From: a virus
Direction: 5' to 3' (one strand)
DNA length: 64,000 bases
Virus record (IMG/VR): IMGVR_UViG_3300035696_000014
Location: 63,192 to 127,191 of that record
The translations under genes and the position numbers were made by a program. The notes beneath the pieces were generated by a model. It saw only the letters and a program-made list of their open reading frames with translations, was not told the DNA's origin and searched no databases. Shown one piece after another: positions 1-64,000 of this stretch (positions are counted from its first letter, which is position 1; every line of letters begins with the position of its first letter).

Positions 1-1851
1 CGATGCCCACGCCAGCTTCAGGCTGCCCTGCAGGCGGTTCTTGTTGACGCCGCTGGCGTTGTCGTTGGTGATGGCGTCCATCTGCGACGTACGAGGGGTC
101 GGACCCGTGTTGTCGACGTAGCTCTTGTTCAGGGTCAGGATCTGGTCGCCCAGCATCGCCCAGATGTTGATGGCAGCGACCACCTTCGACGACCTGATGG
201 TGTCGATCATCGACAGGATGGCGTTGATGACGTTCATCGGGTTGCCGCCGATCTTGGACAGCGACTGGCCGATGATGACGAAGCCCCTGATGATGGTCCT
301 CGACACGGTGACCAGGTAGCCTGGTGAGTCGGTCGACGAGCTCGGGCCCAGGCTGAAGCCGATGCTGAAGCCCCCGCCGGAGGGCTGGGGCAGGCCGTAG
401 AACGCGGCGAGCCCCGAGTTCATCGCGGTCTGCAACGGGTACACCGTCGGGTTGATGCCCAGCAACGCCCCGAAGTTGAGCGAAGCCAGGGCGCTGATGG
501 CACCCAGGGGACCGCCGCTGGTCGAAGCGTTGGGCGGCTTGCTGGTCGGGAAGTACTGGCCCAGGGTGTAGCGGCCCTGGCTGTCCTTCATCGCCGTCTT
601 CGTCTGCGGCGTCACCATGCCCAGCAGGATCGCCAGCAGGCCGATGATGACCTGGACCGCGGCGACCAGTGCCAGCATCAGGGTCAGCATGCCCAGGGCG
701 TCGGTGCCGTCGAACGGGTCGTTGACGTCGTTGAGCTGGCCCCATGACTGGGTGCCGATGCTGAGGGTCGTCGCAGAACCGGTGACGTCATCGCTGGTCA
801 GGCTCGTCAGGATGTCCTTGGCCTGCAGAACGTGTTGGTCGATCGTCGCTGCACCCAGCTGTGCGAAGCCGGGCAGCAACGCTGCCGCTTCCAGGCCCGC
901 TGAGTTCGGGTCAGCGCCCGCTGAGGTGGCGCCCAGGGTCGTCGTTGCCCGGAGGCCCAACAACGGGCCGATGGTGGCCAGGCGGCCGACGGTGTAGGTC
1001 TGCGCGTTCGGGTCCCACTCGCCCAGCTTGCTCTGCACCGACAACGCGGGGTCGTAGTTGGTCCCGGGGTCGCTGACGTCGGTCACCTGAGCGAACGCCG
1101 CCGCAGCGCTGGTGAAGCGGTTGTTGGCCAGCACCGCGCTGGTGTACGGGTTGATGATCTTGGCCGAGGTGTCAGCGTGGCCGGGCAAGGGAGCCTTGGT
1201 CGCCGGTGCATCGCCCGTCAGGTTGCTCGGGTTGCTGGAGACTGACGTCGAGGTGCCGGTGACGCCCGCGAGCAGGTCGTTGCCGTCGACCCCGCTGCTC
1301 GCTGCGATGCCCTTCTTGATCAGCGACTGGATCGTTGGGTACTGCGCCGACGGGTAGTCGAAGTTCGCCTCAGCGTTGCCAGCGAACGTGGCTGGATTCT
1401 GCGGCGGGGACTCCAACGGCGAAGGGTTGCCCTTCGAATCGACAAGGGAAGTCACCTTGTCGGTGGTGCCGTCGCCGACCGGGTACCTGTTGGGCAGCGG
1501 CGGTGCCTGTCCCGGGCCCGCGCCCTCTTGGCCCATCGTCAGCCGCGACAGATACTGTGCCAGCGTCGTCAGCGTGGCAGGCTTGATGTCGAGCGGGTTG
1601 CCGTTCTGGTCAGTGAACGCTGCCGACACGTCGACGCCCTGCTTGTAGTTGCCCTGACTACCGCCAGAGCCACCAGAGCCCGTGTCATAGGTGAACTTCT
1701 GGGGAGCACCGTTGCCAGGCACCGTCAGCGGGAAGCCGTTGTCACCCGTGTTGAGGCCCGACCCTGCGTTGGGCGCGGCGTTGGGCGGCGTCACCTGTGG
1801 GGTGATCGTCGTCGGGGCTCCGCTGTTGACGATGGGCTTCTTGTTCGCCAT
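1..1851 (-). CDS. Large virion/tail-associated protein downstream of tape measure; runs off the window edge
   Basis: Not in the ORF track because there is no stop inside the window. ATG at 1851 opens a frame read by hand to position 1 (MANKKPIVNSGAPTTITPQ...LGMLTLMLALVAAVQVIIGLLAILLGMV...). TACTTA motif upstream at 1895-1900. Confidence 0.75.
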   Translation of the reverse strand, partial: MANKKPIVNSGAPTTITPQVTPPNAAPNAGSGLNTGDNGFPLTVPGNGAPQKFTYDTGSGGSGGSQGNYKQGVDVSAAFTDQNGNPLDIKPATLTTLAQYLSRLTMGQEGAGPGQAPPLPNRYPVGDGTTDKVTSLVDSKGNPSPLESPPQNPATFAGNAEANFDYPSAQYPTIQSLIKKGIAASSGVDGNDLLAGVTGTSTSVSSNPSNLTGDAPATKAPLPGHADTSAKIINPYTSAVLANNRFTSAAAAFAQVTDVSDPGTNYDPALSVQSKLGEWDPNAQTYTVGRLATIGPLLGLRATTTLGATSAGADPNSAGLEAAALLPGFAQLGAATIDQHVLQAKDILTSLTSDDVTGSATTLSIGTQSWGQLNDVNDPFDGTDALGMLTLMLALVAAVQVIIGLLAILLGMVTPQTKTAMKDSQGRYTLGQYFPTSKPPNASTSGGPLGAISALASLNFGALLGINPTVYPLQTAMNSGLAAFYGLPQPSGGGFSIGFSLGPSSSTDSPGYLVTVSRTIIRGFVIIGQSLSKIGGNPMNVINAILSMIDTIRSSKVVAAINIWAMLGDQILTLNKSYVDNTGPTPRTSQMDAITNDNASGVNKNRLQGSLKLAWAS

Positions 1852-1856
1852 GGGAC

Positions 1857-2129
1857 TCAGATCGAGCCAGAAACTGGTGCCTTGCTCGCGTCCTTAAGTA
1901 CGTCCTGCCGCTCAGCCAGAGCCCTCCCAAGTTTGATGGGGAACTCCGGGTCCTGCTCCACAGCGTCGGAGAGCTGCTGGAACAGCGGGGTGAAGTTGCC
2001 GAGGAACCCCTCGACGATCCGCTGGATATTCTTCCTCTCCTCGGGCGTCCGGGCACGGCCCAGGGCCTCGCGGTACTGCGGGTTGTCCCTCAACATCTTG
2101 AGGACATCGTTACGGGTGGGGGCGCTCAT
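1857..2129 (-). CDS. Hypothetical protein, 90 aa
   Basis: ATGA overlap with the tape measure stop; plausible helical protein. Confidence 0.75.
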   Translation of the reverse strand: MSAPTRNDVLKMLRDNPQYREALGRARTPEERKNIQRIVEGFLGNFTPLFQQLSDAVEQDPEFPIKLGRALAERQDVLKDASKAPVSGSI

Positions 2130-5100
2130 GACTTGCCTGCCGATGCCGGGATGGCGGGCGGTCCAGCCGGAGTGTAGCTGGTCAGCGGCGCGGACAGCTT
2201 GCCGTTCGGGTCTCGGACCGTCGCAAAGTCGATGCGATCCGCGATGATCGATTGCTTCCTCAGGATCATCACCTTCTCGACCTCCCCAACATCCATTGTA
2301 ACCTCGACGTTCAGGGTGATCTGCACTGCCTTGCTCGGGTTGACGGTGTAGGAGGTCTTGCCGCCGAGGCCCACAGCCTGGGCAACCTTCTCCAACCGTG
2401 CCTTGACGCTGACGATGTTGTCGCTGGACGCCAGGGCATCGTTCAGGGCGTTGGCCTGCTCGATCATTGCGCTAATCGCCGTCAGGGCCCCGACGACACC
2501 GCCCTTGCCACCCTCGCCGCCCTTGATTGCATCAGCCAGGGCCGTCATGTTGTTGCCAAAGGACGCCATGCTGGCGGGGTTGATGGGACCCAGCTGCTTC
2601 TGGACGTCGCTAACGACGCCGAAGCCCGCGACCAGCGTCTTCGTCATGTCCCCCAACGAAGCGGTGTTGATCACCGGTACGTCGCCGCCTCCCTTGAGGT
2701 TGTCACCGATGGCACGGGTCGCGTCGACCGATGCCTTCAGCACTTCGGCTCCCGCCTTCAGGCCCTCCAGCTGGCTGGCGTCGAGGCCCTTGGTCTGGTC
2801 AAGGACGCCCTTCAGGACGCCCGTCGTCAGCATGGGGAGCAACGTCGAGAGCTTGTCGCCCAGCAGGCCCATCGTCTTGGCCATGGCGTCGGTGTCCAGC
2901 TTCTCAACCTTGCCGCCGAGCAGGTTGAAGCTGCCGACGTTGATGAGGCCGGTGTTGACCGTCGAGGTGAAGGCTTTCATGGTGTCGCCCGACGGGATGA
3001 TGTTCTTCATCACGCTGGAGATGGCCGAGATGAGCTGACCCGCGACAGTGGCCTGCTTGGCCTCCTCTTCGGAGAACGGGATCGCCTTCAGCTGGTTGAT
3101 GATGTCGATGATGCCGCCCTTGCCGCCCTTGTCACCAAGGATCATCGTCATGATGCCGTCACGCATCTTCATCGCGTAGTAGTTGACGTCGGTCGCCAGG
3201 TCAGTGAAGGGCTTGCCACCGCTGAGCTGCACCAGGAAGCTGGAGCCCGCTTCGAAGAACTCAGGGGGCGGCGTCATCGCCGTCATCGCCTGGGACACCG
3301 CGGTCATGATGGAGCTGAAGACCTGCGCCTTCTCGGCGATGCCCTGGCCCAGTTGCAGCTTCTTGACGCTGTCCAGCACCGTCTCGACGAGGCCGATGAT
3401 GCCCTTGCCCCCGCCCTTGTTGCCGATCATGTCGTTGATCAGGCCCCGAGCCGCGGTGACCTTGTCGCTGAAGGACTCTGCCTTGCCGCTCAGCAGCTCG
3501 GTGAACGACGGCGTCATCAGGCCGATGACCTTCACGATGGTGTCAGCAAAGGCCTGGATCGACTGCATGATCTTGAGGAAGGCGTCGATCTTCCGCTGGA
3601 AGTCCGGCGTCACCTGCATCTCGTTGAGCTCTTTGACGATGCCCATCGCCACGGTGGCCATGCCACCGACAGCAGCGACCAGTACTCCGAAGCCCGCTGC
3701 AGCGAGGCCCAAGACGATGGCCTGGGGACCTGTCACCAGGGCGCCGATGACAGCCGCAGCGGCGATCAGCGGGACCATCGCTAGGAACGTCAGGGACATC
3801 TTCAGCATCATGTCGCCCGCCGCCGACAGCTCAGCCGGCGTTGCGGCCTTCTTCATCACGTAGGACAGGCCTGCGCCGACGAGGCCCACGATGCCGACCG
3901 CGGTCGACAGCACCAGGCCTCCCAGCAGCATGTCCTTGACGCTGCCCGCCTTGCTGACGATGCGGAGGGCCGCTGCCATCGGGATCGCCGCGACGACCAT
4001 CGCGCCCAGCACCATCAGGGGAGCGACCACGTCCTTGGGGCCCATGTCGCCCATGATCTTCTTCATGGCCACGATGGCCAGCGCCATCTCAACGCCACCG
4101 ATGGCCAACGCAGTCGCGATGGCGACTAGCTTGGCACCCAGGGCCACGGCGTCCTTGATGCCCCAGCCCTTGCCGTTCTTGATGGCAGCGTCAGACTCCT
4201 TGGTGACAGCGCTAACCTGCTGCATGCCCTTGGCACCGCCGGTCGCCGCCTGCGCTGCCTCTTCGACCTTCGCGGCCTTGCCGACCAGGCCACCCAGCAG
4301 CTTGCCCGCGCCGGACAGCAGGCCGGGCACCACGATCTTCAGGAGGGTTGAGGTCAGGGCACCCAAGGCGGCACGGCCGAAGGCTGGACCGAACAGCAAC
4401 GCCGCCAGGCCACCCAAGACGGGCTTCGCTGCGCCGGCGATGGCGTCCTTGTGCTTCTTCAGCATCTCGACGAACTTCTCGCCCAGCGTCTTGACCAGGT
4501 CCCACAGGGCGGGCGCCATCACCTGCCACGCTTCCTTCAGCGCCGCAACGATGGGCGTCAGGATCTCCTTCATGAAGCCGAGGCCGCCCGCTGCGGCACC
4601 GCCGACGGCGCCCACGCCGGGGATGGGCTCCTTGCCCTGGATCATGTTGGTGATGGAGCGGAAGCCCTCGGCCAGCGACTTGGCGACGAACTTGATGCCC
4701 TCCGCGGCGAACTTGGCGGCGAAGCGGAAGAACTTCTTGAAGCCGTCGAGCAGCTGCTTGGCACCCGCGCCCTCAGCGTTGAAGAAGTTCTTGAAGGTGT
4801 CCTTCAGGCCCGCCACCAGCGCCGGGATCGATCCCTTGACCGGATGCTTCGGGTCGTCGCCCTTGCCGAAGAACTTCTCGACGACCTTCCTGACGCCGTC
4901 GAACAGGCTGGTGATCTTCTTGGGGTCGAACAGCTTGTTGAGGGCGACGCCGATGTCCTTCAGGCCCGGCACGATCTCGACCAGGGCACGGCCCAGCTGG
5001 ACGCCGATCATGAAGACCTGGCGCAGGGCGATGCGGATCTTGTACATGATGCCGACGAACTCCTTCGACGACATGATGCCCTGTCCGATGCCCTTGACGA

Positions 5101-6556
5101 ACATCTTCCAGAAGCCGCCCTCGAGGCCACCGCCTGACTGCACCATGCGCTCGATGGCGTCAGCCAGCTTCTGCATCGCCTCAGCCTGTGACAGGGTCTT
5201 CTTCTCAGCGGCGCCGCTCGCCTTCTTGACATCAGCCAGGGTCTTGCTCTGGTTCTTCATCGCGAAGGCGTTGTTGATGGCCTCATCGGTCAGGCCGGTG
5301 TTGTCCTTGATCAGCTTGCGCTGGACGGCGTTGAGGTGGGCACCGTCGATGCCTGCCTGCTTGAAGCCCTTCCGCAGGAGCTCCAACGACTTGCCGACGT
5401 CGCCCTCAGCCGACGCCTTCATCATGCCCATGACGTCGATGTTGGCACCGAAGGCCTGCTGCAGCTTGGCAGCGTGCTCGGCAGCATCATCGAACGACTG
5501 GAAGGTGTCCAAGGTGCCCGTGATGTCCTTGAACTCGAGGCCCAACCTGTGGGCCTGAGCGACCGACTCTGCCAGCACCTTGGTCGACGTGGAGCCGAAG
5601 TGGCCCATGTCCTTCATGGCGTCGCCCATGTCCCGGGAGATGACCTTGGCATCGAGGCCGAAGGCATCGCCGAGCTCGTACGAGAACTTGACCATGTCCT
5701 TCAGGGTGCTGCCCGACGTCTTGCCGAGCGCAGCGCTCTTGAGGGAGACGGCCTTCATCGCTTCGCCCGACAGGCCGAGGCCCTTCTGGTACGCCAGGAT
5801 CGCGCCGCCGTTCTCCTCCATCTCCTTGCGGAGCAGCAGGAACGACCGGCCCATCTCGTTGGCCAGCTTCTGGATGTACTCCAGGCGTTGAGCCATGTTG
5901 CCGAAGACGCGCCAGGTGCTGAGGCCGGTGTCCTTGAAGCCTGTCATCGACTTCGTGGTGTCGATGATGGCCTTGTTGGTCGGGCCGTAGAAGGCGCCGA
6001 ACTCCTTGCGCAGGTTCTCCAACGCCTGCATCAGCTCGTTGCTGCCACCCGCGCCTTGGGCGGCCATGTCGATCAGGCCGCTGAAGATCTTGAGCGGGAT
6101 GGCCAGGATCGACGCGGTGATGCTGCCGATGCCGCTGACGAAGGAGCTGATGAAGCCGCCGACGCCCTTGGTCAGAGCGACGGTGTTCTTCAGGCCCTGG
6201 TAGAAGCCCGTCAACGCCGCGGTGCCGACCGCCACCGACTTGGGGAACTTGCCAGCGAAGTTCTTGCCCGTCTCATCCAGCTTCTTGCCCAGCTTCTTGA
6301 AGGTGCTCTCGCTGGCCTTGCCCGACTCGTCGAGCTTGCCAGTGAAGTCCTTCAGTGCTGTGTTCAGCGCCTGGATGCCCTGGACGCTGCCCTGGACGTT
6401 GAGTTGACCCAACGCCTGTGCGATCTGCGTCAGCGTCTGCTGTTGCGCGCTGTACGAGCCCTCGAGCTTCTCGGCAGCAGCGGCCATACGCTCGACCTGT
6501 GCGGCGAGCTTGGTCGTGAGGCCTAGCTGTTCGGAGAGTTCTTCCTTTGAGGGCAC
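2126..6556 (-). CDS. Tail tape measure protein, 1476 aa
   Basis: Long Ala/Gly/Leu/Lys-rich helical protein with hydrophobic segments, lying downstream of tube and chaperone genes. Confidence 0.85.
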   Translation of the reverse strand: MPSKEELSEQLGLTTKLAAQVERMAAAAEKLEGSYSAQQQTLTQIAQALGQLNVQGSVQGIQALNTALKDFTGKLDESGKASESTFKKLGKKLDETGKNFAGKFPKSVAVGTAALTGFYQGLKNTVALTKGVGGFISSFVSGIGSITASILAIPLKIFSGLIDMAAQGAGGSNELMQALENLRKEFGAFYGPTNKAIIDTTKSMTGFKDTGLSTWRVFGNMAQRLEYIQKLANEMGRSFLLLRKEMEENGGAILAYQKGLGLSGEAMKAVSLKSAALGKTSGSTLKDMVKFSYELGDAFGLDAKVISRDMGDAMKDMGHFGSTSTKVLAESVAQAHRLGLEFKDITGTLDTFQSFDDAAEHAAKLQQAFGANIDVMGMMKASAEGDVGKSLELLRKGFKQAGIDGAHLNAVQRKLIKDNTGLTDEAINNAFAMKNQSKTLADVKKASGAAEKKTLSQAEAMQKLADAIERMVQSGGGLEGGFWKMFVKGIGQGIMSSKEFVGIMYKIRIALRQVFMIGVQLGRALVEIVPGLKDIGVALNKLFDPKKITSLFDGVRKVVEKFFGKGDDPKHPVKGSIPALVAGLKDTFKNFFNAEGAGAKQLLDGFKKFFRFAAKFAAEGIKFVAKSLAEGFRSITNMIQGKEPIPGVGAVGGAAAGGLGFMKEILTPIVAALKEAWQVMAPALWDLVKTLGEKFVEMLKKHKDAIAGAAKPVLGGLAALLFGPAFGRAALGALTSTLLKIVVPGLLSGAGKLLGGLVGKAAKVEEAAQAATGGAKGMQQVSAVTKESDAAIKNGKGWGIKDAVALGAKLVAIATALAIGGVEMALAIVAMKKIMGDMGPKDVVAPLMVLGAMVVAAIPMAAALRIVSKAGSVKDMLLGGLVLSTAVGIVGLVGAGLSYVMKKAATPAELSAAGDMMLKMSLTFLAMVPLIAAAAVIGALVTGPQAIVLGLAAAGFGVLVAAVGGMATVAMGIVKELNEMQVTPDFQRKIDAFLKIMQSIQAFADTIVKVIGLMTPSFTELLSGKAESFSDKVTAARGLINDMIGNKGGGKGIIGLVETVLDSVKKLQLGQGIAEKAQVFSSIMTAVSQAMTAMTPPPEFFEAGSSFLVQLSGGKPFTDLATDVNYYAMKMRDGIMTMILGDKGGKGGIIDIINQLKAIPFSEEEAKQATVAGQLISAISSVMKNIIPSGDTMKAFTSTVNTGLINVGSFNLLGGKVEKLDTDAMAKTMGLLGDKLSTLLPMLTTGVLKGVLDQTKGLDASQLEGLKAGAEVLKASVDATRAIGDNLKGGGDVPVINTASLGDMTKTLVAGFGVVSDVQKQLGPINPASMASFGNNMTALADAIKGGEGGKGGVVGALTAISAMIEQANALNDALASSDNIVSVKARLEKVAQAVGLGGKTSYTVNPSKAVQITLNVEVTMDVGEVEKVMILRKQSIIADRIDFATVRDPNGKLSAPLTSYTPAGPPAIPASAGKS

Positions 6557-6584
6557 GCGTCACCCACCTACGGAGAAACGTATC

Positions 6585-6878
6585 TCAGAGGGGCCACGGG
6601 ACGCCCAAGATCCGCTCAAACTCCCTCGCAGATGCGTGTTTGAGGTCGAGCTTCTGCATGACGCTCTCGACAGTCGCTCCGGGGCGGTTGAGTTCATCCT
6701 GGAACCGTCGTGAGGCCATCAGAGCGTTGGAGACGGCCTGCACCTCGTGTGGAGAGCCCCTGACCTTCATGTTGACGGCCTTGCCGACCAACCAGGCCGC
6801 GGCGGTAACGAAGAAGATCTTCCCGAGCAGATTCAGCTTCAGCTCGTTGATCGGTACCCGAGTGTCGATGTCGCCCAT
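6585..6878 (-). CDS. Hypothetical protein, 97 aa, one hydrophobic segment
   Basis: ORF with TATTTA motif 5 nt before the ATG. Confidence 0.75.
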   Translation of the reverse strand: MGDIDTRVPINELKLNLLGKIFFVTAAAWLVGKAVNMKVRGSPHEVQAVSNALMASRRFQDELNRPGATVESVMQKLDLKHASAREFERILGVPWPL

Positions 6879-6893
6879 GGCCCTAAATAGGCA

Positions 6894-7181
6894 TCACGTG
6901 AACCGCCTGAGGCGGCTCGGTACCTGTGAACGGCCACGGCCCTGCATCGCACGGAGCTCCGGGCTGTTGGTGTGCAGCGCACGGGAGGGGCTGCCGCCCT
7001 CTGGGTCCTCGCCGTTGGGCCCATTCTTGTTGAGCTCTTTGACGATCCGCTCGATCCACCATCGTTTGATGGGAACCGGGAGATTGTAGGCCTCACCGGC
7101 CGTCAGCCCGCCGTAGTAGGTCAGCAGGAAGCAGGGCTCCCAGATCAACTGTTCCTTATCGGCCGGCGTTAGGCCAAAGAA
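6894..7181 (-). CDS. Tail assembly chaperone second frame (gpT-like / T4 gp51-like), probably reached by frameshift
   Basis: Reads FFGLTPADKEQLIWEPCFLLTYYGGLTAGEAYNLPVPIKRWWIERIVKE. It overlaps the end of the upstream chaperone in the +1 frame and has no ATG after the overlap. Confidence 0.65.
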   Translation of the reverse strand, partial: FFGLTPADKEQLIWEPCFLLTYYGGLTAGEAYNLPVPIKRWWIERIVKELNKNGPNGEDPEGGSPSRALHTNSPELRAMQGRGRSQVPSRLRRFT

Positions 7182-8049
7182 AGTTGACCCCGATCGGCAT
7201 CGAGACCTCCTCCTCGTGGCCACACTGAGGACACGACACCTCTTGGCGCATGATGATGCCGGGCTCGTTGTCCCGGATGTAGTTGCGCAACGCCAGGGAG
7301 TCACGGGCGGGCATCAGGCGAACGAAGCCCGCGATCTTGCCGCGGTCCTCGATGCCGTCGACGGACTGGATGCTGTAGAGCAGGTTCGTCGTCACTGTGG
7401 ACTCCGACTGCGTCAGCGCCAGCTTCTTCTGCTTCTCCTGTGTGGCGAGGATCGTCTCCTCGTCGTGGCCCGTCAGGAACTTGAACCTGACAACCTTCTG
7501 GCAATAGGGCAGCTTGAACTCGAAGAGGTTCAACCCCGGGGACACGGGTTCAATCCCCAGGCGCCGGATCGGCAGCTGGCCCAGGTTGAAGGTGCGGTTG
7601 GCCTTGGAGGCGCAGTCGGTGTTGCTGCACTCCAGCTCGGCGTCGTACTCGGGCCCGTAGCCAGTGATGCGGATGGCAACCATCAGAGCGTTGCGGTCAC
7701 CCATCAGCATGTCGCCCGGGTCGATGGCCTTGTTGACGAGGCACGACTTGATCAGTTCGGTGATGACGGTGCCCTTCTTCAGGTACGCTCGGCTCGTCAG
7801 GATGTCCTCCTCACGGGCTGTCATCGCTCGGATCTCAACGACCTCTTTGCCGTGCAGCGGTGACGCTGTCGGGTAGACGCGGCCACCGGACGGGAGCGGC
7901 ACCGTCTCCACCGGGATCTCGATCCCGAAGTCGGCCTTGAACTTGTCGGCCTGTGACAGTGCTTGGATGCCGGCCTGGACGGCCTGCGCGGGGGCCGGCT
8001 GCTCGCCGGCCTTGAAGACTTGGTTACGCTGTTCGCGTTCCTCAGACAT
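7156..8049 (-). CDS. Tail assembly chaperone / baseplate hub assembly protein (T4 gp26-like), 297 aa
   Basis: VPLPSGGRVYP and IRAMTAREEDIL motifs, two Cys pairs (CSNTDC, CPQC), C-terminal NFLWP; lies between tube and tape measure. Confidence 0.75.
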   Translation of the reverse strand: MSEEREQRNQVFKAGEQPAPAQAVQAGIQALSQADKFKADFGIEIPVETVPLPSGGRVYPTASPLHGKEVVEIRAMTAREEDILTSRAYLKKGTVITELIKSCLVNKAIDPGDMLMGDRNALMVAIRITGYGPEYDAELECSNTDCASKANRTFNLGQLPIRRLGIEPVSPGLNLFEFKLPYCQKVVRFKFLTGHDEETILATQEKQKKLALTQSESTVTTNLLYSIQSVDGIEDRGKIAGFVRLMPARDSLALRNYIRDNEPGIIMRQEVSCPQCGHEEEVSMPIGVNFLWPNAGR

Positions 8050-8126
8050 TGTGACTCCTAATGATCAGAAGGTACTCTCCTGCCACCAGAGCGTAAATGA
8101 TACCCTCCCGAGATCGTGGGCTGTTT

Positions 8127-8333
8127 TCAGCACTTGAACAGCAGCGACGCATGCTTCTTTTCTTGCGTCCACCGTTTGTCGACCTCGTCAGCGAACTCTT
8201 CCCAGGTCCAACCGGCGAAATCGACCAGCTCGTTCCACTCGTCGATGTAGCCGGTGATGTCGAGCTTCCCGCTGGCATAGTCGTCAGTGAGCCCATCGAG
8301 CAACGCTTCGAGCTGGGACCACGACAGCTTCAT
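8127..8333 (-). CDS. Hypothetical protein, 68 aa, acidic and Trp-rich
   Basis: ORF track; same orientation as neighbours. Confidence 0.65.
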   Translation of the reverse strand: MKLSWSQLEALLDGLTDDYASGKLDITGYIDEWNELVDFAGWTWEEFADEVDKRWTQEKKHASLLFKC

Positions 8334-8348
8334 GGGCCGATCATACCC

Positions 8349-8696
8349 TCACCAACGCGCTTTTGCAGGGGTCGGTTCTTCGACCAACCGCCATACGTTG
8401 GCATCGCTCCTGAACCCTTGCTGCTTCTTCTCTTCGGGGGTCAACGGGACGACCACGTTGTGGTCTTGCAACGTCTCCAGCATCTGTTGCGTCCGGTCCA
8501 ACGACCACCCGATGAACAGCGAGATGGCGCCCAAGTACGTGGGGCAGGCAACCCTATGCAGGTAGCCCACGATTATCTCGAGGGCGGCCTGTGGGGGCTG
8601 TTTTCCTTCCCTGAGCCATGATGCCATGAGCCCGACCATCCTCCCAGCGCCGGAGAGCGCGCCGCTGATACGTAGGTTCATCGACGAGGTCAGCAT
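8349..8696 (-). CDS. Hypothetical protein, possible winged-helix; start uncertain
   Basis: ORF track; helix-turn-helix-like LGAISLFIGWSLDRTQQMLETL followed by strands. Confidence 0.5.
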   Translation of the reverse strand: MLTSSMNLRISGALSGAGRMVGLMASWLREGKQPPQAALEIIVGYLHRVACPTYLGAISLFIGWSLDRTQQMLETLQDHNVVVPLTPEEKKQQGFRSDANVWRLVEEPTPAKARW

Positions 8697-8714
8697 GTAA
8701 CATGCCCCTTCGTG

Positions 8715-9206
8715 TCAGAGGCTGCCCACGATGTCCCCAAAGAGGTCGGGGCGGGACTTGATCCACTCGTCGGCAGCCGCCGCGAGCTTCTCACCTTCGG
8801 GCGTCAGGTCGTAGAGCACCAGGTTTCCCTTCTTCCCGGCGACCTTGACGAAGCCACGCCGGAGGACGCTGTACCTCGCATGGACGGCGGGGTTCGGCAC
8901 CATGCGTTCAGGAGTCCGGCGGAAGGTGCCGTCAGGGTCCTGGATCATGTGGCCCTGCTCGTTGCGCTCCCAGTCGCTTCGCATGACTGGAGAGGGAGCG
9001 AAGTAGTCGTGGTTGGAGGTCGGCTTGAACTCCTCGGGAGCGTGTCCTTCGAGAGCCGAGACCTTGCGCATGATCTCTTCACGGGGCAGCGGTCGACCGG
9101 CATGAGCGATGACCCAACAGATCATGTGGGTCTTGTCGTCTGGGTGGCTGCGAGTGCCGACTGCCTCAGCCAGGAGATCACGTAGCTCGCGAAGCGTCAG
9201 TCTCAT
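8715..9206 (-). CDS. Hypothetical protein with N-terminal MRLTLRELRDLLAE motif
   Basis: ATG at 9206 lies 5 nt after TACCTA; C-terminal YDLTPEG resembles a winged-helix wing. Confidence 0.7.
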   Translation of the reverse strand: MRLTLRELRDLLAEAVGTRSHPDDKTHMICWVIAHAGRPLPREEIMRKVSALEGHAPEEFKPTSNHDYFAPSPVMRSDWERNEQGHMIQDPDGTFRRTPERMVPNPAVHARYSVLRRGFVKVAGKKGNLVLYDLTPEGEKLAAAADEWIKSRPDLFGDIVGSL

Positions 9207-9239
9207 GGTCATAGGTATCTCACGCGCACCAGAAGCAAC

Positions 9240-9271
9240 AAGCCCCGGACATCGCGAACGAGCCGGGGCTT
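9240..9271 (-). terminator. Putative intrinsic terminator after tail tube gene
   Basis: AAGCCCCGG-N14-CCGGGGCTT inverted repeat followed on the minus strand by GTTGCTTCT (weak U tract). Confidence 0.5.
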
Positions 9272-9344
9272 GAGGGCAGGAACATCGCCATCTACCGGTG
9301 ACAGGAGAAGCGGCGATGCCCGCACCGGGCGGGATTGCCCGGAA

Positions 9345-9833
9345 TCAGAACTGCAGGACTGCGTTGTCGTAGCGCAGGGTCAGCGAGATCTCCGCCAGCG
9401 TGCCGTCCTCGTAGGTCAGCTCGCCGAAGTTGCCTTCCTTGATCCAGGCGCCCTTGATGTCCCAGAGCTCGACGACGGTGCCGACCGGGTCCAGGAGCTT
9501 CATCTGGATGTCACGCTTGTAGAAGTCAGCGTAGCCGGAACGACCGGACACCGACTCGAAGGTCAGGCGGATCCACTCCATGACCTGCTGCGCGCCCGAG
9601 GGTGCGATGGGGTCGTAGAGGGTCACAGCCATCTCGTTGAACTTCGTCAGACCGGCCAGGTACCGACGGGAGTTGATGAACGGGACCTCGACCTCGTCTG
9701 TTGCGATGGTCGGGCGAGCCGTCGTTTTCATGATGTACGCGTCGATGCCCTCGATCATGAGTACCCAGCGGTTCTTCCGCTTGGGCTCAAATTTGTTGGG
9801 CAGCATTGACGTAACGTCGAGTGTCTCAGCCAT
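9345..9833 (-). CDS. Tail tube protein (T4 gp19-like), 162 aa
   Basis: FEPKRKNRW, YDPIAPSGAQQVMEW, YKRDIQMKLLDPVG, W-x-IKGAW; downstream of the sheath genes. Confidence 0.9.
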   Translation of the reverse strand: MAETLDVTSMLPNKFEPKRKNRWVLMIEGIDAYIMKTTARPTIATDEVEVPFINSRRYLAGLTKFNEMAVTLYDPIAPSGAQQVMEWIRLTFESVSGRSGYADFYKRDIQMKLLDPVGTVVELWDIKGAWIKEGNFGELTYEDGTLAEISLTLRYDNAVLQF

Positions 9834-9879
9834 GTCTCTCTCCTGTCACCGGGTTCGATCGTAACTATCCGCTAGTCCC

Positions 9880-10200
9880 TCAGGCTGCCTTCTTCATCGC
9901 CTGCTGGGGTTGCTGGCCCTTCTTGGCCAGGCCCTTCAGCTGTTCGACGTACTTGCGAACCTCGGCAGCCTTGTTGAAGATGTCGCTGTGGATGCCCACC
10001 ACGATGGCTTTTGCGGGGCCAGCGGGAGCGAGCTCGTGGGCCTGTTCGACCTTCTTGTTGAGGTTCTGCAGGTCCATCAAGATCGCATCGAGGATCCCAT
10101 TGAAGTCGGGTTGCTTCTTGCCGAAGAGCTCCTGGAGGGCTTGCGAGTACTCCTGCTCCTCTTGGATCAGCTGCTTGAGGTCGCCGACGCGGATCTTCAT
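9880..10200 (-). CDS. Small helical protein with MKIRVGDLKQLIQEE N-terminus (candidate internal head protein)
   Basis: ORF track; shared N-terminal motif. Confidence 0.75.
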   Translation of the reverse strand: MKIRVGDLKQLIQEEQEYSQALQELFGKKQPDFNGILDAILMDLQNLNKKVEQAHELAPAGPAKAIVVGIHSDIFNKAAEVRKYVEQLKGLAKKGQQPQQAMKKAA

Positions 10201-10394
10201 CCCAGGTCTCTTTCTGCGACAGCGAAGGCGAACTCCTCGTCAATCACTGTCTGCAGCTGGTCGGTTGTCAGGCGCCCTTCGGGCAGCACCGTCCGCGGGC
10301 GGGGGACCCAATCATCAGCCGTGGGGCCCAGTTCCAGCTTGCGCCGGACTGCCTCACGGATGATGTTGCGGAGCTGCTGCTTGGACACCCTCAT
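10197..10394 (-). CDS. Small protein with MRVSKQQLRNIIRE N-terminus (candidate internal head protein)
   Basis: ORF track; ATGA coupling to the next gene; shared motif. Confidence 0.7.
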   Translation of the reverse strand: MRVSKQQLRNIIREAVRRKLELGPTADDWVPRPRTVLPEGRLTTDQLQTVIDEEFAFAVAERDLG

Positions 10395-10406
10395 GGTTCA
10401 CCCAGC

Positions 10407-13400
10407 TCACACCTGCTGCGAGATGTTGTTGGTCACCACGAAGTCGAGGGAGACGTACTCGAGCGACTTGGTGGGCTGGACGTAGATCTTGCCGCGGATG
10501 GTGTTGTTCTCGATGTCGAGCTGCGTCGTTGTCGAGGAGTCGATGACAACCTTGAAGTTCGACAGGCCTGCCTGGGCCTGGATCTTCTGCAGGACGGGGG
10601 TCACTGCGGCAGAGAAGGCTGCCAGGGTGGCATCCCTGTTCTGCTCGAACAGGATGGTATTGGCGATGTCCCGCACCTGCCGGCGGATCTCGATCAGCAG
10701 GCGGCGGACGTTGACGCGATCCAGCGCCGTTGCGGCCTGCTGCAGCGTCTTCTGTCCCCAAACCACCACACCACCCTTCGGGTTGGTGCCGGCGGTTGCG
10801 TTGCCCGGGAAGGCAACGAGCGGGTTGATGTTGGCGTCGTACAGGGTGTCCATGTCAGCCTTCGCAAGCTTGACACGGGCCTCCAGGGTGGTCTGCAAGG
10901 CGCCGCGGGTGAAGCCGGCGGGAGCGAACCACGGGTGACCGACCGCATCGTTCAGAGCCAAGGCTCCAAGGACGACGACCGACGGGGCCACGAAGAGGTT
11001 GGTCTGCGTGTTCGGATCGGGCATCAGGACGTCGGGGAAGTATGCTGCACCGAAGCTGCTGTTGACAGCACGCTCCAGGAAGCTCTGCACCGTGTAGGTC
11101 ACCGACGGCAACTGGGAGTCGTCAACCACCAGCTTGTCGTTGTTGTCGTACTGCTCGAGGTCCATCAGGTACATGCAGTCGAAACGCTGCTCACAGGTGG
11201 ACAGGCCCTGGTCAGTGATGACCGGGTGCCGGATGCCAGGCACAGCCAGCAGCTCGATGTCGACGTTGGTGACGTCGCCCATGATGCTGAGACCGACATT
11301 GTAGGCCGACACGCTGGCGCCGAGGTTGAAGCCACGGTTGCTGGCGTTCATGTCGTCTTCGACGGCGGTATTGGTGATCGCGCTCTCGTCGGGGTCGAAC
11401 AGGTTGGTGCCGTCGAAGCCGCCCTGCACCAGGAACGACCACTTCAGGAAGCGACGGTTGGACTGGATGAAGTCGCTGGGCAGCAAGCCACGGGTTGCCG
11501 TGGCATCGTTGACCGGGATGTTGCCGTTGCGGACGTACTGCGCCGAGGCCCACTGGGTCGGGTCGGCGATGCCGGCCGAGTTGGTGACGACCTGGACGTT
11601 CATCAACGTGAACGCGTTGTAATTGAAACGATCGGCGTCGATGACCGCACCGTTGACAGGCGGGGCGCCGTTGTTGTCACCCACCCGCATGTTCTGCACG
11701 TCGGTGCGGAACTCGGGCTGGTAGCCGGCGAAAGCCTGTAGCGAGTTGTTGGCCAGGGTGCTGGCATTGGGGGTCGAGGCGTTGGTGACGTGCTCGAACT
11801 GCAGGCCCCAGTACAGCAGCGGGTTGACCTGCAGCTTGGCGCCCGTGCCCTGTGTCACGTTCTGTCGCAGCGGCACCGGGGGCTCGATGATGTCCGAAGC
11901 CCAGCTGCTGCCTGAGACAGACAGCGCTGAGTACGAGCCGGAAATGATGGGATCTGAGGGCTGAACCAGGCAGCCACCCGCCGTCACCAGGTGGTGAACG
12001 CCGCGGAGGCCGACCGGGAGAGCCGTCGGATCCAGTTCCCCAGTATCAACGCTGGGATCCACTTCAATGCGGATGTAGTTGGAGGCGTTGGCGTAGTTGC
12101 CGTCGACGACCAGCTTCTGCGCGGTGGGACCACGGTCGAAGTCGAAGAAGGTGTTGACGTCACCGATCACCGCAGCGATGTACTGCGAGTCGCTCGGGTT
12201 CAGCGTCAGGCCGCGGAACTGCTCCAGGTACTGGGGCGCGGAATCGTTGTCGCCCCATGCACGGACGACGAGGTCGAAGGTTCCGTACTGGTTCGACGGG
12301 TCAGTCGACAGCGCCGGGTTCTCGATCGACAGCTTGTACATCGTCGACACGCCGGTGCCATCGTCCAAAGCGTGGACGCGGAACAGGTTGTGGACCTTGC
12401 CACCGAAGGGCTGGCTGACGACCCACGGAGACATCGCGTGCTCGAAGCGATCGCGGAAGTCCTCGTAGTCAGGGACAGTGTCGCTGCCCACATCGCGGGC
12501 CAGCGAGCTGGTCAGGATGAACGCTGCGGGTTCAGCACCCGTGTTGTAGCTCGTTGCCGCACCAGCGCCGTAGCGCGGGTTGACGAAGCCTGAACCCGTT
12601 GCGACCGCGACAGCCGGGTGGATGTCGTAGGTCATGTACAGGTAGTGACCCGCCTGGTCCAGGTTCTCGGGGTTAGTGTTCAGGACGTTCGCGTAGTAGT
12701 TGGGTGAGGTCAGGTCGAACGATGCGGTGATGACGTTCGGGAACAGCGGGCTGCCCTTGAGACCGTTCAAGAGGAGGACGAAGTCCTGCTTGGCGATCGA
12801 ACCGTCAAAGAGGACCAGGTCACCGAGGCTGGAGCCGTTTGCCCGAGCGTTAGCGAGGTCTGTTGACAGCGGCGCGATGCTGCTGGTACCGGGAACGGAC
12901 GATGACAGGGTCAGGACAACGCCCGACGCCGCCATCACGATGCCGCGGACAATCGGCACGCTGGTGCCTGCCGTCGCTGATTGCGCCTGTGCACCTGCTG
13001 CCGAGAAGTACGTTGAACCGGCCGACTCCGACATGAAGCAGCCGAGGAAGTAGGTGCGGCCGTTGGGGCCTGCGCCGCCCCCAAGAGCGTTGACCGAGTT
13101 GGCGTAGGAGTTCGGGCTCAGCTCACCGTTGTTGGTGGGATCGGGTTGATCCTCGCCGACAGTGAAGCCAGCAGCGAGGACATCGCCACCACCCGTGGTG
13201 ACGCTCTGGTTGGAGGGGGTGCCCTGCCGCGCAGTGCCCTGGCCCACGCCGAGGACACGGAGGTAGGTCAACGCTTGCGCGTTGCGGAGCCACTCCGTCA
13301 CCGCCAGGGGGCCGAACTTCTTGCCGTCGGTGAGACCGAACTTCAGATAGAAGTCATTGACGACGCCCACCGTGATGGGCACGAAGGCCGGTCCCTTCAG

Positions 13401-13511
13401 GCTGGTGCCGATGACGCCTGCGGGGGTACCGGTCGGCTGTGTTGCCAACGGCTGCGACTGATCGATCTCTGTCGCTGTGACCCCAGGTGCGCCGAACTTG
13501 AGCTGTGCCAT
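10407..13511 (-). CDS. Tail sheath protein, copy 2 (gp18-like), 1034 aa
   Basis: PGVTATEIDQS start, GPAFVP, PWFAPAGFTRG, INPL, VWGQKTL, LDRVNVRRLL. Confidence 0.93.
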   Translation of the reverse strand: MAQLKFGAPGVTATEIDQSQPLATQPTGTPAGVIGTSLKGPAFVPITVGVVNDFYLKFGLTDGKKFGPLAVTEWLRNAQALTYLRVLGVGQGTARQGTPSNQSVTTGGGDVLAAGFTVGEDQPDPTNNGELSPNSYANSVNALGGGAGPNGRTYFLGCFMSESAGSTYFSAAGAQAQSATAGTSVPIVRGIVMAASGVVLTLSSSVPGTSSIAPLSTDLANARANGSSLGDLVLFDGSIAKQDFVLLLNGLKGSPLFPNVITASFDLTSPNYYANVLNTNPENLDQAGHYLYMTYDIHPAVAVATGSGFVNPRYGAGAATSYNTGAEPAAFILTSSLARDVGSDTVPDYEDFRDRFEHAMSPWVVSQPFGGKVHNLFRVHALDDGTGVSTMYKLSIENPALSTDPSNQYGTFDLVVRAWGDNDSAPQYLEQFRGLTLNPSDSQYIAAVIGDVNTFFDFDRGPTAQKLVVDGNYANASNYIRIEVDPSVDTGELDPTALPVGLRGVHHLVTAGGCLVQPSDPIISGSYSALSVSGSSWASDIIEPPVPLRQNVTQGTGAKLQVNPLLYWGLQFEHVTNASTPNASTLANNSLQAFAGYQPEFRTDVQNMRVGDNNGAPPVNGAVIDADRFNYNAFTLMNVQVVTNSAGIADPTQWASAQYVRNGNIPVNDATATRGLLPSDFIQSNRRFLKWSFLVQGGFDGTNLFDPDESAITNTAVEDDMNASNRGFNLGASVSAYNVGLSIMGDVTNVDIELLAVPGIRHPVITDQGLSTCEQRFDCMYLMDLEQYDNNDKLVVDDSQLPSVTYTVQSFLERAVNSSFGAAYFPDVLMPDPNTQTNLFVAPSVVVLGALALNDAVGHPWFAPAGFTRGALQTTLEARVKLAKADMDTLYDANINPLVAFPGNATAGTNPKGGVVVWGQKTLQQAATALDRVNVRRLLIEIRRQVRDIANTILFEQNRDATLAAFSAAVTPVLQKIQAQAGLSNFKVVIDSSTTTQLDIENNTIRGKIYVQPTKSLEYVSLDFVVTNNISQQV

Positions 13512-13618
13512 CGCCTATTGCCTCTGCGCTCTAAGTATCGTATCGACGCGTTTGTGGGGCTTCGAAAGGAAACCGCCCAGGATTTGAGACAGGCGCCTAA
13601 GTAAGGCGCCCATCCTGA

Positions 13619-16600
13619 TCACATGAAGGTGATGCCCGAGTTGGTGATGATGAAGTCAATCGCGATGAACTCGACCACTCGGGTCGGGACCACGACGATG
13701 CGACCGTTCATCCGGTACTGATCAACGTCAGTCTGGGTGTTGTTCGTCGAGTTGCAGATGACCTGGAAGGCTTCGATGCCTGCCTGGGTCTGGATCAGGC
13801 CGAGCTGCAACACAGTCTGCGCCGTGAAGGCGTTCTGGGTTGCGGCGTCGTTCTGCTCGAACTCCAGCTGCAGAGCGATGTTGCTGACGATGCGCTTGAT
13901 CTCCAGCAGCAGGCGGCGGACGTTGACGCGGTCCAGCGCCGAGGAGGCTGCCTGGAGCGTCTTCTGTCCGAAGATGACGAAGCCCTGCCGCGGGAAAGTG
14001 GCGATCGGGTTGATGCGGCTGGTGTACAGCGTGTCGCGGTCTGCCGAGTTGAGGCGGACCCGCACGTTGGTGACGAAGTCCAGCGCCGCCCGGTTGAAGC
14101 CGGCCGGAGCGAACCACGGGTAGCCGATCTTGTCGTTGAAGCCGAGGGCACCCAGCGCCGCGATGGACGAAGGGACCTGGACGCGGCGGTTGTTGACGGT
14201 GTCCTGGATGGTGACATCCGGGAAGTAGGTGCCGATGTAGTTGTTGTCGATGGCACGGGTGTTGAGGCCGACTGCCGTCTGATCAACATCGGGACGCGTG
14301 GAGTCGTTGTCGTACAGCCGGTTGCCCAGCTCGTCGTAGTTCTCCAGGTCCATGACGTAGAAGGCCAGGCCGTAGGTCTTCACCTGGGTACCAGCGTAGT
14401 CCGTCAGGAAGGGCTCACGGATGCCGGGCAGAACCAGGATGTTGTGGTTGACCTGCAACGGGTCCGTCATCACGTTGATGGCGGTGACGTAGGAGGAGAC
14501 GGTCGAGTTCGACTGGCCGGTGCCGTTCTGGTTGGTCAGGAAGCCCGGCGGGACGTAGCCCGGGAAGGCGCCACCGGTGTCGTTGCCGAGACCGTAGCCC
14601 GGGCCCTCGAGGCCCGTCTGCTCCGGCGGCAGCGCGTTGTCGTCGAAGCTGGTCGCCTTGTCGTTCATGCGCCGAGCATCGGGGTCCAGGAAGTTGACGC
14701 CGTCCCAGCCGCCGGCCAGGAAGGTGGTGAACTTCAGGTAGGGAGCGAAGCGGTTGAACTGCTGCGGGGTGCCCTTGCCGAGCAGCGTCGCGAAGGTGAC
14801 GCGGTTGTACTGCAGCGATGGGTCGGCGTAGGTGTACGTCGCACCGTCCAGCTTGGCGTTGCGGATGTAGGCAGCCTCCTTCATCGAGGTGTCGATCGAT
14901 GAGGTCAGGCCCGACAGGCCGGTGCCGCCGAGGGTATCGAAGACGTCAACGAAGTTGTTGGAGAAGGCGACCTTCGCCAGGCTGAACTTGTTGTCGTTGA
15001 AGGTGTCTGCGTCGGAGCCCTCAACGAAGGTGTCGAGGCCCGAAGCACCCAGGAACTGGGTGTACGAGGACAGCAACGCGTTGGGCAGCGTCTCGATGTT
15101 CGGGTTGAGCGGGATGTCCAAGCGCTCGAACTGCACGCCCCAGTAGTAGGGCGGGTAGCTGATCTCGGTCGAGCCCGGCTCACCGAACCACACTGCGGGC
15201 GAGGGTCGGTTGCCCTTCGTCACCTTGGTGCGGAAGGGGACCGGCGGCAGCACCGAGGCGGTCAGCGACTGAGCGCTGCCCTTCAGGATGCCGCTGACGC
15301 GGACCAGGTTGGATGCCAGCACCGAGAAGTCATCGAGGTTGCTGTTGGTCTTCAGGACCGAAGCACCGCGGAAGCCGAAGGGCAGCGCCGTGGCGGGCAC
15401 CGTCTGGTTGTAGACGGCATCGGTGATGTTGACGCGGATGTAAGCCGACTGGTTGGCGTACTTGCCCGAGGCCACGATGCGACGCTCAGTGTTGATCGTC
15501 GCGTCGAAGTTGTAGTAGACCTTGCGGTCACCGATGACGGCACCGATGAAGTTGTCAGCTGTCGGGTCGAGGCTCAGGTTGTTGAACTGCTCCAGGACGT
15601 TCGGGTTGATGTCGGTGTCATCCCAGCTGCGGACCTGCAGCGAGAAGGTGCCGTACTGGTAGTTCTGCGTCGTCGATGCCTGCAGGTTGACGATGCTGAT
15701 CTTGTAGAGGTTGTTGGCGTACTGGCCGTCGTCCAGAGCCTCGACGTTGAAGAGGTCGTACTCCACCTTGCCGAAGGGCTGGCTGATGAAGTTCGTCGTC
15801 TTCGGGGTCTGGTACCGCGCATCGAAGGCGCCGAAGCTGGCCCGGAACGAGGTGTTGTCGAACCACGGGCTAGCAACGTAGGCAGTGTCCGGGTTGTTGG
15901 CGCTGACGTTGGCAGTGCCCGACAGGACCGCGGCGACCGTAGCAGTGGCGACCTCATCGTCGACCGCGAAGTCGGCGTAGAGCACGTGCTGGAACTCGAC
16001 GAAGTTGTCGGGGTTGGTGTTCAGCAGCTTGGCGTAGTAGTTGATGTCATCCGGGTCGAACGACGCGGTGACGATGTGGCAGCCCGGGTTGCCGTCGTCG
16101 TTGTAGAAGTCGGAACCCAGTGCCGAGGAGATGATGAGCTTGAAGTAGCCGCTCGGGCTCGTTGCCGAGCTGCCCACCATCGCGCCGTAGTCAGCCAGGC
16201 TGTTGATGAAGCCCGCCGTCGAAGAGGCGCTGGAGAAGTCCTGTGCGCCGTTGGCGACCATCAGGCGGGCGCCCGAGGCCATCAGGACCATGCCGCGGAT
16301 CAGGTTGGCGGTGCCGCCGTTGAAGCTGTCGTTGTCGGTGAAGATGGCGGGGCCGAAAGCCTCGTCAGACTGCACCGTGTGCTGTGCGGCCAGGAACTGG
16401 ACCACGCCGGTGTGGCGGCCATAGGGGTCTGCGCTCTTCGGGTGCTTGCCAGGATCTGTTGCGCTGTAGGCGAAAGCCGGAGTGCCATCGAGGTGGAAAC
16501 CAGCACCGACGGTGCGGCCCGTGTCCAGGGTGCGGTTGATGTCAGCGCCCGTGGCGTTGGCACCTGCCCCTAGGATGCGCATGAAGGTGAGCGCGCTCCT

Positions 16601-16837
16601 GTTGGCCAGGAAGTAGTAGGCCGCGTACGGGCCGAACCGGGTCGGGTCCAGGGTGCCGAAGACAGCGTTGAACTGATCGAAGTTGCCGACCGTTACGGGG
16701 ACGAAAGCAGGGCCGCGGTTTGCGGTACCGATGACCCCCGCCGGGACGCCCACAGGGTTCTGCGGCGACGGACCGGATTGGTCGATCTCCCGATCGTAAA
16801 AGTTGGGGGACAGAAAGGTCTGCAGCGTCTGCGGCAT
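13619..16837 (-). CDS. Tail sheath protein, copy 1 (gp18-like), 1072 aa
   Basis: SPNFYDREIDQS, GPAFVP, PWFAPAGFNRA, INPIATFP, IFGQKTL, LDRVNVRRLL. Confidence 0.93.
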   Translation of the reverse strand: MPQTLQTFLSPNFYDREIDQSGPSPQNPVGVPAGVIGTANRGPAFVPVTVGNFDQFNAVFGTLDPTRFGPYAAYYFLANRSALTFMRILGAGANATGADINRTLDTGRTVGAGFHLDGTPAFAYSATDPGKHPKSADPYGRHTGVVQFLAAQHTVQSDEAFGPAIFTDNDSFNGGTANLIRGMVLMASGARLMVANGAQDFSSASSTAGFINSLADYGAMVGSSATSPSGYFKLIISSALGSDFYNDDGNPGCHIVTASFDPDDINYYAKLLNTNPDNFVEFQHVLYADFAVDDEVATATVAAVLSGTANVSANNPDTAYVASPWFDNTSFRASFGAFDARYQTPKTTNFISQPFGKVEYDLFNVEALDDGQYANNLYKISIVNLQASTTQNYQYGTFSLQVRSWDDTDINPNVLEQFNNLSLDPTADNFIGAVIGDRKVYYNFDATINTERRIVASGKYANQSAYIRVNITDAVYNQTVPATALPFGFRGASVLKTNSNLDDFSVLASNLVRVSGILKGSAQSLTASVLPPVPFRTKVTKGNRPSPAVWFGEPGSTEISYPPYYWGVQFERLDIPLNPNIETLPNALLSSYTQFLGASGLDTFVEGSDADTFNDNKFSLAKVAFSNNFVDVFDTLGGTGLSGLTSSIDTSMKEAAYIRNAKLDGATYTYADPSLQYNRVTFATLLGKGTPQQFNRFAPYLKFTTFLAGGWDGVNFLDPDARRMNDKATSFDDNALPPEQTGLEGPGYGLGNDTGGAFPGYVPPGFLTNQNGTGQSNSTVSSYVTAINVMTDPLQVNHNILVLPGIREPFLTDYAGTQVKTYGLAFYVMDLENYDELGNRLYDNDSTRPDVDQTAVGLNTRAIDNNYIGTYFPDVTIQDTVNNRRVQVPSSIAALGALGFNDKIGYPWFAPAGFNRAALDFVTNVRVRLNSADRDTLYTSRINPIATFPRQGFVIFGQKTLQAASSALDRVNVRRLLLEIKRIVSNIALQLEFEQNDAATQNAFTAQTVLQLGLIQTQAGIEAFQVICNSTNNTQTDVDQYRMNGRIVVVPTRVVEFIAIDFIITNSGITFM

Positions 16838-16909
16838 TACCGTGCTCCTCTAGCGCGTGGTGAATCGCTAGGATAAGTACCACCCCCGCGGGACGAAGTC
16901 CACCTACGG

Positions 16910-18253
16910 TCAGTCCTCGACAGTCAGGATGGTCAGGCCACCGAGCGTGGCGTCAGCCGGCGAGAGCACTGTTTCGCCGGTGAACTGGTTGACGTTCCTG
17001 ACGCGGAACATGCGTGTCACCACGCGGCCGTTGCGGTCGATACCAGTCACCTTCTTGAACTGCGGTGGCTGCGTGCCACGGGGCAACCTTGTCACTGCGG
17101 GATCATCAGGGTTGGTCACCGCGTCCTCGTTGGGGTAGTCCCGCGTCCCGCGCGTGAACCTTTGATCTGCACGTCGGACGGCCCAGTTGGGTTGCTGGTC
17201 GGTCTCAGTGCCCACGGTTGGCAACGTGGGGTCATCGGCTCCCAAGAACGGGGTGTCATAGGCCGGCGCGCCCGCATCACCCTCGGGGGTGCTGGTCAGG
17301 CCGACGCTGAACTCGATGGTCGGGCTCGACACGTAGCGCTTCAAAGGAACGGGCGCGCCCGGGACGCCCGTCGCGAGGATGTAGCCCGGGACCTTGACGA
17401 CGAACTTGTACTTGATCAGCCTCTCAACCTGCGAGTAGTCGTCGGTGTTGGCGTCGGATGACATCTGTCCCCCGTCGACGTTCGCCAGGAACCAGTAACC
17501 CTTCGGGGAGTCGATCCGCCAGACGTTGCCCTGTGGCAGGTACGAGGCGATCATCATCTCCAGCAGCTGGTTCATGTGGCTGGTGTACTGCGTCCAGAAG
17601 GTGACGTCGTACTGAGCAGTGAAGAACTGCGGCGCCGGGATGACGATGGTCTCCCAGATGTTGTTCTGCCGGTTGGGGATGAGCAGGCCTCCCTGTTGCA
17701 CCGTCGGGTCCTGAGCGAGGTCGCCCACCGAACGTAGGGTGGTGAGCTGCATCGGGTCAGCCTGGTCTGGGTTCACCGCCAGGTTCTGCTGGTGCGGGAT
17801 CAGCAGCCTGTTGACGAGCTGCTGGTAGTCCCGGTCAGTGTGATCGAGCTTACGACGAATGACGATCTCGCCCGTCTGTTGGTTGATGCCACGACCGGTG
17901 ATGTCCTGGACCGGGTCCTGGAAGATGTTGGTCCTGATGATGGTGACCAATGGCAGGATCAGGGCGCCGTTGCGGTCCTTGAGAGCGCGCATGCGCTTGT
18001 TCAGCGCCCACTTCTCACCAGCCGCCATCAGCACCGGTACCTTACGGAGGCCATCGGGAGCGTCAGCACCGCCCTTGACGGCGAATGGGATCTCCTTGTC
18101 GAACAGGGTGAACAGAGCTTGGTCCACGTCGGTGATGCCGACGGGCGGGATCGTCAGGTCCTTGGGACCCGACTTGCCCTGGTAACCCGACTGCAGCGGT
18201 GGAACGCCGAGCCTGACCCGAGAAGCTGACTGCGAGTTGAAACGTGTCGGCAT
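16910..18253 (-). CDS. Tail completion/terminator-like protein (gp15-like), 447 aa
   Basis: Lies between neck and sheath genes; KVPVLMAAGEKW, LPLVTI, P-x-F-x-x-x-YDVTFWT pattern. Confidence 0.6.
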   Translation of the reverse strand: MPTRFNSQSASRVRLGVPPLQSGYQGKSGPKDLTIPPVGITDVDQALFTLFDKEIPFAVKGGADAPDGLRKVPVLMAAGEKWALNKRMRALKDRNGALILPLVTIIRTNIFQDPVQDITGRGINQQTGEIVIRRKLDHTDRDYQQLVNRLLIPHQQNLAVNPDQADPMQLTTLRSVGDLAQDPTVQQGGLLIPNRQNNIWETIVIPAPQFFTAQYDVTFWTQYTSHMNQLLEMMIASYLPQGNVWRIDSPKGYWFLANVDGGQMSSDANTDDYSQVERLIKYKFVVKVPGYILATGVPGAPVPLKRYVSSPTIEFSVGLTSTPEGDAGAPAYDTPFLGADDPTLPTVGTETDQQPNWAVRRADQRFTRGTRDYPNEDAVTNPDDPAVTRLPRGTQPPQFKKVTGIDRNGRVVTRMFRVRNVNQFTGETVLSPADATLGGLTILTVED

Positions 18254-18256
18254 GGC

Positions 18257-18952
18257 TCACTTCCCGCCCGGCTGGTTGGCCGGGTCATCTTCATCGTAGA
18301 AGGAGCTGTCACCTGGGAACTCGCCGCCCTTCTCGGACACCTCCTTGGCGCCGGTGATGGGCTTGTCGAGCACGGCGGGGTTCTGCAGGTCGCGGATGTC
18401 GCCGGTGACACCCTCCTTGTTGACAGCCTGGCCGCGCTGCTGGTAGAAGTCTGTCTGCACCGCGCCGGGGTCCGGGCGGCTGATGTCAGTGGGCCCGATG
18501 GTGAGCGCCTTGAACTGCGTCTCGCGGGCCTTGGTGCCGATCAGCTTGACGCCGTCCTTGTGCTCGGGCATGCCGTAGATGTTGCGCATGAAGAGCTTCT
18601 CTGTCACCTCGTAGAAGACGTCTGAGAAGGAGAAGAAGTCGCCGATGGCCGGGGTAATGCCCTTGTCGACCAGGTCACGCCACTGGACGTAAGCCTCGAT
18701 CTTGAACTGTGCATCGACACCGAAGGGGGTGATCTTGGTGTCTGACTGGAAGTGGGTGTCCACCAAACAGTCCAGAACGATGGGCTTGTCGAAGGTCTTC
18801 TGAAGCGCCTCGTTGTAGAGGACATCGACCTTGGTCTTGTTCTCGTTGACAGCGTAGTAGTAGATCTTCTGCCCGACGACGTCCTTGATCAGCTCCTTGG
18901 TGATGTCGCTGATGAAGTTGAACTCCCGTGGCGTGAGGTACAGGCGTCCCAT
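18257..18952 (-). CDS. Neck/head-closure protein (gp14-like), 231 aa
   Basis: ELIKDVVGQKIYYY, LYNEA, P-x-IGDFF-x(5)-YEV; follows the gp13-like gene. Confidence 0.7.
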   Translation of the reverse strand: MGRLYLTPREFNFISDITKELIKDVVGQKIYYYAVNENKTKVDVLYNEALQKTFDKPIVLDCLVDTHFQSDTKITPFGVDAQFKIEAYVQWRDLVDKGITPAIGDFFSFSDVFYEVTEKLFMRNIYGMPEHKDGVKLIGTKARETQFKALTIGPTDISRPDPGAVQTDFYQQRGQAVNKEGVTGDIRDLQNPAVLDKPITGAKEVSEKGGEFPGDSSFYDEDDPANQPGGK

Positions 18953-18955
18953 GGT

Positions 18956-20194
18956 TCACCCGAAAATGATGGCTTTGCCGTGCGGGATCGCGGTGTACTT
19001 CAACATCTGCTGCATCGCCTCTCCGATGTTGGCCTGAGACTTCAACAGGTTCTCATAGGTGAGCTTCTCCAGGAACTCCTTGAGGTTCGTCATCAGCCTC
19101 TCCTGGTCAGCACGGCCCTGTTCGATCAGCGCAGCGCCGTTCAACTGCAGGTCGGCGTTGGGGATCGGGATGACCTGGAACTTGCTGCGGTTGATGCCCA
19201 ACAGCTCGCGGGCCAGCGCCAGCGCGTACTGCCTGATCCATTGCCTGCCCGGCGTGGTGATGGTGCTGTAGGGCAGGATGCTGAAGGGCACGTTCTCAGG
19301 ACCGCTGATGCCGTAGATCGAGTCATCAATGAAGTCAGGGTCAAAGACGCTGGTCGGCGTGTAGACGCGGACGTAGAGGTTGCCCATGCCGTATGGGCCC
19401 GATCCGATGCCAGCATCGTTGTATGACTGTGGCTGCGGCGAGATGCGTAGGTTGCCGCCGATCACCTCATACGAGTAGTTGGAACGCCTGACACGGAACG
19501 CTTCCTTCAACATGCCGCGCCGGACGACGTCCTCGAAGACGGGCAACACGTAGAAAACGGTGCTGTTGACGTATGACTCGTAGTTGAAGTTGGTGGCCAG
19601 GAAGTTGGTGATGTTCGACGCGTTGAGCAGGAAGGTCTGCGCTGCGATTGGTTCGAAGTGAAAGACCTCCATGACGCGGAACTTGCCACGTGAGCCCGTG
19701 GGCAGGTTGTCGACCAACAGGCCCAGGTCTTCGGAGTACATGCCTCCAGACCGCGGGTCGTAGTTCACCGTTGCGTGGAGCTCGGTGTAGAGGTTGTAGT
19801 CCTGCTTGCCGGGCACCAGCTCAAAGAAGCCCAGGGTGTAGTCGTAGTTGCCACCGACGTAGGAGGCCTGCGCGTAGGCGTCGCTGAGGCGAAACAGGAA
19901 GTCCAGGTTCTGTTGCGGGTACTTGTTGGTCAGGTCAGTCGAGCCGGTGGGCTGCCCCAGGACGTTGGCGAGCTGGCTGATGATCTTCAGCTCCTGCACC
20001 ATGCGACCGTACTCGAGGGTCGCCTGCTCCAAGCATGACCACACTTCCTTCTTCGTCAGCTCCACGCTGAGGATGTCGTCGCCCAGCATTCGCTTGGCAA
20101 ACGTGACCATCGCGTCAGCTTCGACCTGGAATGCTGCGTCCGAGTCGAAGAAGCCGAAAGGGGTGGGTTGGACGGTCTGGTTGAAGTTCGTCAT
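18956..20194 (-). CDS. Neck/head-tail adaptor protein (gp13-like), 412 aa
   Basis: RMLG-x(4)-VELT, WIRQYALALARELLG-x-x-RSKF, LQLNG motifs. Confidence 0.82.
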   Translation of the reverse strand: MTNFNQTVQPTPFGFFDSDAAFQVEADAMVTFAKRMLGDDILSVELTKKEVWSCLEQATLEYGRMVQELKIISQLANVLGQPTGSTDLTNKYPQQNLDFLFRLSDAYAQASYVGGNYDYTLGFFELVPGKQDYNLYTELHATVNYDPRSGGMYSEDLGLLVDNLPTGSRGKFRVMEVFHFEPIAAQTFLLNASNITNFLATNFNYESYVNSTVFYVLPVFEDVVRRGMLKEAFRVRRSNYSYEVIGGNLRISPQPQSYNDAGIGSGPYGMGNLYVRVYTPTSVFDPDFIDDSIYGISGPENVPFSILPYSTITTPGRQWIRQYALALARELLGINRSKFQVIPIPNADLQLNGAALIEQGRADQERLMTNLKEFLEKLTYENLLKSQANIGEAMQQMLKYTAIPHGKAIIFG

Positions 20195-20208
20195 CGCGGG
20201 CCCGGAGG

Positions 20209-20237
20209 TAACTATGGAGAGGGGATCAGCCTAGTTA
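20209..20237. promoter_or_regulatory. Back-to-back putative late promoter motifs (TAGTTA on each strand)
   Basis: TAGTTA on the minus strand at 20209-20214 before the neck gene, and on the plus strand at 20232-20237, 7 nt before ATG 20245. Confidence 0.6.
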
Positions 20238-20244
20238 AGCGGCG

Positions 20245-21297
20245 ATGTCAGGCACTCCGTACATGGGGCTGGTGCTCCCGACCCCCGGTGTCACACCAGG
20301 GGGTTCTTCCGCGACTGCATGGGCGCCGATGTTGGTTAGCGCCTCGCTGGTGATCGACAGCCACAACCACAGCGCTGGTCATGGCGCTCCCATCGAGATC
20401 ACCTACTTCCTGTCCCAGAGCTACTCGGGCTCCTACTCCAGCGGCTCGTGGTCTGGCGGGCACCCGTACTCAGGCAGCTTCACCGGCAGCGGCATCTTCA
20501 CTCCAGTCACCTCGACCTACACCGTCCCCTACTTCGAGGGCTACGGTGGCACCAACGTCAGCACCAACTCGTTGGGACAGATCATCATCAGCTCGTCGAT
20601 GGGTGACACCAACGCCTCGTACCTGCTCGTCAACCCAGACGGCGGAAAACCCAACTCTCGAGTCTTCGCGGTAACGGGAGGCTTGTCGGTCACCGACGGA
20701 GGCCCAGGTGGGAGCTACCTGCTGTCATCCTCTGCTCCCGTCTTCCAGAACATGGTGGGCCAGGGAGGGATCGTTGTCTCCCACGCGGGCCAGACCTGGT
20801 ACGTTTCGTCATCAGTCCCCGTGACTGACACCTTCGTGGGGATCGGCGGCACTTCCGTCGTTGTCTCGGGCAGCGTCGTCACCATCTCTTCATCGATCAG
20901 CACGGCTCTGTCACAGAGCTTCTACGGCCAGGGAGCCACCTCCGTCCTTGTCTCTGGGAGCAATGTCTTCGTCTCGTCGTCGGTGCCCGTCAACACTGGG
21001 CCCAAGCTCAACGTGTCGACCTTCTTCTCCGCGGTGACCCCGAACGTCACCGCCAGCACGGGCCTGAACCTCATCGATGCAACGGGTGGCAACATCAACG
21101 TCTGCCTCCCGGATGCCACTCTCAACTCTGGACAGCCACTGTACGTCAAGCAGATCGACAGCTCGGGCAACACTGTCAACGTCAACACCGTCAATGCTGC
21201 AACGCAGCTCATCGATGGTGAGCCCACCCAATCATTCAACGTCCAGTGGACGACGCTGAGCATCATCGCATCGGGCAGCAACTGGTACATTGTGTGA
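20245..21297 (+). CDS. Ser/Thr/Gly-rich fibre-like structural protein, 350 aa
   Basis: Beta-rich repeats (G-x-GGT-x-V-x-x-SG-x-x-V-x-ISSS); C-terminal DATGGNINVCLP...IDG...SGSNWYIV module typical of phage fibres. Confidence 0.7.
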   Translation: MSGTPYMGLVLPTPGVTPGGSSATAWAPMLVSASLVIDSHNHSAGHGAPIEITYFLSQSYSGSYSSGSWSGGHPYSGSFTGSGIFTPVTSTYTVPYFEGYGGTNVSTNSLGQIIISSSMGDTNASYLLVNPDGGKPNSRVFAVTGGLSVTDGGPGGSYLLSSSAPVFQNMVGQGGIVVSHAGQTWYVSSSVPVTDTFVGIGGTSVVVSGSVVTISSSISTALSQSFYGQGATSVLVSGSNVFVSSSVPVNTGPKLNVSTFFSAVTPNVTASTGLNLIDATGGNINVCLPDATLNSGQPLYVKQIDSSGNTVNVNTVNAATQLIDGEPTQSFNVQWTTLSIIASGSNWYIV

Positions 21298-21304
21298 GGT
21301 CTTC

Positions 21305-22525
21305 ATGAGCTTTTTCCCCAAGATCACCACTGCGCCGGCAGACGGCCCCAGCGTAGACGCTTTTGGTCGCCAACGTGTCGGCGAGCCTTTCACCCTGTTC
21401 GACAGCAAGCAGCTGATCGACGGGGGTCCATTGTTCTGGGCCACCCAGACGGTGTCTGGCAGCACCATCAACTGGATGGTCAATCGGTCATCAACGATCC
21501 TGACGACGTCAGGAACGGTGGGCTCCCAAGCGATCAGGCAAACCAAACGACGGTTCAACTACCAACCGGGCAAGTCGCTGTTCATCAACCAGACCTTCGT
21601 CATGGGACCGCCCGTGCCCGGCATCCGCAAAGACGTCGGCTACTTCGACGAGAACGATGGCATCTACTTCCAGCAGGACATGACTGGCACCCTGAACTTC
21701 GTCAGGCGTAGCAACGTCACGGGCCAGCCGGTCGACATCCACATCCCACAGTCACTATGGAACCTTGACAGGTTTGACGGAACGGGACCATCCGGCATCG
21801 TGCTAAACCCGGCCCAAGCACAGATCCTGGCGATCGACATGCAATGGTTGGGCGCAGGCCGTGTCAGGATGGGCTTTGAAATCAACGGCGTCCTGTTCTA
21901 TGCACACCAGTTCAGCCACGCCAATCAGATCAACTCGGTCTTCATGTCGAAGCCCAACCTGCCAGTCAGGGCGGCCGTGATCTGCCAGAGCGGCTCACTC
22001 AGCGGCTCGCTAGAGCACATCTGCGCTTCTGTTATCTCCGAAGCGGGCTACGATCCCCCGGGCCTGATCTTCTCGGCCAACCGCAGCACCAGCTCGATCA
22101 GCGTCGACCAGAATGCCATCTACCCGTTGCTGTCGTTGCGGATGATGTCGGGCTCGCTGACAACCAACGTGCTCCTGCAGTCGATCCGCATCATCTCTGA
22201 GACAGGCAGCAACTTCCTGTGGCAGCTGTTCCTCAACCCGACCATCAACGGTGGCACTGACAACGCCAACTGGACAAAAAACTTCGGCAGCTCGCTGCAG
22301 TACGACATCTCTCGCACCACGGCGAACACTCTCAGCGGTGGCATCCTGTTGGACAGCGGCTACGGCACTGAAGCTGCCGACTTCGTTGCTCAGGCTGAGC
22401 CCTCGGTCTTCGCCTTTGGCTCACAGATCGACGGCACTCAGGACCAGGTCGTCCTCGGCATCACATACCTCGGCATGGGTTCCAGCAACATGCTGGGTGC
22501 AATGACCTGGCGAGAGCTGCCCTGA
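21305..22525 (+). CDS. Virion structural protein, probable beta-sandwich/lectin-like fold
   Basis: DAFGRQRV, RQTKRRFNYQPGKS, IDMQWLGAGRVRMGF motifs; GAGG before ATG 21305. Confidence 0.7.
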   Translation: MSFFPKITTAPADGPSVDAFGRQRVGEPFTLFDSKQLIDGGPLFWATQTVSGSTINWMVNRSSTILTTSGTVGSQAIRQTKRRFNYQPGKSLFINQTFVMGPPVPGIRKDVGYFDENDGIYFQQDMTGTLNFVRRSNVTGQPVDIHIPQSLWNLDRFDGTGPSGIVLNPAQAQILAIDMQWLGAGRVRMGFEINGVLFYAHQFSHANQINSVFMSKPNLPVRAAVICQSGSLSGSLEHICASVISEAGYDPPGLIFSANRSTSSISVDQNAIYPLLSLRMMSGSLTTNVLLQSIRIISETGSNFLWQLFLNPTINGGTDNANWTKNFGSSLQYDISRTTANTLSGGILLDSGYGTEAADFVAQAEPSVFAFGSQIDGTQDQVVLGITYLGMGSSNMLGAMTWRELP

Positions 22526-22541
22526 TCTCAACCGCCGTCCA

Positions 22542-23219
22542 TCACTTCTTGCCCCTCACGAACGATCGGGCCAGCTCGCGGATCAGCTCCTCGCCCTCGA
22601 CGACCGCTGGACCCGCTGATCGCTGAGCATACCGCTCTTTCAGCGTTGTCGGTTGTCGCGCTGGGCCTGATGGCTTCGCGGCGCCGCCCGGGACTCGGGG
22701 GGCAAAAGGCTTGCTCTCGTCAACACGCTTCGGCGGGGGAGCAGGTGCTGGCTTGGGCTTCGCTTTGACTGGAGCTTCAACCACAATGGGCTTGGGCTCG
22801 GGCGGCGGAAGCGGCGTAGCGCTCTTGCGGTTGACGACGATGGGAGCCGACGCGGTCACGCTGACACGGGGGACTTCCTTCTTCGCCGGGACGCGGATCG
22901 CTTCTGCAACGACCTTGACGGCCTGCTTCAGGTTGATGTTGAACTGGACAGGTGCAAAGTAGCGGTTCTCGATCAGCACCTCAACGCGGCTGAGGTACTG
23001 GCCTTCCTTTAGCTTGCCCTTCAAGATCGGCAGCATGAACTGGACGACGCCGTCATCAGGGGTCGGGCTGCCGCTGAACATCAGGGCCTGGTCACCTGAC
23101 TCCTCGAGCACCAGGCGCACCTTGGCCGGTGCCTGGTCGATGCCCTCGACACGGACCTTGAACAACAGCTCGTTGGCTTCTTCGATGTCGAGATCGATGG
23201 TTTCGAGGAAGGAGTCCAT
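22542..23219 (-). CDS. Hypothetical protein, 225 aa; beta-rich N-domain with Pro/Lys-rich linker
   Basis: ORF track; TAGTTA 6 nt before the ATG. Confidence 0.75.
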   Translation of the reverse strand: MDSFLETIDLDIEEANELLFKVRVEGIDQAPAKVRLVLEESGDQALMFSGSPTPDDGVVQFMLPILKGKLKEGQYLSRVEVLIENRYFAPVQFNINLKQAVKVVAEAIRVPAKKEVPRVSVTASAPIVVNRKSATPLPPPEPKPIVVEAPVKAKPKPAPAPPPKRVDESKPFAPRVPGGAAKPSGPARQPTTLKERYAQRSAGPAVVEGEELIRELARSFVRGKK

Positions 23220-23233
23220 CGGCCTTAACTATC

Positions 23234-23596
23234 TCACTTCAGGCGCTCGACGGTGACCTTGATGTAGTCCCTGACCACCCTGACGCTCTCGGCCATGACG
23301 CTGGCGAACCCACGGTCTTTCGACACGCGGACGCGGATCCAGCCCTTGATGGGCCGCTTGGGTTCAGTTCCGTTCGCCTCGATGAGCTTGGCCCAGACGA
23401 TGACCTCGTCGAGCTCCGCCAGCCTACGCTTGGTGCCAGACTGCCCCAGCCTGAGACGCAGGGGCCGTTCGATGGCGGCGACGATCGCTGTGGGGACCCC
23501 GCCGTAGCCCTGCACCACCATGCTGCACAGGCCCGGGGTCCCGTTGGTCGCTGGACCCATGCCCCGGGTGATGATCTTCTGTGTTGTCTGGCTCAC
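23234..23596 (-). CDS. Hypothetical protein, 120 aa
   Basis: GTGA coupling to the upstream gene. Confidence 0.65.
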   Translation of the reverse strand: MSQTTQKIITRGMGPATNGTPGLCSMVVQGYGGVPTAIVAAIERPLRLRLGQSGTKRRLAELDEVIVWAKLIEANGTEPKRPIKGWIRVRVSKDRGFASVMAESVRVVRDYIKVTVERLK

Positions 23597-24135
23597 GGCG
23601 GGTTCGGGTTGACCGGCGGCACCAGGACACGCTGGAAGACGTTGACCTGGTTCGGGGCCCCGGTGTCATCGTAGAGGTTGAATGTCGCCAGCAACGTGAC
23701 GTTGTCGGGAGCGAAGAACAGCATCTGGTTGTTGACGATCTGCCACCTGCCGAAAGCCTGGTCGTACAGCGCCTCGATCGAGCCCGTGATGTGGTTGACC
23801 ATGTTCCAGGTGTCGGCCACCTTCGGGTCGTTCTCTTCGACGTTGTACTGCTCGGTCGCGAACGAACTGGTCAGGACGAAGGTGCTGCCCGCGCACGAGG
23901 CGGTGACAGGAGGGCACTCCCACAGGACGCTGCCGTTGAAGTTGTCTGGGAAGCTGATGTCAACGGCGTAACAGCCGGAACCCGAGGCCAGCTCGTAGAC
24001 CCCCGTCGTCGTCGGCCCGATCACTGGGTTGCCGAAGACATCGAGGACGGCGTACGTCACCCCCGATGATCCAGTCTGCCCAGACCGGAACTTCCCGAAC
24101 TCGACGCTTCGAAGCTGTACGTTGGGCATTCCCAC
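23593..24135 (-). CDS. Hypothetical structural protein, about 180 aa
   Basis: ORF track; GRWQIVNNQMLFF...LATFNLYD module. Confidence 0.7.
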   Translation of the reverse strand: MGMPNVQLRSVEFGKFRSGQTGSSGVTYAVLDVFGNPVIGPTTTGVYELASGSGCYAVDISFPDNFNGSVLWECPPVTASCAGSTFVLTSSFATEQYNVEENDPKVADTWNMVNHITGSIEALYDQAFGRWQIVNNQMLFFAPDNVTLLATFNLYDDTGAPNQVNVFQRVLVPPVNPNPP

Positions 24136-24136
24136 G

Positions 24137-24667
24137 TCAATCGTACCCCACGTCGCAGACCTTGGAAAAACTCACTCCAGACCGGCACAGTACCAATAGG
24201 TCGTGGGGCGTCGTTTTTTCTGGGTCCATTCCAGCCCACTCAGGAATCAACGTGCCGGTCGGGTCCAGCCTCATCACATAGCGGGCACAGACCAGGGCTT
24301 TGACGTTCGCCAGCGGGTTCTGGATCTTCCGACCCAGCCACTTGGCCACGATCACGATGACGTAGCCCAGCAAGCCCAGCTTGTCGTACCTCTCGCAGAG
24401 GAGCTGGATCATGGGCCGCATCATCTCTTCGCTGACCTCGGGGACGATGGCATACTCGGCGACGAGCTCGTTGTCCTCCAACCATTTGCTCCTCGGCGTG
24501 ATCTGGACGCCGGTCCGCCCCGTCTCGCCGTCGAGCGCGGAGTGGATCAGGACAGGTTCACCGAAGATCTCTGTGCCGAGGCAGACGTGGCTGGTGACGC
24601 TGTTCGTCATCCAGCGGACCGACCTCGATAGCCAATGAGCCGATGTGGTGAAGACCAAGGACGGCAT
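24137..24667 (-). CDS. Permuted papain-like (NlpC/P60, YiiX/YebB-like) amidase/peptidase, 176 aa
   Basis: His before Cys order: SHVCL ... YD ... LVCARYV ... TTPHDL. Confidence 0.7.
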   Translation of the reverse strand: MPSLVFTTSAHWLSRSVRWMTNSVTSHVCLGTEIFGEPVLIHSALDGETGRTGVQITPRSKWLEDNELVAEYAIVPEVSEEMMRPMIQLLCERYDKLGLLGYVIVIVAKWLGRKIQNPLANVKALVCARYVMRLDPTGTLIPEWAGMDPEKTTPHDLLVLCRSGVSFSKVCDVGYD

Positions 24668-24714
24668 TGCCCGCCTCCTCTAAAGAGTAGGTAGGCGACC
24701 CGGCGAATGGTCAC

Positions 24715-25479
24715 TCAGCCCTGGACGTACTCGAACCCGCTGAAAGCCACGTTGCTGGCGTTCGACGTCGTGGGGCACTCCCACACCGTGATGAGGGCCG
24801 GGCCCGCGATGGCAACAGGGACCTGGATGTCGTAGTCGTTGCTCAAGCCTGCCAGGTGGACGACGGGGATGCTGACCTGCTGGCCCACCGTGTTGGCAGA
24901 GCCGAGGGTCTGTGCGACCAGGTACGAGTACCCCGAAGCCAGGGTGGCTCCGCCGTTGATCGACAGCAGGTAGCAGGTCTGGGTGCCGTTGACGTAGTGG
25001 TGACCCCAGAAGGTCTGGTTGTCAGAGGAGTTGATGCCGCCGATGACGGTGCCACCACCGTTGATACCGGTCATCAGCTGGATCGTCCCAACGTTTGCGC
25101 CGTCTGCGCCCGCTTGCTGGACGACCATGCTCTCGATGTAGAGGATGTCGGTGCCCACCGTGTTGACGGCCGTGGTGCCGTTGAGCTGGACGACCTCTGA
25201 CTGCTGTTGGAACGAGGAGTTGAGGTAGTTGAGCTGCACGCTCCAGGCGCCCGCGCCGGTGCTGTAGACGTCGGCTGCGTTGGTCGACTTGATGCTACGT
25301 TGGCCCGTCGTGGTCGGGGGCGTGAAAGCCGTTGCGGTGACCTGCGTCCTGGTGCCCGCAGTGGCGGCAGCACCGTATGCTGCGACCCGTGATGCGAAGG
25401 TGACACCGTCGCCGATCGCTCCTACAGCAAGACCCCATGCGGCGTCTTCAGTGACCGTGCAACCTTGTAGTGCTCCCAT
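24715..25479 (-). CDS. Beta-rich virion structural protein, 254 aa
   Basis: STNAAD-x(4)-GAGA, EVVQLNGTTAV motifs; within the fibre cluster. Confidence 0.7.
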   Translation of the reverse strand: MGALQGCTVTEDAAWGLAVGAIGDGVTFASRVAAYGAAATAGTRTQVTATAFTPPTTTGQRSIKSTNAADVYSTGAGAWSVQLNYLNSSFQQQSEVVQLNGTTAVNTVGTDILYIESMVVQQAGADGANVGTIQLMTGINGGGTVIGGINSSDNQTFWGHHYVNGTQTCYLLSINGGATLASGYSYLVAQTLGSANTVGQQVSIPVVHLAGLSNDYDIQVPVAIAGPALITVWECPTTSNASNVAFSGFEYVQG

Positions 25480-25503
25480 TGGAAACCCCTACTACAAGTA
25501 TTC

Positions 25504-28500
25504 TCATTCGAAGTAACCGTCAACAAAGACGCTGCCGCGAGTGACGCCTGGCGTGCCAACAGCGCTGGTGATGAAGACCTTGTAGGCAAGGTGCAGGTAG
25601 GTACCGGGCAAGCATACGATAGGCACCTTCGGGTACCAAGCGAGGTTGCCCTGAGCGGTGCAGAACAAGCCCGCCGCCTGCGTGGCGCTGGTGTACAGGA
25701 TGTTGAGGCCGACTGGGAAGCGTTGGCCGCCACCGGTGCTGATGTTGCCGTTCGAGTTGTTGACGATGGCGAGCCACTCCAGGATGGGAACCCCGGTGAC
25801 GCCAATGGTGGTTGACACGAAGGGCACCGAAAAGACGAGTCCCGTCAGGTAGAAGGTATAGGGCGACGGGACCTGGAAGGCGAAGACGCTGAGCGGGTTC
25901 TCGCTCGCTGTCGTCAGAGCGACGGCATAGTCGCCACCCAGAGCGTTGTAGCCCGCCACGGTGTTGCTGGGCGTCTCGGTCGACGGCGCCGCTATCATCG
26001 AGCTGGGCGTCTGAGCGAACGACGTCGGGTTGATGATGGAGCTCCGGCCCGCGCCAGCCAGCTGTTCTGCCCAAGGCTTGCTGGCGTTGATGTCGTACTG
26101 CCAGGCCTGGAAGCTGGCGATCTTGGTCGTAGTTGCCGTCGCAGGAGCGGTGCCGGTGTTGTAGACACGGGCGAAGGCAGGTAGGTGAGAGACGGCCGCC
26201 GCGACGCCCGGGACCGTCGGGCCCAGGGCCCAGAAGTAGTCGACCAACGGGATGCCAGACTCGCTCTCGATGATGAACCGTGCACCGCCGTCCTCGATCC
26301 ACACCATGAAGATGTAGTAGGTCGACGACGACAGGGTCGCCAACACGGTCGATACCGACTCGTTGCCGCCGGTGCTGGTCACGGCGTAGACGTTGCCACC
26401 CGTGGTGATCCGGAAGAAGGCACCATTGTTGACAGTGGCAGTGGTGCCCGTCGGGGCGCCGAAGCCCAGCTCGTTGACAGCGTTGGTGTAGTTGGCGACC
26501 ACCGCCTTGAACGACAGCCCAAGCGGTGCCTGGTTGTACAGGGCGAACTGCCTGGTCGAGGTGATGATGGCATCGGTGTTGATCGTGGTGATGGCGCCGT
26601 TGTTCAGCGTCAGCAGGCCCGTCGTCTGGGCGATCGTCATCGTCGTTGTCGACTGGGTCCAGAGCCAGGAGTTGACGGTCGAACCCTCGACAAGGTCAGC
26701 CGCCAACAACGTCTGGTAGCCGGGCAACACGTAGCCCAAGCGGTTGTAACGAGCGATGCGGCCCACGCCAGAAGACTGGCCGATGATGGGGATGCCCGTC
26801 TGGCCGCCCGCCGACATGGCGCTGCGGTCGATGACAGAGCCGAGGGGTTCGATCAGACCGGTGCCGATGTTCTCACCACCGATGAGGACTGGGTTGCCCG
26901 AAGCCGCAGCACCCGCCGCTGCAGCACCCACCGCGGTGACGGTGCCGCTGACAGCTTGGGTCGCTGGGAAGTTGTTGACGGAGACCTGAGAACCCAGGGT
27001 GACTGAACCGCTGACACCGACAGTGCCACCGTGCCAGAAACCCGACGGACTTGCGGCAGCGACGGTCAAGTTACCGTTCGGATCAGTCAGGATCGTTGTC
27101 GTCAGGCCCGAGTTGTTGACGCCACCGATCAGGACCGGGTTGCCGTAGGGCGCAGTGCCCGCTGGTGTCTCGCCGTCGACAACGATGAGGGGGGTTCCAA
27201 CGATGGCGACCTGGTCAACGGCGTTGTTGCCCGTCGCCGCGTTCCATACCAACGTAGCGGTACCCGAGGTGTATGCCGACATCCGGGCACGGACCTGGAC
27301 CATGCCACCGCACTGGACAGCGACCATCTGGTTCGCTGAGGCGATCATGATCAGCGAGTCACCCGCGAAAGACCAGGCCTGAAGCTGCTGCCAGTTGCTG
27401 TCGCCCGCCTGGCCCTCGAAGATGATGCTGCCGACCCAAGTGCCTTCTAGGTTGAAGATGACGGTGCTGCAGCCACCCGTCGAGGCAACGACCGTGGCGT
27501 TCAACGCGCCCAGGTTGCCGGTACCGTTCTTGTCAACGGGTGCGCTGGATGACAAGAACGAGTTGGTGATAGCGACAGAGCCGCTGACGTTCTGTGTCGC
27601 TGGGAAGTTGTTGATGCTGAGTTGGCTGTTGCCGACGTTGACAGTTCCCGAGACGCCAACCGCGACGTCGTTGTAGACGCGGATGCCATTAGCGTTGCCA
27701 ACGGTCACCGTGCCCGACACGTTCTGTGTCGCTGGGAAGTTGTTGACAGAGACCTGCCCTTGCTGGGAGACCGGGAGCGTGGCCGACGCCGAGACGCCCA
27801 ACGTGGCGGGCCAGTTGTTGATGACAGCACCGACGGTGCCCGACACTCCCTGCGTCTCTGCGATCCAGACCTGCTGGTTGGTTGGGAAGGTGACGTTGGC
27901 CGTCACCGTGCCGCTGACGTTCTGCGTTGCCGGGAAGTTGTTGACGCTGATCTGGCCTTGCTGCGCAACGTTGAAGGTTGCGTTAGTGGACCCTGGAGCT
28001 ACGTAGAGCGGTGCGTACGGCGCGTTGCCGACCGCGAGGCCCGCAGAACCCGTCGTTGACGTGGTGGCCGAGAAGGAACCCGTAACGCCAATGGGACCCT
28101 CGCTCCAGATCTGGATGGGTGTCCCGCCCGCGGTGCCCTGGACGTTCTGTGTCGCTGGAAAGTTGCCAACGTTGACGGTTCCCGACACGTTCTGTGTCGC
28201 TGGGAAGTTGTTGACGGAGACTTGGCCCTGCTGTGAAACGGGCAACGTGGCCGAAGCGCTGACACCGAAGGTGGCGGGCCAGTTGCCGATGATGCTGGTC
28301 AGGGTCCCGCTGACGGGCAGAGCACCCTCACTCCAGACCTGGACGGGGGCTGCTGAACCCGCGGGAGCGCCTTGGATCGTTTGAGTGGCTGGGAAGTTGG
28401 AGACGCTTACAGATCCTGAGATGCCGATCGAGCCCTCAGACCAGACCTGCAACGGAACGCCACCCGCAACTCCCTGAACGGGGAGCGTTGCTGACGCGGT

Positions 28501-29010
28501 GACACCGACAGGTGCGGCTACCCACACCTCTTGGTTGGCCGGGAAGGTGACTGACAACGAGCCTGTCACGCCGACGGGTTCAGCGATCCAGACCTGCTGG
28601 TTGGCTGGGAAGTTGCCGACCGAGACGGTGCCGCTGACGCCCAGGGCACCCTCGCTCCAGACCTGGGCGGCACCCTTCTGCGAGACCGCCAACACACCCG
28701 ACACCGCCGCCGTCGTTGCAACCATGTTGCTGGTCGCTTGGTAAGACGTGGTGAAGGTGGTGTAGTCGGTGTTGTTCTGTGCTTCCGAGTAGTCGGGTGC
28801 GAAGGCGTAAGTTGCCGCGAGCGCGGCTGGGACCAGCAAGCACTGGTACGCGATGGCGCTGTCCAACGCGAACACCGTGATGGTGGTGTCCGGGTTGGTC
28901 ACGTACTGCATGTTGAGGCCCTTGTTCTGAACGATCGTCAGAAAGTCGCCCCACCGCAGCGTGACCACTGCCGCAGCATTGAACTGGACTTGTTGGATGT
29001 ACGAGCTCAT
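25504..29010 (-). CDS. Repeat-containing fibre/spike protein with C-terminal beta-sandwich domains, 1168 aa
   Basis: Multiple VNNFPATQNVSG, NWPATxGVSASATLP and QVWSEG repeats. Confidence 0.75.
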   Translation of the reverse strand: MSSYIQQVQFNAAAVVTLRWGDFLTIVQNKGLNMQYVTNPDTTITVFALDSAIAYQCLLVPAALAATYAFAPDYSEAQNNTDYTTFTTSYQATSNMVATTAAVSGVLAVSQKGAAQVWSEGALGVSGTVSVGNFPANQQVWIAEPVGVTGSLSVTFPANQEVWVAAPVGVTASATLPVQGVAGGVPLQVWSEGSIGISGSVSVSNFPATQTIQGAPAGSAAPVQVWSEGALPVSGTLTSIIGNWPATFGVSASATLPVSQQGQVSVNNFPATQNVSGTVNVGNFPATQNVQGTAGGTPIQIWSEGPIGVTGSFSATTSTTGSAGLAVGNAPYAPLYVAPGSTNATFNVAQQGQISVNNFPATQNVSGTVTANVTFPTNQQVWIAETQGVSGTVGAVINNWPATLGVSASATLPVSQQGQVSVNNFPATQNVSGTVTVGNANGIRVYNDVAVGVSGTVNVGNSQLSINNFPATQNVSGSVAITNSFLSSSAPVDKNGTGNLGALNATVVASTGGCSTVIFNLEGTWVGSIIFEGQAGDSNWQQLQAWSFAGDSLIMIASANQMVAVQCGGMVQVRARMSAYTSGTATLVWNAATGNNAVDQVAIVGTPLIVVDGETPAGTAPYGNPVLIGGVNNSGLTTTILTDPNGNLTVAAASPSGFWHGGTVGVSGSVTLGSQVSVNNFPATQAVSGTVTAVGAAAAGAAASGNPVLIGGENIGTGLIEPLGSVIDRSAMSAGGQTGIPIIGQSSGVGRIARYNRLGYVLPGYQTLLAADLVEGSTVNSWLWTQSTTTMTIAQTTGLLTLNNGAITTINTDAIITSTRQFALYNQAPLGLSFKAVVANYTNAVNELGFGAPTGTTATVNNGAFFRITTGGNVYAVTSTGGNESVSTVLATLSSSTYYIFMVWIEDGGARFIIESESGIPLVDYFWALGPTVPGVAAAVSHLPAFARVYNTGTAPATATTTKIASFQAWQYDINASKPWAEQLAGAGRSSIINPTSFAQTPSSMIAAPSTETPSNTVAGYNALGGDYAVALTTASENPLSVFAFQVPSPYTFYLTGLVFSVPFVSTTIGVTGVPILEWLAIVNNSNGNISTGGGQRFPVGLNILYTSATQAAGLFCTAQGNLAWYPKVPIVCLPGTYLHLAYKVFITSAVGTPGVTRGSVFVDGYFE

Positions 29011-31031
29011 TCTTCAGTCCAAATAATGGTGCAGTTGATGTTGAGACCCGACGTTAGTGCAGCACCGTTGCCCCAGTTGACAGCCAGGAGCTCGTTGGCG
29101 TCGTTGAGGACGACACCTCCCATCTGGCTGAAGTCAAAGACGTACTCTTCAGTTTCCACAGTGCCTCCCGCTGGGACGAACATCTTGGCAGAAGCCAAGA
29201 AGCCCAAGCTGGAACCCAGCGTTGTCGGGTTGACAGTGTACGACGTCACTGTTGCCAGCGAGCCTGGGAAGTTGCTGTTCCAGGCCACGCCCGTTGAAGT
29301 GGTTGAAGTACCGCCGCTGTCGAGCGTTGAACGCTTGATGATGTCGATCTCTTGTGAGGCTGCTGTCGATTGGATCGCGCTGAAGCGGATCTGCAACACT
29401 CGAACAGTCTTGCTGTTGGTCCCCGAGATGGTGATGATGTCGGTCGGGTTCGCTGATGTCGGCGACAGACTCCTGATGCCGACGCTGAAGGTAATGGGCC
29501 GAGCGGGCCTCGTCAGCAGGCTGCCCGAGTTGTCGGTCTGCAACGAGGTGATGTAACGGGCACCCATCGTCGACGATTGGACCGCTCCAGACATGAAGGT
29601 GCCACCCGCAACCAGCGGGTAACCCGAGAAAGTGCTGCCCGTCAGCTGCGTACCCGAGACAGCCAGAGTGCCGCTGACGGCGACTCCTCCAGTAAACCAG
29701 AACCCCGACGGGCTCGATGCAGACACGCCGATAGTAGCGGGCCAGTTCTCGATGACTGCCCCGACAGTGCCGCTGACGTTCTGTGTCGCTGGGAAGTTGT
29801 TGACGCTGATCTGCGATGCCAACGACACCGGAAGCGTTGCTGATGCAGAGACACCGATTGTGGCAGGCCAGTTGCCGATGATCGCGGTAACAGTGCCCGA
29901 CACGTTCTGCGTGGCAGGGAAGTTGTTGACAGAGACCTGCGAACCCAGGGTGACGGAACCCGTCACACCAACTGGACCAGTGCTGAACACGGGCAGCTGG
30001 ACCGAGGCAGTCACCCCCAGCGGGCCCTCAGACCAGACCTGCAACGGTGTTGTCGTGGTGATCGACAGGGTGCCGCTGACTGCCTGTACCGCAGGGAAGT
30101 TGTTGACGCTGATCTGCCCCTGTTGGGAGACCGGGAGCGTGGCTGATGCAGACACGCCGATGGTAGCGGGCCAGTTGCCGAGGTTGACGTTGCCCGAGAC
30201 CTGGGTGCCGCCGGTGAACCAGAAGCCGCTGGGCGATGCTGCTCCCACCGAACCGCTGATGTTCTGTGTCGCTGGGAAGTTGTTGACCGAGACCTGCGAA
30301 CCCAGGGTGACGGTGCCGCTGATGCCCTGGGTGCCACCGTCCCACGTTCTCAGCGCAGTTGAACCCGTGACACCGATCGTTGCGGGCCAGTTCTGGATGA
30401 CAGCACCCACAGAACCGCTGACGTTCTGTGTTGCCGGGAAGTTGTTGACGCTGATCTGCCCCTGTTGGGAGACCGACAACGTGGCTGAAGCGCTGACACC
30501 GAAGGTGGCAGGCCAGTTGTTGATGACTGCCCCGACGGTGCCGCTGACCCCCACCGGGCCCGTAGAAAACACGGGCAGCTGGGTTGAAGCCGAGACACCA
30601 AACGCCGCGGGCCAGTTCCCAATATCGACGGTCCCCGAGACAGCCTGCACGGCCGGGAAGTTGTCAATGCTCAGCTCGCTGTTGCTGATGCTGACGGTGC
30701 CGCTGACGTTCTGGGTCGCCGGGAAGTTGTTGACGGAGACCTGTGCCGCCAAGGTCACGCTGCCCGTGACGCCAACGGGACCCTCCGTCCACACCTGCTG
30801 GTTGTTGGGGAAGGTGACGACTGCCGAGATGGGTGAGGTGACATCGACAGGGATAGAACCCGAAGTCGTGATGTAGAGCGCGCCCGCGGTGTCCGTCAAC
30901 AGGATGTGATCAGCGCCGTTGATGTCATTGCCCGCGACAACCTGCGGGCCCGAGCTCGTGACGGGCACCACACCGTCGAACATCGGCACGCCGATGAACG
31001 TGATCTGAGTGGGCGGGTTCGCCTGCGGCAT
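29007..31031 (-). CDS. Repeat-containing fibre/spike protein, 674 aa
   Basis: Same repeat modules, distinct C-terminal domain. Confidence 0.75.
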   Translation of the reverse strand: MPQANPPTQITFIGVPMFDGVVPVTSSGPQVVAGNDINGADHILLTDTAGALYITTSGSIPVDVTSPISAVVTFPNNQQVWTEGPVGVTGSVTLAAQVSVNNFPATQNVSGTVSISNSELSIDNFPAVQAVSGTVDIGNWPAAFGVSASTQLPVFSTGPVGVSGTVGAVINNWPATFGVSASATLSVSQQGQISVNNFPATQNVSGSVGAVIQNWPATIGVTGSTALRTWDGGTQGISGTVTLGSQVSVNNFPATQNISGSVGAASPSGFWFTGGTQVSGNVNLGNWPATIGVSASATLPVSQQGQISVNNFPAVQAVSGTLSITTTTPLQVWSEGPLGVTASVQLPVFSTGPVGVTGSVTLGSQVSVNNFPATQNVSGTVTAIIGNWPATIGVSASATLPVSLASQISVNNFPATQNVSGTVGAVIENWPATIGVSASSPSGFWFTGGVAVSGTLAVSGTQLTGSTFSGYPLVAGGTFMSGAVQSSTMGARYITSLQTDNSGSLLTRPARPITFSVGIRSLSPTSANPTDIITISGTNSKTVRVLQIRFSAIQSTAASQEIDIIKRSTLDSGGTSTTSTGVAWNSNFPGSLATVTSYTVNPTTLGSSLGFLASAKMFVPAGGTVETEEYVFDFSQMGGVVLNDANELLAVNWGNGAALTSGLNINCTIIWTEE

Positions 31032-31032
31032 C

Positions 31033-31515
31033 TTACGTGTACTCCGTTACCAGGCAGCTGCCAGTTGTCGAGGTGAAGACACCGTAAACAGTGCCGAGGT
31101 ACCCGTACGGTGCTTCCCAATACGACCCCGGCCACAGGACTGTCGAGTAGCTCGATGTCGTTGCGGCCGCGTAGAGACGCAGGTAGAGGTAACCAGTGCT
31201 TCCCGGATCATTGAAGACGCTGATACCTACCCTGCTCGTGTTGGTAGCTGCTAGCAATTGGCTGCTGAGACTCGCGGTGAAAGCTGTCTCAGTAGCGACG
31301 TGGCTCAGCTGCGGTTCGGTCTCGACCGTGCCGCCCTGGATGAAGACGGGCAGCGAACCGCTCGTAGTGACATAGACAGATCCCGAAGGATCCACCTGGA
31401 TCGTCTGGATGTACGCCGCCCCGGACGTGTAATAGACACCACCGACAACGTCGGGGATGCCGAAGAACGTGGAGCCAGTTACCTGGTCTGCGACGTCATC
31501 ATTGGAGAGCGGCAT
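31033..31515 (-). CDS. Short fibre/spike family protein, 160 aa
   Basis: Shares GGVYY...QVDPSG-x-VY-x-TT-x-GSLPV and its C-terminal domain with the neighbours. Confidence 0.75.
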   Translation of the reverse strand: MPLSNDDVADQVTGSTFFGIPDVVGGVYYTSGAAYIQTIQVDPSGSVYVTTSGSLPVFIQGGTVETEPQLSHVATETAFTASLSSQLLAATNTSRVGISVFNDPGSTGYLYLRLYAAATTSSYSTVLWPGSYWEAPYGYLGTVYGVFTSTTGSCLVTEYT

Positions 31516-31530
31516 GCAGCCATCGTACTA

Positions 31531-32832
31531 TCAGCTGAGATCCGTGATCTGCAGAGCGCCGACGGCGGAGTTGAAGGTCACATCAACCTCACCTGGCCAA
31601 GCATAGGTGAGCTCGTAGTAGCTCTTTGCCGCCAACTGCACCGTGTAGCTGGTCGTCGTGGCTCCGGCACCGAACTTCAGGAACGCTGTCGAGGTGCCCT
31701 CGTTGTAGAAGCAGGCACCGACACGGTCGGGGTTCGGGGGCAGTGCCATCTGGTTGCCCGTCGCTGCGGTAACGCGGTAGAACGTACCCGACTGCGGCTG
31801 GTTCGTCAGACGACCGATCGGGTCAGTGCGCAGCGGGCGCATGACGTTGTTCTGGTCGAGGCCGCCGTCCAGCAGCGGGAAGATCGGTGCGCTCACCGTC
31901 GAACCCGACAGGTACGAACCGGTGACGCCGACGGTGCTCTGCATCCAGACTTCGAGTGGCTGGGTGATCGAGACGGTGCCGCTGACGCCAACGGGTCCCG
32001 TCATGTAGACGGGCAGCTGGACCGAAGCGCTGACACCGACCGTGGCAGGCCAGTTGGTGATGTTGACACCACCGCTGACTGCCTGCGGGCCCGAGGTGTA
32101 GACGTTGACAGAACCGGTGACGCCGGTCGGGCCACTGGTCCAGAAGCCGCTCGGGCTCGAGGCGCTGACGCCGACGGTGCTCTGCATCCAGACTTCGAGT
32201 GGCTGGGGCACGTTGGCAGTGATGGTGCCGCCGGCGATGTAGACAGGCAACGAGCCCGTCGTGGTGATGTAGACCGCGCCGCTGGGGTCGACCTGCATCG
32301 ACTGGACATACGCAGGCAGGCTGCCGACGTTGCCGGAGCCGTAGTAGACACCGCCGACCGTCAGCGGGAAGCCGTTGGCCGTCGAACCGGTGTGGATCGC
32401 GCCAGAGACGGCGATCGGGCCCTCAGTCCAGACCTGGACGGGCTGGACGACGGAGACAGTGCCGCTGACACCGACCGGACCGGTGCTGTATACCGGGATC
32501 TGTGCAGAGGCCGAGACGCCGATGGTGGCTGGCCAGTTCTCGATGACCGCGCCGACGGTGCCGGACACGCCGGTCGGACCTGCCGACCAGAAACCAGAAG
32601 GAGAAGCGGGAGTGACCTCGAGCGAGGTTGGGAATGTGACGTTGGCGTTGATGCTGCCGGTGACGACGACTGCACCGCCCGACATCGACAGGTACTGGAC
32701 CAGGCCAGTGCTTCTGTCAACGCCCGCGACCAGCTGCCCAATCGCACCAACTGGGAGGGGCATGCTACCCGACACGCCGTATAGGTTGCCGTTGCTGTCC
32801 GCTAGGAGCTGTTCGAGGTTAGTGAGTCCCAT
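31531..32832 (-). CDS. Repeat-containing fibre/spike protein, 433 aa
   Basis: NWPAT, SPSGFW and EVWMQ modules; C-terminal NPDRVGACFYN domain. Confidence 0.75.
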   Translation of the reverse strand: MGLTNLEQLLADSNGNLYGVSGSMPLPVGAIGQLVAGVDRSTGLVQYLSMSGGAVVVTGSINANVTFPTSLEVTPASPSGFWSAGPTGVSGTVGAVIENWPATIGVSASAQIPVYSTGPVGVSGTVSVVQPVQVWTEGPIAVSGAIHTGSTANGFPLTVGGVYYGSGNVGSLPAYVQSMQVDPSGAVYITTTGSLPVYIAGGTITANVPQPLEVWMQSTVGVSASSPSGFWTSGPTGVTGSVNVYTSGPQAVSGGVNITNWPATVGVSASVQLPVYMTGPVGVSGTVSITQPLEVWMQSTVGVTGSYLSGSTVSAPIFPLLDGGLDQNNVMRPLRTDPIGRLTNQPQSGTFYRVTAATGNQMALPPNPDRVGACFYNEGTSTAFLKFGAGATTTSYTVQLAAKSYYELTYAWPGEVDVTFNSAVGALQITDLS

Positions 32833-32901
32833 CGTGTTCCTCTATGAGCAGATCGAGTGCTCGCCATAACTAGGTTCCACACCTGGAGATTTGGGCCTGC
32901 G

Positions 32902-33345
32902 TTAGGACTGTTCGGTCACCATCACGTTGCCCGGGATCTGATCAAACACGAAACTGATGGGCTCTGACGGCACCACATCAAAGGAATAGTAGCTCCCGGG
33001 ACGCAGGGCCACCATGAATGACGCGGTGGACGCAGAAGAGCCTATCGCTAGGTAACAGGTGCCCTTGCCCGACATGCAGTTGAAGAAGCTGGCCCCGCGC
33101 CGGTTGGGGTTGGATCCCAACGCCATCTGGCTCGACAAGCTCGCTGGGAAGTTGGTGGTAGTGTGAGTGTTTGACGGTGCGGGAGTCGAGTTGATCGAAC
33201 CGCTGAACGTCAGGCCCGTGACCGTGACGGAACCCGTGACCTCTTGGACGGCAGGGAAGTTGCCAACGTCAACCGTGCCCGAGACGTTCTGCGTCTGGGG
33301 GAAGTTGACGACGACTACCTCTTCATTGATCGCGACCGCCGTCAT
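32902..33345 (-). CDS. Short fibre/spike family protein, 147 aa
   Basis: Two NFP-x-x-Q-x-V-x-G modules plus the NPNRRGASFFN domain. Confidence 0.75.
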   Translation of the reverse strand: MTAVAINEEVVVVNFPQTQNVSGTVDVGNFPAVQEVTGSVTVTGLTFSGSINSTPAPSNTHTTTNFPASLSSQMALGSNPNRRGASFFNCMSGKGTCYLAIGSSASTASFMVALRPGSYYSFDVVPSEPISFVFDQIPGNVMVTEQS

Positions 33346-33395
33346 CTATCGCTCGTGCTCCAGGGTGAAAAGTAAACCACCCAGGCGACGCTGCT

Positions 33396-33674
33396 TCAGA
33401 CCCCCTGTGCCAGGCGTCGGACCATCTCTCGCAGCTCGCCCAGTGTCATGCGAATCCGACTTTCGCCCAATTCGGCTCTCGGGGCCTTGTCGTAGACGGG
33501 ACCCTTCATCGTAGTCTGATCGTCGTCAGTGATCAGTTGTTCTCCCTTGTGGTCTTCGTCGGACGCGCCGGCCACTTTCATCATCCCGCTGCGAGCCTCA
33601 GGCGGCTGGAATGCACCCCCATCAAACTTATCAGCTTCCGCTGTCAGCCCCTTTCGGGTTTTTCTGGCCGTCAT
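33396..33674 (-). CDS. Hypothetical protein, 92 aa, with C-terminal IRMTLGELREMVRR motif
   Basis: ORF track; GAGGTG SD; TACTTA at 33716-33721. Confidence 0.65.
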   Translation of the reverse strand: MTARKTRKGLTAEADKFDGGAFQPPEARSGMMKVAGASDEDHKGEQLITDDDQTTMKGPVYDKAPRAELGESRIRMTLGELREMVRRLAQGV

Positions 33675-33942
33675 CGAGCACCTCGGGACCCCGCTGGATG
33701 GGCGTCTCCCGGTTGTAAGTACCCTTGATGATGCTCAGGATGTCTCGGGAAGAGACAAGGGTGCACCGTGAGGTGATCTCCTCGATCCTCCTCTTCGGGA
33801 TGTCGTAGTGCGGAAAACGCGCAGACGAGTGATACCAGCACCTCTTGATGCCGAGGTCCCGGGCCATCCGGTGCAGGTTCTCTTCTGAGAAGGGCCAGCA
33901 GACCAGGTGGCGGTCGGTGTCACAGAAGTAGGCCAGGCTCAC
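33631..33942 (-). CDS. DUF4031-like protein, 103 aa
   Basis: HLV...LHRMARDLGIKRCWYH...HYDIP pattern. Confidence 0.7.
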   Translation of the reverse strand: MSLAYFCDTDRHLVCWPFSEENLHRMARDLGIKRCWYHSSARFPHYDIPKRRIEEITSRCTLVSSRDILSIIKGTYNRETPIQRGPEVLDDGQKNPKGADSGS

Positions 33943-34460
33943 GCAGCCTTGACCACCGGCGGCTCCAGGTCCTTGGCCAGGGCGGCGACCGCATCAGCCA
34001 GGTTCCGGTTCGCTTCCTCTGCCTCGACGTAGGCCTTGACGACCCGCTGGAGGGGTCCCGGCATGGTGTCATAGCTGACGAACTTCTCGTCGTACTTCAT
34101 CGGTTCACGCATCCGCTGGAGCATGCCGATGACGAACTGGCGAGAGTTGTCGATGTCACGCCGGAGCTCGGCGTTGTTCATGGCAATGCGCTCACGTTCA
34201 CGCTCGAGGGCGGCCTCACGGGCCTCAGCCTGCCACTCGGTGGCACCCGTTGAGGTGTACTTCACTGCCTCGTCGATCAGCTTCTGGGACACCATGATCC
34301 CAGGGATGACCTCGACCTGCCGTTCACGCTTCCTGTTCCTGCCGGTCAGGGGCACCGTTCCCGACGGTGCATCGTCTGGAGCGACGGGGGTAGCATCTGC
34401 CACCATGTCACTCAAGATCTCATTCAGTGCCTGCTTCTCCGGTGTCTGCTGCTCGTCCAT
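33939..34460 (-). CDS. Hypothetical coiled-coil protein, 173 aa
   Basis: ORF track; GAGG SD; GTGA coupling to the next gene. Confidence 0.7.
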   Translation of the reverse strand: MDEQQTPEKQALNEILSDMVADATPVAPDDAPSGTVPLTGRNRKRERQVEVIPGIMVSQKLIDEAVKYTSTGATEWQAEAREAALERERERIAMNNAELRRDIDNSRQFVIGMLQRMREPMKYDEKFVSYDTMPGPLQRVVKAYVEAEEANRNLADAVAALAKDLEPPVVKAA

Positions 34461-35181
34461 TGGTTGCCTCTTCGTATTTGTCTGGGATCGTTGCCCAGAC
34501 CATTCGCAACCATTTTACTGCACCCGCGTGCCCTGGGTGAGCGTCATCGTCGAGCGGGATGCCCGCCGCCTCGGTATCGAAATAGCTGCACTGTGGGGTG
34601 ACAGCAGCCTTCAACAACCCATTGATGGCCCAGGTGTGGCCCTTGACGGCAGTGTTGCCGACCCAGATGCAGTTGGTCCCCTTCAGCTGGTCAGTGACGA
34701 CCCGGACCATCGGGAGGGTCAGCTGGCCCGGGACCCTCGATGACTCCGGGATCTGTGTCACCCAGTAGTGGTTGGTCCCCAAGAAGACGACCACATCATC
34801 CGGGTTGGGGTACTCCCGCAGAGCTTGGGCCAGGTGGCCCCCGCTGCCCCAGTACTGGATGACGGTGCCGCCCTTGCAGGAGACGTGGACATCATCATGG
34901 GGTGCCCTGGTCTCATCGTTGATGGCCTTGACGGTGGCCTTGATCCAGAAGCCGACCCGGCACGCTTCGCTGTCTCCGACGACCAGGATGCGCCTGGGTT
35001 GGCGGATGCTGACGATCTCAATGGGTGGGATGATGAGGATCGGAGCCTTCTCGAGCTGGTCAAAGACACGGTCCTCGTCAACCGCGGCGATGGGTGCTGC
35101 ATCAACCGACGGGGGCAACGTGTTGCTGGGGTCACACGATAGCGAGAGAACCAACGCGGCCAGCAGGCGACGTAGCAGCAT
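34420..35181 (-). CDS. SGNH/GDSL-family hydrolase, probable lipoprotein, 253 aa
   Basis: Signal MLLRRLLAALVLSLS-C; block I VVGDS, block III FLGTN, block V DDAHP. Confidence 0.75.
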   Translation of the reverse strand: MLLRRLLAALVLSLSCDPSNTLPPSVDAAPIAAVDEDRVFDQLEKAPILIIPPIEIVSIRQPRRILVVGDSEACRVGFWIKATVKAINDETRAPHDDVHVSCKGGTVIQYWGSGGHLAQALREYPNPDDVVVFLGTNHYWVTQIPESSRVPGQLTLPMVRVVTDQLKGTNCIWVGNTAVKGHTWAINGLLKAAVTPQCSYFDTEAAGIPLDDDAHPGHAGAVKWLRMVWATIPDKYEEATNGRAADTGEAGTE

Positions 35182-35569
35182 CCTTCTTCTCCTGTTGCTT
35201 CTTGCGGTAGTCGGCGATGGCGCTCTTGATGGCGTCCTCGGCGAGCACCGAGCAGTGGATCTTGACGGGTGGCAGGTTCAGCTCTTCGACGATGGCGCTG
35301 TTCTTCAGCAACTCAGCCTCGTCGAGGGTCTTGCCCTTGATCCACTCAGTGGCCAGGCTCGACGCCGCGATGGCGCTGCCACAGCCGAAGGTCTTGAACT
35401 TGGCATCCTCAATGACGCCATCATCGTTGACCCGGATCTGGAGCCGCATCACATCACCGCAAGCGGGTGCTCCAACGAGACCTGTCCCCACGCTCAGGTC
35501 GCTCTTGTCGAGGGTCCCCACGTTGCGTGGGTTCTCAGCGTGGTCGATGACCTTCTCGCTGTAGGCCAT
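35132..35569 (-). CDS. iscU: Fe-S cluster assembly scaffold IscU
   Basis: MAYSEKVIDH, GAPACGD, FGCGSAIA, LPPVKIHC; three Cys and the HscA-binding LPPVK are intact. Confidence 0.97.
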   Translation of the reverse strand: MAYSEKVIDHAENPRNVGTLDKSDLSVGTGLVGAPACGDVMRLQIRVNDDGVIEDAKFKTFGCGSAIAASSLATEWIKGKTLDEAELLKNSAIVEELNLPPVKIHCSVLAEDAIKSAIADYRKKQQEKKDAATSPAGRVGSLAIV

Positions 35570-35570
35570 C

Positions 35571-36179
35571 TCAGACGGCCTTTCGCATCAGGAGGACGGG
35601 CTCCCCTCCGATGGGCTTTGCCTTCTGCCAGTCGGGGTGCGCCTCAAGCCATTCGTCGATGGCGGGCTTGACGCCGTGCTTCTCAGTGTCAACCTTGGCT
35701 GATGCGTGCTTGTTGTCCTCGTAGCCCTCGCGCTCGCTGTACCAGAGGTCGCGGTCAGACCACCGTCCATCGTAGTCATCACAGACGACGATGCCCCCGG
35801 GCTTGACCAGCTTGCCGACGAGCTGCATCTCCTGCGAGACAGTGTGGTAGTTGTGGTCACCGTCAAGGAACAACACGTCGAACTGCATGCCCTGGTCGAC
35901 CATCTTGGGCAACACTGTCAGGGAGTTGTCCTCGATCAGGTAGGCGCTTTGGCTCGGGTTGCGATCGATGTTCTGCAACGTCAACCTGACCTGCTCTTGG
36001 ACCAGGATGTCGACCCCGATCGCCGTGAAGGCCGGACGAGTCCGCGCCAGGAAGACGACCATGGGCAGGAAGGTGACACCCCTGTCGACCCCGACCTCGA
36101 GGACCGCGGGTGGGACCTCTCGCGGCACCTGCTGATGCAGGTACTGCTTGACGAGCGAGATGTAGCCGTGGTACGCCAT
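35571..36179 (-). CDS. Class I SAM-dependent methyltransferase (Methyltransf_24-like)
   Basis: VLEVGVDRG, FDVLFLDGDHNY, KPGGIVVCDDY, GVKPAIDEW. Confidence 0.85.
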   Translation of the reverse strand: MAYHGYISLVKQYLHQQVPREVPPAVLEVGVDRGVTFLPMVVFLARTRPAFTAIGVDILVQEQVRLTLQNIDRNPSQSAYLIEDNSLTVLPKMVDQGMQFDVLFLDGDHNYHTVSQEMQLVGKLVKPGGIVVCDDYDGRWSDRDLWYSEREGYEDNKHASAKVDTEKHGVKPAIDEWLEAHPDWQKAKPIGGEPVLLMRKAV

Positions 36180-36406
36180 CAGGCCTTCTTGCCGCGAGTG
36201 AGCAGTGCCTTGATGACCGCAGCGGCGCCGTTGTGGCACGTGGGATCGTCCAGCTTGCCAAGTGATTCCCCGGTCAACTGGATCGGTGCTGTCGTTGAGA
36301 TAGCGACGGTCCCGTCAGGGTGGACGGTGATGGTCGACTCATCGTTCTCGATGGTCAACGCTCCGTTGAGCTCCGAACGGACGTGGATGTTGGTGACGTG
36401 GTTCAT
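36179..36406 (-). CDS. Hypothetical protein, 75 aa
   Basis: Coupled to neighbours on both sides. Confidence 0.65.
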   Translation of the reverse strand: MNHVTNIHVRSELNGALTIENDESTITVHPDGTVAISTTAPIQLTGESLGKLDDPTCHNGAAAVIKALLTRGKKA

Positions 36407-36651
36407 TGCCCTGATAGTAGGGCCTGGACAGCGAGCTCTACACGGCGACGGAGCTCGTCGGGGAGCGCGCTGAGAAGCACGTATGTCTCAGCCCGGACGT
36501 TGCCAACGGGCACGCCTTCGCTCAGTGAATCGTTGCGAGTGACGCCGACGCGTAGTGCCAGAGGCGGCGCGCCGGGGCGGGCTGCCATGATGGGCGCGTA
36601 CAGGTCAACTCTTTGGGGTGCTGCTTGTTGGGGTCGTTGGGGGTTTGCCAC
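36403..36651 (-). CDS. Hypothetical protein, about 82 aa
   Basis: GTG at 36651 with GGAG upstream; ATGA coupling downstream. Confidence 0.6.
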   Translation of the reverse strand: MANPQRPQQAAPQRVDLYAPIMAARPGAPPLALRVGVTRNDSLSEGVPVGNVRAETYVLLSALPDELRRRVELAVQALLSGQ

Positions 36652-36931
36652 GGTTCTTCTCCAGTTCTTCACGTTTTCCGGGTGGCGCCACTTCGAGCAA
36701 CGCCTCCAGCTCTGCTTGCAACGGCTTGGCGTCTCCACCGATCGCTGCTTGCGCCATCACTCGCTCCAGGAACTTGCCGAACACCACGTTCCACTCTTTC
36801 TCCGACAGCTGCGGCTTCGAGGCGGGTGCCCTGGGCGCGTGGACGAGCGGTGCGGTGACGGGCTTGTCTTGCGTCAGCGCTTCAGTGATCCGGTCGAGAC
36901 CGGGCCGGGGACGTGGCAGGCGCTCCGCCAT
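36605..36931 (-). CDS. Hypothetical protein, 108 aa
   Basis: ORF track; follows the upstream stop directly. Confidence 0.6.
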   Translation of the reverse strand: MAERLPRPRPGLDRITEALTQDKPVTAPLVHAPRAPASKPQLSEKEWNVVFGKFLERVMAQAAIGGDAKPLQAELEALLEVAPPGKREELEKNRGKPPTTPTSSTPKS

Positions 36932-36932
36932 C

Positions 36933-37112
36933 TCATCCCTTCAAGATCTGCTTGCCTTCGGTCAAGGCCTGCGTGGCCGCCGTCAGCTCCTTGCGACGTG
37001 ACAGCAGCTGCTCGCGGAGCATCACGGTGTTGCGGGAGCCTGCTGGCTCTGCGGCGATCTTGGCTTCGAGCTCGCTGATCTCGCTCAGGAGCTGCTCAGT
37101 TCTGGCTGACAT
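36933..37112 (-). CDS. Small coiled-coil protein, 59 aa (not in ORF track)
   Basis: Translated by hand: MSARTEQLLSEISELEAKIAAEPAGSRNTVMLREQLLSRRKELTAATQALTEGKQILKG. Confidence 0.65.
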   Translation of the reverse strand: MSARTEQLLSEISELEAKIAAEPAGSRNTVMLREQLLSRRKELTAATQALTEGKQILKG

Positions 37113-37122
37113 GGAGACAATC

Positions 37123-37356
37123 CTACCCTATCTGGGCACCAGTGACCTGGCCACCCTGGACCACGATACCTATGCGGTCAGGGTCGAACTTTCCGTCACT
37201 GGGGAGCGTCTGGCCATCGACAGACAACACAGCAACGCCCAGGTTGGCTTCCTTGATCAGCCGGATAGCATCGCCGGTGTACTTGCCGATGAGCTCTGTC
37301 AGCAGCTCCTTGGCCCTCTTCCGCTTGGCGGCGATGGCGAGCGCGTAGCCGAACAT
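37123..37356 (-). CDS. Small protein resembling the potato-inhibitor-I/I78 fold, 77 aa
   Basis: LIGK-x(4)-A...VLSVDG...D-x-x-x-D-x-DRIGIVVQGGQVT-x-x-x-IG; TAGTTA 5 nt before the ATG. Confidence 0.55.
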   Translation of the reverse strand: MFGYALAIAAKRKRAKELLTELIGKYTGDAIRLIKEANLGVAVLSVDGQTLPSDGKFDPDRIGIVVQGGQVTGAQIG

Positions 37357-37357
37357 G

Positions 37358-37738
37358 TCAGTAACTACCGGGCTCGATGAGGACTGAGATGGTGTCGAGC
37401 TCCCCGAAGGTCGCCTCGAACAGCCGGCCCTCTTCGTAGGGACGGTTGCCCGTCGGACGCCCGAGGAAGTCAGCCTCCTCGTCGCAGAAGCAGCCGAACA
37501 GCAGCAACGCCGGGACGTTCTTGGTCCGGGTGCCACCGCTGCCGTCGCCGATGAGGATGTCCTTGCGGTAGTTGCCGAGGACGATGCACGTCATGTCATC
37601 GTCAGTGCCGCAGCGGATGATGCTGCCGGGCTCGACGTCGCCGACCACTATACGGGGGTCGCCGATGCCGTTGGTGCAGCAGACGTGGTGCTTAGTGACC
37701 TGCTGCCCAACTCTTGCTGACGAAGCCGCTGACGACAT
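37358..37738 (-). CDS. Hypothetical protein, about 126 aa; start uncertain
   Basis: ORF track; fills the gap in an operon-like run. Confidence 0.55.
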   Translation of the reverse strand: MSSAASSARVGQQVTKHHVCCTNGIGDPRIVVGDVEPGSIIRCGTDDDMTCIVLGNYRKDILIGDGSGGTRTKNVPALLLFGCFCDEEADFLGRPTGNRPYEEGRLFEATFGELDTISVLIEPGSY

Positions 37739-37952
37739 CGACCATCACCATCTGGCCATCGTCTGGCACGTAGCCCGACCTTGGCACTCCGTCGTGCTTG
37801 TTGATCTGTAGCTTGAAACCCGCAGACTTCGCCGTGACGAAAGCCTGTGAGAGCATCATGCCGTTGACTTCCTGTGCAACCCGTATCGCAAGCGCATTCC
37901 CTTCGAGGCGGCTGCCGTTGCGGCGGCGACGCTCGTTCCTGTTGTCACTCAT
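37692..37952 (-). CDS. Small protein, likely paralog of 37123-37356, 86 aa
   Basis: AAGGA SD; VNGM-x(4)-A...INKHDG...VMVDVVSGFV pattern. Confidence 0.55.
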   Translation of the reverse strand: MSDNRNERRRRNGSRLEGNALAIRVAQEVNGMMLSQAFVTAKSAGFKLQINKHDGVPRSGYVPDDGQMVMVDVVSGFVSKSWAAGH

Positions 37953-37993
37953 CTGTTGTCCTTCCGCGCGGCCCACTCTGGGCCATGCGCGTG

Positions 37994-38366
<373 letters not shown>

Positions 38367-38458
38367 AAATCACTTTGGGAAGTGCTTGCGTCACTGGGTT
38401 GTCAAGGACCGCGGGGCGAACCCCGTGGACTTTAAGTACCACGGCGGGCGCTGGTTTT

Positions 38459-38881
38459 TCACCGTCGGGTGCCGCGAAACTTTCCCTGCGGAATCACTGG
38501 GGGCGGGGGACGACGGCGGGGGTAGCTGTCGGGCAGCACCTCTGTGTCTTCAGCTGACAGGACAACGGGCCGCTGGGGCTGGTCGGTTGCCTTCTCGACG
38601 AGGTCCTTGGCTTCTTGCTTGACGCCCTCGTTCTGGTCATTGAGCTGGTCGATCTTGCGTCGCTGGCCCTCGAGCCAGGAGTCCAGCGGGTCGATCATCC
38701 GGTTGGTCAGGCTGGCGACGAGGCACGCCTTGACCCTGTTGTAGAGCTGGCGGAGCTGTTCGTGGGTCTGCCCACGCGGGTCCTCTTCCATGAACTCCTT
38801 CATGGGTGAGTCGACCTCGAAGCGTTCGTAGAGCACGTTGTAGAGAGCCAGCAGCTCCTTTGCATTGATGTTGAGCTTCAT
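38459..38881 (-). CDS. Hypothetical protein, 140 aa
   Basis: ATG 38881 overlaps the upstream stop (ATGA). Confidence 0.7.
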   Translation of the reverse strand: MKLNINAKELLALYNVLYERFEVDSPMKEFMEEDPRGQTHEQLRQLYNRVKACLVASLTNRMIDPLDSWLEGQRRKIDQLNDQNEGVKQEAKDLVEKATDQPQRPVVLSAEDTEVLPDSYPRRRPPPPVIPQGKFRGTRR

Positions 38882-39087
38882 GTTTCTTCTTGGGAGCTCT
38901 GCGCTTTCGCAGCAGCGAGCACCCTCTCCTTCTGTTCTTCTTCCCGCTTCCGCCGCAACGCGGGGACCAGCAGGGTCTGACGCCGGATGGTGTAGTTGGT
39001 GGCCTTCTCGCGGGACCTCAGCGTCCGTTGCGTGCGTTTGGCCTGCAGCCTCTTGAGCTGCGCAGATGTCTTCGTCGGCTTTCTCAT
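38878..39087 (-). CDS. Small highly basic protein, 69 aa
   Basis: GAGGA SD; Arg/Lys-rich. Confidence 0.6.
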   Translation of the reverse strand: MRKPTKTSAQLKRLQAKRTQRTLRSREKATNYTIRRQTLLVPALRRKREEEQKERVLAAAKAQSSQEET

Positions 39088-39162
39088 GCGTCTTCCTCAT
39101 GTGAGAACGGGGCAGCAGCCTCTCGGCCTGCCCCGATCATACACCGTCTTGTTGGTCAGCTC

Positions 39163-39462
39163 TCAGAACGCGGGAGAGAGAGCCGGAACGCCCTGCTTGT
39201 CGTAGTGACGCTGGAGCGCGATGAACAGCGTCCGAGCCTCGCGGCCGCTGAGGCGCAGGGTCTCGCCGTAGCGAAAGCCCTGTTCACGACCGTAGCGGTC
39301 GAAGAAGACCTGGGTGCGCCCGCTGTTCGGGTCCGTCGACACCGCGATGTCGAACTCACCCCTGTCGCGACGCGACGTCTCGGTACGGATCTTGCCGGTG
39401 CGGTCGATGCGAGTGACGATGTGCGCGTTCTTGTTGGTGTCTGGGTTCCTTCGCTTGGCCAT
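39163..39462 (-). CDS. Hypothetical basic protein, 99 aa
   Basis: GGAG SD before ATG 39462. Confidence 0.7.
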   Translation of the reverse strand: MAKRRNPDTNKNAHIVTRIDRTGKIRTETSRRDRGEFDIAVSTDPNSGRTQVFFDRYGREQGFRYGETLRLSGREARTLFIALQRHYDKQGVPALSPAF

Positions 39463-39508
39463 GTGATTCTCCGGGATCTTTCGGCTTGGGATGTTTGCCG
39501 TCGAAACC

Positions 39509-39538
39509 AATCTACACAGCAACGCAGAATGTGTACAA
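39509..39538 (-). promoter_or_regulatory. Putative sigma70-like promoter
   Basis: TTGTAC-N18-TAGATT. Confidence 0.45.
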
Positions 39539-39547
39539 CCGCCCCGC

Positions 39548-40174
39548 TCAGTTCTTCCGCAGGTCCTTTGCAACGATCGTCAGGATGGCCTCAAGCGCCT
39601 TGAGGTCGTTGGAGGCGTGATACGCCAGGCCCGCTGCCTTCTTCAACATGTTCCGTGCCGTCCTGACCGAGGTCCGATCGCCCACTTGGCCCAGCACCTT
39701 GGGCATGTCACCCAGCAGCTCTTCACACTTCAGGACGTTCTGCGCGAAGGCCTTGAGGTCAGGCTTCTTCGCCGGATCAGCGAAAGGGTCGGGCTCTACT
39801 GAGCCAGCCTCCCTGATCATCTTCCGGAGCTGACCCACTGTCACCCGTACCGTTTCCATCTTGCGACGAGTCGGTCGGTCACCGCGTTCATCGGGCGGGC
39901 CCAGGGCTTCTGCGGGGTCTGGGTCCCAAGGCTCGTTGGCGTGCTTCTTGGCCATGTCCTGGACGTACTTGTTCCACGCGTCGATCTCTTCTTTGGGAGG
40001 CTCGAAGTTGGGCAAGTCCGTGGCGATGTAGGTCTCGCCTCCCTCGGGTGGGGAGTAGATCGGCTCGTCAGGCAGGGGCTTCTTGCCCCACGCCCGGGCG
40101 TCTCCTTGGGCACCCGCCACACCCAGCTTCATCTCCCGTAGGATCCTGCGTAGCTGTCCGACGGTGATCCGCAT
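39548..40174 (-). CDS. Protein with two copies of the R(I/V)TVGQLR(R/K)(I/M)(L/I)RE motif (candidate internal head protein)
   Basis: Directly downstream of the capsid gene; ATG 40174 lies 5 nt after TACCTA. Confidence 0.75.
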   Translation of the reverse strand: MRITVGQLRRILREMKLGVAGAQGDARAWGKKPLPDEPIYSPPEGGETYIATDLPNFEPPKEEIDAWNKYVQDMAKKHANEPWDPDPAEALGPPDERGDRPTRRKMETVRVTVGQLRKMIREAGSVEPDPFADPAKKPDLKAFAQNVLKCEELLGDMPKVLGQVGDRTSVRTARNMLKKAAGLAYHASNDLKALEAILTIVAKDLRKN

Positions 40175-40263
40175 GGTCATAGGTATGGCTCCCGTATGGC
40201 TGTGTTGGCCCACACTCAGGGGCCGGTGAATTGTCTGGGGGCGGCTCCAGAGCCCTTAAACAG

Positions 40264-40288
40264 CGAAGGCCCGCTGCTGCGGGCCCTC
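40264..40288 (-). terminator. Putative terminator hairpin after major capsid gene
   Basis: GAGGGCCCGC-AGCA-GCGGGCCTTC followed by GCTGTTT. Confidence 0.5.
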
Positions 40289-40317
40289 AAGCTGTTTGCT
40301 CTGTCAGAGCCTCGACA

Positions 40318-42240
40318 TCAGATGATGTTGAGGTCCATGACCGTGACGGTGCCGTAGAAGTCGCTGCGGACGACCTTCTTGCCGTACCGGGTCATCACGC
40401 CCTTACGGGGTGTGAAGTCTTCCGGTGCGAAGATCGTCGGGGTGACGATCAGGGGCACGTAGGGGCTGTACACGTAGCCGGTCTCGAGGTAGCTGCCGCC
40501 CTTGTAGCCGACGAGGATCCGGTTCCGGGGGAAGTACGGGTCCTTGTAGACCGTGAAGCGGTTGCTCAGGGTACCGATCGCCTCTGCACCGATGGTGAAG
40601 GGCGAGCCGACCTGGCCCTCGCCGTCGATCGAGAACTTCGGCTTGTAGAGCACGGAGGCCTCGAGGATGGTGGCGACGTCCGGGCTGGTGACCATGAAGT
40701 TGGCCGAGCCGCGGAGGGTCTTGCGGTGGATCGTGTTGGCGACGTCGATGATGGTCTCGACCAGGGTCTCGTACCACTCACGGACGGTGCCGGTGAACTG
40801 CGGACCGATGCTCAGCGACGTGTTGAGCGTCACCGGCTGGCCAGTCAGCTTGTTGACGAACTTGCCGGGAGCGCGGCTCCAGTACATGTTCGCACCGTTG
40901 GCGTTCGTGACCAGGTCGTTCAGGATCTCGCGGTCGATCTCCAGGGCGATCTGCTCCGACAGGATGCTCGTCAGCTCGACCTCGGCGTCCATCGAGTGGT
41001 ACGCGTTGAGGTCCTGTGCGAGCTCGGGCGACCAGCGAGCACGGAGCTTGCGGGTCGTTGCCGTGATCGAGATGGACTCGATCTTGATGTCGATCTCGGG
41101 GATCGCCGGGGTCGGGTTGACGTTGAAGTCCGACTCGAAGGACGGAATCGTCAGCGTTGCACCCGTCTGGGACGAGTCGATCTCGAAGGTGTCGGCGATG
41201 GCCATCGACATGAACATGCCGGCGCCTGCCGTGGGAGCCGAGGCGGACGGGGTCACCTTGAGGACCAGCTGGACGTGCGTGCCGTTCAGCGGTGCCGGGG
41301 TGAAGGAGCCGTTCGTGCCGGTGCCCGGGACGAAGTTGCCACGCTTGTTGAGGCGGCGGAGGTTGTAGACTCCGTTGCCGCTCTGGTAGTTCTGGCCCCA
41401 GACCACCGCGCCGTTCGTCGAGAGGAAGGAGAACAGAGCGATCTGCTCGACAGCGAGGAAGTCGCCGTTCGGGATCGCAGCCTGGATGTCGGAGACCGCC
41501 AGGTGCATGAACTGGATCCACTCGAGACCCTGCTGCAGGTCCGTCTCCAGCTGCGGGTCGAAGTTCAGCAGGCGACCGTTGGTGCCCGAGAAGTCCGAGT
41601 CAGCCTCGACGAATGCGCCGGGGATGAAGCCGCCGTTCGGGCCGTTGAAGGCACCGACACCGGCGTTGCCGAGGGAGCTCGACACCGACCCCGAGGCGTG
41701 GACCTTGGTGTAGCCGATGTTGACGAGGTCGTAGAAACCACCCGTCGCGAGCGATCCTGACTGGATGCCCTTGCCCGTCGGGTTGTTGTAGATCGACTGA
41801 CCCTGACCGTAGGTTGCCTCGGTCGTACCGCCGCCGTCGTTGAGCTGCAGGCCGGACTCACCACCGACGTTGCTGCCGTAGGTGTAGTCCAGGTAGAAGA
41901 TCAGGCCGGAGGGCAGAGACATCGGCTGGATGGAGACCAGCTCGTTCGCGACCAGGCCACCGAAGACTCGGCGGACGATCGGGAACGCGATGTTCGTGAA
42001 GCCCTGGATCTGACCAGAGGTGGAAACGTTGGCGCCGCCGGTGGACAGCGAGTTGCCGACCTCCTTCAGGACCTGAGCTGCCTGGTTCTCCAGGAGCTGT
42101 GCCATCGTCTCGCGCTTGTGGCCATCGAGGCCGCGAAGCAGGCCGGTGCGGCTCCACTTCTCGACCAGGCGGGCACGCTCGGCGCCGACGTGGCGCTCGC
42201 GGATACCTGCCGCCAGCTGTTCCATTGTGAAGAACTTCAT
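40318..42240 (-). CDS. Major capsid protein (T4 gp23-like), 640 aa
   Basis: FPIVRRVF, VSIQPMSLPSGLIFYL, TRKLRARWSPELAQDL, EIDREI, YSPYVPL, GVMTRYG. Confidence 0.96.
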   Translation of the reverse strand: MKFFTMEQLAAGIRERHVGAERARLVEKWSRTGLLRGLDGHKRETMAQLLENQAAQVLKEVGNSLSTGGANVSTSGQIQGFTNIAFPIVRRVFGGLVANELVSIQPMSLPSGLIFYLDYTYGSNVGGESGLQLNDGGGTTEATYGQGQSIYNNPTGKGIQSGSLATGGFYDLVNIGYTKVHASGSVSSSLGNAGVGAFNGPNGGFIPGAFVEADSDFSGTNGRLLNFDPQLETDLQQGLEWIQFMHLAVSDIQAAIPNGDFLAVEQIALFSFLSTNGAVVWGQNYQSGNGVYNLRRLNKRGNFVPGTGTNGSFTPAPLNGTHVQLVLKVTPSASAPTAGAGMFMSMAIADTFEIDSSQTGATLTIPSFESDFNVNPTPAIPEIDIKIESISITATTRKLRARWSPELAQDLNAYHSMDAEVELTSILSEQIALEIDREILNDLVTNANGANMYWSRAPGKFVNKLTGQPVTLNTSLSIGPQFTGTVREWYETLVETIIDVANTIHRKTLRGSANFMVTSPDVATILEASVLYKPKFSIDGEGQVGSPFTIGAEAIGTLSNRFTVYKDPYFPRNRILVGYKGGSYLETGYVYSPYVPLIVTPTIFAPEDFTPRKGVMTRYGKKVVRSDFYGTVTVMDLNII

Positions 42241-42291
42241 GTTCGTTCTCTCCGTATCGTAAGTAGTTGGTTCAGTCTGCGTTGTCCAGCA

Positions 42292-44433
42292 TCACCGCTT
42301 GGAGATGCCCGCGAGCTGCGCCCACCGCTCAACATCCGCGCCCTCATTGAGGGTCTGGGTCGAGGCGGGGCGAGTGGCCCTGGAGGCTGAGCCGAGGACC
42401 CTGCGGTCCGCGCCTTCCTTCAGAGATGCTGGCTGCGACAGAGTCCGGATCAGGCTCTGGTAGACCAGCTTCGCTTCACGGACGGTCTGTGCCTCATCCA
42501 GCTGCTTGATGACCTGCGCCTTCTGCTTGGCGGAAAGGCCCTCTGCCTGGAGGAGCTTGTTCGTGAAGACCAGCTTCGCGTTGAGCAGATTCGTCTCTGC
42601 CAACTTCTTGCGGAGGGTTGAGTCGGCCTGTCCATCCGCGGGCCGTGCAGCACCGCTATTCGAGCGGGCTTCCTGCAGCTTCTTGGCGGCGTCCGCCTTG
42701 ATCTGCGTGAGCTTCTTGGTGCGGGCCAGCGACTCGTTGAAGCGCTGTGCCACGACTGCGTACTCCTTCTTCACCTCGGCGAGGCGCTTGCCGTTGCCGG
42801 CAGACTTCGCCCGAGCTGCTTCCTTCTTCAGGGCAGCGGCGCGAGACTGAGCACGCTCCTGCAGCTTCTTCTCGAAGCCCAGGCGCTTGACTGCCTCGCC
42901 GTGGCGGGCAGCCGGGTTGTTCTTGTCCTTCGACGGGACCGAAGTGGCCGAGCCACCGAAGTCATCGCGGGTCCGCTCGTCGCCGATCTGATCCAGCGCA
43001 GCTTCCTGCATCGCCATGTCCTTCGTCTTCAGGCCGGCAGCGGTGCCCTGGTCCATCTGGTCCTGGGACTCGTCGAGATCGTCGTCCTGGGACTCGTCCA
43101 GGTCATCGTCCTGCTGCTCATCCATCTGGTCCTGGGACTCGTCGAGGTCCTCATCGGCCTCGCCCAGCGGCCGGGCCGCCTTGGCAGGGGACAGGTCAGC
43201 GATGTCCTGGTCCTGGGGGTCGCCCTGGGCCTTGCCATCACCGAAGTCATCCAAGATGTTCGCACCGCCAGGGCCATCGCCCCATGCAGCCGGCTTGGTT
43301 TCCTCACGCAGCGAGCGCATCCGAGCGATCTCGCGACGGAGCATCTTCTCATCGATTTCGACGATCGTGTCGTCGCTTAGCTCGCGGCTTTCCATCTGTG
43401 ACTCCTGGTCCTGCACTTGATCTCCACCCATGTCGAGGTCGTCCATGCCCTGTCCGCCCTGGTCGCCCATCTGGTCGCCCATGCCCTCAAGGCCTTCCTC
43501 ATCTTCCTCACCGGTGATGAGGTCCACTCCGACCTGGTCGAGCTGATCTTCGACTTCATCGGGCAAACCGGTCAGCTTCAGCGTGAGATCCGCTTCGTTG
43601 ACCCGACCTTTTTGCGTCTTCTGCGACATCGTGGTTGACTCCTGGAGCTTTGTGAGTGCCTTGAAGCTATTTTCGAGCGTGGACTCGTATGAGCTCTTCA
43701 TCGCAGGGTCGGTTACCGATTCCTGCACGTAGTCATACATATCCTCCACACGAGAAATCATCAGGGCGATGTGCTTGCCGTAGGAGGCTGTGGCCTTGAC
43801 CGCCTCCCCTGCATCGCGGAACTGCTTCACGCGCTTCACCACCTCACCCAACATGGCTTTCATGTCCTTGGGAGGGATGGCTTTCGCGTTCTTTCGGGCG
43901 GCGCTGAGGACCGGCTTGAGGGAGTCAAGCGACTCCATGCTGATCTCGTACTCAACGTCATCTGCCTTCGGCGCCGGCGCTCCGAACATCGGGGGCGGCA
44001 CTGCAGGACCGGGTGCGTTGGTAGGCATCGCCTCGTCTGCGGCGGGCCTGCCTGAGCACAGTGCGTCCAGGTCGATCGTAATCTTGCCTTCTGCATCTGG
44101 CGGAGAGATGCCGCTAGCAGGCATGTCACCAGCCGGACCCGCGGCGCTCATTGAGCCCGCGGGAACAGGAGCAGGAGCGCCAAGAGCGCTGGGCTCTTCG
44201 TCAGTCAGCAGCTCGCCTTCAGGAGCGGGCGCTCCCGGTTCAGCGGGTGCTTCGTCGTCACCCATCATGTCAGCGTCGGCCTCTTCGTCGACCTCTTGAA
44301 GGATGGCCTTGTCGATGAAAGCACGCAGGCGGGGCGTGACAGCCTCAGTCAGGGCACGGAGAGCATTCTCTTCTGCGACCTTCTTGATCTGCTTGACGTC
44401 CGCTAGCGCCTCTTCGAACAGCTGCTTGGGCAT
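42292..44433 (-). CDS. Prohead core/scaffold protein, 713 aa
   Basis: Acidic low-complexity protein upstream of the capsid gene; C-terminal NLLNAKL...REAKLVY...RWAQLAGI; many L-x-E sites. Confidence 0.8.
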   Translation of the reverse strand: MPKQLFEEALADVKQIKKVAEENALRALTEAVTPRLRAFIDKAILQEVDEEADADMMGDDEAPAEPGAPAPEGELLTDEEPSALGAPAPVPAGSMSAAGPAGDMPASGISPPDAEGKITIDLDALCSGRPAADEAMPTNAPGPAVPPPMFGAPAPKADDVEYEISMESLDSLKPVLSAARKNAKAIPPKDMKAMLGEVVKRVKQFRDAGEAVKATASYGKHIALMISRVEDMYDYVQESVTDPAMKSSYESTLENSFKALTKLQESTTMSQKTQKGRVNEADLTLKLTGLPDEVEDQLDQVGVDLITGEEDEEGLEGMGDQMGDQGGQGMDDLDMGGDQVQDQESQMESRELSDDTIVEIDEKMLRREIARMRSLREETKPAAWGDGPGGANILDDFGDGKAQGDPQDQDIADLSPAKAARPLGEADEDLDESQDQMDEQQDDDLDESQDDDLDESQDQMDQGTAAGLKTKDMAMQEAALDQIGDERTRDDFGGSATSVPSKDKNNPAARHGEAVKRLGFEKKLQERAQSRAAALKKEAARAKSAGNGKRLAEVKKEYAVVAQRFNESLARTKKLTQIKADAAKKLQEARSNSGAARPADGQADSTLRKKLAETNLLNAKLVFTNKLLQAEGLSAKQKAQVIKQLDEAQTVREAKLVYQSLIRTLSQPASLKEGADRRVLGSASRATRPASTQTLNEGADVERWAQLAGISKR

Positions 44434-44492
44434 GTCTTCTCCAGGAACCTGAGTCTTAACTATCCGTCACCCACCCAAGGTGAGGAACGGCC

Positions 44493-45035
44493 TCACTCAG
44501 GAGCGCCAGAGCTGCCAGGAGTCTGAGGCTGACCGAGCGCGTTGTTGCCGTAGATCGCCGGGCCGTTCTTGGACGGATCGGCGAGATCCTGATCGGACGG
44601 GTCGATGTCAGTCGACTCTGCCTGGATCTGCGGGATGGTGCCGGTCGGGTCACCCGTCTTGTCAGTGCCCTGGGTGTGACCAGGTCCAGCCGTCGGGCTG
44701 GTGACGTCGGGGATGTAACCGTTGGCCGGGTCGCCGGGATTGACCCACTTGACCTTGCTGGTGTCAGGTGAGCCACCGAACGTCAGGTCGACGCCGGATG
44801 GGAACATGCCCAGATCGCCTGCCTGGATGCCGCCCTTGGGCTGGATGCCTCCGCCGTTGGGATCTGCACCCGGGTTGGATGTTGCGACAGCGAGGACCGC
44901 TGCCTGTGCCTTCGTCTCGTCGCCGTTGGACAGCATCGTTGCGAAGGGGCTGTTGGGGAAAAGCGTCGCCAAAAGCGCGTGCGCCGGGTTGGCGCTGCCC
45001 CCAACGTAAGTCGTGTACCTGCCGAGCTGGCCCAT
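44493..45035 (-). CDS. Gly/Pro/Asp-rich head-module protein, 180 aa
   Basis: ORF track; located in the head module. Confidence 0.7.
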   Translation of the reverse strand: MGQLGRYTTYVGGSANPAHALLATLFPNSPFATMLSNGDETKAQAAVLAVATSNPGADPNGGGIQPKGGIQAGDLGMFPSGVDLTFGGSPDTSKVKWVNPGDPANGYIPDVTSPTAGPGHTQGTDKTGDPTGTIPQIQAESTDIDPSDQDLADPSKNGPAIYGNNALGQPQTPGSSGAPE

Positions 45036-45053
45036 GTGTTACCCCTTCACCCT

Positions 45054-45392
45054 TCAGATCTTGTTGACCAAGAACGCAGCAGCGCGCTTCTTGGCTTCCT
45101 GGACCCGAGCGAGGCGCCGGGTGAGGCGGATCTCCTCGACCTTGAGTGCCTTGAGGTAGTCGACGTGCTTGTCGAAGTTCTCGCTCATGGACTTGTCACC
45201 GGTGGCAGCCTTCTGCCAGTCGACGTGCTTCTCGTGAGCCTTGTCGGTCCCGTACTCGTCGGCATCGACTTCTTCTGTGTCCTTCTCACGCTTCTCGACT
45301 GCCTCTGCGTCGCCGAAGCCCTTCTTGACTTCGACTTCGATGAGGCGCCTGAGCATCTTGGGCGTCAGTTGGACTGGCTTGTTCGTCTTCAT
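45054..45392 (-). CDS. Small head-module protein with VQLTPKMLRRLIE motif, 112 aa
   Basis: GAGGA SD; TATTTA at 45423-45428. Confidence 0.75.
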   Translation of the reverse strand: MKTNKPVQLTPKMLRRLIEVEVKKGFGDAEAVEKREKDTEEVDADEYGTDKAHEKHVDWQKAATGDKSMSENFDKHVDYLKALKVEEIRLTRRLARVQEAKKRAAAFLVNKI

Positions 45393-45443
45393 CGGTGCAT
45401 CCTCTCCGTGGTTTGCTAACGCTAAATATGCAGACCACCGAGA

Positions 45444-45947
45444 TTACGCCGGCTTCTTGTCCGCGAAGGCCAGGTCAGCCCACCTGGATGCAGTTTCCTC
45501 TCCAAAGACCTCTTCTGGCCGTCCGTTGATCTGCTCGACCTGTGGGATGCCCGGGCGTGAACCCGAGGACGCTCCCTCTTCGAGGGCCGCGGATCCCAGC
45601 TTCGAATCGCTCGACAGCTTCTGTAGGGTCGTCGCCGCGGTGTCAGCCAGGATCGCTTGCATGATCGGGTTGCCGCCGGCGTTGGCCCGGATCTGCTCCT
45701 TCAACGCTGGGTTCTTGTGGATGGGAGTGTCCAGGTTGGGGTCAAACTCTGGACGAGTGCGTCCGTTGCCGTTCAACCGGAGCTTGCCGTTGTTGGCCTT
45801 GCCTTCACGCACTGAGCCCTGGATTGGCATGCGACCAGGCGGGAGGGGGCGGTGTGCCGCTGCTTGGACGTTGCCCAAGCCCTCGCTGAGGATCTCCACG
45901 AGCAGGTCCTTGACCAGCGCTTTCAGTTCTCCACGAGTCAGCGGCAT
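45444..45947 (-). CDS. Head-module protein with MPLTRGELKALVK...ILSE N-terminus, 167 aa
   Basis: ORF track; C-terminal RWADLAF resembles the scaffold end RWAQLAG. Confidence 0.75.
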   Translation of the reverse strand: MPLTRGELKALVKDLLVEILSEGLGNVQAAAHRPLPPGRMPIQGSVREGKANNGKLRLNGNGRTRPEFDPNLDTPIHKNPALKEQIRANAGGNPIMQAILADTAATTLQKLSSDSKLGSAALEEGASSGSRPGIPQVEQINGRPEEVFGEETASRWADLAFADKKPA

Positions 45948-45951
45948 CTGT

Positions 45952-46446
45952 TCACCCTCTCTTACGTAGGCTCTTCAACGCCAGCTGCCTCTGCATCGGT
46001 CCCACCCGGTCCAGCATCAGGATGCCATCAAGGTGATCGATCTCGTGTTGCACGATCCTTGCAGCCCAGTCGACGAAGGCTTCCTTGTGCGGCTTCCCTT
46101 CGATGTCAAAGTACTCTACGGTGACCCAGGCATGCCGGCCCACCTTCAGCTTGACGCCCGGAATCGACAAGCAACCTTCTTCACCCGTCACCTGGTTGGG
46201 CGACGTCTCGATGATCTGTGGGTTGACGAGCACACGCATTGCATTGCCGTCCTTGCCCGCTGTTGGGTCCATCACCAGGACCCGCGTCAGAGCGCCGACC
46301 TGAGGAGCCGCGAGGCCGACTCCGTCACCGGAGTACATCACCACCGCCATCTCTTCGGCAAGGTTCTTCAGCAACGCGTCAAAGCGCGTGACAGGGGCAA
46401 CGCCCCACTTCAGGTCCTTGCTCGGGTACTCGACGATGCTCAGCAC
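45952..46446 (-). CDS. def: Peptide deformylase
   Basis: GVGLAAPQVG, EGCLS and QHEIDH motifs intact. Confidence 0.96.
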   Translation of the reverse strand: MLSIVEYPSKDLKWGVAPVTRFDALLKNLAEEMAVVMYSGDGVGLAAPQVGALTRVLVMDPTAGKDGNAMRVLVNPQIIETSPNQVTGEEGCLSIPGVKLKVGRHAWVTVEYFDIEGKPHKEAFVDWAARIVQHEIDHLDGILMLDRVGPMQRQLALKSLRKRG

Positions 46447-46449
46447 GGA

Positions 46450-46860
46450 TCACCCAACCCCGGGCCAGTTGGTGCCGTCTGCGGCCGAACCAGTCAAGAG
46501 CGGGAAGTTCTGGACTGGGATCGTCGTCAGCCCGACGCCGAGGGAGTAGTTGGCAGTGCCACCGACACCCTGGAGGAAGACAGCGCAGCACCTCCACTCC
46601 AGGTACAACGACTGGCCTGGCAGGATGGTGACGACGTTCTGGGTCGTCGACTTCATGCCGTTGTACGTCACGCCCATCTGCAGGTTGTTGCCACCTGTGC
46701 CGTTGAGGTTGGTGACGTGGATGAACCGTGTCACCATTGCGAATGGGATCTTGACCGGGTTGGGAGACGCTGGAGCGACAGAGGACGTGAGCCACGGGAG
46801 ACCCGAGGACTGGAACTCTGCTGCGTAGCCTGCGCCGCCTGATGGGTTACCGAGAGGCAT
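46450..46860 (-). CDS. Beta-rich protein, 136 aa, possible capsid decoration
   Basis: ORF track; jelly-roll-like strand pattern. Confidence 0.65.
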   Translation of the reverse strand: MPLGNPSGGAGYAAEFQSSGLPWLTSSVAPASPNPVKIPFAMVTRFIHVTNLNGTGGNNLQMGVTYNGMKSTTQNVVTILPGQSLYLEWRCCAVFLQGVGGTANYSLGVGLTTIPVQNFPLLTGSAADGTNWPGVG

Positions 46861-46863
46861 GTG

Positions 46864-47523
46864 TCACCTTACCTTGCATGAGAGGATCTCGTTGAGGACC
46901 CGGTCGATACGGTCGCTGCGCTTGAAGACCTCACGCAGCTCTTCCTCATCGATCATCTTGCCTTCTGGGATCATGAAAGCACCGGGCGTCGACGGCTCGC
47001 TGACCATGTCCCAGCAGATCAGTTGGAAGTCGTCCTGCACCACATAGTACTCTCCCTGCTTCCGGGTGGAGCCAACGCCGCGGCTGGAGATGCCAAGCTT
47101 GACGCCCGACTCCACCAGCCCCGCCAGGATGGCTCCTGAGGGCACTTTGCCGAGCACTTCGATGGTTCCCATCACCGCGCCAGAGTTGTCCATGTAGGCC
47201 TCCCTGACAACGTGTGAGACGTTCTTCAGGTTGACGACGCTGGAGTCTGGGTGGTCGAGCTCACCGACTGCTCGGTTCTCGATGATGAACTTTTGGTAGT
47301 TGCGGACCTCACGGTCAAGCACCGCCCGCGGGTAGATTCGCCCGTTCTGGTTCAGGGTGTCAGCCTTCTGCAGAATGCCCTTCATCAGGATCTTGGCGGG
47401 CTGCGGGACCTCGACGGTGCGACCATCGGCCTCCTTGATGATCTTGGGCGGCTGTTCGACCTTCTCGACCTTGTAGTCGAAGACGTCGTAGTTCTCGAGT
47501 CGCCTCAGCTTGGTGTCAGTCAT
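46864..47523 (-). CDS. Prohead maturation protease (T4 gp21-like)
   Basis: NQNGRIYP, GELDHP, VSH, GISSRGVGS, WDMVSEPSTPGA. Confidence 0.95.
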   Translation of the reverse strand: MTDTKLRRLENYDVFDYKVEKVEQPPKIIKEADGRTVEVPQPAKILMKGILQKADTLNQNGRIYPRAVLDREVRNYQKFIIENRAVGELDHPDSSVVNLKNVSHVVREAYMDNSGAVMGTIEVLGKVPSGAILAGLVESGVKLGISSRGVGSTRKQGEYYVVQDDFQLICWDMVSEPSTPGAFMIPEGKMIDEEELREVFKRSDRIDRVLNEILSCKVR

Positions 47524-48383
47524 GTTTCCTCCGATGTCAGCTCAGAGCTGAGCTTGGTGTACAGCATGAACCTTGTCACCGTGCCGTCGTCGACAGTCTC
47601 GAGAGACTCTTCCTCGATGAGCTGCCTGACCTCTGTCAGCTTCTTGTTGACGTATTCCGTGTCGTTGCTTGTCTGGCTGTACTTGTCGATCTGTTGCAAC
47701 AGGCTGTCACGGATCTCCTGCAGCTTGAGGTGGATCGACTTCGGGTCGTCGTTGGCTGTCGAGAACGCGTAGGCCCGCAGGAGCTGCTTCTGTTCCCCCG
47801 ACAGGACGCCAGCGTACTTCTCGTTCAGCTTCTTCATCATCACCTTCATCAAAAGCCGGCTGGCTCCTGGTTGTGATGCATCACCCAGCTCTTGGTCGAC
47901 GGGCTGCGTCTTCTCAGTGACCAGGTGCTTGACCAGCTGGTCTTCGTACTGCGCCATGCGTTGCAGGTCTGCCCCGGGCGTACGCCAATCGTTGAGCAAC
48001 GTCTGGATCGTGGCAAGGATCTTGTACTCATTGACCTGCTTGTCGTAGAAGTTCTCGTCGTTGAGGCCCTTGTTGATGGCGCCGATGAGCAAGGACTTCT
48101 CCCTGTCCAGAGCGTCTGAGCTGTGCGACCGTGCAGCGGCTTTGGCTTCTTGCAGGATCGACGCGGCGACTGCTTCGCTCTTGACGGTTGTCACCGCCAA
48201 CGAGTGGATCAGGCGGTACTCCTTGTAGAGCTCGCTTCCCGGCTTGAAGTGCCGGCGGATGATCCGCAACGCGGCGTTGGACCGCTTCTTGTCATCCTTC
48301 ACCAGTGCCTCTGAGATGCAGAGGACCAGGAACTCGTAGAGCAACCCTGTGTTGCGCTTCTTGTTGTGTCCCTTTGAGGTCAT
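47520..48383 (-). CDS. Head-module protein, 287 aa
   Basis: HNKKRNTGLLYEFL start; between portal and protease; ATGA-coupled on both sides. Confidence 0.75.
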   Translation of the reverse strand: MTSKGHNKKRNTGLLYEFLVLCISEALVKDDKKRSNAALRIIRRHFKPGSELYKEYRLIHSLAVTTVKSEAVAASILQEAKAAARSHSSDALDREKSLLIGAINKGLNDENFYDKQVNEYKILATIQTLLNDWRTPGADLQRMAQYEDQLVKHLVTEKTQPVDQELGDASQPGASRLLMKVMMKKLNEKYAGVLSGEQKQLLRAYAFSTANDDPKSIHLKLQEIRDSLLQQIDKYSQTSNDTEYVNKKLTEVRQLIEEESLETVDDGTVTRFMLYTKLSSELTSEET

Positions 48384-50524
48384 TCGTCATCCCCGTCGTC
48401 GTCAATGATAAGTACCTGGTTCTCGTTGAGCTGGCCGCCACCCACAGAGCCGCTCTCGATCAGGTCCACATCCACGGTGTCTGGGCTGCCATCGATCTCA
48501 TCCTGGACGTCACGACCGCCCTCGGTGAGGAGCCCATCGTCAGAACCGCTGCGTTCGACCTGCCACCTACGGGTCATCTGACCCAGGGCACTGGCCATGT
48601 CAGGAGGCAGCCCACGCCGGTTCATGGCATTGATGGGGGGCTGGACGACTTGTTCAGTCAGGGGTTCAGGCCGCACTGACTCAGCAAACGGGTTGCTGAT
48701 AACGCTCTTCATCCAGTCTGCGTCGTACGGGTCTTCCATCGAGTGGTTGTCAATCGACGTCATCTTCTGGAAGTCTGGCAAATGGGTCTTGCTAGCGCCG
48801 TGCGTCCGGCGGCGACCCCTGTTGTAGAGAGCCTTCTGGAGCTGTGACTGCGGCTTGATGGGCCCGTCCTTCTCGTCTCCCAGGGCCACCTTCAGGGCAA
48901 AGCTCTCGTTGTCGTCGCGGTCATCAGCGCCCGTCAGGAGCTGGTGCTTCCCGTCCTCGACTTCGTCTTCTTCACCCGCGTTCTCTTCGGGCGGCTCACC
49001 GCCGGCTTCTTCCCCACCACCTTCAGCTCCGCCAGCTTCGCCTCCACCGCCACCTCCACCAAAGAGATCGTCAGCGCCTCCACCAGTGTCGCCACCGCCT
49101 GCTCCACCGGGTCCACCTTCGATCGCGTCATCGATCTGCTTCTCCGCCATCCGTTCATCGTCAAGGGCCTCGGTCTGCTCGTCATTGAGCCCCATGATCT
49201 CCTTGCGGATGAACTTCTTGCTGACGACACCCTCAGGGGCGCTGCCGCCGATCTCGAACTTGGCGCGCCACAGTTCCAGCTTCTGCTGCTGCGCGACCGT
49301 CGACGGGTTGCTCAAACGTAGGGTGAAGTTCTGCAGGTCCTCGCCGTCAAAGCCGTGAGCGTACAGGTGGATGATGGCCAGCTTGTTGAGCTCGGCCATC
49401 ATTGTCTTCTGGATGACGTTGATCGTCCGGCTGAAGCGGATGTCTTCCTGTGCCAGGGTCGCCTTGCTGGAGAGCATCTCGTCGTAGCCCAGGTAGGCTC
49501 TCGGGATCTTCAGAGCGGCAAACAGCTTCTTCTGGACGTAGGCCACGTCCTCAACAGCCGCTGTATTCTGACCGCCCGCTAGAGTGTCGATCTTGGTACC
49601 TGACTCGCCACCGCGGACCGGGATGAAGAAATCTTCCTCCACCGACATCGGGTTGTAGCGAAGGTCGACGCGGCCCGTGTTGCGATCCACGACGGGGGTC
49701 GTCCTCATCTGCTGACGTTGCTGCTCGATGTAGGTGTTGACCTCTGAGGCCGGGATGTTGGCAACGTCGATGTAGAAGACGCGGCGCTCGGGGGCCCTGA
49801 CGACGCGGTAGACCAGCATCGCGTCCTCGATGAGGATCAGCTGGCGCCAGATGCGGCGGGCCGGCTCGATGATCGAAGAGCCGTAGGGCAAGAACATGTC
49901 GTTGCCCAACAGACGGAAGTGGGTGACCTCCCAGTTCTCCAACGTCCGGTTACCGAGGGTGACCCACCGGTAGCGGACAGCGAAGGGATCATCACGGTCG
50001 TAGTTCTCCTCACGCTCGATCTCGTTGACCGGGATCGGGAAGGCGTTGATGACGCCGTACTCAGGTGAGACGTCGTTGTAGAGGAAGAAGTCGCCGTACT
50101 TGCAGAGGTTGCGGGCCCACGAACGGAGGTTGAACTCAACGTTGAGGACGTTGTAGAAGAGGTCCTCCAGCAGCTCCTTGATCTTCCCGTTCTCCGAGTA
50201 GATGTGAAGGATGCGGCCCTTCTCGTCCTGGGCACAGGTCTCGTCGGCGTAGATGTCCATCGCCGCCGCGATCTCAGGAGTGTACTCCATCTCCTGGAAG
50301 TCCTGGTAGCGCATCAGGCGCTCGCTCAGGTTGTAGGCGTTTGAAGTGATCGTCGCGTATGTCGGCGACAACGACTTCTGGAAGAGGAGGGTACCCGACG
50401 ACTTCGTCTTGTCAGCGACGGCGATCGTCGTGTCAAGGGCGCGGATCTTCCGTTTGACGACGGGTCCCGAACGGAACAGCCGTGTCAGTCTGCGGAATAG
50501 GCTCTTGGGTTCTCTCCTTGCCAT
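48380..50524 (-). CDS. Portal protein (T4 gp20-like) with long acidic/Gly-rich C-terminal tail
   Basis: EIAAAMDIYADE, EDAMLVYRVVRAPERRVFYIDV, EDFFIPVRG, IDTLAGG. Confidence 0.95.
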   Translation of the reverse strand: MARREPKSLFRRLTRLFRSGPVVKRKIRALDTTIAVADKTKSSGTLLFQKSLSPTYATITSNAYNLSERLMRYQDFQEMEYTPEIAAAMDIYADETCAQDEKGRILHIYSENGKIKELLEDLFYNVLNVEFNLRSWARNLCKYGDFFLYNDVSPEYGVINAFPIPVNEIEREENYDRDDPFAVRYRWVTLGNRTLENWEVTHFRLLGNDMFLPYGSSIIEPARRIWRQLILIEDAMLVYRVVRAPERRVFYIDVANIPASEVNTYIEQQRQQMRTTPVVDRNTGRVDLRYNPMSVEEDFFIPVRGGESGTKIDTLAGGQNTAAVEDVAYVQKKLFAALKIPRAYLGYDEMLSSKATLAQEDIRFSRTINVIQKTMMAELNKLAIIHLYAHGFDGEDLQNFTLRLSNPSTVAQQQKLELWRAKFEIGGSAPEGVVSKKFIRKEIMGLNDEQTEALDDERMAEKQIDDAIEGGPGGAGGGDTGGGADDLFGGGGGGGEAGGAEGGGEEAGGEPPEENAGEEDEVEDGKHQLLTGADDRDDNESFALKVALGDEKDGPIKPQSQLQKALYNRGRRRTHGASKTHLPDFQKMTSIDNHSMEDPYDADWMKSVISNPFAESVRPEPLTEQVVQPPINAMNRRGLPPDMASALGQMTRRWQVERSGSDDGLLTEGGRDVQDEIDGSPDTVDVDLIESGSVGGGQLNENQVLIIDDDGDDE

Positions 50525-50587
50525 CTCGTTCACCCCTCCATTCCGTCGGGGCCTTCCTTACGGTACATCACCGAGAACGGTGTGCCG

Positions 50588-50899
50588 TCACTCGTCGCCC
50601 TTCTTGGCAGAGAGGGACACCTTCTTCGGCTCCTTCTTCACCCTCGGGACGTAGGAGGCCGGGGTCGACAGCATGTTCTCGAGGACCCTCTCGAGCTCAC
50701 CGAGGTGAGGGGTCGTGGCGTTGATCGCAGCGGGAGGCGCCTTCTCCTTGAAGGCCTCGACTGCAGCCAAGAGCTTGCTGGCAACGCCGACGATGCTGTT
50801 GATCGTCTTGTGGTCGACCTGCTCGTTGACCTTGTCGATCTCTTCGGCGATGATCTGCTTCAGCCTGTCCAGGCTCACCGTGGGGGATTTTGCCGTCAT
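50588..50899 (-). CDS. Small helical protein with VSLDRLKQIIAEE motif, 103 aa
   Basis: Between terminase and portal; TACCTA at 50922-50927. Confidence 0.75.
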   Translation of the reverse strand: MTAKSPTVSLDRLKQIIAEEIDKVNEQVDHKTINSIVGVASKLLAAVEAFKEKAPPAAINATTPHLGELERVLENMLSTPASYVPRVKKEPKKVSLSAKKGDE

Positions 50900-50940
50900 C
50901 GTGTCACCCTTCTGCACTGGATAGGTATTCGCCCTCTCGC

Positions 50941-52584
50941 TCACTTGGTGAGCCAGGAGAAGTCACTGACCATCTTGGCGTATGGGCTTCGGGTCAGCTC
51001 GTGAGGATTGCGGGGTCGCATCACGCTGTAGGCGTTGATGCCAGCGATGTTCGGGTTGACCAACGGCTGGGCCTCGTTGATGTTGCCGGGCATCTGGTTG
51101 ATGTCTTTCCGGTTGACCCGAGTCGCCTCGAGGATCGCATAGGCCATCGCCTTGTCCTGTTCCCGGATGCCCTCTCCGAAGGCCACAAGCCAGCAACCGA
51201 TGGCCAGGCTCAGGATCAGGTCGTCGTAGGAGTCCTTGCCAGCCAACGCCTTGTTGCCCTCCCAGACGAAGGACTGCAGTTGGTCGAACAGGCGACGCGA
51301 GTACGACTTCAGCTGCTTGTTCCTGATCACCTCCTCCAGCTTGGCCAGGATCTGAGTCCTTGTCTTCTGGTTGGTGTTGGGAAAGCCAGGCAGCTCCGTC
51401 TTGGGGTCGATCGGGATGTAGTTGAAGGGATCGCCGGTGTGCTTGGCGTAGTACAGCTTCTTGTAGCCCAGGGTGTCGCGGAGCTTGACGCAGACCAGGT
51501 AACCGAAAGTGTTGTTCTCCGGGATGATCAACGCGTCGTTGTAGCGCTTGCCGTACTCAGCGAGCAGGTCGGCCAGAGCCTCTGGCGGGACCTTGCCCAT
51601 GTACTCAGCCGCAACCTCACAGTCCTCGGTGTCGATGATGTGGAAGGCCGAGAAGTCATGTGCATCGCCGCGGCTGACATCAGCACTGATGACATAGCGG
51701 TGACCAGCCACGGGCGGGCTCCACACCCAGACGCCTGCTGCCGGTCCCTCTTTGGCGACCGGGTTCATGATCATCTCACGCAGGTAGTCGAGCTCCTCGG
51801 GCTGGAGGAAGGTGTCACCTGATGCGATGAAGTCACACATGAACTCCTGGGCAATCTGCCTCTTGTTCATGCCCTTCGACTCGTTCTTGAACCAGGCCTC
51901 GTCGTGTTCCGGGTGGACCGTCCAGTGCAGGCGGATCGGATTGAAGTTGTTGACGCCTGCTTCAGCCTCAGTCCAGAGCCTGTAGTACTGGCCACCAACA
52001 CCCTTGGGGGTCGACAGCACGATGCAGGAACCACCCGTTGAGATCGTCGGCTTCAGGCCGGTCCAGATCTCTTCAAAGTCACGAATGATGGCCGCCTCAT
52101 CGACGATGAGGAGCGATAGGGCCTCAGAACGACCAGCGTCCTCTGACGTCGGGATGGCAACGATCTGGCTGCCATTGCTGAAGGACAGCTGCTGCTTGGT
52201 GGGCTCAAACTTGGGAAGGAGCAGCCATTTGGGCAGGTTGTCGACGATGACCTTGCACTTCTTGATCATGTTCATCGCGGTGGGCAGCTTGGTCGCGATG
52301 ATGAGGATGTTCTTGTCCTTGTAGAAGATGGCCAGCCACGTAGCATAGGCAGCGCACAGGGTCGACAGGCCCAACTGCCTGGACTTCAGGATGATGTTGA
52401 GGCGGTGCTTCAGGAAGGCTTCGACGCACTCATCCTGGAAGGGATACGTCTCGAACGGCAACATGCCACGTTCGGCGTGCTGGATCTTGCAGTACTTTTT
52501 CATGAAGTACACAGGATCCTTGCCGCAACGAACGATCTCCTGGATCTGTTGCTCCTTGGTCAGTTGCTTCTGTGGGACGGGCAT
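50941..52584 (-). CDS. Terminase large subunit (T4 gp17-like), 547 aa
   Basis: YPFQ, KSRQLGLST Walker A, LIVDEAA Walker B, STP-x-G, SADVSRG and DDL nuclease motifs. Confidence 0.96.
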   Translation of the reverse strand: MPVPQKQLTKEQQIQEIVRCGKDPVYFMKKYCKIQHAERGMLPFETYPFQDECVEAFLKHRLNIILKSRQLGLSTLCAAYATWLAIFYKDKNILIIATKLPTAMNMIKKCKVIVDNLPKWLLLPKFEPTKQQLSFSNGSQIVAIPTSEDAGRSEALSLLIVDEAAIIRDFEEIWTGLKPTISTGGSCIVLSTPKGVGGQYYRLWTEAEAGVNNFNPIRLHWTVHPEHDEAWFKNESKGMNKRQIAQEFMCDFIASGDTFLQPEELDYLREMIMNPVAKEGPAAGVWVWSPPVAGHRYVISADVSRGDAHDFSAFHIIDTEDCEVAAEYMGKVPPEALADLLAEYGKRYNDALIIPENNTFGYLVCVKLRDTLGYKKLYYAKHTGDPFNYIPIDPKTELPGFPNTNQKTRTQILAKLEEVIRNKQLKSYSRRLFDQLQSFVWEGNKALAGKDSYDDLILSLAIGCWLVAFGEGIREQDKAMAYAILEATRVNRKDINQMPGNINEAQPLVNPNIAGINAYSVMRPRNPHELTRSPYAKMVSDFSWLTK

Positions 52585-52964
52585 CAGCTGATCTCAAACA
52601 CGACCCTCCGACGGTAGTAGGCCGTGCGGGCCGGGTTGTGGACGTTCATGTTGACGATCTCGAGCTGGTCAACGCTGGACAGCTCCTTGGTCTTCAGCGT
52701 CAGGCCCGACAGGTCCTTGTAGCAGGTCTTGACGTGCTTCAGGAAAGCGTCGATCACCGCCTCTGACTCTTGGACCTGGTCACGCTTGGTCAGGATCATC
52801 TCCTTCTCGGTGACGAACTTGCAGAGACCGGCGTACGACGCCATCACCCGATCGGGCCCAAGCAGCGTGAACTTCACCGAGTGGGTGGCCGACACGGGTG
52901 TCGAGGCCCTTCCCCACGTCGTGTCCATTGCCTGCCCCAGGGCATTGTAGTCGATGTCAGCCAT
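52584..52964 (-). CDS. Hypothetical protein, 126 aa
   Basis: GGAG SD before ATG 52964; TACTTA at 52983-52988; TGATG coupling to terminase. Confidence 0.7.
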   Translation of the reverse strand: MADIDYNALGQAMDTTWGRASTPVSATHSVKFTLLGPDRVMASYAGLCKFVTEKEMILTKRDQVQESEAVIDAFLKHVKTCYKDLSGLTLKTKELSSVDQLEIVNMNVHNPARTAYYRRRVVFEIS

Positions 52965-52995
52965 TGTCAGCGCTCCAGTCCCTAAGTATGGCCCA

Positions 52996-53298
52996 CTAGT
53001 CGACGTCAAAAGTGATCGCCATCGGTGGCCTCTGCGCCAGAGCCTGGCGGACTGCTCCGGGATCGGGTCGCCAGCCCTCTTTCCACATCGCGAGCCTGGG
53101 CTGGGCCCAGATGAGCGCACAGCGGTCACAACAGCCCACCGTGCGCCAAGATGCCTCATCGTCCTTCGTGCGCATCAGGCACGTGCAGACGGGACACGCG
53201 AGCGGGACGGGCGGTTCGGCGTCAGTCGGGACGATGACCGAGAAGCCCTCGGGTTGTTCTTCGATCAGGCGGTCGCGGAGGTACGGTCTCCAGGCCAT
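52996..53298 (-). CDS. Small Cys-rich (zinc-finger-like) protein, 100 aa
   Basis: CPVC...CCDRC. Confidence 0.65.
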   Translation of the reverse strand: MAWRPYLRDRLIEEQPEGFSVIVPTDAEPPVPLACPVCTCLMRTKDDEASWRTVGCCDRCALIWAQPRLAMWKEGWRPDPGAVRQALAQRPPMAITFDVD

Positions 53299-55889
53299 GA
53301 TTCGTTGTACACCACGTGAGCGTCCTTCTCGACCTTGTTGACCTCGATGATGTGGTCAGCAACGTCCTTGACGCCCTCGACGTGAGTGATGACGACGATG
53401 GTCTTGAAGTAGCGCTTCAGCGATGTCAACAGCCGGTTGCACCCCTCGACCGAGGCCGGGTCCATTGGACCGAACGCCTCGTCGATGATGAACATGTCGG
53501 TCTTCGGCAAGGATGAGCAGTTGATCAACGCAACGCGGATGGCGATCGACGCCACCGTCTTCTCCATGCCCGACCCGAGCTCGATGGGCCTGCGGCTGTC
53601 GCCGTAGTTGATGTAGACCTCCATCGAGTCGCTGTCGTTGTCGACCTCCAGCTCGATATTGAAGTCGACGATGCCGGTCAGGATCTTGCTGATCTCCGCG
53701 TTGATGACGGGCAGCTGGCTGGTGATGATGAGGTTCGGGATGCCCTTTCGAGAGAAAGCCTGAGCGATCAGCTCGTGTGCCTTCATCAAAGCCAGCAACT
53801 CCTCGCGCTGCGCGCGATCCTTTTCCAGCTTGTCACGATCAGACTGGACACGACCCTGTTTCGTCGCCAGATTCAGACGCTCGGTGTCAGCGACCCGGAA
53901 CTGTTGCATCAGCTTGTCCTTACGGTGACGCAGGGCAACGACTTCAACGTTCTCCTCGTTCTTCAGCGCCTCTTCGAGCTCCACCAGCTTCTGGTGCACT
54001 TCCTTGACACGAGGTGCCAGGTCGCTGTTGAGCTTCAACATCTTCTTGTCGTGCTCACGCTGCTCTTCGGCCAGCTTGGTCAGCAGCTCGCCACGCATGT
54101 TCTTCAGCTGCTGGAGCTTCGCCACCCGGTTGGGCAGGTCTTCACGCTGGAGCTGGAACAACGCTTCCTTCGCCTTGTCGAGCTTCTCTAGGGCACGGTC
54201 GACCTTCTCCTTCTGCGGTTCGACCTTGTCCTTGACCTTGTGGGCGTCCTTGATGAAGCGGCAGGTCGGGAAGCTGTCACCACACGGCACGTCATCCAGG
54301 ATCTTCAGGGACCGTTGCTGTTGCTTCAGCAACGCCGCTTCCTTCTCGTGCACGACGCGAAGCTGGTCAACGGCCGACTCCAGGGTCTTGTAGGCCTCCA
54401 GGCGCTTCTTCAGCTCGTCGACGTCGTTCTCCCGGAGCAGAGCATCGATGCTGCCCACCTTCCGGGTCTTCTGCGTGATCGATGACACCAAGCCGCTGAT
54501 GTCGGATTCCAGCTGCTTGCCCTGCTCACGGAGCGATGTCAGCAGCGATCGCTGCTTCTCGACCTCCGTCGGGGTCACAGCGATGACATCCTTGAACGTC
54601 ATCTCCTCCCGAGAGATGTCATTGAGCTGTTGCTGGATGTCGTGCTTCTCGTTGTCGTTGTCGCTGATGGCCTTGGCCAAACGCTCCAGCTCCAGGTCGA
54701 GCTGCCTCCGGGCCTCAGGCCAGTCACGGTCAGGCAGGCTGCGTAGGGTGGCCTTGTTGACGTTGACATCGTCCTTGGCCAGGTCGTACATCTTGTCGAA
54801 GATGTCCAGGTCCAAGAACCGCGACACCGTCTGGCGGCGTTTGGTCGAACCCTGGTTGATGTACTGCTTGATGTCGTCCTGGGCGGCGACGCTGGTCAGC
54901 AGGGCATCCTCACCGGTACCGATCAGCTTCCTGATGATGCGGTCAGTGTCCTTTCGCTCTTCACCACCCATGTCCTCCATCTCACCGCCGTCGATGACCT
55001 TGAAGACGTTGAGGTGGGTGTTGGCGTGTTGCTGGCCTCGACGGTCTTCATGCTTGACAGTCTGGCGCTCGATGACGTAGTCTGTACCGCCCGAGTTGAT
55101 GATGGCCCGAGCGTAAGCGTAGTCGTGCCGTACGTTGACGACATGGAGGTTCTTGATGCTGCCTCGGTCGCTGGTGTTGTGCAGCACGTACATGATGGTG
55201 CCGACGACGCTAGACTTGCCGATGCGGTTGGGCCCGAAGATGCCGACGATGCCGTTCAGGGCGTCAAAGTTGATGACGTTGCCCTCACCATAGGAGAAGC
55301 AGTTGTCCCACTTCAGGTGACGCAGCCTCCACTTGGTGTTGCGGACCACATCATCGCTGCCCAACACCCGGCCTAGGTAGTGGTTCACCTGCCCACGGAC
55401 TGCTTCCCACTCGGCGTCGGTGACCCGAGCGTTGGAGTGGTAGTCCCTCAGCAATCGAACCAACACGTCTGGGTTGCGAAGGTCGTCCTTGACCAGCGTC
55501 GCGGTGCCTGCGCTGATCAGCTCCTTGTCGATCTGGTGATCGTTCTTGAAGGTGACTTCGCTGGCCTTCTGGTTCTCCTGCAGCTGGTGCATCAGCGCAG
55601 AGACTTCCTTCTGCGTCAGGACCGCATCCTTGTAACGGATGCGGAACCTGGTGCCAGCGGGGTGTGGCGACGCCAGCTTGATAGTGTCCTCGACGTTGCC
55701 CGCCCAGTCCAGAGTGACGAATGGACGCGGGTTGGGCAGCTCACAGAACTTGACGTCGAAGTGGTTCTTGTCCTCGATGTCCCACAGCAGGTAGCCATGG
55801 TTCAACGACTCGCCGTAGTTCTGTTGGACGGGGCTGCCGGGGTAGGCGACCCACGGACGGTTGACACGGATCTTGATGCGCTTGCTCAA
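53265..55889 (-). CDS. SbcC/Rad50-like (gp46-like) ATPase fused to the C-terminal part of an SbcD/Mre11 nuclease, 874 aa
   Basis: N-terminal YPGSPVQQNYGE (SbcD late motif); NCFSYG; Walker A GPNRIGKS; coiled coil; GSGME signature; FIIDE; ITH. Confidence 0.9.
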   Translation of the reverse strand: MSKRIKIRVNRPWVAYPGSPVQQNYGESLNHGYLLWDIEDKNHFDVKFCELPNPRPFVTLDWAGNVEDTIKLASPHPAGTRFRIRYKDAVLTQKEVSALMHQLQENQKASEVTFKNDHQIDKELISAGTATLVKDDLRNPDVLVRLLRDYHSNARVTDAEWEAVRGQVNHYLGRVLGSDDVVRNTKWRLRHLKWDNCFSYGEGNVINFDALNGIVGIFGPNRIGKSSVVGTIMYVLHNTSDRGSIKNLHVVNVRHDYAYARAIINSGGTDYVIERQTVKHEDRRGQQHANTHLNVFKVIDGGEMEDMGGEERKDTDRIIRKLIGTGEDALLTSVAAQDDIKQYINQGSTKRRQTVSRFLDLDIFDKMYDLAKDDVNVNKATLRSLPDRDWPEARRQLDLELERLAKAISDNDNEKHDIQQQLNDISREEMTFKDVIAVTPTEVEKQRSLLTSLREQGKQLESDISGLVSSITQKTRKVGSIDALLRENDVDELKKRLEAYKTLESAVDQLRVVHEKEAALLKQQQRSLKILDDVPCGDSFPTCRFIKDAHKVKDKVEPQKEKVDRALEKLDKAKEALFQLQREDLPNRVAKLQQLKNMRGELLTKLAEEQREHDKKMLKLNSDLAPRVKEVHQKLVELEEALKNEENVEVVALRHRKDKLMQQFRVADTERLNLATKQGRVQSDRDKLEKDRAQREELLALMKAHELIAQAFSRKGIPNLIITSQLPVINAEISKILTGIVDFNIELEVDNDSDSMEVYINYGDSRRPIELGSGMEKTVASIAIRVALINCSSLPKTDMFIIDEAFGPMDPASVEGCNRLLTSLKRYFKTIVVITHVEGVKDVADHIIEVNKVEKDAHVVYNESWPGDRTSATA

Positions 55890-56533
55890 GCGATCACCTC
55901 TGCTTCGGGGTACTTCGCCAGGTCAGCTTCATCGATCTCGATCTCAACGTCACGTCCAGCCAGGAACTGCATCTTATGGATGTCCCCCAGCAGAACGAAG
56001 TCCCAACCCCTGAAGAACTCCACGGTGATGCCCTCTTCAACCAACCAGTCCGTCTCGGTCCGAGCTCCCCACACCGGACCGTGGTAACAAGCGATGTTGA
56101 CCTTGCCCGGGATGGGCTTGACGTTGTCCCAGTTCTTCTCGTCGAACAGGCTGAAAATGCCCCAGGTGTACCCCGGCGCGAACTCGTAGGTGCCGCTCTC
56201 CTTGTAGACGTGGATGCGCGGGTTCTTCAGCGCCCGGATGATGGGTGTCACCGCGTCCATCCTACCCAGGTTGACGAGGTTGCCGTCGTGGTTGCCCAAC
56301 GTCAGATGCACTTCCGCGGCATCGGCCATCAATTCAAGCCACCAGACCATCAGGTCGATGTACTCGGGTGACAGGCCACTGGTCTTGGTGTGGAAGATGT
56401 CGCCACCGACGAAGATGTGGGTGACCCCTTGCTCCTTGCACTGGCGTGCGAAAGCAACGAACACCTCGCGGTACTCGTCGTGCCTCGACAATCCCCGCCA
56501 GTGAACGTCAGCAATGTGAGCAATCTTCAGCAT
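55886..56533 (-). CDS. SbcD/Mre11-like (gp47-like) metallophosphoesterase, N-terminal part, 215 aa
   Basis: ADVH, GGDIFH, GNHD, YHG and LGDIH motifs; ends before the YPGS motif. Confidence 0.9.
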   Translation of the reverse strand: MLKIAHIADVHWRGLSRHDEYREVFVAFARQCKEQGVTHIFVGGDIFHTKTSGLSPEYIDLMVWWLELMADAAEVHLTLGNHDGNLVNLGRMDAVTPIIRALKNPRIHVYKESGTYEFAPGYTWGIFSLFDEKNWDNVKPIPGKVNIACYHGPVWGARTETDWLVEEGITVEFFRGWDFVLLGDIHKMQFLAGRDVEIEIDEADLAKYPEAEVIA

Positions 56534-56548
56534 TCGGGCTACCTCTGA

Positions 56549-56577
56549 TCAGTACTGCCCAACGCAAAGCTGTACAA
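56549..56577 (-). promoter_or_regulatory. Putative sigma70-like promoter
   Basis: TTGTAC-N17-TACTGA; shares TTGTACA and TGCGTTG with the 39509-39538 element. Confidence 0.4.
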
Positions 56578-56602
56578 GATCGGGGCCCGAGGGGGCAGAT
56601 GT

Positions 56603-57604
56603 TCACCGAGCAAGCGAGGTCCTGGCAGCATAGTCTAGCTTGTCGCGGAACGAATCAAGCCAGGTGAACGCCGGTGCAGAGGCGATCAGTTGCTTGACTT
56701 CGGCCTTTGACAGCTGGCCCGGGTCGGTGTCTTCCGGCAGCCGGGCGATCCTGACGCTTACATCATACTCCGCCAGCTTACGAGCGATCAGCGGAGTCTT
56801 CTTCACCTTCATGTCGTCATCCAGCACCAGGACAACCGGCGTCCCGTGCGCGATGATGGCATTGAACAGCGCGCTCTCTTCATTGAGATCGCTGCCCAAC
56901 AGCGGCACCGCGTTGTCTGGACACTTCATCAGGTCGAAGGTGCCTTCGCATAGGGCCAGCTCCTGGCCCCACTCGATGTTGAGCTCATTGAAGATGATCG
57001 GCAGCTTATCCTGGTCGGGATTGTCGTACTTGGGCTTGCGGAACTTGTCGATGGCCCGACCCACGAAATAGTTGAGCTCTCCGTTGGCATCAAAGGAGGG
57101 CACAATCACCCGACGCTTCCACCGTGGCTCGTCGCTGTAGCCCAGCTTGAAGTACCACATGTCACGTTCGTCAATGTGTCGGGTGCCCAGGTACTTCCGG
57201 ATCGCCAACACATCGGGATCTCGCATGCTGGCAGTGACCAGCAGCTTGAAGTCCTTGGGTAGCGTCAGCTTGGGAGGTTCTTCGATGTCGATGACCAGGC
57301 ACCGGTTCTTGCGGTCCGACGCCGGCATGAAGCGCTCGACGTACTCGACCAACTGGTCACGGCTGCCGTACTTCCTGATCAGGGGTGCCAGGGTGTGGGC
57401 CTTGTAGCCACAGGTCCAGCAGTGACACCTGTCGTCTTCGATCAGGATCGCTAGCTTCTTCTTGCTGTGGTCGCGCGGCGCACAGATGGGACAGCGGACG
57501 TCAAAGTTCCTGCCGTTCCTCGCCAGCTTCCCCGACCCGAAGACGCTCTCGATGAAGCGGACCTTGTCGCTGATCGTAACCAGGGCCACGGGCCCATCGT
57601 ACAC
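56603..57604 (-). CDS. DNA primase (Zn finger + TOPRIM; gp61/DnaG-like)
   Basis: CPIC...CHCWTC, RVIVP, FVGR, KY, CEG-x-FD, LDDD, DPG. Confidence 0.9.
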   Translation of the reverse strand: MYDGPVALVTISDKVRFIESVFGSGKLARNGRNFDVRCPICAPRDHSKKKLAILIEDDRCHCWTCGYKAHTLAPLIRKYGSRDQLVEYVERFMPASDRKNRCLVIDIEEPPKLTLPKDFKLLVTASMRDPDVLAIRKYLGTRHIDERDMWYFKLGYSDEPRWKRRVIVPSFDANGELNYFVGRAIDKFRKPKYDNPDQDKLPIIFNELNIEWGQELALCEGTFDLMKCPDNAVPLLGSDLNEESALFNAIIAHGTPVVLVLDDDMKVKKTPLIARKLAEYDVSVRIARLPEDTDPGQLSKAEVKQLIASAPAFTWLDSFRDKLDYAARTSLAR

Positions 57605-58201
57605 TCAGTCTTCCTTCTTGGACTTCTTCGGCTTCTTGACGGGAACGACGACGCCCTCGACGGCAGCCGCCCTGGCGATGACGTAGGCGTCTGTCGCATC
57701 ACGGGACCAGTCGGCGACGGCGCCGTTCTTCTTCGTGGGCCAGGACACGCCCTTCAGGTCGTTCTCGCTCATGTGCTTGAAGACCTGTTCTTTCTGTGAC
57801 ATGCCGGCGACAGATGTTCTCTGAAGCTTGACACCGCAGGTCTTCCGTGCGTGGTTGGCGCTGATGTACTCGGGGTCAACACCGAACTGCTTCCGGGCCA
57901 GGTTGCTGACGATGCCGTTGAACCGCAGGAGCATCGAGATCGTCTGCGCGCTCGACATCCCGGGCCGGAACCCCATCAGCGGCTCTTCCAGCACGATGCG
58001 GGCGATGTGGTGGATCTTCTCCAGATCCCAGAGGTACTTCTCGACCCGGTCGACCTTGTCCCAGAACGTCTTACATCCCTTGAACTCGATTCGATCAAGG
58101 ACCTTGATGTTGCTCTGGTAGCCGTCGGGCTTCGCGCTACCGTCAAGCACACAGACCCCCGTGCACGAGGTGCTGACATCGAGGCCCAAGATGATCGCCA
58201 T
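57605..58201 (-). CDS. RuvC-like Holliday junction resolvase
   Basis: ILGLDVSTSCTG, IVLEE, K-x-x-V, DATDAYVIA. Confidence 0.85.
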   Translation of the reverse strand: MAIILGLDVSTSCTGVCVLDGSAKPDGYQSNIKVLDRIEFKGCKTFWDKVDRVEKYLWDLEKIHHIARIVLEEPLMGFRPGMSSAQTISMLLRFNGIVSNLARKQFGVDPEYISANHARKTCGVKLQRTSVAGMSQKEQVFKHMSENDLKGVSWPTKKNGAVADWSRDATDAYVIARAAAVEGVVVPVKKPKKSKKED

Positions 58202-58238
58202 GGGCAGATCGTGGCCCACCGCGCACCCTCGTAAAACC

Positions 58239-58637
58239 CTACTTCAACAGGCCAAGGAGCTTCAGCTCCTTCTCGGTCAGCACCACCAGGGTCACTTGGT
58301 GGGCCTGACACCACAACGCTGCCGCCTTCAGCTTCTTCTGAACGCGGTCCTGGTCCAACTTCCGCTTCGGCTTGATCTCGACCAGGAGTTGCTCGCCGTC
58401 ACGCTGCTGGACCAGGAAGTCGGGCCAGTACCAGCGCACCTTGCCCGTCTTCTTGTTCGACACATACGGGATCCTGACGTCTTCGTAGCGATAACCCACC
58501 ACGTCAGGGTTGGCGTCCAGGTGGTGCATGTACTCGAGCTCCCAGCCCGACCTGTAGTGGCACTCCTGGCCCGTCTTTGGAGAGACATGGACACCAGTGT
58601 GGTACCTGCGCTTCTTGCGTCGTTTCTTGGTTGCCAT
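58239..58637 (-). CDS. Head completion nuclease (T4 gp4-like, TnsA N-terminal PD-(D/E)xK)
   Basis: YRSGWE, YE-x-x-x-IPY, YWPDF, VEIKP. Confidence 0.85.
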   Translation of the reverse strand: MATKKRRKKRRYHTGVHVSPKTGQECHYRSGWELEYMHHLDANPDVVGYRYEDVRIPYVSNKKTGKVRWYWPDFLVQQRDGEQLLVEIKPKRKLDQDRVQKKLKAAALWCQAHQVTLVVLTEKELKLLGLLK

Positions 58638-61486
58638 CAGAAGTCGTACTTCACCTTGAACATGATGCGGTCACCAGTGCGCTTCTGAATCGGCTGCGCC
58701 AGCTGGGTCTTCATCACCACGTTGAGGTCGCTGTCATGGAAGTTGATGTTGGTGATGTAAACGAAGGAGTCCTCCGGATCGTTCGGGTAGCCCGTTGGCG
58801 GCACTGCCAGGTAGGCTGGGTTGCTCGACGAGTTGAGCTGGTTGTTGGGGGCGATGGCATCAATCTTCAGGACGTGGACGTTCTGAGTGCCTTGCAAGTA
58901 CATGCTGTACTGGTTGGCACCGTAGAAGTAGAGGTGCGGGCTCTTGATGATGACCTCGCCCTCGTCGTAGTAGACGTTGCCAACACTGTTCCAAGTCGAC
59001 TGGCTTGTCAAGCAGTCAGCACGGTAGACGGTGCCGTTGCCGTCATCAGCTAGGGTGATGTGGATGGGTCCGACGAAGCTCGCAGTGTTGGACAACACCT
59101 GGGATGCCACCAGGCTCGAGAACATCAGGTCGGGTTCGGTGAACTGCAACGAAGTCGGGTTGATCCTCATGCCGTAGAACAGGTTGCTGATGTCAAAGAC
59201 CACCACCTCGTTGCTGGAAGGGTCTTGCGTTGCTTGGAACACGTCCAACGGGCACCCGGCTTCGACATCTGAGCCTGAGGACACCGTGTTGAGGTAGTTC
59301 ATCAGAGCCGGGCCCGCAGGAGCGAAGGGAGTCGTTGTCGTGGCTCCGAGCTGGATGTTGGAGAAGGCACTGGTCTGTGAAGCGGGTTGGCTGCCGTCGT
59401 CGAACGAACCTGGGCCGAAGAGCAGGGTGCTGGTCATCACCATGTTGTCCAGGTTGATGAAGGACAGCTCTGTGACGCCCAAGTCAGTGACTGCCGTCGT
59501 CAAGCTCTCGGACACCAACAACTGGAAGCTGGGGACGAACAGGCCGTCGTCGCAGGGCAGGATCGTCAGGTTACGTTTGACGACGTAGGGCTGTCCATAC
59601 AAGAACTCATTGCAGATCTCCGCATCAGTTGATGTCTGGATCGCCACCCCTGTCAGGTGGTACAGCATCGGAAAGTTCTCACTGCCCAGGTCCTTGACGA
59701 AGTTGTCAAGGTTGATGTAGTGACCAGCGACGCCGAAGGACAGTGCTACGCTGAAGGGCTGCGTCGTTGCTCCGTTGACCTCCTCGAAGGGTGTCACCAG
59801 GATGCCACCGTGGTCATTCACGAACTGCTTGTAGGGAGACTGGTTCGTGAAGAAGGGAGGCACGTAGAAGGCGAAAGTGTTGTCCAGGAAGGTGGGCCCG
59901 TTGCTGGCGCTGGTCGCGATGTCGAGGTCCGACATGTAGCACCGTCGGATAGCGATGTCATGCAGCTCGGCATTCAACGGGTGGGCGAAGGAGTAGCTGT
60001 TGGGGGTCTCGATGCCGTAGTCCTGCCATAGCACGTTGAGGCCATCACGCGTCGCCGGGTCCAGGGCAAAGAACATGGCCTGAGCGTTGTCGCTGTTGTT
60101 GGGCCCGTCGTAGTAGTTGCCGATGCAGAGGACCGAGGGCTCATCCTGAGTGACGTCTGGGATCTTGCCGTACGAGTGGCTACCCATCACCACCAGGTCT
60201 GCCAACGACGGAGTGATCTGCTGGTACGGGACCTGGAAGGTTCCGACATCAACGCCGTCCACGTTGAAGGTGCCGATGCCGTTGTTGGTGTAGACGGTGC
60301 CCCACCTGACCACGACGTGGTGCCAGTTGTTGAGCCACAGGACGTTGTCGTCCGACATGAAGCATAGCGTCGTCGGTGGGATTGCCGCCCCGGAGCTGGC
60401 TCCGAAGGTGCCCGGTGCGATGTACCATTCACCCGACGAGGACAGAAACAGCGAGCTGGGTGGGATGTCCGCAGATGATGACAGCTGGAGCTGCAGGCGG
60501 AAGCCCACGGGCCTGCCGTTGGTGTCCTTGCTCGACCCGGTGACCAACGACAGGGCGAAGGTCGACGACAGGTGCATGATGGTACCCGCCCTGAACTCGC
60601 CCCAAGGCTCGTCGGTGGTGTACCGCGGGTTGATGTGGAAGTCGAAGCTGAAGGAACCCGAGGGGGTGTAGGTGCCGCTTGGGAAGTTCTCGTGGTAGAC
60701 CAAGCCCCCATCACCGCCATCGATGTTCGGGTACATGATGACGCTGTCTTCGGGCACCATCGAAGCGGTGAAGAAGTTCAGCGTGTTGTAGTTGGTGTAG
60801 GCGTAGTGGGCCGTCGGGTACGAGGTGCGGTAGTAGGTGTTGAGCTGGTCCTTGATCACCTGCTTACGCAGTGTGTTGCTGTTGAAGACGGGAGGCGGGC
60901 TGAACCGCTGCACGTCTAGCACCTCCTGGAGCCGCGTTGCTTGCGGCTGTGCCGCGCAGCCGATCAGGTACTGGTCAAGGATGGCCGGAAAGTTCGCGGC
61001 TAGCTGCTGGTTGCTGAACTGGAAAGTTCCCAACGCCTGGTAGATGCCAGTTCCAGGTGACACCATGGTCCCGGACACCAAGTAGGCAACGCCGCTCGAG
61101 TACGACAAGACGGGCCACTCTAGGTCGTATGACACCGGCTGTTCTGAAGGATCCGTGGAGGTCGGGTAGAAGACACCGACCAGGACGCCGTTATCGAAGG
61201 TGCAAGTGTACTCACCCGTCGCCGTCGTGTAGCCCGAGGTGTTGCGGATGTTCTTGCCGACGATCTGGACCTGCCTCAGCAGCGACGACAGGTCGGCATC
61301 GTCCATGGTCGATTCGACGAACGAAGAGTCGGGCTGGATGTCCTTCTGCGTCTGCGAATGGCGTGCATAGAGGTAGACCGAGCCGGTCGCGCCCTGCAGA
61401 GACGAAGACGTGTACGTCCTGATCGGATTGGTGACGACGGTGAACGTCTCGTAGTCTGATGGGTCCAGGGGGTAGATCGACGGCAT
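58637..61486 (-). CDS. Large virion structural protein with LamG/concanavalin-like domain, 949 aa
   Basis: NNWHHVVVRW...FNVDG; C-terminal GNVYYDEG...NSSSNP...YITNINFHD...FKVKYDF. Confidence 0.75.
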   Translation of the reverse strand: MPSIYPLDPSDYETFTVVTNPIRTYTSSSLQGATGSVYLYARHSQTQKDIQPDSSFVESTMDDADLSSLLRQVQIVGKNIRNTSGYTTATGEYTCTFDNGVLVGVFYPTSTDPSEQPVSYDLEWPVLSYSSGVAYLVSGTMVSPGTGIYQALGTFQFSNQQLAANFPAILDQYLIGCAAQPQATRLQEVLDVQRFSPPPVFNSNTLRKQVIKDQLNTYYRTSYPTAHYAYTNYNTLNFFTASMVPEDSVIMYPNIDGGDGGLVYHENFPSGTYTPSGSFSFDFHINPRYTTDEPWGEFRAGTIMHLSSTFALSLVTGSSKDTNGRPVGFRLQLQLSSSADIPPSSLFLSSSGEWYIAPGTFGASSGAAIPPTTLCFMSDDNVLWLNNWHHVVVRWGTVYTNNGIGTFNVDGVDVGTFQVPYQQITPSLADLVVMGSHSYGKIPDVTQDEPSVLCIGNYYDGPNNSDNAQAMFFALDPATRDGLNVLWQDYGIETPNSYSFAHPLNAELHDIAIRRCYMSDLDIATSASNGPTFLDNTFAFYVPPFFTNQSPYKQFVNDHGGILVTPFEEVNGATTQPFSVALSFGVAGHYINLDNFVKDLGSENFPMLYHLTGVAIQTSTDAEICNEFLYGQPYVVKRNLTILPCDDGLFVPSFQLLVSESLTTAVTDLGVTELSFINLDNMVMTSTLLFGPGSFDDGSQPASQTSAFSNIQLGATTTTPFAPAGPALMNYLNTVSSGSDVEAGCPLDVFQATQDPSSNEVVVFDISNLFYGMRINPTSLQFTEPDLMFSSLVASQVLSNTASFVGPIHITLADDGNGTVYRADCLTSQSTWNSVGNVYYDEGEVIIKSPHLYFYGANQYSMYLQGTQNVHVLKIDAIAPNNQLNSSSNPAYLAVPPTGYPNDPEDSFVYITNINFHDSDLNVVMKTQLAQPIQKRTGDRIMFKVKYDF

Positions 61487-61533
61487 TCAGGCTTCCCCAG
61501 CGTAACTATACCCCGCACCTGGGGGCCAGGCGG

Positions 61534-61929
61534 TCAACGGTACGGGTGATCGGTGTACCGCGACAGAGGGAGATACTCGACCTTGAATCCAATGCCTTCG
61601 AGCTTGGAAGCCACCATCTGCGCCTGGAACCTGGCTTCTCGGTCGTTGTCCGCGTCCAAGGGAACAGCAAAAGCGGAGTCATGCTGGTCGACGGTCTCCT
61701 TTTCTGCGCGTGTCAGGTTCTGCATCATGGGACCACCGATCTGGGCATCCTGGAACTGTCGCAGCCTCATTGAGGCCCGCTCGTTCTCGAATGTCTTCCA
61801 GTCCCAAGCGACAGCAACGACGTATTCACCACGGCCCCGGTGGAATGGGCCATACACGTGCATCGGGAGCTCCAGGGGTTTCAGCTCCTCCCCCAGCAAC
61901 CGTCTGATCTCTCCCAGGCGCACCCGCAT
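61534..61929 (-). CDS. Hypothetical protein with MRVRLGEIRRLLGEE N-terminus, 131 aa
   Basis: TACTTA 5 nt before the ATG; shared motif. Confidence 0.7.
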   Translation of the reverse strand: MRVRLGEIRRLLGEELKPLELPMHVYGPFHRGRGEYVVAVAWDWKTFENERASMRLRQFQDAQIGGPMMQNLTRAEKETVDQHDSAFAVPLDADNDREARFQAQMVASKLEGIGFKVEYLPLSRYTDHPYR

Positions 61930-61940
61930 GGGTCTAAGTA

Positions 61941-62174
61941 TCAGTCCGTCTCCGGACGCTGTTCTACCTCTTCCTCGGGCTCAGGGTTTTCCTGGGTCAC
62001 CAAGGGGGTCACGGTGAGGTACTGCAACCCGTTGTAGGTGGAGGACTGGGCCATGAGTGGGTTCAGCTGCTCGTTGAGCCAGGCATCAAGCTCGGCAGGA
62101 GAACACGCGCATCGCCTGCAGATCGAGCAACCCCTCTTGCATCGGGGGCAGTTGATGCAGTAGTGAGAAGCCAT
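61941..62174 (-). CDS. Small Cys-rich protein, 77 aa
   Basis: CINCPRCKRGCSICRRCAC; TGATG coupling. Confidence 0.55.
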   Translation of the reverse strand: MASHYCINCPRCKRGCSICRRCACSPAELDAWLNEQLNPLMAQSSTYNGLQYLTVTPLVTQENPEPEEEVEQRPETD

Positions 62175-63406
62175 CAGAAGTCGAGGCGGACGCGGAAGGT
62201 GAGGTCGCGCTCTGGGCTCTTCTGGACGGGACGGGACAGCTTAGCGACAGCCAGCAAGTTGTCGTTGGCGTCGTACATGCCGACGCTGGTGATGTAGGTG
62301 AAGGTCTGCTCAGTGTCCTCTTGGCCCACGTCAATGACGACGATGCGGTTCGTCGTGTCAGTGAAGGTTGGGTTCGACGAGTAGTTGAACTCATCAGCCT
62401 CAGCGCGGCAGAAGATCAGTGTGGAGTTGATGTTGGTGACGTTCTGGAACGTCAGAGCCGTCTGGGATCCGGAACCAAGCCGGCACGAGGCGATGTGGTC
62501 GATGATGTTGTCGATGGAGGCGCTGACGACGAAGTCAGGGATGAAGGCCGACAAGAACTGCGTCTGGGTGCCCGAGGCACCGAGGACAGTGTCACCGAGC
62601 GGCGCCATGGCATCGATGGTGCCCGACATGAACTGGCTGGCGCTGGTGATCTTGGACAGGTCCAGCACCAGGATGCCACGATCATAGAACATCAGGCCAA
62701 CGTTGCGGCTGGTGTTTGCCGAGTCGACAACGTTGCCGACCTGTCCACCGAAGGTCGACAGCTTGTTGGTTGCCGCACCGATGTCGGTGTAGATGGCGCT
62801 GCCGCTGGTCGACGTGATGAAGAGGTTGGGGGTGCAGTTGCCGTTGGTCTCGACCGGGCTGACACCGTCAGTGGCCGTCTCGATCGACGCGGTCTGGAAG
62901 AACCGCATCGCGAAGGTCTCACGCTTGATGCTGTCACGAGCAAATAGGCGCTTGAAGGCAATGAATAGGGCGACGTCGATCTGGTCACTCGGGTTGCTGC
63001 TATTCAGCGGAGAGGTGAAGACGCTCGTGTTGGTCCCCAGCAGCGCTGTGGCGAACTGCCGGTAGATGTCCATCTTCTCGCGCATCATCAGCGATGAGGA
63101 CGGGAATAGCTCTTTGCCGGCGCTATCGACGCCGGTCTGGCTGGTGAGCTCTGTGGGACCACCGGGTTGCAGGCCCATCGTCATGTCGAAGATGGCGTTG
63201 GCTGTCTGCAACGTGAAGTCCTGGTCGTACACCGTCTGGAACAGCGAGCTGGTGACACCCGGGCCGATGCCGCCGGTGACGAACACCTGGTACTTGCGCC
63301 GTGAAACCGAGCCGGAGACGTCCTCTTGCAGGACGTCGATGAGTTGATTGAGGAAACTGCGAGCTGTCTTGATGTCGCTCGGGAGGATCTCTTTGAAAGT
63401 TGCCAT
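62174..63406 (-). CDS. Virion structural protein (baseplate/collar type), 410 aa
   Basis: VGLMFYDRG...FNYSSNPTF...YITSVGMYD...LAVAKLSRP...RVRLDF; paralogous C-terminus to 58637-61486. Confidence 0.8.
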   Translation of the reverse strand: MATFKEILPSDIKTARSFLNQLIDVLQEDVSGSVSRRKYQVFVTGGIGPGVTSSLFQTVYDQDFTLQTANAIFDMTMGLQPGGPTELTSQTGVDSAGKELFPSSSLMMREKMDIYRQFATALLGTNTSVFTSPLNSSNPSDQIDVALFIAFKRLFARDSIKRETFAMRFFQTASIETATDGVSPVETNGNCTPNLFITSTSGSAIYTDIGAATNKLSTFGGQVGNVVDSANTSRNVGLMFYDRGILVLDLSKITSASQFMSGTIDAMAPLGDTVLGASGTQTQFLSAFIPDFVVSASIDNIIDHIASCRLGSGSQTALTFQNVTNINSTLIFCRAEADEFNYSSNPTFTDTTNRIVVIDVGQEDTEQTFTYITSVGMYDANDNLLAVAKLSRPVQKSPERDLTFRVRLDF

Positions 63407-63409
63407 TTG

Positions 63410-63943
63410 TCAGTTCTCCTGAGCCTTCTGCCAACGCTTGAACTGCCCAGCGCTCAGGTTGGCGCGTTGCTCCGGGGTACGCTTCTTGCCTCGGCAGGCT
63501 GCGGCACGATTCGCAATCTCCTCAGTTGACTTGGGCCGACCTTTGTGCGTGGCCGAAATCTTCGCACGAGCTTCAGGTGATAGCTTCCTACCCAACGCCT
63601 TCTGCCGGATCTTTTCGCGACTCTCGGCGCTAAAGCTGTACCCAGGCAAACCTCCGTCGCCGCCGAACGTCAGGTTGTAACCGCCCTCGGATACGTGGCT
63701 GTGAAGCTCTCGGATCCAGTGTATCTCACGTGTCTCCAAGACATCATCAGCACACTCTTCCAGGACTTGGCGTTCGAACGCAATAGCGCCGTGAGCTGTG
63801 AGTGCCCGGCTGATCAACATCCTGGTGTCGCCGCGACGGGCGCTTGCCAGGTGACCCCGCCAGCGGACCTCGAGCGGACGCCGAGTCTTGCCGACGTAGC
63901 GTTTGCCGTTCTCAGTGTTCCGGAGCAGGTAGATGATTGCCAT
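63410..63943 (-). mobile_element. Free-standing GIY-YIG homing endonuclease with NUMOD3-like repeats
   Basis: IIYLLRN-x-x-NGKRYVGKT, RW-x-x-H, E-x-x-WI, GYN-x-x-x-GG, then SAESREKI, SPEARAKIS, TPEQRANLS. Confidence 0.9.
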
Positions 63944-63945
63944 GA

Positions 63946-64000
63946 TCACAGGTTCTGGTTGATGGAGATCTGGATGTCCTGCACCGCACCGGACTGGACA
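63946..64000 (-). CDS. 3' end of an upstream gene (partial)
   Basis: Reads ...VQSGAVQDIQISINQNL* with stop at 63946-63948. Confidence 0.6.
   Translation of the reverse strand, partial: VQSGAVQDIQISINQNL

What the first reader, a model, noticed from the sequence alone, without database searches (positions are those of the whole stretch)
8715..61929. Shared short tag on about ten unrelated proteins: candidate capsid-targeting and protease-release signal
Seen at or near N-termini: MRLTLRELRDLLAE (9206), MKIRVGDLKQLIQEE (10200), MRVSKQQLRNIIRE (10394), MRITVGQLRRILRE (40174), VQLTPKMLRRLIE (45392), MPLTRGELKALVK (45947), VSLDRLKQIIAEE (50899), MRVRLGEIRRLLGEE (61929). Internal or C-terminal copies: VRVTVGQLRKMIRE (40174), IRMTLGELREMVRR (33674) and VEIDEKMLRREI in the scaffold. 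The sequences after the tag are mostly unrelated and the genes are scattered. Established: T4 internal proteins use an N-terminal capsid-targeting sequence, and gp21 cleaves after (L/I)-x-E. Inference: a portable strand-plus-helix module that co-assembles with the scaffold, loads diverse cargo into the prohead and is clipped at the Glu. Three tagged genes also carry the leaderless promoter, so promoter plus tag could act as a small cassette for recruiting injected cargo proteins.
Basis: partly seen in the sequence, partly recalled or inferred. Interest (0 to 1): 0.82.

Follow-up and report, generated by a model that had tools for sequence, protein, structure and literature searches.

The report
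Shared N-terminal tag on phage proteins
A 15-residue tag opens many unrelated small proteins of an uncultured T4-like giant phage and its relatives, and it most likely sends them into the forming capsid and is then clipped off, as the known T4 capsid-targeting sequence is.

Summary
All quoted peptides are at the stated coordinates. A profile trained only on relatives finds 8 N-terminal hits of at least 14 bits in this genome, against 0.02 in shuffles.

The window is about one third of a roughly 350-kb T4-like phage. It encodes a gp23-type capsid protein, a gp20-type portal and an S77 (gp21-type) prohead protease.

The tag reads M-[KR]-[ILV]-[TS]-x-x-Q-L-[RK]-x-[IL]-I-x-E-E.
- It is selected at protein level: the invariant Leu uses all six codons.
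- It sits on 11-23 ORFs per genome.
- It sits on 83 unrelated bodies among 95 tagged ORFs sampled from IMG/VR, often in tandem arrays.
- It occurs in T4-type phage DNA only. 8 of 10 large tagged contigs carry S77, and no isolate bacterial genome has it.

It ends in the T4 protease motif (I/L)-x-E. It shares the hydrophobic spacing of the T4 capsid-targeting sequence, appears in weaker form on the capsid protein's own propeptide, and shares a late-type promoter with virion genes.

Packaging and cleavage remain untested because no cultured relative exists. My verdict is a new, longer variant of the T4 capsid-targeting sequence, confidence about 0.6.

The parts
9165..9206 (-). Tag MRLTLRELRDLLAE at the start of a 165-aa ORFan (gene 8715-9206)
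   Evidence: Profile score 12.1. No Pfam or PHROG family.
10156..10200 (-). Tag MKIRVGDLKQLIQEE at the start of a 106-aa ORFan between sheath and tube genes
   Evidence: Profile score 23.4.
10353..10394 (-). Tag MRVSKQQLRNIIRE at the start of a 65-aa ORFan
   Evidence: Profile score 23.5.
10233..10274 (-). Second, internal tag copy RLTTDQLQTVIDEE in the same 65-aa protein
   Evidence: Profile score 16.6.
40133..40174 (-). Tag MRITVGQLRRILRE at the start of a ~208-aa ORFan next to the capsid gene
   Evidence: Profile score 16.3.
39809..39850 (-). Internal second copy VRVTVGQLRKMIRE in the same protein
   Evidence: Profile score 19.1.
45336..45374 (-). Tag VQLTPKMLRRLIE (residues 7-19) of a 112-aa acidic head-module protein, conserved family 3
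   Evidence: The family has 55 members in relatives.
45906..45947 (-). Tag MPLTRGELKALVKD of a 167-aa head-module protein, conserved family 2
   Evidence: The family has 56 members in relatives.
50840..50878 (-). Tag VSLDRLKQIIAEE (residues 8-20) of a 103-aa protein just upstream of the portal gene, conserved family 1
   Evidence: The family has 62 members. The AF2 model has the tag helix at residues 10-23 followed by a helical hairpin.
61885..61929 (-). Tag MRVRLGEIRRLLGEE at the start of a 131-aa ORFan
   Evidence: It fits the regex but scores under 12 bits with the relatives' profile.
42193..42240 (-). Weaker tag-like start MKFFTMEQLAAGIRER of the gp23-type major capsid protein (gene 40321-42240)
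   Evidence: The start is conserved in all 33 distinct relatives' capsid proteins shown. Profile scores are 4.2 here, 1.3-11.2 in most relatives and 19.2 in L064. Chance of reaching 7 bits is about 0.003-0.005. It lies N-terminal to the stretch that aligns with the T4 gp23 propeptide.
43303..43371 (-). Invariant central motif DTIVEIDEKMLRREIARMRSLRE of the 713-aa scaffold-like protein (gene 42295-44433)
   Evidence: It is the most conserved internal block in an alignment of 32 scaffold homologues. It is tag-like (11.2 bits with my first, over-fitted matrix) but not a tag.
33414..33455 (-). C-terminal tag-like helix IRMTLGELREMVRR in a doubtful 92-aa ORF; it lacks the terminal Glu
   Evidence: A homologous ORF in G006 ends in a similar helix.
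46867..47523 (-). S77 (T4 gp21-type) prohead protease, the proposed enzyme that removes the tag
   Evidence: Pfam PF03420, E 3.4e-23. PHROG head maturation protease. Match to T4 gp21 structure 5JBL at E 2e-14, with His, Ser and Asp positions aligned.
48383..50533 (-). T4-type portal protein (context)
   Evidence: Pfam PF07230, E 1.1e-73.
9212..9218 (-). Promoter-like ATACCTA, 5 nt before the ATG of the tagged gene (leaderless spacing)
40180..40186 (-). Promoter-like ATACCTA, 5 nt before the ATG of the tagged gene
50922..50928 (-). Promoter-like ATACCTA, 22 nt before the ATG of the tagged gene upstream of the portal
61935..61941 (-). Promoter-like ATACTTA, 5 nt before the ATG of the tagged gene

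Best explanation
The tag is this lineage's version of the T4 capsid-targeting sequence (CTS). It is a short N-terminal amphipathic helix, M-[KR]-[ILV]-[TS]-x-x-Q-L-[RK]-x-[IL]-I-x-E-E.

Proposed steps:
1. The helix gives any protein that carries it affinity for the scaffolding core of the prohead, so the protein is enclosed when the gp23-type shell forms (inferred).
2. The S77 (gp21-type) prohead protease then cuts after the conserved Glu of the (I/L)-I-x-E end. This frees the cargo inside the head, and the cargo is later ejected with the DNA (inferred).

Shown here:
- The tag exists.
- It is N-terminal.
- It is under protein-level selection.
- It is portable across unrelated bodies.
- It is confined to T4-type phage DNA that encodes an S77 protease.
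- It ends in the T4 cleavage motif.
- It is shared in weaker form by the capsid protein's propeptide and by three conserved head-module proteins.
- Its genes use the same late-type promoter as virion genes.

Not shown: packaging, scaffold binding and cleavage.
For: 1. Enrichment. At 14 bits or more there are 8 N-terminal hits against 0.02 in shuffles, and 2 elsewhere against 0.3.

2. Protein-level selection. In each of the three large families the invariant Leu at column 6 uses all six Leu codons. The relatives span 36-65% GC.

3. Portability.
- 238 tagged ORFs in 80 loci plus 3 genomes fall into 44 clusters. 42 remain after I dropped 2 junk ORFs.
It gave 111 matches in the 80 loci fetched, many as arrays of 2-4 adjacent small genes.
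- 95 bodies of 97 complete ORFs form 83 BLASTP clusters.

4. Lineage.
- 8 of 10 large tag-bearing contigs carry PF03420. The 2 without it are rated 42% and 62% complete.
- In 185,579 prokaryote genomes the pattern hit only 20 stretches on 10 contigs, all of them MAG contigs and several with many hits. 3 of 5 of those MAGs tested have S77.

5. Cleavage logic.
- Across 42 families the P1 position is E in 38, P3 is I or V in 40, P4 is I or L in 33, and P2 is variable.
- This fits the L/I-X-E motif described for gp21 (PMC9026906 passages).
- The protease keeps residues aligned with the His, Ser and Asp of T4 gp21.

6. Register with the T4 CTS.
- T4 IPII and IPIII begin MKTYQEFIAE, gp24 MAKINELLRE, Alt MELITELFDE and gp22 MLKEQLIAE.
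- The review places targeting at CTS residues 4 and 7 and processing at residues 8 and 10.
- The tag has hydrophobic residues with the same spacing (L, then I/L at +3 and I at +4) and Glu at +6.

7. Head proteins carry it.
- Three conserved families with 62, 56 and 55 members lie between the portal and capsid genes.
- The capsid protein starts with a weaker copy in all 33 relatives shown.
- That copy lies upstream of the stretch that aligns with the T4 gp23 propeptide. The T4 cleavage site LTE65 aligns with VLKE59 here.

8. Timing. The promoter-like ATA[CG][CT]TA lies within 45 nt upstream of 6 of 15 tagged genes, 6 of 22 virion-module genes and 2 of 83 other genes. About 0.46 would be expected over all 120 windows.

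9. Tagged proteins are nearly all ORFans. Of 51 scanned, Pfam gave 5 weak hits and PHROGs gave 8, of which only 2 are named. T4 internal proteins are described the same way: diverse, with only the CTS conserved (PMC3012670 passage).
Against: - There is no experimental datum. No cultured phage in 50,697 isolate records carries the system. The nearest isolates have a capsid protein at or below 45% identity, and a loose tag pattern hits them 0-2 times, against 5-11 in the tagged genomes.
- The 16-column profile does not recognise the T4 CTS or other T4 propeptides: the best N-terminal score is 10.0, and the CTS proteins IPI, IPII and IPIII reach 2.4, -0.3 and 3.9. The likeness to T4 is one of pattern, not of detectable homology.
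- The sampled cargo bodies are mostly acidic: median pI 4.9, 66 of 95 below 6. From recall, the abundant T4 internal proteins are basic.
- Tandem arrays of small ORFs also resemble early host-takeover gene blocks, and I found no promoter for them.
- One conserved tagged family has a sigma-70 region-4-like helix-turn-helix, with weak Pfam hits at E 0.002-0.008. One tagged protein of G008 has a polynucleotide kinase/phosphatase-like domain. Neither is an obvious capsid content, although T4 does package the enzyme Alt.
- In family 2 the conserved sequence runs on past the Glu (KECLVEILSEG). There the helix may be part of the mature protein.
- Internal and C-terminal copies exist.
Confidence: 0.6

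Rival explanations
1. The tag is a hub-binding or hetero-oligomerisation helix unrelated to the capsid. It would dock many small effector proteins onto one common partner in the infected cell, for example a host or phage protein complex, and would not be removed.
For: - Bodies are small (median 105 aa) and mostly acidic, and often sit in tandem arrays like early host-takeover blocks.
- One conserved tagged family looks like a DNA-binding or sigma region-4 protein.
- The profile shows no similarity to the T4 CTS.
- 11-23 tagged ORFs per genome is a large number.
Against: - A weaker copy opens the capsid protein's propeptide region.
- Three conserved tagged proteins lie between the portal and capsid genes.
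- The near-invariant Glu two residues after I/V is what a gp21-type site needs and is not required for a docking helix.
- Tagged genes share the virion genes' promoter element, and only 2 of 83 other genes have it.
Confidence: 0.2
2. The tag targets proteins to the prohead core, or is a structural element of core proteins, but is not cleaved. The Glu-rich end would serve helix packing rather than proteolysis.
For: - In family 2 conservation continues through and beyond the Glu.
- The scaffold itself has an invariant tag-like internal helix.
- In T4, targeting and processing can be separated: Asp at P1 blocks cutting but not targeting (PMC9026906 passage).
Against: - P1 Glu is kept in 38 of 42 families. 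Within the large families it is E in 43 of 45, 40 of 44 and 42 of 43 distinct sequences, while the neighbouring P2 position varies freely.
- The protease appears catalytically intact.
Confidence: 0.12
3. The tag is an N-terminal degradation or timing signal read by a cellular protease or chaperone, which would limit the lifetime of many small phage proteins.
For: - It sits at the extreme N-terminus, starting Met-basic-hydrophobic.
- It is found on many small proteins of unknown function.
Against: - A degron on the major capsid protein and on conserved head-module proteins makes little sense.
- The tag is confined to phages with an S77 protease.
Confidence: 0.05
4. The similarity is a nucleotide-level signal, such as a translation-start context or a recombination site, or it is chance.
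For: - Two tagged genes share an identical 15-nt promoter-to-ATG stretch.
Against: - The invariant Leu uses all six codons, and Ile, Glu and Lys codons vary freely, across relatives of 36-65% GC.
- Shuffles give 0.02 hits against 8 observed.
- Reversed-pattern controls give 0 against 5-11.
Confidence: 0.01

Closest known systems
Capsid-targeting sequence (CTS) of phage T4 internal proteins IPI, IPII and IPIII, and the short propeptides of Alt, gp24 and gp22
   Same: - N-terminal and starts Met-Lys.
- An amphipathic helix with hydrophobic residues at i, i+3 and i+4 and a Glu at i+6.
- Ends in the gp21 motif L/I-X-E.
- Sits on diverse, otherwise unrelated proteins whose genes are scattered.
- The phage encodes a gp21-family protease.

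   Different: - About 15 residues instead of 10, and far more strongly conserved.
- Carried by 11-23 ORFs per genome rather than a handful.
- Often in tandem arrays.
- Bodies are mostly acidic.
- A weak copy sits on the major capsid protein itself.
- No profile-level similarity to the T4 CTS.
- Function untested.
Long N-terminal propeptides of head and ejection proteins of phiKZ-like giant phages (phiKZ, 201phi2-1, SPN3US)
   Same: - Many inner-head proteins are processed after Glu by a gp21-related protease.
- The propeptides are thought to act in targeting.
- Paralogues can share an identical N-terminus.
(PMC5694885 and PMC9026906 passages)
   Different: - Those propeptides are mostly over 100 residues long and are not one shared short motif.
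- Their cleavage motif, as those papers describe it, has a small residue at P3 (A/S-X-E) rather than I/L.
- They belong to a different phage lineage.
Encapsulation peptides of bacterial microcompartment enzymes and cargo-loading peptides of encapsulins (recalled, not tested here)
   Same: A short terminal peptide, separated from a variable body by a linker, suffices to load unrelated cargo into a protein shell. In microcompartments the peptide is an amphipathic helix.
   Different: - Those peptides bind shell proteins of cellular compartments and are not removed by a maturation protease.
- Encapsulin peptides are C-terminal.
- I ran no comparison. The resemblance comes from memory only.

Membership tests
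T4-type capsid-targeting sequence / gp21-removed propeptide | Short peptide at the extreme N-terminus of the carrier protein | tested here: met
   172 of 212 regex hits in relatives lie within 25 residues of the ORF's first start codon. In 31 of 42 families Met directly precedes the tag.
T4-type capsid-targeting sequence / gp21-removed propeptide | Ends in the protease motif L/I-X-E | tested here: met
   P1 is E in 38 of 42 families, P3 is I or V in 40 of 42, and P2 is variable. The motif is as given in PMC9026906. The families were picked with a profile that rewards these residues, so the numbers lean towards the motif.
T4-type capsid-targeting sequence / gp21-removed propeptide | Phage encodes a gp21-family (S77) prohead protease with a catalytic triad | tested here: met
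   PF03420 at E 3.4e-23. Aligned to T4 gp21 structure 5JBL at E 2e-14 with His, Ser and Asp positions conserved (the triad's identity is recalled). 8 of 10 large tagged contigs have it.
T4-type capsid-targeting sequence / gp21-removed propeptide | Carried by diverse, otherwise unrelated proteins | tested here: met
   42 families. 83 clusters among 95 bodies. Nearly no Pfam or PHROG families among 51 tagged proteins.
T4-type capsid-targeting sequence / gp21-removed propeptide | Detectable sequence similarity to the T4 CTS | tested here: not met
   The profile scores the N-termini of T4 IPI, IPII and IPIII at 2.4, -0.3 and 3.9 bits, and no T4 propeptide reaches the 12-bit threshold. Only the hydrophobic spacing and the terminal Glu agree.
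T4-type capsid-targeting sequence / gp21-removed propeptide | Sufficient to carry a foreign protein into the prohead core | not testable with these tools
   This needs a packaging assay. One complex prediction gave no verdict (see Tried and rejected).
T4-type capsid-targeting sequence / gp21-removed propeptide | Removed by the protease during head maturation | not testable with these tools
   This needs mass spectrometry or an in vitro cleavage assay. No cultured relative was found.
Known Pfam or PHROG domain that would include the tag | A curated model covers the N-terminal 15 residues | tested here: not met
   Pfam and PHROGs reported a family for only 5 and 8 of the 51 tagged proteins at E <= 0.01, and none of those matched stretches covers the tag.

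The most novel reading that the evidence does not exclude
The tag is a universal packaging address used across a large, wholly uncultured branch of T4-like phages with genomes from about 150 kb to about 370 kb. It would mark a hyperdiverse arsenal of proteins injected with the DNA. That arsenal would comprise hundreds of unrelated small families, mostly acidic, held in fast-turning tandem arrays, together with a conserved sigma-region-4-like DNA-binding protein. On this reading the ejected proteome, and with it a large pool of candidate counter-defence and host-takeover effectors, can be read straight from sequence. New cargo would be recruited simply by acquiring the 15-residue tag behind a late promoter.
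Probability: 0.35. Interest if true: 0.8.

Novelty: new variant of a known kind. Interest (0 to 1): 0.66.

Why it matters
If the tag works like the T4 capsid-targeting sequence, three things follow.
- One short motif would predict, from sequence alone, which proteins an uncultured group of large phages packs into the head and injects.
- In T4 such proteins include counter-defence factors (PMC3012670 passage). The tag would therefore point to a large unexplored pool of candidate early-acting effectors.
- It would offer a second, longer and more strongly conserved packaging tag for loading foreign proteins into T4-type capsids.

It would also show that the T4 mechanism is old and widespread rather than peculiar to the T-even phages.

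Tried and rejected
- Complex prediction. I submitted the whole scaffold-like protein (alignment A1, 32 rows) with head-module family 3 (alignment A2, 42 rows). After six queue-full refusals it ran once and returned 'no answer' (scores 0.00 and 0.00; controls not run). It says nothing either way.
- AlphaFold2 of the 475-aa tagged family (A3, 60 rows; mean pLDDT 69, pTM 0.31). Foldseek against the PDB gave no match at E <= 0.001.
- AlphaFold2 of family 1 (A4, 45 rows; mean pLDDT 74). Foldseek against BFVD gave no match at E <= 0.001.
- Scoring T4 propeptides with the tag profile gave no hits above threshold.
- The head module of Microcystis phage Mel-JY01 has no clear tags.
- tblastn of one tagged ORF against the isolate phage collection gave no match at E <= 10. 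BLAST's low-complexity filter may have masked the tag.
- Cluster look-up of six NCBI-sourced homologues returned no informative names.
- Family 4 (15 members, about 330 aa) has no homologue in G000 or G006. I first suspected it was the primase; it is not, as it matches no Pfam or PHROG family.
- Paper searches:
  - Five tag peptides occurred 0 times in the library.
  - A six-term search on capsid targeting, T4-like phages, jumbo phages and related terms (at least three had to match) listed 10 papers, none about this tag judging by title and abstract.
  - Absence from this library is weak evidence that the tag is not in print.
I replaced it with the relatives-trained profile.

Full report
WHAT THE WINDOW IS

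The window is bases 63192-127191 of a single 127,191-base virus contig. It has about 62% G+C, and nearly all genes are on the minus strand.

Pfam and PHROGs name a T4-type morphogenetic set:
- Gp23 major capsid protein at 40321-42240 (PF07068, E 5e-78).
- T4 portal at 48383-50533.
- S77 prohead protease at 46867-47523.
- T4-type large terminase at 50944-52584.
- Two sheath paralogues of more than 1,000 aa.
- gp19-type tube and a baseplate hub.

The contig is a fragment. CheckV rates related contigs of about 130-140 kb at 38% complete. Complete relatives with terminal repeats are 369,475 bp (G006) and 297,894 bp (G008). The phage is therefore a jumbo T4-like phage of roughly 350 kb.

No isolate is close. 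The best capsid and portal matches among 50,697 isolate records are Microcystis phage Mel-JY01, Flavobacterium phage immuto and Rhodothermus phage RM378, at 35-45% identity.

THE OBSERVATION

Every quoted peptide is present at its coordinate.

A loose regex hits 10 times in the first 26 residues of 117 ORFs, against 0.65 in shuffles (maximum 4 of 300). Elsewhere it hits 16 times against 7.0.

I then collected 80 related portal loci from IMG/VR, with portal identity of 60-93% and G+C of 36-65%. In these loci 172 of 212 regex hits lie within 25 residues of an ORF start. From 112 distinct tags of these relatives I built a 16-column profile. Applied back to this genome at 14 bits or more, it gives 8 N-terminal hits against 0.02 in shuffles, and 2 internal hits against 0.3.

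Counting ORFs of 40 aa or more with a hit of at least 14 bits in the first 40 residues gives 11 in this contig, 15 in G006 and 23 in G008. A few of these are doubtful.

WHAT KIND OF SIGNAL IT IS

The signal is a protein signal. In each of the three big orthologous families the invariant Leu uses all six Leu codons, and the Ile, Lys and Glu codons vary freely.

Taking one representative for each of 42 families, the tag reads as follows:
- M in 31 families.
- K or R in 38.
- I, L or V in 35.
- T or S in 35.
- Two variable positions, then Q or E.
- L in 40.
- R or K in 39.
- One variable position.
- I or L in 33.
- I or V in 40.
- One variable position.
- E in 38.
- E, A or V.

AlphaFold2 models of two tagged families show a helix over the tag (residues 9-21 and 10-23) followed by a low-confidence loop. 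They show no strand.

PORTABILITY

238 tagged ORFs from the 80 loci and three genomes fall into 44 clusters by the sequence after the tag.
- Three large clusters (62, 56 and 55 members) are conserved proteins of the head module. They are the roughly 100-aa protein just upstream of the portal, a 140-170-aa protein, and an 81-112-aa acidic protein.
- One cluster has 15 members.
- The rest have 1-3 members. Few of them are shared between G006 and G008.

Pfam and PHROGs find almost nothing in 51 tagged proteins.

In the 80 loci fetched there are 111 matches, many as arrays of 2-4 adjacent small genes. Each gene in an array opens with nearly the same 15 residues and then diverges. Of 97 complete ORFs, 95 bodies form 83 BLASTP clusters. 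Their median length is 105 aa and their median pI is 4.9.

By my own arithmetic, under equal base frequencies, the pattern has a probability of about 3e-14 per position. That is about 0.04 chance hits in the 596-Gb genome collection. A+T-rich DNA would raise this somewhat.

WHERE IT OCCURS

- 8 of 10 large tag-bearing contigs encode an S77 protease. The two that do not are rated 42% and 62% complete. The 8 include a 190,528-bp contig rated complete (G011), so the tag is not limited to jumbo genomes.
- G011 has 21 profile hits of at least 14 bits, 16 of them N-terminal. About ten of these sit in one array that spans the contig ends. Part of that array is repeated at both ends.
- In one genome for each of 185,579 prokaryote species the pattern hit 20 stretches on 10 contigs. 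All are MAG contigs, several carry many hits, and 3 of 5 of those MAGs tested have an S77 protease. These look like phage contigs binned with cells.
- A looser pattern hits the isolates immuto, RM378, Mel-JY01 and T4 2, 0, 1 and 0 times. It hits this genome, G006, G008 and G011 6, 5, 11 and 8 times, with 0 hits for the reversed-pattern control in those four.

No cultured phage in the collection has the system, so no virion proteome exists for it.

LINKS TO HEAD ASSEMBLY

1. The end of the tag, (I/L)-(I/V)-x-E, is the L/I-X-E motif after which T4 gp21 cuts (PMC9026906 passages). The protease here aligns with T4 gp21 (5JBL, E 2e-14), with the His, Ser and Asp positions kept. That these three form the catalytic triad is recalled.

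2. T4's own N-termini, read from the T4 record, are MKTYQEFIAE (IPII, IPIII), MAKINELLRE (gp24), MELITELFDE (Alt), MLKEQLIAE (gp22) and MNEPQLLIE (gp21). The review maps targeting to CTS residues 4 and 7 and processing to residues 8 and 10. The tag has L, then I/L at +3, I at +4 and E at +6, which is the same spacing, and it also begins Met-Lys. The profile itself does not score the T4 peptides. This is therefore a likeness of pattern, not shown homology.

3. The capsid protein begins MK-x-F-[TS]-[LMI]-[ED]-Q-L-A-x-G-I-[RK]-[ED] in all 33 distinct relatives shown.
   - The profile score is 4.2 here, about 7 in most relatives and 19.2 in one.
   - The chance of reaching 7 bits is about 0.003-0.005.
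   - BLASTP aligns residues 22-124 with T4 gp23 residues 6-134. This places the T4 maturation site LTE65 opposite VLKE59, so the tag-like stretch lies at the front of the region that T4 removes.

4. The scaffold-like protein starts M-[ST]-K-Q-L-[YF]-E-E-A, which compares with T4 gp22.

5. A promoter-like element, ATA[CG][CT]TA, lies within 45 nt upstream of 6 of 15 tagged genes, 6 of 22 virion-module genes (tube, sheath, adaptor, scaffold and others) and 2 of 83 remaining genes. About 0.46 would be expected over all 120 windows. In three tagged genes of the window it ends 5 nt before the ATG. A similar CTATTTA element precedes two head genes (the scaffold gene and the p137 homologue) and three tagged genes in G011, by eye and not counted.

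WHAT SPEAKS AGAINST, OR REMAINS OPEN

- Nothing shows packaging or cleavage.
- The bodies are mostly acidic, and the tandem arrays look like early-gene blocks. I found no promoter for the arrays.
- The 475-aa tagged protein belongs to a large family: 184 proteins at E <= 0.001, of which the best 120 were listed.
  - 79 of the 120 score at least 12 bits at the N-terminus, and most of the others visibly carry the tag.
  - The family has a sigma-70 region-4-like helix-turn-helix, supported only by weak Pfam hits and the conserved block seen in A3.
  - Its fold search found nothing.
- In family 2 conservation runs past the Glu.
- Internal copies exist, in 10394, 40174, a G008 308-aa protein and a G011 383-aa protein. 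They would cut fusion proteins in two if the tag is a cleavage site.

JUDGEMENT

The most economical reading is a lineage-specific, longer capsid-targeting propeptide that works as the T4 CTS does. I put it at 0.6.

Rivals:
- A non-capsid hub-binding helix (0.2).
- A targeting or core helix that is not cleaved (0.12).
- A degradation tag (0.05).
- A nucleotide-level signal or chance (0.01, refuted).

Against what is known, it works like the T4 CTS and meets four of the five defining features I could test. It fails the sequence-similarity test, and two functional features cannot be tested with these tools. I file it as a new variant of a known kind.

PAPERS

- PMC9026906, PMC5694885 and PMC3012670: passages found by term search only.
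- All other papers: search listings only.
- I opened no supplements. The proteomic tables of the SPN3US and T4 papers could refine the cleavage logo that I quote from the text.

Noticed in passing
window 9862-9868, 13532-13538, 20209-20215, 23226-23232, 44457-44463, 61503-61509 (minus strand): A promoter-like heptamer, ATA[CG][CT]TA, precedes tube, sheath, adaptor, a 225-aa gene, scaffold and a 949-aa gene by 6-28 nt. It is probably this lineage's late promoter, in the place of T4's late promoter. At several genes it sits 5-7 nt from the ATG, which implies leaderless or near-leaderless mRNAs.
   Followed up: partly
whole contig (G000) and relatives G006, G008: CheckV-type estimates on relatives, and complete relatives of 298-369 kb with terminal repeats, suggest that the contig is only about a third of the genome. 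This is a jumbo T4-like lineage with no cultured member in the isolate collection.
   Followed up: partly
window 10410-13511 and 13622-16837: Two adjacent tail-sheath paralogues of 1,034 and 1,072 aa. Only the C-terminal ~300 residues match sheath families.
   Followed up: no
window 45955-46446 and 35135-35569: A peptide deformylase gene sits inside the head module, directly upstream of two tagged genes. A NifU-like Fe-S scaffold gene lies further on.
   Followed up: no
genome 745-2172 (L120:748-2172, minus): The 475-aa tagged protein belongs to a large family (184 proteins at E <= 0.001). It has a conserved sigma-70 region-4-like helix-turn-helix block and a C-terminal beta domain. Fold search found no match.
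   Followed up: partly
L288-L303 (contigs NHDW01000006.1, 305,838 bp, and PBIO01000025.1, 101,404 bp): Contigs filed in bacterial MAGs (labelled Methylococcaceae and Halobacteriovorax) carry about nine tags each (at least 9 matches on NHDW01000006.1, and 9 counted across overlapping loci on PBIO01000025.1). Their MAGs also encode an S77 protease. They look like T4-type phage contigs binned with cellular genomes.
   Followed up: partly
window 53268-55889 and 55889-56533: The SbcD-like gene (215 aa) is short. The SbcC-like ORF that follows starts with about 100 residues outside the SbcC match, and the two ORFs overlap. This could be a split, a fusion or a frameshift of the Mre11-type nuclease.
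   Followed up: no
window 63413-63949: A GIY-YIG/NUMOD3 homing endonuclease gene lies at the window's end.
   Followed up: no
G011 1-~400 and ~188,900-189,300 (L272, L281): The two ends of this 190.5-kb contig repeat the same upstream sequence and tagged gene start. The tagged array therefore spans a terminal repeat, and some tags are counted twice.
   Followed up: no

Follow-up and report, generated by a model that had tools for sequence, protein, structure and literature searches.

A phage from peat soil encodes its Mre11-Rad50 (SbcD-SbcC) DNA-repair enzyme, usually a single chain among its relatives, as two proteins. Both genes lie in the stretch of 64,000 nucleotides of viral DNA that was analyzed here (the window). 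With a probability of about 75% we regard the arrangement as a fractured gene, left behind by a mobile endonuclease cassette and now devoid of the endonuclease gene.

Two chains of one nuclease-ATPase

The upstream gene (positions 55886–56533) codes for a protein of 215 amino acids, the N chain, and the downstream gene (53265–55889 in the ORF list) for a C chain of 874 amino acids with a TTG start codon. Both genes and all features located below are on the minus strand. The N chain contains the phosphoesterase part of Mre11/SbcD, including every metal-ligand motif, and an acidic tail. Its end reads ...LLGDIHKMQFLAGRD followed by the acidic 20-residue tail VEIEIDEADLAKYPEAEVIA (V196–A215, positions 55889–55948, net charge −7) and the stop codon. 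The C chain starts with a basic head of 11 residues, MSKRIKIRVNR (M1–R11, positions 55857–55889, net charge +5), which continues into PWVAYPGSPVQQNYGE. The two open reading frames and both tails were present in the sequence and in the ORF list exactly as a preliminary description of this DNA had given them.

The N chain matched the Pfam family Metallophos (7.3e-11, 43.3 bits versus a cut-off of 21.5) and the SbcD-like group of PHROGs (4.3e-20). The metal-ligand motifs DxH, GD, GNH, H and G(H/D)xH occurred in this order and all within the N chain. The residues D9 H11, G44 D45, G80 N81 H82, H151 and G183 D184 I185 H186 were invariant in 44 aligned split forms. The last of these motifs, GDIH (residues 183–186, positions 55976–55987), aligned with LGHLH or LGHIH of solved SbcD chains, and a profile of the N chain matched 15 solved SbcD/Mre11 sequences (best 1.3e-09). 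The C chain matched Pfam AAA_23 at residues 192–461 (44.2 bits versus a cut-off of 27) and the SbcC-like group of PHROGs (1.4e-53); two further matches at its C-terminal end, SMC_N (25.2 versus 40) and SbcC_Walker_B (18.8 versus 27), both stayed below the Pfam cut-off. Structural comparison was performed with the model of P0272, which is a one-chain relative and not the window's own chains. This model matched the SbcD/Mre11 chains 7yzo_A (2.4e-11), 4lty_A (6.9e-11, TM 0.64 by target) and 3thn, with fold agreement to SbcD/Mre11 chains over 369–444 alignment columns. It also matched Rad50/SbcC chains, for example 7zr1_D (4.3e-20), with helices at 577–951 between two head halves.

By motifs, sequence and the fold of the relative, the N chain together with the start of the C chain is assigned as a putative Mre11/SbcD nuclease of the calcineurin-like phosphoesterase type. 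Residues 1–190 of the C chain (positions 55320–55889) would add the capping region and two strands to the core of the nuclease fold. The remainder, residues 191–874 (positions 53265–55319), is on the basis of Pfam, PHROGs and the model the predicted Rad50/SbcC ABC ATPase, with a split head around a long coiled coil and its hook. The same nuclease and ATPase folds are found in SbcCD and Mre11-Rad50 of bacteria and archaea and in gp47/gp46 of phage T4 (solved structures 6s6v, 7yzo, 4lty and 3qg5), which also consist of two chains. In those two-gene systems, however, the boundary follows the capping and Rad50-binding parts, whereas in the window it interrupts the nuclease core, leaving the capping region on the same chain as Rad50.

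The break and its translation

A sequencing or assembly indel at the junction, the error that the preliminary description had raised, is hardly credible as the cause of the split, and the same holds for a dying gene with a recent inactivating mutation. In favour of such an error stands the thin read coverage of the junction, with a depth of only 2–5. Contigs of three peat-metagenome runs, one of which may be the window's own source, matched with 0 differences; one of these contigs (X3 record 9, 55637–56104), an independent one, bridged the junction. Homologs with the same break and matching tails, to which the description had pointed as the relevant comparison, were present at 46 of the 80 related loci, with identities of 65–91%; these 80 loci are IMG/VR viral contigs that were retrieved using the N chain as query. 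Both split parts have remained open and conserved among these relatives. In the databases 378 proteins of 118–377 amino acids matched the N chain at E ≤ 1e-3, and the 120 matches listed had lengths of 201–233 amino acids.

At the junction the two genes share the sequence TTGA (positions 55886–55889), in which the C chain starts at TTG (55889–55887) and the N chain stops at TGA (55888–55886). The final N-tail codons contain the Shine-Dalgarno-like sequence GAGGTGATC (55892–55900), which pairs with the anti-Shine-Dalgarno sequence at −7.1 kcal/mol; the coupled start with a strong ribosome-binding match that had been claimed before is indeed there. A Shine-Dalgarno-like site of −6 kcal/mol or below was detected at 23 of 36 distinct junctions versus 10.9% of 3886 background windows inside N genes. 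An NTGA overlap, with TTG, GTG or ATG as the start codon, was observed in 20 of the 36 distinct junctions of relatives. The spacing of the two genes in relatives ranged from the 4-nt overlap to gaps of 1–949 nt, and all three relative frames occurred. Because spacing and frame vary in this way and the ribosome-binding site is so frequent, the C chain would be made by its own coupled initiation rather than by recoding. Part of the conservation of the last N-tail codons may serve this binding site and not the protein.

A single protein after all, produced by a programmed frameshift, translational bypass, an intron or an intein, is very improbable. The C frame does overlap the N frame and is −1 relative to it, and bypassing is known from gene 60 of phage T4, as cited in Dassa et al. 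2009 (PMC2677866). However, no slippery heptamer is present at ATCGCTTGA, and the changing spacing and relative frame among relatives imply that no single recoding signal is conserved. No Rfam match was obtained for positions 52000–59000 of the window at E ≤ 0.1 or for five gap-bearing loci at the gathering score. A self-splicing intron and programmed recoding were rejected on these grounds, together with the variable junctions and the 4-nt overlap, which is too small for an intron. A split intein was rejected as well. In agreement with the absence of intein motifs noted earlier, no Hint or intein family of Pfam matched at E ≤ 0.1. The tails comprise 20 and 11 residues, the N tail begins with V196, the C head ends with R11 before P12, and the nucleophile and the HN residues are absent.

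The insert and its predicted structure

The preliminary description had proposed an SbcD-SbcC fusion as the prior form, and one chain is in fact the usual form of this family. Among the 150 best representatives, 124 consist of one chain without the insert, and 114 of these have at least 900 amino acids. The usual one-chain relatives contain about 1050 residues and lack an insert of roughly 30 amino acids. The nearest named phage, Microcystis phage Mel-JY01, possesses one ORF of 1066 amino acids, and LR756501 likewise has a single ORF. Between GDxH and the YPGS-type motif there are 10–24 residues in one-chain relatives versus 44 in the window's chains combined. The N tail and the C head are missing in one-chain relatives without the insert and are the two parts of one insert of roughly 30 residues. 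It was found unbroken in five one-chain proteins (4 of the 150 representatives), each of them at a different position in the N-core tree. The insert may thus have existed before any break, with endonuclease genes perhaps settling only later in a gap already there.

The structure of the insert was taken from an AlphaFold2 model of P0272, which has one chain and bears the insert (mean pLDDT 87.9; blocks 181–240 at 86–93). The model exhibited a strand at 188–200, a helix at 201–204 and further strands at 211–216 and 219–231. The turn at 217–218 corresponds to the position of the break in the split forms. The insert sits at the tip of the beta hairpin between GDIH and the YPGS strand; it is predicted to lengthen this hairpin and to add an extra strand, with the break in the turn. 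In the window the N tail would extend the first arm of the hairpin and supply the short helix and the short strand of the insert, and the C head would extend the second arm.

The complex of the N chain with residues 1–190 of the C chain, a prediction already suggested in the preliminary description, was modelled with the tails included. It yielded an ipSAE of 0.91 versus 0.00 for the best of three controls. Of 80 solved complexes 58 attain this mark, as do 2 of 110 mismatched pairs, and two halves of a single known fold can attain it through their likeness to solved Mre11 structures. The contact agreement between runs was at least 87% and the partner pLDDT at least 72. Two core strands of the C chain, W13–S19 (YPGS at 55833–55844) and Y33–W36, are predicted to contact the N chain: residues 179–182 of the N chain with 13–16 of the C chain, and residues 4–7 with 33–36. 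The predicted interface includes residues 196–203, 205, 208 and 210–215 of the N chain and 2–21 of the C chain; for the most part it is formed by the nuclease core itself and not by the tails. With two core strands coming from the C chain, the two proteins would join chiefly by completing a single nuclease fold. The basic head of the C chain, a strand, would be placed between two strands of the acidic N tail, where it probably speeds or stabilises assembly. Of the charge-complementary clasp proposed earlier, the strand-to-strand pairing fits both the P0272 model and the predicted interface, but the clasp is not what makes most of this interface.

Origin of the break and known precedents

At the junction of the window, where the halves overlap by 4 nt, neither an endonuclease gene nor a remnant of one was found. 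The window is without such a remnant because the genes overlap, and past occupancy therefore has to be inferred from relatives. In the loci L041 and L046 an ORF of 300 amino acids lies at the break, with weak matches to Vsr and DUF559 below the Pfam cut-offs. L002 carries a 305-residue ORF at this position with a match to TnsA-like N (27.2 bits versus a cut-off of 26.5), and L023, within the all-split group of the window, a TnsA-like ORF of 306 residues (24.6 bits, below the cut-off). A decay series was also observed. L033 and L034 retain a remnant of 44 amino acids made of both ends of the Vsr-like ORF, and L037 a 77-nt gap that shares the 3' end of this ORF. In 39 of the 46 split loci there was no intervening ORF or remnant. 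From their sequences, the junction ORFs are free-standing candidate endonuclease genes of Vsr-like or TnsA-like type, positioned exactly at the break.

In a quick tree the window belonged to an all-split group of 27 rows (SH-aLRT 95). The label split or fused changed at least 9 times on the tree, 7 of the changes being forced by starred branches; these trees are quick searches on a clearly recombining gene in which gain and loss are indistinguishable. A single origin of the split forms was rejected, as one clade of the 46 split rows cost 457 lnL (p-AU 2.2e-07). The insert was scattered across the family tree, in some places together with an endonuclease gene and in others alone. L041, L033 and L037 were 90–97% identical in the segments adjoining the insert and 30–83% identical elsewhere. 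L037 and the fused relative L078 shared 73–100% elsewhere, which dropped to 60–63% beside the insert. This pattern shows that in some relatives, the lineages with the Vsr-like endonuclease, the insert, the tails and about 60–90 nt of flank move together between alleles.

According to the reading that we prefer, the window's lineage would once have acquired an endonuclease cassette and later lost the endonuclease gene. This loss would have left the stop codon, a Shine-Dalgarno site formed within the final acidic-tail codons, and the overlapping TTG start. In this reading the window represents the endonuclease-free, translationally coupled derivative and the end state of a series. The preliminary description had assumed that a fused gene was re-split at a new point and then acquired an adaptor. 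The split inside a one-chain family stands; since the break in relatives is tied to endonuclease genes at the junction and the tails and flanks move together, it is apparently not simply a re-splitting followed by the invention of an adaptor. An unlikely alternative is that the insert came first and the break later. The insert would then be an old optional subdomain, in whose turn a stop and a start arose without any endonuclease, and the gap would have been colonised afterwards, as free-standing endonuclease genes land in intergenic gaps between other phage genes. The five unbroken inserts at separate places of the tree point in this direction, as do the two unrelated nuclease types in the same gap, the many split loci without an intervening ORF, and the placement of P0272 together with the split clade of the window (support 85, not starred). 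Unbroken inserts are, however, rare and could equally be re-fusions, given that a change of 1–2 bases at the NTGA overlap joins the frames. Moreover, the Vsr-like lineages transfer the tails, the endonuclease gene and the flanks together into backgrounds whose nearest relatives are insert-free. For a fractured gene left by an endonuclease cassette, the series amounts to a fairly complete life cycle of the cassette, which runs from one-chain genes lacking or bearing the insert through splits whose endonuclease gene is intact or decayed to splits with overlapping genes.

A split NrdA of phage Aeh1 was reportedly described by Friedrich et al. in 2007. The split of the SbcD-like gene itself has been known since 2009. 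Dassa et al. (Nucleic Acids Res 37:2560, PMC2677866) describe an intein-less SbcD-like gene in two ORFs from the Lake Gatun GOS data, with 25 extra residues at the C-terminal end of the upstream ORF and 9 at the N-terminal end of the downstream one. These residues are situated between consecutive conserved motifs, and other SbcD-like proteins lack them. The halves are separated by a Vsr-like ORF that overlaps the downstream gene, a placement as in L041 and L046. This was one locus with an endonuclease, whereas the window has none and shows the TTGA overlap; the two are likened here by description and not by tail sequence. Beyond that single locus, as far as the accessible text goes, are the occurrence in 46 of 80 loci, the TnsA-like ORFs, the decayed remnants, the unbroken inserts and the transfer tracts.

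In Aeromonas phage Aeh1, NrdA is split into NrdA-a and NrdA-b and accompanied by mobE, and Crona et al. 2011 (Nucleic Acids Res 39:1381, PMC3045599) showed that oppositely charged tails are essential there. The tails were needed for dimerisation of heterodimers, a later stage of assembly, and not for binding of the halves. The authors propose that the tails, absent from unbroken homologues, arrived with the mobile element. As described there, that system shares with the window's family the insertion of a free-standing endonuclease that results in two genes, the charged tails and the lack of RNA or protein splicing. It differs in the enzyme, in the HNH endonuclease and in the polarity of the charges, which is opposite to that in the window: the basic tail belongs to the upstream chain and the acidic tail to the downstream chain. 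In view of these two papers the arrangement is not new, and the window is a well-documented further example. Split-intein fractured genes, as described by Dassa et al. (PMC2677866), agree with the window in gene layout, in the proposed endonuclease loss (gp41-7, step III) and in the charge complementarity of strands. Their halves are, however, ligated by protein splicing, whereas the window has no Hint motifs and its tails are far too short. Compared with endonuclease-fractured genes in general, the window has two adjacent ORFs that correspond to one homologue chain as well as extra tails, and no endonuclease in between.

An enzyme core that is cut in two and kept under selection in many phage lineages indicates where the Mre11 fold tolerates fission. 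The acidic and basic short strands are a possible small heterodimerisation pair to try, although this idea is not new. Tentatively, and at somewhat less than even odds, the insert might be a portable split-protein clasp. It would be gene-converted together with at least two unrelated endonuclease families, render their insertion into an important gene harmless and outlast the endonuclease as a lasting joint between subunits, and its charges would be strengthened after the break. If true, hundreds of phage lineages would have been optimising a small heterodimerisation tag over a long time, and the series of insert, split and endonuclease would be a readable record of permanent gene fission. The 36 distinct split tail pairs had mean charges of −5.4 (N tail) and +4.9 (C head), and 4 of the 5 unbroken inserts were weakly charged. 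The crude dN/dS of the N tail was 0.20, with dS near saturation.

Genes at the junction and reality of the break

The window forms the second half of one contig of 127,191 nt with a G+C content of 61.7%. Its gene neighbours at the nuclease locus (a DnaG-type primase-like gene and a T4-type large terminase), the contig itself and the near-identical contigs obtained from peat metagenomes identify the window DNA as that of a phage. The gene at 55886–56533 on the minus strand encodes the N chain (215 aa), which matched Pfam Metallophos (7.3e-11) and the PHROG group of SbcD-like nucleases. The gene at 53265–55889 on the same strand encodes the C chain (874 aa). It was matched by AAA_23 above the cut-off and by the PHROG SbcC-like group (1.4e-53); SMC_N and SbcC_Walker_B also matched, both below the Pfam cut-offs. 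At the junction the minus strand reads ...GCA GAG GTG ATC GCT TGA. The start codon TTG of the C chain is formed by the final base of GCT together with the first two bases of the N-chain stop codon, resulting in a 4-nt overlap. The account of the window sequence in the preliminary description, with two ORFs, charged tails and an overlapping start, is correct.

The nearest named phage, Microcystis phage Mel-JY01 (40% identity), carries the entire enzyme in one ORF of 1066 aa, in which 12 residues lead from GDIH to the YPGS strand. LR756501 also encodes one chain, of 1202 aa. LR756508, with only 34% identity, is split at the same point; its tails are recognisably similar, and a 305-aa ORF separates the two parts. 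From 178 relatives, 80 viral-contig loci were kept, of which 46 are split like the window (65–91% identity) and 34 encode one chain (62–69%). The proposed search for homologues sharing break and tails was thus positive in 46 of 80 viral loci. A large protein collection yielded 378 matches of 118–377 aa; among the 120 matches listed, the lengths were 201–233 aa. A library-wide search gave 2516 hits at E ≤ 1e-3. Among the best 150 cluster representatives of these hits, 124 were one chain without the insert between GDIH and YPGS, four were one chain with the insert, and eight were flagged for an extra C-terminal tail, one of which (P0202) is by sequence really a cut one-chain form; the remainder were fragments.

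A sequencing error and a fresh pseudogene were considered as explanations of the two ORFs. Contigs of three runs showed no difference from the window, and the one that spans the junction was likewise unchanged, so the single-base indel considered earlier was not borne out. Given these contigs and the same break in 46 relatives, both explanations were excluded. A blastn search of the junction region against a phage collection, from which records of the window's own genome were possibly omitted, gave no match; therefore no close DNA-level relative is deposited in that collection. Only four records were matched by tblastn. Judged by comparative sequence evidence, the window enzyme appears to be a real, conserved and functional-looking two-chain Mre11-Rad50. 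Among the split relatives, the C-part ORF of locus L019 (6645–7208) ends at 7208, and those of L018 and L021, with identical tails, continue to 9266. Misassembly or a broken gene copy may account for the early stop in L019.

Modelled structure of the insert and predicted assembly of the two chains

In one-chain forms the sequence GDIH-x-x-Q-x-L-x-x-R-D is followed by a turn of 1–8 residues and K-P-W-x-x-Y-P-G, which constitutes a plain beta hairpin. In split forms R-D is followed by about 20 additional residues up to the stop codon: an acidic strand of alternating pattern, then D/E-L-x-K-Y-P-G, then the short strand A-E-V-I-E. The sequence resumes with M-(S)-K-K-I-K-I-K-V-K-K ahead of P-W. The same insert was found unbroken in five proteins of the library-wide search (P0126, P0272, P0152, P0124 and P0242). 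For P0272 an AlphaFold2 model was calculated from an 80-row alignment of proteins collected by two protein searches. The model exhibited a mean pLDDT of 87.9 (86–93 over residues 181–240) with strand 188–200, helix 201–204 and strands 211–216 and 219–231. As a whole it matches solved Rad50/SbcC and Mre11/SbcD chains, and the N-chain profile retrieves solved SbcD/Mre11 sequences. According to the model, the insert lengthens both arms of the hairpin and adds a short third strand, and the break of the split forms would correspond to the turn of two residues that connects strands 211–216 and 219–231. In this arrangement the acidic tail would provide two flanking strands, with the basic head of the C chain as the middle one.

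In each of the 36 distinct pairs, tail and head are oppositely charged, with means of −5.4 and +4.9, respectively. Among the five unbroken inserts, only that of P0242 is strongly charged (−8/+7); the other four are close to neutral. With only five unbroken inserts compared, this hints at a strengthening of charge after fission. All dN/dS values are crude, with dS of about 1.3–1.4 except for the C head; a value of 0.20 was obtained for the tail, and that of 0.33 for the C core (dN 0.61) is unreliable, as it comes from unaligned slices of equal length. A second flavour of the insert, distinguished by the motif G-W-K/E in its acidic portion, is split in L002 (LR756508), P0229 and P0238 and unbroken in P0242 (1089 aa).

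All invariant metal-ligand residues reside in the N chain. Two core strands come from the C chain, along with the capping region and Rad50. The complex of the N chain with C-chain residues 1–190 was predicted from an alignment of 44 rows for the N chain (including 36 of 120 listed proteins and seven from the library-wide search) and one of 31 rows for the C chain (the window and 30 split loci with complete C parts). The prediction reached an ipSAE of 0.91 versus 0.00 for the best of three controls; the mark used is reached by 58 of 80 solved complexes and by 2 of 110 mismatched pairs. Contacts agreed between runs by at least 87%, with a partner pLDDT of at least 72. Contacts are most certain between paired core strands (N 4–7 with C 33–36 and N 179–182 with C 13–16), and the predicted interface also takes in tail residues 196–203, 205, 208 and 210–215 and head residues 2–12. 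This result supports binding of the two chains to each other and bears on binding, not on a need for the tails. It is no proof, since halves of one known fold may pass by their likeness to solved Mre11 structures.

The Rad50 zinc hook is a C-x-x-C motif. In contrast, the coiled-coil apex of the C chain (residues 535–548, approximately 54246–54287, minus strand) exhibits a C-x6-C spacing, with P535, C536 and C543 (C-G-D-x-F-P-x-C) invariant in 31 aligned C chains.

Proposed translation of the second chain and ORFs at the break

At 20 of the relatives' 36 distinct junctions the genes overlap by 4 nt (NTGA), and from there the spacing extends to gaps of 1–949 nt. All three relative frames occur, and the start codon is TTG, GTG or ATG. 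Because spacing, frame and start codon vary, independent initiation appears to be the only option fitting all junctions. A Shine-Dalgarno-like site in the last codons of the tail was detected at 23 of the 36 junctions compared with 10.9% of background windows; that of the window is GAGGTGATC (−7.1 kcal/mol). Thus, the glutamate-rich end of the tail would serve a dual purpose. Frameshifting, bypassing, an intron or an intein would each join the two halves into one product. All four were rejected, since the junctions vary, the Rfam search of the relatives' junction gaps found no family, and no intein family was matched in Pfam at E ≤ 0.1.

In several relatives the break is occupied by a further ORF. 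L041 and L046 contain a 300-aa ORF with weak matches to Vsr and DUF559. The ORFs of L002 (305 aa) and L023 (306 aa) match a TnsA-like endonuclease domain, above the cut-off in L002 only, and share 38.5% identity over 187 aligned columns. At the break in L030 (6651–6965) lies an ORF of 104 aa that contains Cys and belongs to no recognised family; L023 and L030 fall within the window's all-split group of 27 rows. In L033 and L034 (6691–6825) a 44-aa remnant unites the two ends of the Vsr-like ORF known from L041 and L046. The 77-nt gap of L037 (6646–6721) is likewise a decayed remainder of this Vsr-like ORF and keeps its 3' end, which overlaps the downstream start. Gaps of 25 nt (L042 and L043) and 13 nt (L047) were also observed.

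A search of the window's own 127-kb contig for these endonuclease ORFs revealed no Vsr-like copy, and the sole match was a small TnsA-like gene at 58239–58637 of the window. This minus-strand ORF of 132 aa contains a PD-(D/E)xK-like stretch and is 35% identical to the C-terminal nuclease domain of the L023 ORF (E 1e-12). Most of the retrieved loci, whether split or fused, carry similar small-nuclease copies 2–3 kb upstream of the nuclease gene, and L023 has two more TnsA-like nuclease-domain copies (2365–2664 and 3895–4230) upstream of its break ORF. The nuclease domain of the intervening endonucleases may have been borrowed from a resident phage nuclease, or the two may share it. In the window, a 204-aa ORF (57605–58219, minus strand) separates the primase-like gene from the small nuclease gene; it has no Pfam match at E ≤ 0.01, and its N-terminal stretch may be RuvC-like.

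Known split genes and exchange of the insert

Dassa et al. (2009; PMC2677866) described one Lake Gatun locus in which a Vsr-like ORF interrupts an SbcD-like gene and no intein is present. There, 25 extra residues end the upstream ORF, nine start the downstream ORF, the endonuclease ORF overlaps the downstream gene, and the proposed model includes subsequent loss of the endonuclease gene. In contrast to the locus as described there, the window is endonuclease-free with overlapping halves, and it adds this state for a peat phage rich in G+C. The comparative analysis adds unbroken inserts, a second endonuclease family, a decay series and transfer tracts. Our literature search found no paper on an endonuclease-free SbcD split; one may exist all the same. 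For the mobE-split NrdA of phage Aeh1, Crona et al. (2011; PMC3045599) report that oppositely charged tails are essential. They propose that such tails arrive with the mobile element and are possibly a general answer to fragmentation. The Aeh1 tails are required for dimerisation of the heterodimers and dispensable for binding of the halves, which calls for caution in reading the window tails as a clasp.

A tree was calculated from the N core and 260 residues after YPGS with the insert excluded (82 rows; L012 and L069 were dropped because their C part is too short). On this tree the split or fused state changes at least nine times, with seven changes forced by well-supported branches. A single clade for the 46 split rows was rejected (lnL 457 lower, p-AU 2.2e-07). 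In a low-resolution tree of the N core, for which 198 of 218 rows were kept after removal of fragments and unclear forms, split forms are scattered over many distant branches of the family. Well-supported branches force at least five changes, and the best tree requires 16. Split alleles bearing tails of the Vsr-like type are nested among one-chain alleles. Gain and loss cannot be told apart on these trees, and recombination within the gene is evident.

The DNA of L041, L033 and L037 is 90–97% mutually identical in the 60 nt left and the 30–90 nt right of the insert, compared with 30–83% elsewhere. Comparison of L037 with the one-chain locus L078 revealed 60–63% identity in the windows abutting the insert and 73–100% in other windows. 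Such a pattern is as expected for an endonuclease cassette copied into a new allele with short flanking tracts, so the tails would be part of the moving segment. We firmly conclude that the insert-bearing segment has been exchanged horizontally, a claim that concerns the exchange and not its direction.
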